Positions 1-20,000 are shown, numbered from the stretch's first letter. The stretch is 20,000 nt of DNA from an uncultured virus (IMG/VR IMGVR_UViG_3300016476_000523) (IMGVR_UViG_3300016476_000523:55588-75587); one strand, 5' to 3'. Program-made: numbers and translations. Notes: a model not told the origin generated them from the sequence alone.

Positions 1-1
1 A

Positions 2-436
2 GATGCTAATACCAAACTAACATTAACTGCTACTGGTAACTTAGGTTTAGGTACCACGACTCCTGTTTACAAACTAGAAGTTAACGGTTCATTCGCTGCA
101 ACTACTAAGTCATTCGTAATTGATCATCCAACTAAGCCTGGTATGAAACTAAGATATGGTAGCTTAGAAGGACCAGAGAATGGTGTTTACATCAGAGGAA
201 GATTAACAAATAGCAATATAATAGAATTACCTGATTATTGGAGTAAGCTAATCGATCCTGAATCCATTACAATACAACTTACACCTATAGGCTTACATCA
301 AAAACTATTTGTAGAATCAGTGTCAGTAGATAAAGTAATAGTTGGAAATGAAAACTTATTTAATAAAACAGTTGATTGTTACTTTATCATATTCGCAGAA
401 AGAAATGATGTAGACAAATTACAAGTGGAGATATAA
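2..436 (+). CDS. C-terminal part of a phage tail fibre/virion protein (5'-truncated by the window edge)
   Basis: The frame of ORF 143..436 is open back to base 2 (DANTKLTLTATGNLGLGTTTPVYKLEVNGSFAATTKSFVIDHPTKPGMKLRYGSLEGPE...), so ATG143 is an internal Met. GNLGLGTTTP..KLEVNG followed by KSFVIDHP..LEGPE is a typical phage fibre C-terminus. Stop TAA at 434-436. Confidence 0.75.
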   Translation, partial: DANTKLTLTATGNLGLGTTTPVYKLEVNGSFAATTKSFVIDHPTKPGMKLRYGSLEGPENGVYIRGRLTNSNIIELPDYWSKLIDPESITIQLTPIGLHQKLFVESVSVDKVIVGNENLFNKTVDCYFIIFAERNDVDKLQVEI

Positions 437-1141
437 GTGGCAGTTGCATACAATCCTAAAATAGTTACTGATGGATTATCATTTTTTATTGATCCTGCAA
501 ATCCTAAAAGTTATCCAGGTTCAGGAACAACAATAAACAAATTAGTTAACATTAGTCCAACTGCAACAGCAAGTATGGTAAATGGTGTAACTTATTCTAC
601 TGATAATAAAGGTATAATGACCTTTAATGGTACAACACAGTATATAAGATCGGATGATAGAAATTTAGGAGCAGGTTTATATCCCTTCTCATCAGGTGGA
701 TGGTTCAGAACAGAAAAATCTGATGGCACATCTCAAGCACTTGTTATAAACTTGAACATAGGAAGTAGTAGTGTTTATTGGGCGTTGTTTATTGCAAACT
801 CAGGAATATTATCTATTTCCAGAAGAAACACGACAACATACACTGATGCATCTACATACACTCCTGTGATAGGTGAATGGTTTTACGCACACGCTAATTT
901 TCCTAGCACTACTACTGCGGAGATATATGTCAACGGAGAATTAGATACTGCATTTACTGGACTTACGGCAGTAACATCATCTACTGGTGCGAATGATGTA
1001 TTGATCGGTTTATTACGCACATCGAGTCCTACTTGGTATCTGGACGGCAGTTGTGGCCCGGTAATGATTTACTCTAAATCACTATCAGCAGCAGAAGTAA
1101 AACAAAACTACTTAGCAACTAAAGGGAGGTACGGTTTATAA
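437..1141 (+). CDS. LamG/concanavalin A-like lectin domain virion protein (Laminin_G_3-like)
   Basis: GTG start with GGAG at 427-430. Motifs IVTDGL.F.ID.ANPKSYPGSG, GEWFY, IYVNGEL and VMIYSKSLSAAEVKQNY are typical of phage LamG proteins. Confidence 0.8.
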   Translation: MAVAYNPKIVTDGLSFFIDPANPKSYPGSGTTINKLVNISPTATASMVNGVTYSTDNKGIMTFNGTTQYIRSDDRNLGAGLYPFSSGGWFRTEKSDGTSQALVINLNIGSSSVYWALFIANSGILSISRRNTTTYTDASTYTPVIGEWFYAHANFPSTTTAEIYVNGELDTAFTGLTAVTSSTGANDVLIGLLRTSSPTWYLDGSCGPVMIYSKSLSAAEVKQNYLATKGRYGL

Positions 1142-1836
1142 TGGCATTATTTCACTCTCCTAAAGTAGTTACTGATGGACTAGTATTATATCTAGACGCA
1201 GCAAATCAAAAGAGTTATCCAGGTTCAGGTACTGATTGGTTTGATTTAACTAATAATTCTAATTTTATTATATCAGGACCCGATTTCGTATCAACTAATC
1301 CAGCGCATTTTAGTTTTTCTGATAATCAAGTAGATCAAGTGTATAACTCATCCTTTACTGGGTTTGGCGGCTTAAGCCAACTGACATGTTCAGTGTGGGT
1401 AAGATTAGACAGTGTTGCAATAGGTTGTGCCATAATATCATACGCCGTAACTGGATCAGACAACGAATATCTAATGTTCTACGAAGGATCCGCGTCACCT
1501 AAGAGATTCCATCTATGGTTCGACGCCACGCAACTTTTCGTAAACCAAACTCTTTCTGCTAATACTTGGTATAACTTTACTAATGTAATTAACGCAACAC
1601 AAAACATCTTGTATATAAACTCAACCGCAGTAAGTACACAAACTAAAACAGGAACTTCATTAATAGGCAATGGATACTGCGTATTAGGTCAAGAACAAGA
1701 TTCAGTTGGTGGAGGATTTGCCACAGACCAAGAGTTGGTGGGAGATATAGGACAGCTTATGCTTTATAACCGAGCACTATCAGCACAAGAAGTAACACAA
1801 AATTATCTAGCAACTAAAAGCAGGTATGGATTGTAA
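1141..1836 (+). CDS. LamG/pentraxin-like lectin domain virion protein, paralogue of the preceding gene
   Basis: TAATG overlap with the upstream stop. Same N- and C-terminal motifs as 437..1141. The core has SYAVTGSDNE and LGQEQDSVGGGFATDQELVGDIG, which resemble pentraxin Ca2+-binding segments. Confidence 0.8.
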   Translation: MALFHSPKVVTDGLVLYLDAANQKSYPGSGTDWFDLTNNSNFIISGPDFVSTNPAHFSFSDNQVDQVYNSSFTGFGGLSQLTCSVWVRLDSVAIGCAIISYAVTGSDNEYLMFYEGSASPKRFHLWFDATQLFVNQTLSANTWYNFTNVINATQNILYINSTAVSTQTKTGTSLIGNGYCVLGQEQDSVGGGFATDQELVGDIGQLMLYNRALSAQEVTQNYLATKSRYGL

Positions 1837-1842
1837 TAAATA
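1835..1842 (+). promoter_or_regulatory. Putative T4-like late promoter (AATAAATA)
   Basis: 7/8 match to the T4 late consensus TATAAATA, overlapping the stop of the previous gene and ending 26 nt upstream of the fibre ATG (1869). Confidence 0.5.
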
Positions 1843-1868
1843 GAGTATCATAAGGTAATACGTAAAAA

Positions 1869-4800
1869 ATGGCCAATACAGATAAAAACATTATAATAAC
1901 TCCTAACGTAGGACAAACAAATGATCCTAAGATAGAGTTTTCTGGTGCAAATGCCTCAGTAGGCGCACAAACAGTAACTCTTAATGTTTATCCTGATAAT
2001 AACGGTACGTTATCATGGGAAGGATCTGCTGGCCAGTTGTTTTCGATTACCAATGACTTGACTGGTACTATATTTTCTGTAAATGATGTATCGGGTATAC
2101 CTAGTCTAGAAATAAATGCTGATGGCAATATATCGATGGCTGAATTTAGTGGAAACGTTACTATAGGTAATGGTTCTCCCAACGCATTAGTCTTATTCGA
2201 TAGCTCAATACAAGTAGTTGCTACTGCGAATCTAGGTGATGTTTCTAATGTTAAAATTGGTGGCGGTACTTCAGGATACGTAGTAAGCACTGATGGTACG
2301 GGCAACTTGTCTTGGATACCATCTACATCAGGCCCGCAAGGTGAATCTGGTTATTCTGGTATTAGTGGATACTCTGGCTACTCAGGCACGAGTGGTTTCT
2401 CAGGTATCAGTGGTTTCTCAGGCATTTCGGGTTTCAGTGGTTTCTCGGGAACAAGTGGATTTAGTGGTTTCTCCGGTAGATCAGGATTCTCGGGCATCAG
2501 TGGATATTCTGGCTACTCAGGCACTAGTGGTTTCTCAGGTATCTCTGGATTCAGCGGCATTAGTGGCTACTCAGGCACGAATGGAACTAATGGCACAAGT
2601 GGTTTCTCAGGTATCAGTGGTTTCTCAGGCACTAGTGGTTTCTCAGGTATCTCTGGATTCAGCGGCATTAGTGGCTACTCAGGCACGAATGGAACTAATG
2701 GCACAAGTGGTTTCTCAGGTATCAGTGGTTTCTCAGGCATTTCGGGTTTTAGTGGTATTTCAGGTAGATCAGGATTCAGCGGCATTAGTGGCTACTCAGG
2801 AACAAATGGGACTACCGGCACAAGTGGTTTCTCAGGCATTTCGGGTTTTAGTGGTATTTCAGGTTTTAGCGGCATCAGTGGATACTCAGGCAGAAGTGGT
2901 TTCTCGGGTACAAATGGAACCAATGGTACTAGCGGTTTCTCGGGTATTTCTGGTTATTCAGGTATTTCTGGATACTCCGGACTAACAGGAGCAACGGGCC
3001 CTGCAGGGCCCGGAAGTTCAGCAGCATTTTCTTACTGCAACACGGACAACATTACATCATGCGCTCTAACTGATCATACTGCTATAACAACTGCAACTGA
3101 TAACTTCTTTGCAGGCACATGTTCAGGTAGATCGATTACTACTGGATCATACAATAATTTCTTTGGTACTCAGACAGGTGCATGTACTACTGAAGGATCA
3201 AATAACTTCTTTGCTGGTCAATGCACAGGATTCAACAACACTACCGGTGAGTCGAACACATTTATAGGCTGTCAAGCAGGATTCTGTAATACAACTGGTC
3301 GTCGCAACTTCTTTGCTGGATTGTGTGCTGGATTTCAAAATAGCCTCGGATGTCATAATACTTTTATAGGAAGTCAGGCAGGTTTCTGTAATACTACTGC
3401 ATCATTTAACATCTTTGCCGGACTATGTGCTGGTTATTGTAATCAAACCGGTCAGCATAATACCTTTTTTGGATGTGAAGCAGGGTACAACAACTCAACC
3501 GGCAATTACAACATATTCATAGGACTCAAGGCTGGTTATTGCAATACCACCGGGTCTCAGAATATATTCATTGGCAGACTGTCAGGATGCCGTACTACTA
3601 CAGGCAGTGACAATTTATTTTTCGGACAATCAGCAGGTGAAAGAACTACTACTGGTACTAATAATTTGTTCTTTGGTAGACGTGCCGGATTATATAATAC
3701 TACTGGTTCTAATAACATATTTTTTGGTTCTTGTGCAGGTGAATGTAATACTACTGGAGCACATAACGTATTCATAGGAAGAGAAGCAGGATGTAAAAAC
3801 GAAACAGGTACCTATAATTTCTTTGCAGGTATGTGTGCTGGATATAACAATACTACCGGCGCAGATAATATTTTTATTGGAAGATTTTCTGGATTCTGCA
3901 ACACGATAGGTACTAACAATTTCTTTGCCGGATGGTGTGCTGGATACAAAAATACCACTGGGGTAAGTAATACATTTATCGGTAGCTGGACTGGAGGCAA
4001 TAATAGCACGGGTTCATGGAATAACTTCTTAGGTCAAGAATCTGGATTCTGTCATACTACTGGTTGCCATAACAATTTCTTTGGATATCGCGCAGGCTAT
4101 TCAAACACTACTGGGTCCAATAATATTTACATAGGTTGCCAAGCAGGATTTTGTAGTACAATAGGATCAGATAACTTCTTTGCAGGCGATTGTGCCGGCT
4201 ATAAAAATACTACTGGTAATAATAACGTATTTATAGGCGATAGAGCGGGATTCTGTAATACAACTGGCGTGAATAACATTTTTATAGGTTCAGAAACAGG
4301 ATATTGTGCTACCACAGGTGTTAATAACTTCTTTGCTGGATTCTGTACTGGTAGATTTACGACCACTGGCACAAATAACAGTTTCTTTGGATGCCTTGCA
4401 GGTTACTGTAATACCACTGGTGCTAGAAATTTCTTTGCTGGTCTGTGTGCTGGATACAAGAATACGACTGGTGTAAACAATATTTTTATTGGTGATCGTG
4501 CTGGTTTCTGTAACACAACTGGTACTGATAATATCTTTATGGGTTGTCTAACTGGCGGATGTAGTACCACTGGCTCTCACAATTTCTTTGCAGGTGAGTG
4601 TAGTGGTTTTAGAAACACAACCGGTAGTTATAATACTTTTATCGGCGAGGCAGCTGGTTCATGTAATACAACAGGGGCACATAATTTTTATGCAGGACTA
4701 TGTGCTGGATTCTGTAATAACGGAAGCAGTAACATCATGATAGGGTGTAGAGCTGGTAGACTTAGTACTGGCGGCACTCAGAATATTTTTATGGGCACTA

Positions 4801-5636
4801 CTGCTGGTACATGTAATACCACTGGTTCTTATAATAACTTCTTTGGAGCTGCTGCAGGATTTAATAATACTACTGGATCACACAACACCTTTTTTGGATG
4901 TTCGGCTGGAATTTGTAACACTACTGGTTCATACAATACATTTATTGGGAAAGGAGCTGGAGTATGTAACACTACTGGAGCACATGGTTTCTTTGCTGGA
5001 TTATGTGCTGGTTACTGTAACACTACTGGTACAAACAACATATTCTTTGGATGTAATGCGGGTATTGCCGTTACTACTGGCATAAACAATATTATCATAG
5101 GGTCAGTTGCGGGTTCTGCTGGTTTAAGTGACACAGTAATCTTAGCTGCTGGTACAACTGAAAGATTGAAAGTAGACGGTACTGGGTTATCAATCAACGG
5201 ATCTTCGTTTGGGGTAGCAATTACTGATGATACATCTACAAACGCAACTAGATATCCTACGTTTATTAGTGCGACTAGCGGTACTATAACTGCTGAAAAC
5301 GTATCATCTACGAAGTTAACATTTAATCCAAGCACTGGTGAATTATCTGCTACAAACTTTAACTCATTGTCAGATATAAATACTAAAACAAATATTAGTA
5401 CATTAACAGACTCTATCACTAAACTTAAGCAGTTGCGTGGTGTAGATTTTAATTGGAAAGAAGACAACAGAAAGAGTATGGGTGTTATCGCTCAGGAATT
5501 AGAACAAGTATTCCCTGAACTAGTAACAACTTTACCTAACGGAACTAAAACTGTTACTTATAGTGGTTTGTTTGCTGTATTGATAGAAGCAATTAAAGAA
5601 CAACAAAAAGAAATCGAAGAATTAAAAAAACGCTAA
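1869..5636 (+). CDS. Long tail fibre/adhesin: collagen-like Gly-X-Ser region, Cys-rich 17-aa solenoid repeats and a C-terminal intramolecular chaperone (peptidase S74-like)
   Basis: 1255 aa. Gly-X-Y tract at 2331-3014 and xCNTTGxxNxFxGxxAG repeats at about 3090-5115. The C-terminus SDINTKTNI...LRGVDFNWK...MGVIAQELEQVFPELV...LIEAIKEQQKEIEELK matches the S74 auto-cleaving chaperone plus coiled coil of trimeric phage fibres. AAGGT SD-like motif upstream. Confidence 0.85.
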   Translation: MANTDKNIIITPNVGQTNDPKIEFSGANASVGAQTVTLNVYPDNNGTLSWEGSAGQLFSITNDLTGTIFSVNDVSGIPSLEINADGNISMAEFSGNVTIGNGSPNALVLFDSSIQVVATANLGDVSNVKIGGGTSGYVVSTDGTGNLSWIPSTSGPQGESGYSGISGYSGYSGTSGFSGISGFSGISGFSGFSGTSGFSGFSGRSGFSGISGYSGYSGTSGFSGISGFSGISGYSGTNGTNGTSGFSGISGFSGTSGFSGISGFSGISGYSGTNGTNGTSGFSGISGFSGISGFSGISGRSGFSGISGYSGTNGTTGTSGFSGISGFSGISGFSGISGYSGRSGFSGTNGTNGTSGFSGISGYSGISGYSGLTGATGPAGPGSSAAFSYCNTDNITSCALTDHTAITTATDNFFAGTCSGRSITTGSYNNFFGTQTGACTTEGSNNFFAGQCTGFNNTTGESNTFIGCQAGFCNTTGRRNFFAGLCAGFQNSLGCHNTFIGSQAGFCNTTASFNIFAGLCAGYCNQTGQHNTFFGCEAGYNNSTGNYNIFIGLKAGYCNTTGSQNIFIGRLSGCRTTTGSDNLFFGQSAGERTTTGTNNLFFGRRAGLYNTTGSNNIFFGSCAGECNTTGAHNVFIGREAGCKNETGTYNFFAGMCAGYNNTTGADNIFIGRFSGFCNTIGTNNFFAGWCAGYKNTTGVSNTFIGSWTGGNNSTGSWNNFLGQESGFCHTTGCHNNFFGYRAGYSNTTGSNNIYIGCQAGFCSTIGSDNFFAGDCAGYKNTTGNNNVFIGDRAGFCNTTGVNNIFIGSETGYCATTGVNNFFAGFCTGRFTTTGTNNSFFGCLAGYCNTTGARNFFAGLCAGYKNTTGVNNIFIGDRAGFCNTTGTDNIFMGCLTGGCSTTGSHNFFAGECSGFRNTTGSYNTFIGEAAGSCNTTGAHNFYAGLCAGFCNNGSSNIMIGCRAGRLSTGGTQNIFMGTTAGTCNTTGSYNNFFGAAAGFNNTTGSHNTFFGCSAGICNTTGSYNTFIGKGAGVCNTTGAHGFFAGLCAGYCNTTGTNNIFFGCNAGIAVTTGINNIIIGSVAGSAGLSDTVILAAGTTERLKVDGTGLSINGSSFGVAITDDTSTNATRYPTFISATSGTITAENVSSTKLTFNPSTGELSATNFNSLSDINTKTNISTLTDSITKLKQLRGVDFNWKEDNRKSMGVIAQELEQVFPELVTTLPNGTKTVTYSGLFAVLIEAIKEQQKEIEELKKR
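2331..3014 (+). repeat. Collagen-like (Gly-X-Y)76 coding repeat with a 9-bp period
   Basis: Uninterrupted triplets from GPQ to GPG, mostly GFS, GIS, GYS, GTS and GTN. Hand count: 76 triplets, 63 with Ser at Y. Confidence 0.9.
2516..2739 (+). repeat. Exact 108-bp tandem duplication (about 2.07 copies) inside the collagen-like tract
   Basis: 2516-2623 is identical to 2624-2731, and the match continues to 2739. The unit encodes 36 aa (SGTSGFSGISGFSGISGYSGTNGTNGTSGFSGISGF). Confidence 0.9.
3090..5115 (+). repeat. About 40 degenerate 17-aa (51-bp) coding repeats, predicted beta-roll/beta-helix
   Basis: Units such as FCNTTGRRNFFAGLCAG and YKNTTGVNNIFIGDRAG. Hand count: 40 units, one internal unit of 16 aa, about 45 Cys. 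Confidence 0.85.
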
Positions 5637-5657
5637 TAGTTCAAAAGGAGAACGAAG

Positions 5658-7406
5658 ATGGCAATAAAAATAGCAGGAGATACTGTCATTGATGACAGTA
5701 AAAATTGGTTAGGTAATCCTATACCATCATTAGGTAGCGGAGGCGCTACAGTTACAGGTTCAGTAACACTTACTTCTTCTAGTGATGGCATGCAATCTGT
5801 CACTACAACCGCTTATGGACAGTCTGTGACATTACCTGACGCAACAACACTTTCCGAAGGAGTATCAGTATTTGCTATAGCAAATCGCGGATCATTTCCC
5901 TTATTAATAAAAAATAATTCTGGTACATTATTGGGCTACGTGCCTATTGCTAGCTATGTTCAGTGTAGTTTAGCAGACAAATCAACATCAGCTGGTGTAT
6001 GGGATTTGTTTGGGGAAACCCCATACGGACCGGATGCAGGAGGCACAATAACATTTGGTACTGGAAACAGTGTTGTTAATAGAGTGGTTGCTGTAACGCT
6101 TGATACTAATAGAGTGGTTCTATTAGCAGGCGGCCCGTCTGCGCTTCAGGCAATAGTATATGATTCAAGTACACAAACATTCGGGTCTTCTGCTCTAGTA
6201 AGAACAGCAAACGTAGAAAATAGGTTTAGTGCCATTAAGTCAGATACGGATAGAGTGTTAGTTTTTAGTTGTGACGCATCAAATGGGTCACAAGCGGTTG
6301 TACTATCTATAAGCGGTAGCTCAATCACAGTTAATACTCCAGTGTCATCGTCCTTAACAGGAGATTGTTCGTCTATAGGAGACGGATCAGTAAATGGAGC
6401 GAACATGGTTCAAATAGGAACTTCTTTTATTGTTTCATATAACGATTCAGTTAACGATCGAGGAAGAGTGAGAGCAATAACAATCAGTGGCACTACCCCA
6501 ACATTTGGAGGTGAAACCACGCCTAGTGCAACTAAAGCGTCATCCTTGCCGATCGTTTATGATGTTGATGGTTCGGTTTGTTTAGTTTTCTCCACTAACG
6601 GAACTACTATATATGTTACCCCGTATACGGTATCTGGAAGTACCATGACAGTGGGAACAGATGCGTCCATTGCATCCGATTCCGAACCATACTTAGTAAC
6701 TAGAGTAGGGAGTAGATGGGCAGTACTTTATAATTATCCAGGCGTTAATCAGTTTAGAGGTGCAATAGTGAGTGTTTCAAGCACAACTGCGTCAGTGAGT
6801 ACTGTCCAACTTGGATCTGTCGCAGCAGAGAATAGATTATGTATGAAAGTAAACGGTAGTAATGTAATTTGTGTTGCGGATACCGGCAGCGGTGGTAATG
6901 CATATTTAAATGTTTTGACTGATACTTCTGGTACCGCTTCAGCTGGTACAGGAATTACTCTCCCGATAGGAAGTGGTGGATCACAAATTGGTGCATATGG
7001 ATATGCGTCTGACGGTATTTATTATACAGCACCTGCAGCAAGTGATCGATTCACTAGTTTTAAACTAGGTAATTCAGGGGCACAGCCGACAGCTACTGCA
7101 CTAAACACATACGGTTATGTTAGTAGTAGTTTAGCTATTCCTGTTATAAACACACTAGGTAGTAATATGAGCACTGGTGTTACTGTATTATTATCTGGTC
7201 AAAATTCATATAGAATTACTAATCTTACTACTGTGTTTGATTCACTAGCCGGCTACTTAGTACCGTCTGTATATCAATGGCAAGAGGTAAACACCAACTC
7301 TACGGCGGTCGCATCAACGACTGAAAATCAGAAATGGGTTTGTAGGAACGCAAAGGGCACTCCCTCAGATAGAGTATATACATTCATAAGATACACGGCG
7401 GTATAA
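5658..7406 (+). CDS. Putative virion/tail-associated protein, Ser/Thr/Gly/Val-rich, possibly beta-propeller
   Basis: AAGGAG SD at 5645-5650. 582 aa. Recurrent blade-like motifs about 50-60 aa apart (LSISGSSITVNT, ITISGTTPTFGG, YTVSGSTMTVGT, VSVSSTTASVST). Lies directly after the fibre gene. Confidence 0.55.
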   Translation: MAIKIAGDTVIDDSKNWLGNPIPSLGSGGATVTGSVTLTSSSDGMQSVTTTAYGQSVTLPDATTLSEGVSVFAIANRGSFPLLIKNNSGTLLGYVPIASYVQCSLADKSTSAGVWDLFGETPYGPDAGGTITFGTGNSVVNRVVAVTLDTNRVVLLAGGPSALQAIVYDSSTQTFGSSALVRTANVENRFSAIKSDTDRVLVFSCDASNGSQAVVLSISGSSITVNTPVSSSLTGDCSSIGDGSVNGANMVQIGTSFIVSYNDSVNDRGRVRAITISGTTPTFGGETTPSATKASSLPIVYDVDGSVCLVFSTNGTTIYVTPYTVSGSTMTVGTDASIASDSEPYLVTRVGSRWAVLYNYPGVNQFRGAIVSVSSTTASVSTVQLGSVAAENRLCMKVNGSNVICVADTGSGGNAYLNVLTDTSGTASAGTGITLPIGSGGSQIGAYGYASDGIYYTAPAASDRFTSFKLGNSGAQPTATALNTYGYVSSSLAIPVINTLGSNMSTGVTVLLSGQNSYRITNLTTVFDSLAGYLVPSVYQWQEVNTNSTAVASTTENQKWVCRNAKGTPSDRVYTFIRYTAV

Positions 7407-7408
7407 TC

Positions 7409-7861
7409 ATGAAAAAACTAACAACAAATGTAGGCGTATTCGGTCCATTCTATTCAATTGAAGTTCTCGAAGACAGATACCACTGTGACAATGCTGATTT
7501 CCACTACACTGTGGTGGGAACAGGAGTAATCAGTGATGTGGAGGAAGGAGATTTCCCTCCACCATCCCCACCGGTGCGACCTCCTGAGGAAATTCAAGCA
7601 GAAGTAATCGCGGAAACTCAAAAGCGACTTGACGATTTCGCAAGAACGAGAAACTATGATGGTATTTTAAGTCTGTGTACTTATGCTACTTCTACTAATG
7701 TGAAATTTCAAACAGAAGGTCAATATGGAGTTGAAGCAAGAGACAATACTTGGGCAACACTATATGAAATTCTTGATGAAGTACAAAGTGGAACAAGACC
7801 TATGCCATCTAGTTACGCAGATATAGAATCAGAACTACCAGTACTATCGTGGCCTAATTAA
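7409..7861 (+). CDS. Putative tail fibre assembly/accessory protein
   Basis: 150 aa. Pro-rich linker (FPPPSPPVRPPE) followed by QKRLDDFARTRNYDGILSLCTYATS...ELPVLSWP, a pattern I associate with small proteins encoded right after phage fibre genes. Confidence 0.55.
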   Translation: MKKLTTNVGVFGPFYSIEVLEDRYHCDNADFHYTVVGTGVISDVEEGDFPPPSPPVRPPEEIQAEVIAETQKRLDDFARTRNYDGILSLCTYATSTNVKFQTEGQYGVEARDNTWATLYEILDEVQSGTRPMPSSYADIESELPVLSWPN

Positions 7862-7883
7862 TTCATCTCGACTTGGTTAGGCT

Positions 7884-7891
7884 ACTAAATA
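7884..7891 (+). promoter_or_regulatory. Putative late promoter (ACTAAATA) giving a near-leaderless transcript
   Basis: TAAATA at 7886-7891, in the intergenic gap, ends 5 nt before ATG7897. No SD is present. Confidence 0.45.
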
Positions 7892-7896
7892 TCAAT

Positions 7897-8529
7897 ATGA
7901 AAAAAGTACTGATAGCTACGCCATGCCTCGACCAAAAAGTAGACGCATATTATGTTCACAGTTTATGTGAATCAATCAAACTTGGTAAAGAACATGACTT
8001 TGATATAAATGTTGTGTTCTTGGCCAACGAAAGTATTTTGCCAATGGCAAGAAACGAACTATTTAATTTAGCATATCACCAAAGTTACGATATCATGGTG
8101 TTTATTGATGACGATGAATATTGGGATGCTAAAGCACTTGTTGAGATATTATTGTCTGAACGCAGTGTAGTTACTATTCCAGTAGTAAACAAAACTGATA
8201 AACAAACAAAGTTTAATGTTGATCTTGAAAGTAAAAACATAGATGCTTATGGATACGCACAAGCCAAAACAACAGGAACTGGATTCTTAAAAATCACACG
8301 CGAAGTTTTTACAAAACTATGGGAATCGAATCCAGAACTTGAGTTTAGAGGCAAAAAACTAAAGAATATTTGTGAATATACTATGAGTAACGGCAGCTTT
8401 GTAGGTGAAGATATCACACTGTCTAAAAAGATCACTGAACTTGGTTACAAAATTTGGGTATACACTAATCACACTGTATCACACATTGGTAACAAAATGT
8501 ACGTGGGTGATTTTACAAAAACACTATGA
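7897..8529 (+). CDS. GT-A fold (GT2-like) glycosyltransferase
   Basis: Start reassigned from TTG7873 to ATG7897 (MKKVLIATP). Motifs ARN.L, VFIDDD (DxD), GTGFLKI.R.VF, GEDI and H.G. Confidence 0.8.
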   Translation: MKKVLIATPCLDQKVDAYYVHSLCESIKLGKEHDFDINVVFLANESILPMARNELFNLAYHQSYDIMVFIDDDEYWDAKALVEILLSERSVVTIPVVNKTDKQTKFNVDLESKNIDAYGYAQAKTTGTGFLKITREVFTKLWESNPELEFRGKKLKNICEYTMSNGSFVGEDITLSKKITELGYKIWVYTNHTVSHIGNKMYVGDFTKTL

Positions 8530-9788
8530 TTGATATCGTTATTCCTACAATGTGGAAAGCATCCAATGTTGCTGAAAACATTGCAGGCTATGTTCAATCA
8601 CCCTACGTCAACAAAGTTATCATTATCGATAATAACAAACAACAAAGACCGCAGCATGAAATATTCAATCACGCAAAAGTTGAATTAGTATGCTATAACA
8701 AAAACATTTATGTTAATCCAGCTTGGAACGAAGGTTACAAGCGTTCAACACAATTAATTATTGGAATAATCAACGACGATATTATAATATCAAATGATAT
8801 ATTTGAATTGATTGCTCACACTGATTTTACTGACATAGACATTATAGGTGTAAATTTACGATCAGGTAAAGACAACTATACTATTGGTGATTTTAATAAC
8901 ACAGACAAGATCGTAAAATTAAACTATGACAAAACTAAACCAATTGGCGGTCAAGCTTGGGCCTTTGGTATTTGTATGTTTATCAAACGCGAGTCATATC
9001 ATGAGATACCCAGCCTTTATCAAATTTGGTACGGTGATGATTACTTAGTTCAACATGTTGATAATGTGTATGTGTTAATGACAAACAAGATAAAAGGTGT
9101 AATATCAAAAACCTTAGTTGAACTAGAACACAATCAAGAAATACTCAAGCGCATCGAATTAGATTCTACTAACGCATACAACTATGATCATTTTATCAAT
9201 GGTAAGAATTGGGACATACTTAAACACAAGATGACGAAAACAATAGATATTTTTGAATCAGAGTATCAAAAAGCCAGAACCACTACCAGCGACATAAACC
9301 AAAATGTTCATATATTGTACGAACTAGCAAAGGAGTGTGATCATATAACAGAAATGGGTGTAAGAACTGGTGTAAGTACACGCGCATTTTTAAATACCCG
9401 TTCTACTTTAATTTCATATGATATTGTGTTAAATTCAAATGTACAGCAGTTGTTTAATTACGCAAAAGCACAGGGCAAAGATGTACAGTACATAAAAGCA
9501 GACGTTTTGCAGATCACAATTGACCCAACTGATTTACTATTCATCGACACGTATCATGTCTATGGGCAACTAAAAAAAGAATTGGAACTGCACGCCAGCA
9601 AAGCAAGAAAGTATATTGCGTTTCATGATACATATACCTTTGGACTAACGGGCGAAAATAACAACGATAAAAATGGACTGTTAACAGCAATTATAGAATT
9701 CTTGATCGAAAACCCACATTGGCAGTTTAAGTTTCATACCAATAGAAATAATGGGTTGACTGTGCTTGAACGTAAATACACATCATAA
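8526..9788 (+). CDS. GT2 glycosyltransferase fused to a class I SAM methyltransferase (Methyltransf_24-like)
   Basis: N-terminal half: IVIPT, IIIDN, NPAWN.G, INDDI, YGDD. C-terminal half: EMGVRTGVST, DLLFIDTYH, IAFHDT, NNGLTVL. ATGA overlap with the upstream gene. Confidence 0.8.
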   Translation: MIDIVIPTMWKASNVAENIAGYVQSPYVNKVIIIDNNKQQRPQHEIFNHAKVELVCYNKNIYVNPAWNEGYKRSTQLIIGIINDDIIISNDIFELIAHTDFTDIDIIGVNLRSGKDNYTIGDFNNTDKIVKLNYDKTKPIGGQAWAFGICMFIKRESYHEIPSLYQIWYGDDYLVQHVDNVYVLMTNKIKGVISKTLVELEHNQEILKRIELDSTNAYNYDHFINGKNWDILKHKMTKTIDIFESEYQKARTTTSDINQNVHILYELAKECDHITEMGVRTGVSTRAFLNTRSTLISYDIVLNSNVQQLFNYAKAQGKDVQYIKADVLQITIDPTDLLFIDTYHVYGQLKKELELHASKARKYIAFHDTYTFGLTGENNNDKNGLLTAIIEFLIENPHWQFKFHTNRNNGLTVLERKYTS

Positions 9789-9800
9789 CCAGGAAACAAA

Positions 9801-10703
9801 ATGAAAAAATTCAGTATATTCCATGTCCAGGGTGGAATAGGTAAACACGTTGCAGCAACAGCAGTTGCTAAAACTATCAAAAATAACTATCCAGATCGTA
9901 GACTAATAGTAGTTTGCGCCTATCCAGATATCTTTATCAACTTGCCCTATGTAGATCGTGTATTTCAAATAGGCAATACATCGTATTTTTATCAAGAATA
10001 CGTACAAGATAAAGACTCTATCTTATTCCATCATGAACCTTATTACACCACTGACCACATACATAAGCGTAAGCAGTTGTTAGATACTTGGTGTGACATG
10101 TATGGGCTAAAACGATCTAACGAGAAACCTGATGTTAGATTCAACAAATTACAATATGAAGTATCTAAGGGTGTTTGGAAGCGAAGCAAACCCACTATGA
10201 TCATTCACACTAACGGTGGAATGATGACAACAAACGCTAAGCCATATTCTTGGACTAGAGATATGCCACAAGATATCGCACAAGAATTAGTAGATCATTA
10301 CAAAAAAGATTATCACATCTTTCAGATTACAAAAGTAAACAGTCCAAAACTTGACGGCGCAGAACATATCTTTGCCACTCCAGAATTTTCATTAAGCTTA
10401 ATGGAATTCTTTAGTTTGTTATTACACTCTAGAAAAAGAATATTGATTGATTCTTGTGTACAACACGCAGCAGCAGCACTAAAGCTACCATCTACTGTAC
10501 TATGGATTGGTACTAGTCCTAAAGTCTTTGGGTATGATATGCACGACAACATAGTAACTGATATACCTTATGATTTTAAATTACCGGGTAGTTATTTGTT
10601 TGATTTCGACTTTAACGGAAACGAAGTAGAATATCCGTTTGACATGGACACTAAACTGTTCGATATAAATAAGATCATTGAATCAGTCAATAGACAAAGG
10701 TAA
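9801..10703 (+). CDS. GT-B fold glycosyltransferase, GT9 (heptosyltransferase)-like
   Basis: N-terminal GGIGKH..AT.....IK..YPD, NLPYVD, and C-terminal IDSCVQHAAAALKLPSTVLW.GTSP..FGY. AGGA SD. Confidence 0.75.
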   Translation: MKKFSIFHVQGGIGKHVAATAVAKTIKNNYPDRRLIVVCAYPDIFINLPYVDRVFQIGNTSYFYQEYVQDKDSILFHHEPYYTTDHIHKRKQLLDTWCDMYGLKRSNEKPDVRFNKLQYEVSKGVWKRSKPTMIIHTNGGMMTTNAKPYSWTRDMPQDIAQELVDHYKKDYHIFQITKVNSPKLDGAEHIFATPEFSLSLMEFFSLLLHSRKRILIDSCVQHAAAALKLPSTVLWIGTSPKVFGYDMHDNIVTDIPYDFKLPGSYLFDFDFNGNEVEYPFDMDTKLFDINKIIESVNRQR

Positions 10704-10706
10704 ATT

Positions 10707-11675
10707 ATGAAAGATATTATTAAAGAAGTTATCAGAGAAGAACTATTAAAGACGCAACAAAAAGCATATTATTTTATGGCAGGATTGCCCAGATCAGGTA
10801 GCACTCTATTGTCTGCTATCTTAAATCAGAATCCCCGAATCCATTCAGGTCCAAGTTCCCCTGTTACAAGCATTATGCTTACTCTAGAAGACGCTATTGC
10901 AAATGACGAGTTGTTTAGAGCATATCCTAAGCCACAACAAGCAGGTGAAATCATTGCAAATGTAATTAAGCATTATTACAGCGATGTTGATAAGCCTGTT
11001 ATCATCGACAAGAACCGATCTTGGGTAAACAGAATGCATTACATTCCTGGTTACTTTGGTATAGAGCCAAAGATTATTTGTCCAGTAAGAAACATTGATG
11101 AAATCTTGGCTTCATTTATTGCTATGCACAAACGCAATCCTGTTGACGCCAATGGTAGAATCAATTTTATTGATGAAATGCTAGTAAAAACAAACACACC
11201 TCTTACCGACGACAATCGCTGTGAATTTTTAGCTAGCCCTAATGGCATCTTGGGACAAAGTGTAGCTGGTATCAGACAAGCATTAATGGAAGGTAGACAA
11301 AGACAAATTCACTTTGTAGAGTATGACGACTTGATTAATCACCCACAAGAAACTATGCGAAAGCTTTATGACTTCTTGGGTGAAGAATATTTCGAGCACG
11401 ATTTTACTAACTTAGTAAATCAACACAAAGAAGATGATAGCAGTGTGTATGGATTTGCTGATATGCACGATGTAAGAGAAACACTAGAAAAGAAATCAAT
11501 CGACCCAAGAGAGATTTTATCGCCTGCTATTTTAGAAAGATGTGTTGGTTCTGAATTCTGGCGAAACTTGGAAGATTATGAAATGTCTGATTCTAATGAA
11601 CAAGGGTTCGTCGCCGCACAACAAACTACTTCTCCAGAAGAAAACACTAATCCAACTACTATTATAGGAGCATAA
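10707..11675 (+). CDS. PAPS-dependent sulfotransferase (Sulfotransfer_3-like)
   Basis: 5'-PSB loop GLPRSGSTLL..IL.QNP, DKNRSW, 3'-PB motif VRNIDEILASF, and VEYDDL...P.ETMRKLYDFLG. Confidence 0.85.
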   Translation: MKDIIKEVIREELLKTQQKAYYFMAGLPRSGSTLLSAILNQNPRIHSGPSSPVTSIMLTLEDAIANDELFRAYPKPQQAGEIIANVIKHYYSDVDKPVIIDKNRSWVNRMHYIPGYFGIEPKIICPVRNIDEILASFIAMHKRNPVDANGRINFIDEMLVKTNTPLTDDNRCEFLASPNGILGQSVAGIRQALMEGRQRQIHFVEYDDLINHPQETMRKLYDFLGEEYFEHDFTNLVNQHKEDDSSVYGFADMHDVRETLEKKSIDPREILSPAILERCVGSEFWRNLEDYEMSDSNEQGFVAAQQTTSPEENTNPTTIIGA

Positions 11676-11677
11676 AA

Positions 11678-11935
11678 ATGAGCATGACACAAGAAGAGAT
11701 TCAAGGAACAATTAGAGCAGCTAGAGATTCCGTATGGGTAGTTAATGACAGTCTAGAAAAACTAACCAACGGTGCAGAACCAACAGACGAAATCAGAAGT
11801 AACATTGACCGCAATGTATCGCATCTTAAACTGGTAGTAGGTAATCCTGAAATTACAAACTCAAGTGAAGACATTAGTGATCTTTATCAAGCAATCACTG
11901 CGGGCGAAGCTAAACTAGCAGAACTCAATCAGTAA
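11678..11935 (+). CDS. Small acidic, probably helical hypothetical protein
   Basis: 85-aa ORF that fills the gap between two genes exactly. AGGAG SD about 7 nt upstream. Confidence 0.7.
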   Translation: MSMTQEEIQGTIRAARDSVWVVNDSLEKLTNGAEPTDEIRSNIDRNVSHLKLVVGNPEITNSSEDISDLYQAITAGEAKLAELNQ

Positions 11936-11945
11936 TTATTATTGA

Positions 11946-12839
11946 ATGAATATACTTTTAATAGGTGGTAATGGTTACATCGGATCAAAGTTTTACCACT
12001 TGTATAAGAATGAGCATACAATAACATCTATTGATTTGTGTTTGTTTCATAGCAATCTTGGGTATTCAACTGAGATAAACTATAATGAAATTGACATTGA
12101 TCAATACGATGTTATTGTATGTTTAGCAGGACATAGCAGTGTACCAATGTGTGAGTATTCTCCTAAAAATTCGTGGCAGAATAATGTAACCTATTTCCAC
12201 AACTTGTGTAGTAAAATAACAAATCAAAAACTTATCTATGCATCAAGTGCAAGCGTATACGGTAAGACTGTTGGTATTTCAACCGAAAGTTCTGATATTA
12301 ACTTTAATGTTATAAACCATTATGACCTTCAAAAAATTACGATAGACTTGATTGCAAATAAGTATATCAATGAAGGAAAAAACATAATTGGATTGCGGTT
12401 TGGTACAGTAAACGGCGCATCAATAAACGCTAGAAGTGACTTAATGATTAATTCAATGGTTAAGTCGGCTATTGAAACTAATCAAGTACACGCAAAAAAC
12501 CTACATATTCGCAGGGCGATACTAGGTATAAACGATGCGTGTAGAGCTATAGCCAAGATCGCAACTACTAATATAAATCCTGGACAATATAACTTAGCAT
12601 CTTTTAACTCAACAGTGGGTGATATAGCAAATACTGTTTGTAATATACTAGGGGCAGAACTAGTAACGCATCCAGATGATTTATTCGTTTATGATTTTGA
12701 GTTGGATACAAGCCAATTCACGAACAGTACCGGTTTCTTATTTACTGACACAATACCCTCGTTGATTGAGGAGCTTAAAACAAATTATAATGGTATCAAT
12801 TTTGAAACAAGAACACACGACAAACGATTTACTATATAA
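11946..12839 (+). CDS. NAD-dependent epimerase/dehydratase (extended SDR)
   Basis: GGNGYIGS Rossmann motif, YASSASVYG, catalytic YDLQK (YxxxK), LRFGTVNG. Confidence 0.85.
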   Translation: MNILLIGGNGYIGSKFYHLYKNEHTITSIDLCLFHSNLGYSTEINYNEIDIDQYDVIVCLAGHSSVPMCEYSPKNSWQNNVTYFHNLCSKITNQKLIYASSASVYGKTVGISTESSDINFNVINHYDLQKITIDLIANKYINEGKNIIGLRFGTVNGASINARSDLMINSMVKSAIETNQVHAKNLHIRRAILGINDACRAIAKIATTNINPGQYNLASFNSTVGDIANTVCNILGAELVTHPDDLFVYDFELDTSQFTNSTGFLFTDTIPSLIEELKTNYNGINFETRTHDKRFTI

Positions 12840-14019
12840 AGAATTACTGCAATGCTTGTGTTGCGGTAGCGATGAACTAACAACAGTCTTAGATTTAAAA
12901 AATCAGCCATTGGCAAACTCATATGTAAAAGATAAAGATAGCATAGAAGAGTATTTCCCGTTAGCATTAAATTATTGCGCGGATTGTACACATCTACAGC
13001 TCACACATGCAGTCAATCCAGACTTATTATTCAAAAATTATCTGTATGTTAGTGGTACTACTCAGACCTTGCGCGACTACTTTGATTATTTTGTAAAAAT
13101 TACAGAAAGGTATTTTGAAAAGAAACAATTATCAGTGTTAGATATTGCATGTAATGACGGATCTCAACTAGACTCTTACAAGAAGTCTAATCACATTACT
13201 TATGGTATTGATCCTGCTACTAACTTATACGAGCTAAGTAGTAAGAATCATAAGGTTGTATGTGACTATTTTACGGAAGATTCGGTGTTAAAACTAAATG
13301 CTAAGTTTGATATGATAGTAGCCCAAAATGTATTTGCACATAATTCATACCCTAAAGAGTTTTTAGAAGTTTGTAAGAGTTATTTGAATGACACTGGAAA
13401 AATATTTATACAAACCAGTCAAGCAAATATGGTTGAGTATGGACAGTTTGATACGATATATCACGAGCATATTTCATTTTTTAATTTAAACTCTATGGCT
13501 ACATTAGCTAAGCGATCAAGTTTATATTTACATGATACATTCAAAACAGATATTCACGGAACTAGTTATGTCTTTGTTTTAACTGATGACCCAGCACTAG
13601 ACAGAACTAATGAGTTATTGTCTACTGAAAAGTTACAAACACTTGAGATAGTAAACAGATTTGCGTCCTTATCACTTAAAGTAGTTGATGATTTAAAAAA
13701 CGAGTTGGCTAAACACAAAGATTCATTAATAATTGGTTATGGGGCAGCAGCCAAAGGTAATACATTGTTAAATTTTGGTGAAATAGACTTAGACTATATA
13801 ATTGACGACAATCCTTTAAAGCAAAATTTATATACACCGGGTAAAAAGATAAAAATTATTTCACTAGATGAAGTAGAAAAATTGGGAAGTAAACCTATAA
13901 TATATGTACCGTTATCTTGGAACTTTTTTACCGAAATAAAAACCAGAGTAAAAAACAAGTATCCAGGACCTGCAACATTTATTAAATATTTTCCCTCTTT
14001 AGAGATAATCAAAGAATGA
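12790..14019 (+). CDS. NDP-hexose C-methyltransferase family protein (Zn-binding N-domain, SAM domain, C-terminal domain)
   Basis: CLCCGS...QPLANSY...CADCTHLQL zinc site, LDIACNDG, QNVFAH, YHEHISFF, HGTS, GYGAAAKGNTLLN, DDNPLKQ. The start is uncertain (TTG12766, ATG12790 or near 12817). Confidence 0.85.
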   Translation: MVSILKQEHTTNDLLYKELLQCLCCGSDELTTVLDLKNQPLANSYVKDKDSIEEYFPLALNYCADCTHLQLTHAVNPDLLFKNYLYVSGTTQTLRDYFDYFVKITERYFEKKQLSVLDIACNDGSQLDSYKKSNHITYGIDPATNLYELSSKNHKVVCDYFTEDSVLKLNAKFDMIVAQNVFAHNSYPKEFLEVCKSYLNDTGKIFIQTSQANMVEYGQFDTIYHEHISFFNLNSMATLAKRSSLYLHDTFKTDIHGTSYVFVLTDDPALDRTNELLSTEKLQTLEIVNRFASLSLKVVDDLKNELAKHKDSLIIGYGAAAKGNTLLNFGEIDLDYIIDDNPLKQNLYTPGKKIKIISLDEVEKLGSKPIIYVPLSWNFFTEIKTRVKNKYPGPATFIKYFPSLEIIKE

Positions 14020-14765
14020 GAACAGTCCTAACGCATTTCTATAACGAAGAGTATTTGTTACCCATATGGCTAGAACACCATAAGAAAATATTTGACTTTG
14101 GTATATTAATTGACTACAATAGTACAGACCGTAGTGTAGAAATATGTAAAAGTATATGTCCTCATTGGCAAGTTTTTCCATCTATGAATGAATACTTTGA
14201 AGCACATTCAAACGATTCGGAGATAGAATTTTATGAGAGACAGTTGCCGGGCTATAGAATCGCATTGACTACTACTGAATTCTTAGTCGGAGATTTGGAT
14301 AAGTTAACATTAGACACTAGAGCTAGAGTTCAGTGGTATATACCAGGAATTAGATTTACTGAATGGGATCCAGATGGATCATTAGATACTAGCAAGCCCT
14401 TATGGGAACAACTGCGTAATGGAATTGATTACAGAAAAGATGTAACTGCTAATCAGTGTAGAAGTTATCATAATTTTAATGATATAAAATACACAACAGG
14501 TAGACACTATCTTCCGTATAACACAGAAGATTGTTTGATTTTCCATTATTCACATTGTATCGTAGGAAAACCAATGCTAGATCGCAGACTACAAATTCAA
14601 ACTAGAATAGGGCAAGGCGACAAAGATAAAGGGTTAGGATCACATCATTATGTTGATAGTGATGGGTTGACTATCGAAAAACTTGAACAAATGCAAAAGA
14701 CATGGTTAAGTGTCGATTCAGAAGATTTGTCTGAGATTATCGATATGATAGTTAAAAATAAATGA
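14016..14765 (+). CDS. GT2-like glycosyltransferase (Glyco_tranf_2_4-like) with a degenerate DxD
   Basis: HFYNEEYLLPIWLEHH...ILIDYNSTDRS N-terminus, GRH, IFHY. LTTTEFL stands where LDxDEF is expected. Confidence 0.7.
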   Translation: MRTVLTHFYNEEYLLPIWLEHHKKIFDFGILIDYNSTDRSVEICKSICPHWQVFPSMNEYFEAHSNDSEIEFYERQLPGYRIALTTTEFLVGDLDKLTLDTRARVQWYIPGIRFTEWDPDGSLDTSKPLWEQLRNGIDYRKDVTANQCRSYHNFNDIKYTTGRHYLPYNTEDCLIFHYSHCIVGKPMLDRRLQIQTRIGQGDKDKGLGSHHYVDSDGLTIEKLEQMQKTWLSVDSEDLSEIIDMIVKNK

Positions 14766-14772
14766 GTAAAAT

Positions 14773-16071
14773 ATGAAATATAGTATAGTAATACCAACTT
14801 ACAATCATTGCGATGATTTGTTAAAACCCTGCATAGAAAGTATTTTTAAATATACTAATATGCGTGATGTAGAACTTGTTATCAGCGCCAATGGGTGTAA
14901 GGATAATACCAAAGAATACTTAAACGGTCTACAAGATAAATTTAAGGAAATTGGTTTTGAAGAAAATTTAAAAGTAGTGTGGCATGATGATCCTCTTGGA
15001 TACTCACGAGCAACAAATGCAGGTATTCAAAAAGCTACTACTGATTATATTGTGTTGTTAAACAATGACACTGTGCTTTTGCCTCAATATAAAGACCTTT
15101 GGCTAGATATGCTCACTACGCCTTTTATGAAAAATACAAGATGTGGTATAAGCTGTGTTATAAAAGGCCCAAGTGAACCTGCTGGTAAAGATTTTGCTAT
15201 ATTCTTTTGTGTAATGATCCATCGAAAAGTTTTCAACAAGATAGGTTTATTGAACGAAGAGTATGGTGTAGGAGGCGGCGAAGATACCGAGTTCTGTATT
15301 GAAGCTGAACGAGCTGGTTTTGAAGTATGTCAGTGTATGGATATCAACTGGTCAGAAAAGTCTAGTATGTACACTGGTAGCTTTCCTATATACCATAAAG
15401 GTGAAGGAACGATGCATGATTCCAATTTAGTTCCAGAATGGAATGATATCTTTTTGGCCAACTCACTCAAGCTTGCTAAAAAGTATAACTACGAGTGGTA
15501 TCGATGGAGATTGAGTAATTATTGGGAACGCGCGGTGTTTTTACAAGGCGATCCTGTATTCCCTAGAGAGACTACTAGATATGAATGGGCTTCCGAGAAT
15601 CTATTAGGAACTAAGTTGTTTGAACTTGGTTGTAGTTCTGGTTATGGTGTGCAATTTTTCCCTGAAAATATCGACTATACTGGATTAGACTACGACAAAT
15701 TTATTATTCAAGCAGCTAAAGAACAAGATTGGAAACGTAAGACTTCTTTCATAAATGCTGACATTAATACATATGAACTAGATCAGTATGATACGATTGT
15801 TGCATTTGAAGTTATTGAACACTTGGATAATGGGTTAGAAGTTGTGGAAAAACTAAAACAACATTGTAAACGTCTAATCATATCAGTGCCTATGTTGGAG
15901 CCTCCGGGTTTCTGGGGTCCTCATCATAAACTGCATATGCTCGATGAATCTTTCTTTCCTGGATTTAAATTCAAGTATATCAACGAAGCAGGTGCATTAT
16001 TAGACGAACCAGAAAACAGAGGCGATTTAAAAACTATAAATCTAATGTTATGTATTTGGGACAAAGAGTAA
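14773..16071 (+). CDS. GT2 glycosyltransferase fused to a class I SAM methyltransferase
   Basis: N-terminal half: YSIVIPTYN, GYSRATNAG, VLLNNDT, GGEDTEF, YHKG. C-terminal half: RYEWA, ELGCSSGYG, GLD, FEVIEHL, ISVP. Confidence 0.85.
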   Translation: MKYSIVIPTYNHCDDLLKPCIESIFKYTNMRDVELVISANGCKDNTKEYLNGLQDKFKEIGFEENLKVVWHDDPLGYSRATNAGIQKATTDYIVLLNNDTVLLPQYKDLWLDMLTTPFMKNTRCGISCVIKGPSEPAGKDFAIFFCVMIHRKVFNKIGLLNEEYGVGGGEDTEFCIEAERAGFEVCQCMDINWSEKSSMYTGSFPIYHKGEGTMHDSNLVPEWNDIFLANSLKLAKKYNYEWYRWRLSNYWERAVFLQGDPVFPRETTRYEWASENLLGTKLFELGCSSGYGVQFFPENIDYTGLDYDKFIIQAAKEQDWKRKTSFINADINTYELDQYDTIVAFEVIEHLDNGLEVVEKLKQHCKRLIISVPMLEPPGFWGPHHKLHMLDESFFPGFKFKYINEAGALLDEPENRGDLKTINLMLCIWDKE

Positions 16072-16074
16072 CAA

Positions 16075-17061
16075 ATGAAAAAGATATTCTGTTCAATTTC
16101 GACCAAAGGCAGATATCACACATTCTTGCCTATAGCAATTCAAGCTATTATAAATCAAACTAGAAAAGTTGATTTACTTGTTATTTACGATGACAACACT
16201 GAACCAGAAGATGTTCGTAAATTTCCTGTATATCAACAACTGTTTAGATTAATGGATTTAAAAGGTATCAAGTGGGAGTGGCAGTTCGCTCAAAAGAAAG
16301 GTCAACACTATAATCATCAGATGGCAAACGAACGCGCCGCTAGAGAAGGATATGATTATGTATGGCGTGTAGACGATGATAACATGCCAGAGCCCCAAGT
16401 TCTAGAAAAACTAGAAGAAGCTATGTACTTACATCCAACTGCTGCCGCAGTGGGCGGAGCCATACTAACGCCTGAATGGGACACTACTCCAAGAAGCGCA
16501 ACAGGTAAAATAGAAGACATTGATCGAGAACCTAATATCCAATGGGGCTATATTAGAAAAGTAAAACAAGTAGAACATTTACACTGTTCGTTCTTGTATA
16601 AAGCAGGTATATATGACTATAATCTAGCTCTTTCTAAAGTAGCACACAGAGAAGAAACTTTATTCACCTATGGTTTACATAAATTGGGCTACGATCTTTT
16701 TGTTATCCCATACGCAACTACATGGCATTTTAAGTCAGAAGGTGGTATCAGAACTACAAACAACAAAGATTTATACGACCATGACGAATACATCTTTAGA
16801 AACTTTTTAGAGCATAAGGATAAAACAATCGTAGTACTAGACTGTGGTATGGGTGATCATATTGTTTTCAAACATGTGTTGCCTTCGATTAAGAACCCCA
16901 TAGTATATTCATGCTACCCTGATATCGTACCTGGTAAGAGCATACAAGAAGCTAAGAACACATTTGGCGATATTGATCATTGGAACATTTATAAAAAGAT
17001 GGATCAGTGGCAATGGAAAGAAAGTTTAGAAAAAGCATTTAGAAATTTGTACAGAGTTTAA
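16075..17061 (+). CDS. GT2-like glycosyltransferase with a C-terminal GT9-like N-lobe fragment
   Basis: VIYDD, WRVDDD (DxD), HREET, WH....GGIR. The last ~85 aa begin TIVVLDCGMGDHIVFKHVLP, which resembles a GT9 N-terminus (GxGD). Confidence 0.75.
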   Translation: MKKIFCSISTKGRYHTFLPIAIQAIINQTRKVDLLVIYDDNTEPEDVRKFPVYQQLFRLMDLKGIKWEWQFAQKKGQHYNHQMANERAAREGYDYVWRVDDDNMPEPQVLEKLEEAMYLHPTAAAVGGAILTPEWDTTPRSATGKIEDIDREPNIQWGYIRKVKQVEHLHCSFLYKAGIYDYNLALSKVAHREETLFTYGLHKLGYDLFVIPYATTWHFKSEGGIRTTNNKDLYDHDEYIFRNFLEHKDKTIVVLDCGMGDHIVFKHVLPSIKNPIVYSCYPDIVPGKSIQEAKNTFGDIDHWNIYKKMDQWQWKESLEKAFRNLYRV

Positions 17062-17065
17062 AGTT

Positions 17066-17524
17066 ATGATTATTATTTCTCCATATGCACAAAAACTTAG
17101 AAATGGTAAAATCAATCCAAAGAACTATCCATATTGGCAAGAGTTAGTAGAACAACTGTACAAGAACAAATATGAAGTAGTCCAAGTTGGTGTAGAAGGT
17201 GAAGATCAACTAGTACCAGATTTTAGAAAAAACTTACCATTAGCTGAACTAGCAAAATTAGTAAATGAATGCGATACTTGGATATCAGTTGATAGTTTCT
17301 TTCAGCATTTTTGTTGGGACTTAAAAAAGCCTGGCATTGTATTGTGGGCGCAATCTAATCCCGAAATATTCGGACACCCAGAAAATATAAACTTACTAAA
17401 AGACAAGAAATATTTAAGACCATATCAGTTTCATTTATGGGAACAGTGTGACTATAACAAAGAAGCTTTCGTGGAGCCCGATCAAGTGATAAAGTATATA
17501 CACGATCTTTTAAAAGATAAGTAG
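17066..17524 (+). CDS. GT9-like C-terminal (donor-binding) lobe encoded as a stand-alone protein
   Basis: IIISPYA.......PKNYPYWQELV..L......VVQVG, L.LAELAKLVNECDTWISVDSFFQH......KPGIVLW....P..FG. Confidence 0.75.
   Translation: MIIISPYAQKLRNGKINPKNYPYWQELVEQLYKNKYEVVQVGVEGEDQLVPDFRKNLPLAELAKLVNECDTWISVDSFFQHFCWDLKKPGIVLWAQSNPEIFGHPENINLLKDKKYLRPYQFHLWEQCDYNKEAFVEPDQVIKYIHDLLKDK
17517..17523 (+). promoter_or_regulatory. Possible late-promoter variant (ATAAGTA)
   Basis: TAAGTA at 17518-17523 ends 7 nt before ATG17531, with no SD. Same geometry as the motif before 7897. Confidence 0.3.
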
Positions 17525-17530
17525 TATACC

Positions 17531-17974
17531 ATGAACGAATTTCAATTTGATTTTTACTCTAGACTTAGAGCCTGGACTAGCCTCAGAGAAACACTAAAAG
17601 ACCAAAATATTGAAACACAGTGTATAGAAATAGATAGATTTTGGCAACAAAGTCCAATGTCTAATCATTACTTGCATCCAGCCGATATAAAAACTTGGCC
17701 AGACCCTTGGCAACTAATAGACGATAATATCTACTGCCCATATGCTAGAGCATTAGGTATGATATACACTCTTTCTTTACTGGGTATTCAAGATATTGAC
17801 TTAGTAAGTGCTACTGACTATAATAGCGTAGATGTGGTATTAGTCTTAGTTGACAGCGCAAAATATGTTCTTAATTACTGGCCTAACACAGTAGTAAATA
17901 ATAAACTCAGCGACTTCACCGTAGTTAGATACTACGATATAACACCCATTATTCAGAAAGTAGGATCATTATGA
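17531..17974 (+). CDS. Hypothetical protein, possibly with a transglutaminase-like (BTLCP) fold
   Basis: 147 aa, ATGA-coupled to nrdA. WPDPWQLIDDNIYCPYARALGMIYTLSLLG loosely resembles the BTLCP catalytic-Cys segment. Confidence 0.6.
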   Translation: MNEFQFDFYSRLRAWTSLRETLKDQNIETQCIEIDRFWQQSPMSNHYLHPADIKTWPDPWQLIDDNIYCPYARALGMIYTLSLLGIQDIDLVSATDYNSVDVVLVLVDSAKYVLNYWPNTVVNNKLSDFTVVRYYDITPIIQKVGSL

Positions 17975-20000
17975 AGATTTATGTCACAAAAAGATCAGGA
18001 AACCGAGAGCCTCTTACCATTGAAAAATGGCAATCACAAGTAGCTACGATATGCAAGGGAATAGCAGATGTAAGTCAATCAATGATTGAAATCAAAGCAC
18101 AACCCCATTTCTTCGACGGTATTACAACAAAAGAAATTGATGAAATTACCCTAAGAGCTATTGTAGATTTGATTGATGTTGAACACAACCCAGATGTTGG
18201 TCATACAAATTATCAATATGTTGCAGGTAAGCAGCGTTTATCCATGCTTAGAAAAGATGTATATGGCCAATTTCAACCACCGCATCTTTACGAAATAGTA
18301 AAAAAGAATGTAGCAATTGGATTGTATACTAAAGAACTATTAGAATGGTATACTGAAGAAGATTGGAACAAAATGAATGATCTTATTGATCATGAAAAAG
18401 ACGAACAGTACAGCTATGCCGCCATTGAGCAACTGATTGAAAAATACTTAGTAAAAAATCGCGCAACAAAAGAAATTTATGAAACACCTCAAGTGAGATA
18501 CATGATTGCAGCCGCAACTGTATTTCATAAAGAAGAACCTAACTCTGCTAGGATGCGTTATATCAAAGAATATTACGCTGCCGCCAGCGATGGATTATTT
18601 ACCTTAGCAACTCCTGTTTTAGCAGGATTAGGCACACCTACAAAACAATTTAGTTCTTGTGTACTAATTAGAACAGACGATGATCTTGACAGCATTTTTG
18701 CGTCAGGCGAAATGATGGCCAAGTACGCAGCTAAACGCGCTGGTATTGGTTTAGAAGTTGGTAGAATGCGACCGCTGGGCTCTCCTATCAGAGGCGGCGA
18801 AGTGATGCACACTGGTATGATTCCATTCTTGAAAAAATGGTTTGGTGATCTACGCAGTTGTTCGCAAGGTGGAATCAGAAACGCATCAGCAACTATCACA
18901 TATCCTATTTGGCACTATCAGTTTGACGATCTTATCGTACTTAAAAATAATCAAGGTACAGAAGAAACTCGTGTAAGACACATGGACTATAATGTAGTCT
19001 TGTCAGCATTCTTTTGGCGCCGTTTCAAGAACAAAGAAAACATTACCTTCTTTGATCCAAATGAAGTACCTGATCTTTATGAAGCTTTCTACAGCGATAC
19101 AGCAAAGTTTGAAGAACTGTATGTGAAGTATGAAAAGCGTAAAGATTTGCGTAAGAAAACAATGAACGCAGAAGATGTATTCAAAGGCGGTATCTTAAAA
19201 GAGCGCACAGATACTGGTAGAATTTATCTAACCTTTATTGATAATGTTCAGAATCAAGGCCCGTTTGATACTCAATATCATACGATTTATCAAAGCAATC
19301 TTTGCCAAGAAATCTTGTTACCAACTAAACCATTCAAGCGTTTAGATGATGATAAGGGTCGAATTGCTTTGTGTACTCTTGGATCTATAAATTGGGGAGC
19401 ATTTAGAAACCCAGAAGATATGCGTAGAGCATGTAGAATCTTACAGCGCAGCCTGTGTAACATTCTTGACTATCAGGACTTTTTGTCTATTCAGTCAAAA
19501 TTGAGCAATGATGAAATTCAACCACTTGGTATTGGTGTCACTAACTTAGCATATTGGCACGCAAAGCGTAGTTTACAATATGGTGAACAAGACGCACTTA
19601 ATGAAGTTAAGTCTTGGATGGAGCATCAAGCATTTTATCTAACTGAAGCTACGGTAGAGCTAGCCAAAGAACGAGGCAAGTGCTTAGACAGTGATAAAAC
19701 TTGGTACGGTAAAGGCATCTTCCCGTGGGAACGCAGAGCTAAAGGTGTAAACGATTTAACTGACTTTACTCCCGAACTAGATTGGGAATCACTACGCGAA
19801 CAAATGAAAACATATGGTGTAAGAAATGCTACACTAATGGCAATCGCGCCTGTTGAAAGTTCTTCTGTAGTAATCAATTCTACTAATGGTATTGAAATGC
19901 CTATGAGTTTGATTACAGTAAAAGAATCTAAAGCTGGTAGTTTTACCCAAGTAGTTCCAGAGTATCATCGCTTAAAGAACAAGTATCAGTTGATGTGGGA
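17971..20000 (+). CDS. nrdA: Ribonucleoside-diphosphate reductase class Ia alpha subunit with N-terminal ATP cone (3'-truncated; absent from the ORF track)
   Basis: Hand translation from ATG17971 is open to the window end: MKIYVTKRSG (ATP cone), YETPQ, TPVLAG, QFSSCVLI, AGIG, SCSQGGIR, ERTDTGRIY, QSNLCQEI at 19291 (catalytic N-x-C-x-E), IALCTL, LGIGVTNLA, RNATLMAIAPVESSS..NSTNGIE. Confidence 0.97.
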   Translation, partial: MKIYVTKRSGNREPLTIEKWQSQVATICKGIADVSQSMIEIKAQPHFFDGITTKEIDEITLRAIVDLIDVEHNPDVGHTNYQYVAGKQRLSMLRKDVYGQFQPPHLYEIVKKNVAIGLYTKELLEWYTEEDWNKMNDLIDHEKDEQYSYAAIEQLIEKYLVKNRATKEIYETPQVRYMIAAATVFHKEEPNSARMRYIKEYYAAASDGLFTLATPVLAGLGTPTKQFSSCVLIRTDDDLDSIFASGEMMAKYAAKRAGIGLEVGRMRPLGSPIRGGEVMHTGMIPFLKKWFGDLRSCSQGGIRNASATITYPIWHYQFDDLIVLKNNQGTEETRVRHMDYNVVLSAFFWRRFKNKENITFFDPNEVPDLYEAFYSDTAKFEELYVKYEKRKDLRKKTMNAEDVFKGGILKERTDTGRIYLTFIDNVQNQGPFDTQYHTIYQSNLCQEILLPTKPFKRLDDDKGRIALCTLGSINWGAFRNPEDMRRACRILQRSLCNILDYQDFLSIQSKLSNDEIQPLGIGVTNLAYWHAKRSLQYGEQDALNEVKSWMEHQAFYLTEATVELAKERGKCLDSDKTWYGKGIFPWERRAKGVNDLTDFTPELDWESLREQMKTYGVRNATLMAIAPVESSSVVINSTNGIEMPMSLITVKESKAGSFTQVVPEYHRLKNKYQLMW

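Follow-up and report, generated by a model that had tools for sequence, protein, structure and literature searches.

What do the enzymes of a phage glycosyltransferase (GT) cluster act on when the cluster lies just downstream of a tail fibre with a serine-rich collagen tract: the fibre itself, or some other acceptor? We addressed this question for a window of DNA, by which we mean the whole stretch of 20,000 nucleotides that was analysed. This window is the terminal part of a 75.6-kb fragment from a jumbo T4-like myovirus, and all statements on the genome refer to this fragment alone, which covers 22% of it. A QueC-like gene is present on the fragment. The coordinates of all features are collected in Table 1.

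Table 1. Features of the window and the evidence for each of them.
Feature	Position	Strand	Evidence and remarks
Gly-X-Ser collagen-like protein, C-terminal end	1..436	+	879 aa; start upstream of the window (genome 53384-56023)
Two LamG/pentraxin-like paralogues	437-1141 and 1141-1836	+	Pfam, PHROG
T4-type late-promoter-like motif AATAAATA	1835..1842	+	34 nt before fibre start
Tail fibre, 1255 aa	1869..5636	+	Pfam, PHROGs, repeat count
Proline-poor collagen tract	2331..3014	+	Residues 155-382; 76 uninterrupted Gly-X-Y triplets
17-residue repeat xNxFxGxxAGxxNTTGx	3087..5078	+	~40 copies, 20 with exact NTTG
Peptidase_S74 intramolecular chaperone domain	5370..5528	+	Pfam 4.4e-15; residues 1168-1220
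Two ORFs, 582 aa and 150 aa	5658-7406 and 7409-7861	+	System membership uncertain
Module A gene 1, GT-A fold GT with DDD motif	7873..8529	+	AF2, Foldseek; likely start ATG 7897
Module A gene 2, GT2-like + Methyltransf_24-like fusion	8526..9788	+	Methyltransf_24 4.6e-4; rest via homologues
Module A gene 3, GT9-like GT-B glycosyltransferase	9801..10703	+	AF2 pLDDT 71.7, Foldseek
Module A gene 4, PAPS-type sulfotransferase	10707..11675	+	Sulfotransfer_3 1.8e-17 (64.8 bits vs cut-off 27)
Module A gene 5, conserved 85-aa protein	11678..11935	+	50-80% identical homologues directly 3' of the sulfotransferase, 15 loci
Extended SDR nucleotide-sugar epimerase/reductase	11946..12839	+	Pfam Epimerase 6.8e-21
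NDP-hexose 3-C-methyltransferase, TylC3/TcaB9 type	12766..14019	+	Methyltransf_13, Methyltransf_23, Methyltransf_14; likelier start ATG 12790
Possible GT-A, weak	14016..14765	+	Glyco_tranf_2_4 6.4e-4, below cut-off
Module B gene 1, GT2 + class I SAM methyltransferase fusion	14773..16071	+	Glycos_transf_2 1.4e-18, Methyltransf_12 2.3e-10
Module B gene 2, GT2	16075..17061	+	Glycos_transf_2 7.8e-6 (26.4 bits vs cut-off 23.3)
Module B gene 3, GT9-like C-terminal donor-binding Rossmann domain	17066..17524	+	Separate 152-aa protein; Glyco_transf_9 7.2e-7 (29.2 bits vs 22)
147-aa ORF	17531..17974	+	Same frame as Module B gene 3, two codons past its TAG stop; membership uncertain

The fibre gene and its neighbours

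From N to C terminus, the fibre consists of an N-terminal part, a Gly-X-Ser collagen tract, a shaft of NTTG repeats and a self-cleaving chaperone, and it matched Pfam Collagen (1.3e-32), Peptidase_S74 at its C-terminal end (4.4e-15) and tail-fibre families of PHROGs. The 63 Gly-X-Ser triplets counted in the first-pass annotation are exact: of the 76 triplets, 63 have Ser at Y, 7 have Asn and 3 have Thr. Phe, Ile, Thr and Tyr predominate at X, with Pro just three times, and 11 triplets read Gly-Tyr-Ser. We propose this tract as a candidate O-glycosylation acceptor. The NTTG shaft is homologous to fibres that adjoin the first of the enzyme modules described below, Module A, on other contigs.

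The 879-aa protein at the start of the window (Pfam Collagen, 2e-66) has one collagen tract of 63 triplets, 52 of them with Ser at Y, and another of 86 triplets, 78 of them with Ser. Besides the fibre, three collagen-like proteins with a hydroxyl residue at Y are encoded upstream in the genome. The LamG/pentraxin-like pair (31% identity to each other) matched Laminin_G_3 (1.8e-13 and 8.2e-17) and Pentaxin (8.1e-17) in Pfam, as well as PHROG 8510, 'virion structural protein', and judged by these matches its products are probably virion proteins. Following the fibre are two ORFs that had been taken for tail genes. This could not be substantiated, since neither matched a family in Pfam, PHROG or NCBIfam and Atlas gave virus-only clusters alone (scores ≤0.82); no homologue of theirs adjoins Module A in relatives. 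Homologues of the 147-aa ORF at the other end of the cluster were found in the closest relatives only.

Gene content of the cluster

Eleven co-oriented ORFs fill 7873-17524 as tightly as had been described: neighbouring genes overlap or are separated by no more than 12 nt, and nowhere between them does the + strand have an intrinsic terminator. They comprise Module A (7873-11935), a variable middle (11946-14765) and Module B (14773-17524). Most of the enzymes named earlier were recovered: two GT9-like units, one by fold search and one by Pfam; two GT-fused methyltransferases, one via homologues and one by Pfam; and a sugar C-methyltransferase, an SDR epimerase and a sulfotransferase, all upheld by Pfam and the first of them also by its closest solved structure. 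Four of the five GT-A domains that had been counted are supported, and the fifth, the last gene of the middle, gave only the sub-threshold Pfam match listed in Table 1 and no match among PDB sequences.

Module A gene 1 (AF2 pLDDT 82.3, pTM 0.83) had GT-A enzymes as its top Foldseek matches, namely STIV A197 (2.9e-9), COLGALT1, LH3, mimivirus R699, Mnn9 and ppGalNAc-Ts; its residues D79 and D81 are invariant, and homologues of 62-68% identity occur in 8 loci. Homologues of gene 2 matched Glycos_transf_2 at 2.2e-5 and 1.1e-5, and the GT half stands alone in some relatives. For gene 3, Foldseek returned the GT9 structure 3tov (2.3e-8), WaaF 1psw (9.5e-8) and WaaC, with TibC 4rb4 at rank 9 (E 2.3e-5, TM 0.57), and a profile search of PDB sequences returned WaaC and WaaF alone, at E ~0.35. 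Gene 3 is related to Module B gene 3 (BLASTP 3e-12). The sulfotransferase also matched Sulfotransfer_1 (1.2e-12) and PHROG 27463 (1.6e-83); its best NCBIfam match was NoeE (1.3e-10, far under the cut-off of that model), and its PDB matches were TPST1/2, through the PAPS loop only.

In the variable middle, the closest solved relative of the C-methyltransferase is the D-mycarose 3-C-methyltransferase 4rv9 (1.8e-45, residues 27-394), with TcaB9 at 4e-31, and the similarity to solved members extends over the full length, that is, a Zn-binding N-domain, a SAM methyltransferase and a C-terminal domain. No homologue of the three middle genes was found by either module in any relative examined. As for Module B, homologues of gene 1 adjoin Gly-X-Ser collagen genes, and its methyltransferase half stands alone in some phages. 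The C-terminal tail of gene 2 resembles the start of a GT9-like N-domain, residues 251-291 aligning to residues 5-51 of the family of Module A gene 3 (BLASTP 0.007; hhalign E 4e-4, 34% probability), while gene 3 matched heptosyltransferase I (NCBIfam, 4.7e-5) and aligned to the C-domain of the same family (hhalign, 97.4% probability). This split is conserved in 15 of the 15 relatives listed.

The reported lack of a flippase, polymerase, transporter or membrane protein was confirmed. The eleven genes contain no transmembrane segment (top 19-residue Kyte-Doolittle mean 1.41), the window has no Pfam or NCBIfam match to a flippase, polymerase, transporter or lipid-carrier enzyme, and Pfam, NCBIfam and hydropathy revealed in it none of the Wzx/Wzy/WaaL, GtrA/B/C or polyprenyl-phosphate transferase proteins of O-antigen and seroconversion loci. 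LPS pathways, too, use GT2 and GT9 enzymes that are soluble or peripheral, so that this lack is compatible with host glycolipid acceptors as well.

Module B co-occurs with serine-type collagen

Viral contigs were picked solely by a DNA pattern of eight Gly-[FIY]-[Ser-like] triplets, which gave 66 different contigs with flanking sequence. Of these, 36 had one or more Module B genes within 10 kb and 28 had all three, and in most carriers the gap to the collagen gene was 35 nt or less. With true Ser-type tracts only, Module B was found on 36/49 contigs, and no Module B gene was found on the Gly-Tyr/Phe-Thr contigs that the same pattern had caught (0/12). Among 71 Gly-X-[Thr/Ala/Pro] control contigs, none had a homologue of gene 2 or gene 3, and gene 1 had one weak match of 25%. 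The difference between 36/66 and 0/71 corresponds to p = 4e-15 (Fisher's exact test, kinship among contigs ignored). A reciprocal search, starting from the GT2 protein of gene 2, found a Gly-X-Ser ORF in 58/74 loci, usually 435 nt away, a distance close to the size of the small GT9-like gene that lies 3' of the GT2 gene; the forward and reciprocal samples share some contigs. The anticipated co-occurrence of Gly-X-Ser fibres with the GT families of the cluster is strong for these three genes and does not extend to the other eight.

Phages carrying both Module B and Ser-collagen include ones with Phage_capsid_4/Mu-gpT-type capsids, one with an SU10 adaptor (L045, L056), a YqaJ/Sak phage (L249), a large RecA/ClpP phage (L074) and T4-like phages, among them the source phage. 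The 38 GT2 homologues form 30 clusters at 90% identity, and the non-collagen parts of the source genome's Ser-collagen proteins match few others. In L045 and L071, which belong to an unrelated phage type, Module B and the Ser-collagen gene are joined by genes for a sulfotransferase and an APS-kinase-like protein. The GT2 family is essentially phage-only: cellular data, 185,579 species genomes, contained 4 loci, all on MAG contigs. Its one occurrence in 50,697 GenBank phage records is the cultured phage P19250A, where a 1201-aa ORF with 225 Gly-X-Ser triplets, annotated as 'tape-measure', is directly followed by methyltransferase-GT2-GT9C.

In the source window, Module B does not adjoin a collagen gene and lies 9.1 kb beyond the fibre gene. 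It is absent from the available flanks of 13/49 Ser-type contigs, 10 of which have less than 3 kb on one side; when five of the contigs lacking Module B were searched whole, the GT2 was present in one, 43 kb from the collagen gene, and the other four are 18-30% complete. Of the collagen proteins linked to the three genes, 134/178 fall into one single-linkage cluster by shared non-collagen domains, so that part of the linkage may reflect a travelling cassette rather than enzyme-substrate coupling.

Distribution and promoters of Module A

Module A tracks fibres with the 17-residue NTTG repeat and not Gly-X-Ser collagen. It lies just downstream on 9 NTTG-repeat contigs, and the other 5 end too early to show it. 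In relatives, its place is between the fibre genes and the gp13/14-gp15-terminase-sheath-tube-portal block; these loci are without Module B save in the closest relatives, and Module B loci are mostly without Module A. Because NTTG-type fibres (33-43% identity) also occur in cultured Pelagibacter, Roseobacter, OM43 and Achromobacter phages and the Module A GT9-like gene is rare (1/50,697 GenBank phage records), the link between this module and the fibre may be lineage synteny.

A late-promoter-like motif had been said to precede the cluster. This motif, ACTAAATA, agrees with TATAAATA at only 6/8 positions; TATAAATA itself is found 43 nt 5' of the sulfotransferase gene. The sequence NATAAATA also occurs 5' of several virion genes in the same genome, those for the portal and the gp25-like protein among them, and its count within the window is not above chance (ATAAATA: 6 observed vs 10.8 expected). 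An early-type sigma-70-like promoter, TTGACA-N17-TATAAT/TATACT/TATAGT, precedes Module A in 6/14 relatives, and the late-promoter argument fails because relatives carry this promoter before the sulfotransferase module. Early-type sigma-70-like promoters are usual for host-directed genes, and chlorovirus glycosyltransferase genes are early too.

Probable targets of the enzymes

Since three enzyme genes travel with serine fibres across many unrelated phages, sugar-coating of the phage's own fibres is probable. We therefore favour, with moderate confidence, a cytoplasmic, lipid-carrier-independent, phage-encoded system that O-glycosylates these fibres, for which we infer the acceptor, the modified residue, the sugars and the order of steps. 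The glycan genes sit among virion genes. As regards Module B, comparative genomics supports the suggestion that the fibre may be glycosylated by soluble enzymes. The comparisons do not bear out the further suggestion that the eleven genes together build one complex methylated, sulfated glycan, and no support was found for the capsid as a glycan target. In the literature searched, we found no description of a Gly-X-Ser fibre/Module B system.

In the mechanism that we propose, Gly-X-Ser tracts would fold as proline-free collagen triple helices, with the Y side chains facing outward and presenting their serine hydroxyls in a regular array. A short sugar chain would be attached to these serines, extended and O-methylated by Module B, whose GT9-like enzyme apparently consists of two pieces, one in the tail of the GT2 protein and the other the separate small protein of gene 3. 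Module A would probably act on the same stretch of the fibre or on a different one, for which the NTTG-repeat shaft is the candidate, and the sulfate would be placed on a sugar or a tyrosine. The SDR and the TylC3-type 3-C-methyltransferase may provide a branched methyl sugar. The likely gain would be a stabilised proline-free triple helix, protection against proteases, or adhesion.

The enzymes might instead remodel the host surface, altering LPS core or O-antigen, capsule or S-layer glycan with the use of host lipid carriers and flippases, for instance to block superinfection or to keep progeny from being trapped. The position of GT genes beside fibre genes would then follow from receptor-binding and receptor-modifying genes travelling as one cassette, and in P22-like phages tailspike genes do adjoin O-antigen-modifying genes. 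Host-surface modification is also the usual reading of GT/epimerase clusters in cyanophages (PMC12801897), and it fits the LPS heptosyltransferases among the GT9 relatives of Module A gene 3, the GT25 and further LPS-type families in related cassettes, the sigma-70-like early promoter of some relatives and the NTTG fibres that occur without Module A. We nevertheless consider it unlikely, given that Module B follows the chemistry of the stalk repeat (Ser 36/49, Thr 0/12, controls 0/71) and not a receptor-binding domain, that this link spans phage types with presumably different hosts, that GtrA/B/C, Wzx, Wzy, WaaL and polyprenyl-phosphate transferase are missing from the window, and that the GT2 family is nearly absent from cellular genomes.

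Improbable, in our estimate, is a division of the cluster over two targets and more than one pathway, with Module B acting on Ser-collagen and Module A plus the middle genes acting on host glycans, another virion protein or fibre tyrosines. The independent occurrence of the two modules in relatives, the restriction of the middle genes to the source phage among the relatives examined, the protein-tyrosine sulfotransferases as closest solved relatives of the sulfotransferase (by the PAPS loop only) and the Gly-Tyr-Ser triplets of the collagen tract all speak for it. The uninterrupted, co-oriented packing of the eleven genes, however, argues against it, as do the sulfotransferase and APS-kinase-like gene joined to Module B in L045 and L071, and the top NCBIfam match NoeE is a carbohydrate sulfotransferase. 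We regard as highly improbable that the GTs attach sugars to modified bases in the phage DNA, a reaction known from T4 and other phages. To our knowledge, sugar 3-C-methylation and sulfation are not among the decorations of DNA, the cluster contains no hydroxymethylase, base-modifying gene or DNA-binding domain by Pfam or NCBIfam, and the linkage to Gly-X-Ser repeats would be left without explanation. In favour of this reading, the QueC-like gene makes some DNA modification in the source phage likely, and phage GTs are often interpreted as DNA-modifying (PMC12619734, PMC12801897).

Comparison with known glycosylation systems

The own-fibre system that we favour resembles several known ones. 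BclA of the Bacillus exosporium carries glycans with methylated sugars. In Clostridioides difficile, SgtA, encoded immediately upstream of bclA3, places O-GlcNAc on Thr of collagen repeats and accepts Ser too (PMC7157674). The two systems share a collagen-like Gly-X-[Thr/Ser] surface fibre; an adjoining gene for a soluble GT is found here in relatives, Module B of the window lying 9.1 kb from the end of the fibre gene. The carrier there is a spore and here a phage virion fibre, the repeat is Gly-Pro-Thr there and Gly-[Phe/Ile/Tyr]-Ser here, and the enzymes here are a phage-only trio of GT2-methyltransferase, GT2 and GT9-like protein, which phage Gly-X-Thr collagens lack (0/12 and 0/71).

Chloroviruses and mimivirus glycosylate their virion proteins, and virion glycosylation was reportedly described for mycobacteriophages by Freeman et al. 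in 2023 (cited in PMC12619734 and PMC12801897). Common to these viruses and, in the reading favoured here, to the source phage are virus-encoded soluble GTs whose cytoplasmic targets are structural proteins of the virus itself, independently of a lipid-linked pathway of the host; chlorovirus A064R also has GT domains fused to a methyltransferase. Their acceptors are capsid and tail-tube C-termini, or capsid and fibrils, whereas the candidate here is a collagen-like stalk, and other enzyme families are involved. We know of no sulfotransferase in these systems.

With the autotransporter heptosyltransferases TibC/Aah (BAHT), which glycosylate Ser/Thr of an adhesin in the cytoplasm, the locus shares a GT9-type GT-B gene adjoining a repeat-rich beta-structured adhesin, and TibC is among the fold matches of Module A gene 3. 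LPS-type GT9 enzymes outrank TibC in that list, however, and the BAHT-specific model was unmatched in the window (NCBIfam, E ≤0.01), where Module B gene 3 matched heptosyltransferase I and RfaC only and Module A gene 3 matched nothing; moreover, the second GT9-like unit here is split over two proteins. Finally, clusters of GT, nucleotide-sugar epimerase and sulfotransferase genes are shared with large marine T4-like phages, namely the cyanophages S-SCSM1, S-SCSM2R, P-SSM2 and S-SRM01, in the last of which genes for a TPR protein, a sulfotransferase, a GT and an epimerase come after those for the tail fibres. In one report such 'LPS / cell-wall modification' clusters are assigned to the host surface without tests (PMC12801897), and another states that the function of phage sulfotransferases is unclear (PMC10580990). 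The cluster described here differs from those of the cyanophages in that part of it is statistically tied to the repeat of a fibre.

The glycan enzyme cluster and the fibre

The window, which belongs to a fragment of a jumbo T4-like phage, contains eleven co-oriented ORFs (7873-17524) with tiny gaps or overlaps between them. We distinguish three parts: Module A (7873-11935; a GT-A, a GT2-methyltransferase, a GT9-like GT-B at 9801-10703, a sulfotransferase at 10707-11675 and an 85-aa protein), a variable middle (11946-14765; an SDR epimerase, a 3-C-methyltransferase and a possible GT-A) and Module B (14773-17524; a GT2-methyltransferase at 14773-16071, a GT2 at 16075-17061 and a GT9-like C-domain at 17066-17524). 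The domain inventory of the first-pass annotation held overall, except for its fifth GT-A domain (14016-14765), which gave only weak matches. None of the cluster ORFs has a membrane-spanning stretch, and Pfam and NCBIfam searches of them found no flippase, polymerase or lipid-carrier enzyme.

The predicted fold of 7873-8529 resembled protein-glycosylating GT-A enzymes (collagen galactosyltransferase, LH3, mimivirus R699 and ppGalNAc-Ts) with TM-scores of only 0.5-0.6, and its fold matches also included other GT-A-type enzymes (Mnn9, sugar-nucleotide pyrophosphorylases); we take the former likeness as a lead only. The 7873 family was unrelated to the 8526 family by hhalign, as was 7873-8529 to 14016-14765 by BLASTP. 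Single-sequence PDB searches with 9801-10703, 16075-17061 and 14016-14765 returned nothing usable, and profile searches with three Module A families gave marginal matches only (E 0.07-0.4). A reading of 9801-10703 as a ParA/MinD-like ATPase, based on a GGIGK motif, was rejected after fold search. Assignment of the GT9-like units to the TibC-like enzymes was not borne out by NCBIfam and fold search. HMW1C-type N-glycosylation of NTT sequons was dropped because the window has no GT41-like protein (Pfam, NCBIfam).

From profile comparison, a second GT9-like unit appears to be divided between the tail of 16075-17061 and 17066-17524. By hhalign (97.4%), the latter aligns to the C-terminal Rossmann domain of the 9801-10703 family, and the last ~80 residues of the former weakly match the N-terminus of that family (E 4e-4, 34% probability; BLASTP 0.007). 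All 15 relatives listed retain this two-gene layout, and the two genes usually overlap by 4 nt. The 152-aa GT9-like ORF of the window shares its frame with the next, 147-aa ORF (17066-17974), a TAG stop and two codons lying between them, and the same in-frame pair is found in a close relative (L008:7394-8302).

The fibre consists of four parts (see table), and its 63 Gly-X-Ser triplets match the first-pass count exactly. The X position holds Phe, Ile, Thr or Tyr in most collagen triplets, with only three Pro. Gly-[Phe/Ile/Tyr]-Ser tracts of this kind recur in three more proteins of the 75.6-kb fragment; one stops within the window at 436, and an Mtd_N domain is present in one of the three. Two tandem LamG/pentraxin-like paralogues (437-1836), 31% identical to each other, are flanked on both sides by a Ser-collagen fibre gene and are possible lectin-like fibre tips or decorations.

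Coordinates of fibre, collagen and promoter features (L numbers denote fetched loci of relatives)
Feature	Position	Description
Fibre, 1255 aa	1869-5636	Four parts: N-terminal region, collagen tract, 17-residue repeats, Peptidase_S74 chaperone
Collagen tract of fibre	Residues 155-382	76 triplets, 63 Gly-X-Ser
17-residue repeat xNxFxGxxAGxxNTTGx	Fibre residues about 407-1070	About forty copies, 20 exact NTTG
P19250A collagen-like ORF, 1201 aa	KX815270.1 21390-24995 (L394:7753-11358)	281 triplets, 225 Gly-X-Ser
Module A promoter	L009, L010, L013, L014, L017, L018	About 30-60 nt before the 7873-8529 homologue

Module B accompanies serine-type collagen

The viral contig collection was scanned for runs of eight Gly-[Phe/Ile/Tyr-like]-[Ser-like] triplets by means of a degenerate DNA pattern, and the enzymes were not used for selection. 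This forward sample comprised 78 loci with flanks on 66 contigs. Module B homologues, typically 55-65% identical, were present on 36 of these contigs (all three genes in 28, two in 7, one in 1) as a contiguous trio that mostly abutted the collagen gene. A control scan, aimed at Gly-X-[Thr/Ala/Pro] repeats, yielded 79 loci on 71 contigs; a homologue of 16075 or 17066 was found on none of the 71, and a single weak match to 14773 was obtained. Fisher's exact test of 36/66 versus 0/71 gave 4e-15, which is uncorrected for relatedness; clustering of the GT2 proteins gave 30 groups at 90% identity and 11 at 70%.

Twelve of the 30 negative contigs carry Gly-Tyr/Phe-Thr repeats, in five the tract is absent or very short, and 13 are true Ser-type, ten of these with less than 3 kb of flank on one side. 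When five negatives were searched as whole records, one (61% complete) had a GT2 gene 43 kb from the collagen gene, and no GT2 gene was found in the other four, all of them fragments of 18-30% completeness. Six giant-virus MAG contigs (L038, L046, L047, L064, L076 and L096) lack Module B; five have long Gly-Tyr/Phe-Thr tracts, and in L076 only a 9-triplet stretch, lacking Thr, was seen.

In the reciprocal search, made with the GT2 protein, a Gly-X-Ser ORF was present in 58 of 74 loci. The remaining 16 include short or truncated loci and the six closest relatives of the window, in which the Module B trio is followed, as in the window, by the 147-aa ORF and ribonucleotide reductase. Because some contigs are common to both, the forward and reciprocal samples are not fully independent. 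In the close relative L008 the gene for the large subunit of this reductase appears as two ORFs (297 aa and 449 aa) separated by 91 nt (8299-10633), unlike the single open frame of the window.

The pairing of Module B with Ser-collagen was seen in phages with differing capsid and replication modules, and also in T4-like phages. What weighs against the independence of these occurrences is that, outside the repeats, the collagen proteins are mosaics in which relationship is common (one single-linkage cluster takes in 134 of 178); those of the window's own genome share little with the others. Outside viral sequence the GT2 family is almost absent: among 185,579 species genomes it was seen in four MAG contigs, and the only cultured carrier found was one GenBank phage, Methylophilaceae phage P19250A. 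Its collagen-like ORF is followed by methyltransferase, GT2 and GT9-like genes, all annotated as hypothetical; the label 'tail length tape-measure protein' on the collagen ORF itself is probably a mis-annotation.

Module A and the NTTG-repeat fibres

Using the sulfotransferase as bait, we collected 26 viral loci. All five Module A genes occur together in about a dozen of them at 50-80% identity, and genes from 11946 on recur in only one close relative; the cluster is modular. In these relatives Module A lies downstream of fibre genes. The gene after it often encodes an APS-kinase/KTI12-like P-loop protein, and then come the genes for neck, gp15, terminase, sheath, tube and portal; one relative has the cyanophage-type genes for heme oxygenase and bilin reductase. 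With the NTTG-repeat region as query, fifteen loci on 14 contigs were obtained: Module A stands directly downstream of the last NTTG fibre on nine, and the remaining five end too early to tell. The link between Module A and NTTG fibres is one-sided. Mutual dependence was rejected, since fibres with related repeats (33-43% identity) are encoded by small cultured phages of Pelagibacter, Roseobacter, OM43 and Achromobacter and the Module A GT9-like gene is present in only one of 50,697 GenBank phage records.

A near-consensus sigma-70-type promoter (TTGACA-N17-TATAAT/TATACT/TATAGT) precedes Module A in 6 of 14 relatives; at the same place (7866-7893) the window retains no more than a degenerate remnant (TCGACT ... 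TATCAA). The signal is of early type rather than late, and the late-promoter argument of the first-pass annotation was abandoned: TATAAATA occurs 4 times versus 3.4 expected and ATAAATA 6 times versus 10.8 expected. Sigma-70-like sites (71 versus 74.9 expected) and terminator-like sites (10 versus 8.7 expected) were also counted.

The APS-kinase/KTI12-like gene follows the sulfotransferase module at L013:11261-12118, L017:11241-12113 and L021:4628-5494 and adjoins Module B in an unrelated phage type (L045:1356-2198). Such genes suggest a phage-encoded supply of sulfate donor; the 75.6-kb fragment has no APS-kinase-like counterpart. Related glycan cassettes also carry 2OG-Fe(II) oxygenase (prolyl-hydroxylase-type) or DUF6445 proteins beside collagen-like genes (L013:12115-12822, L045:38-664, L009:8547-10457), which might hydroxylate fibres.

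The genome fragment

The window forms the terminal 20 kb of a linear viral record of 75,587 bases with an estimated completeness of 22%, so the full genome is likely to span several hundred kb. A near-identity search with the whole window matched no GenBank phage at the DNA level. The remaining genes of the fragment include those for T4-type virion proteins, namely the Gp23 capsid (2.9e-98), the Gp20 portal (3.1e-105), gp25, gp53, the prohead protease and a T4 baseplate protein, and the capsid protein is 65-68% identical to those of the jumbo phages Vibrio phage 2.275.O, Pseudomonas phage PA5oct, Sinorhizobium phage Phosso and Escherichia phage A4. Upstream of the window lies one 5740-aa ORF (G000:C1:361-17583, - strand; L002) with a single FG-GAP repeat (1.8e-7) as its sole Pfam match; since it adjoins baseplate genes, it may encode a giant virion or fibre protein. 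A QueC-like protein (7e-10) is encoded among the head genes (G000:C1:44461-45183, + strand; L004:10462-11184) and hints at 7-deazaguanine DNA modification in this phage.

Interpretation and comparison with known systems

The best-supported reading of these sequence comparisons is that Module B acts on the Gly-X-Ser tracts of virion fibres. In marine phages such clusters are customarily read as remodelling host surface glycans, as in PMC12801897; the main argument against applying this to Module B is that it follows the Ser-type and not the Thr-type repeat. The sharpness of this split favours a link to the repeat itself over one to a receptor-binding domain. The sulfotransferase may act on a sugar or on tyrosine, and Module A and the variable middle may contribute to the glycan of Module B or to a separate one. 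Should phages of many lineages glycosylate such fibres with their own soluble enzymes, fibre glycans would be relevant to host recognition and particle stability, and also to the reading of marine phage 'LPS genes' as auxiliary metabolic genes.

A more far-reaching possibility, which we consider unlikely at present, is that one fibre offers two repeat scaffolds, each with its own decoration module, Module B on the Gly-X-Ser helix and Module A on the NTTG shaft, giving a sulfated glycoprotein fibre. In animal collagen, stability is provided by hydroxyproline. The phage-only Module B trio would O-glycosylate the proline-free Gly-X-Ser triple helix and add methyl caps, and the sugars would assume this stabilising role; the Module A GT9-like enzyme and sulfotransferase would decorate the 17-residue NTTG beta-repeat shaft in the style of autotransporter heptosylation. 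Were the two-scaffold proposal true, this fibre would be the first virion component in any bacterial virus to carry sulfate, and so far unexplained phage sulfotransferases would gain a function.

In the open-access literature we found neither an account of Gly-X-Ser phage collagens associated with glycosyltransferases nor one of sulfated phage virions. The function of phage sulfotransferases is stated as unclear in PMC10580990, and our finding offers a testable role for them. The window contributes a three-gene Module B, now defined and backed by Ser/Thr-specific controls; a second module, which includes the sulfotransferase and is tied to a different fibre repeat; the presence of both modules and both repeats within one jumbo phage; and a cultured test phage. 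If many phage lineages glycosylate their own Ser-collagen fibres with soluble enzymes, virion glycosylation would extend beyond mycobacteriophages and giant viruses and be common among aquatic phages, and the proline-free collagen triple helix would gain a biological partner that stabilises or shields it. Such a compact O-glycosylation system for the simple Gly-X-Ser repeat, made up of three genes and independent of lipid carriers, would also be usable in glyco-engineering. The closest tested analogue of the proposed action of Module B on collagen repeats is the SgtA/BclA3 system (PMC7157674).
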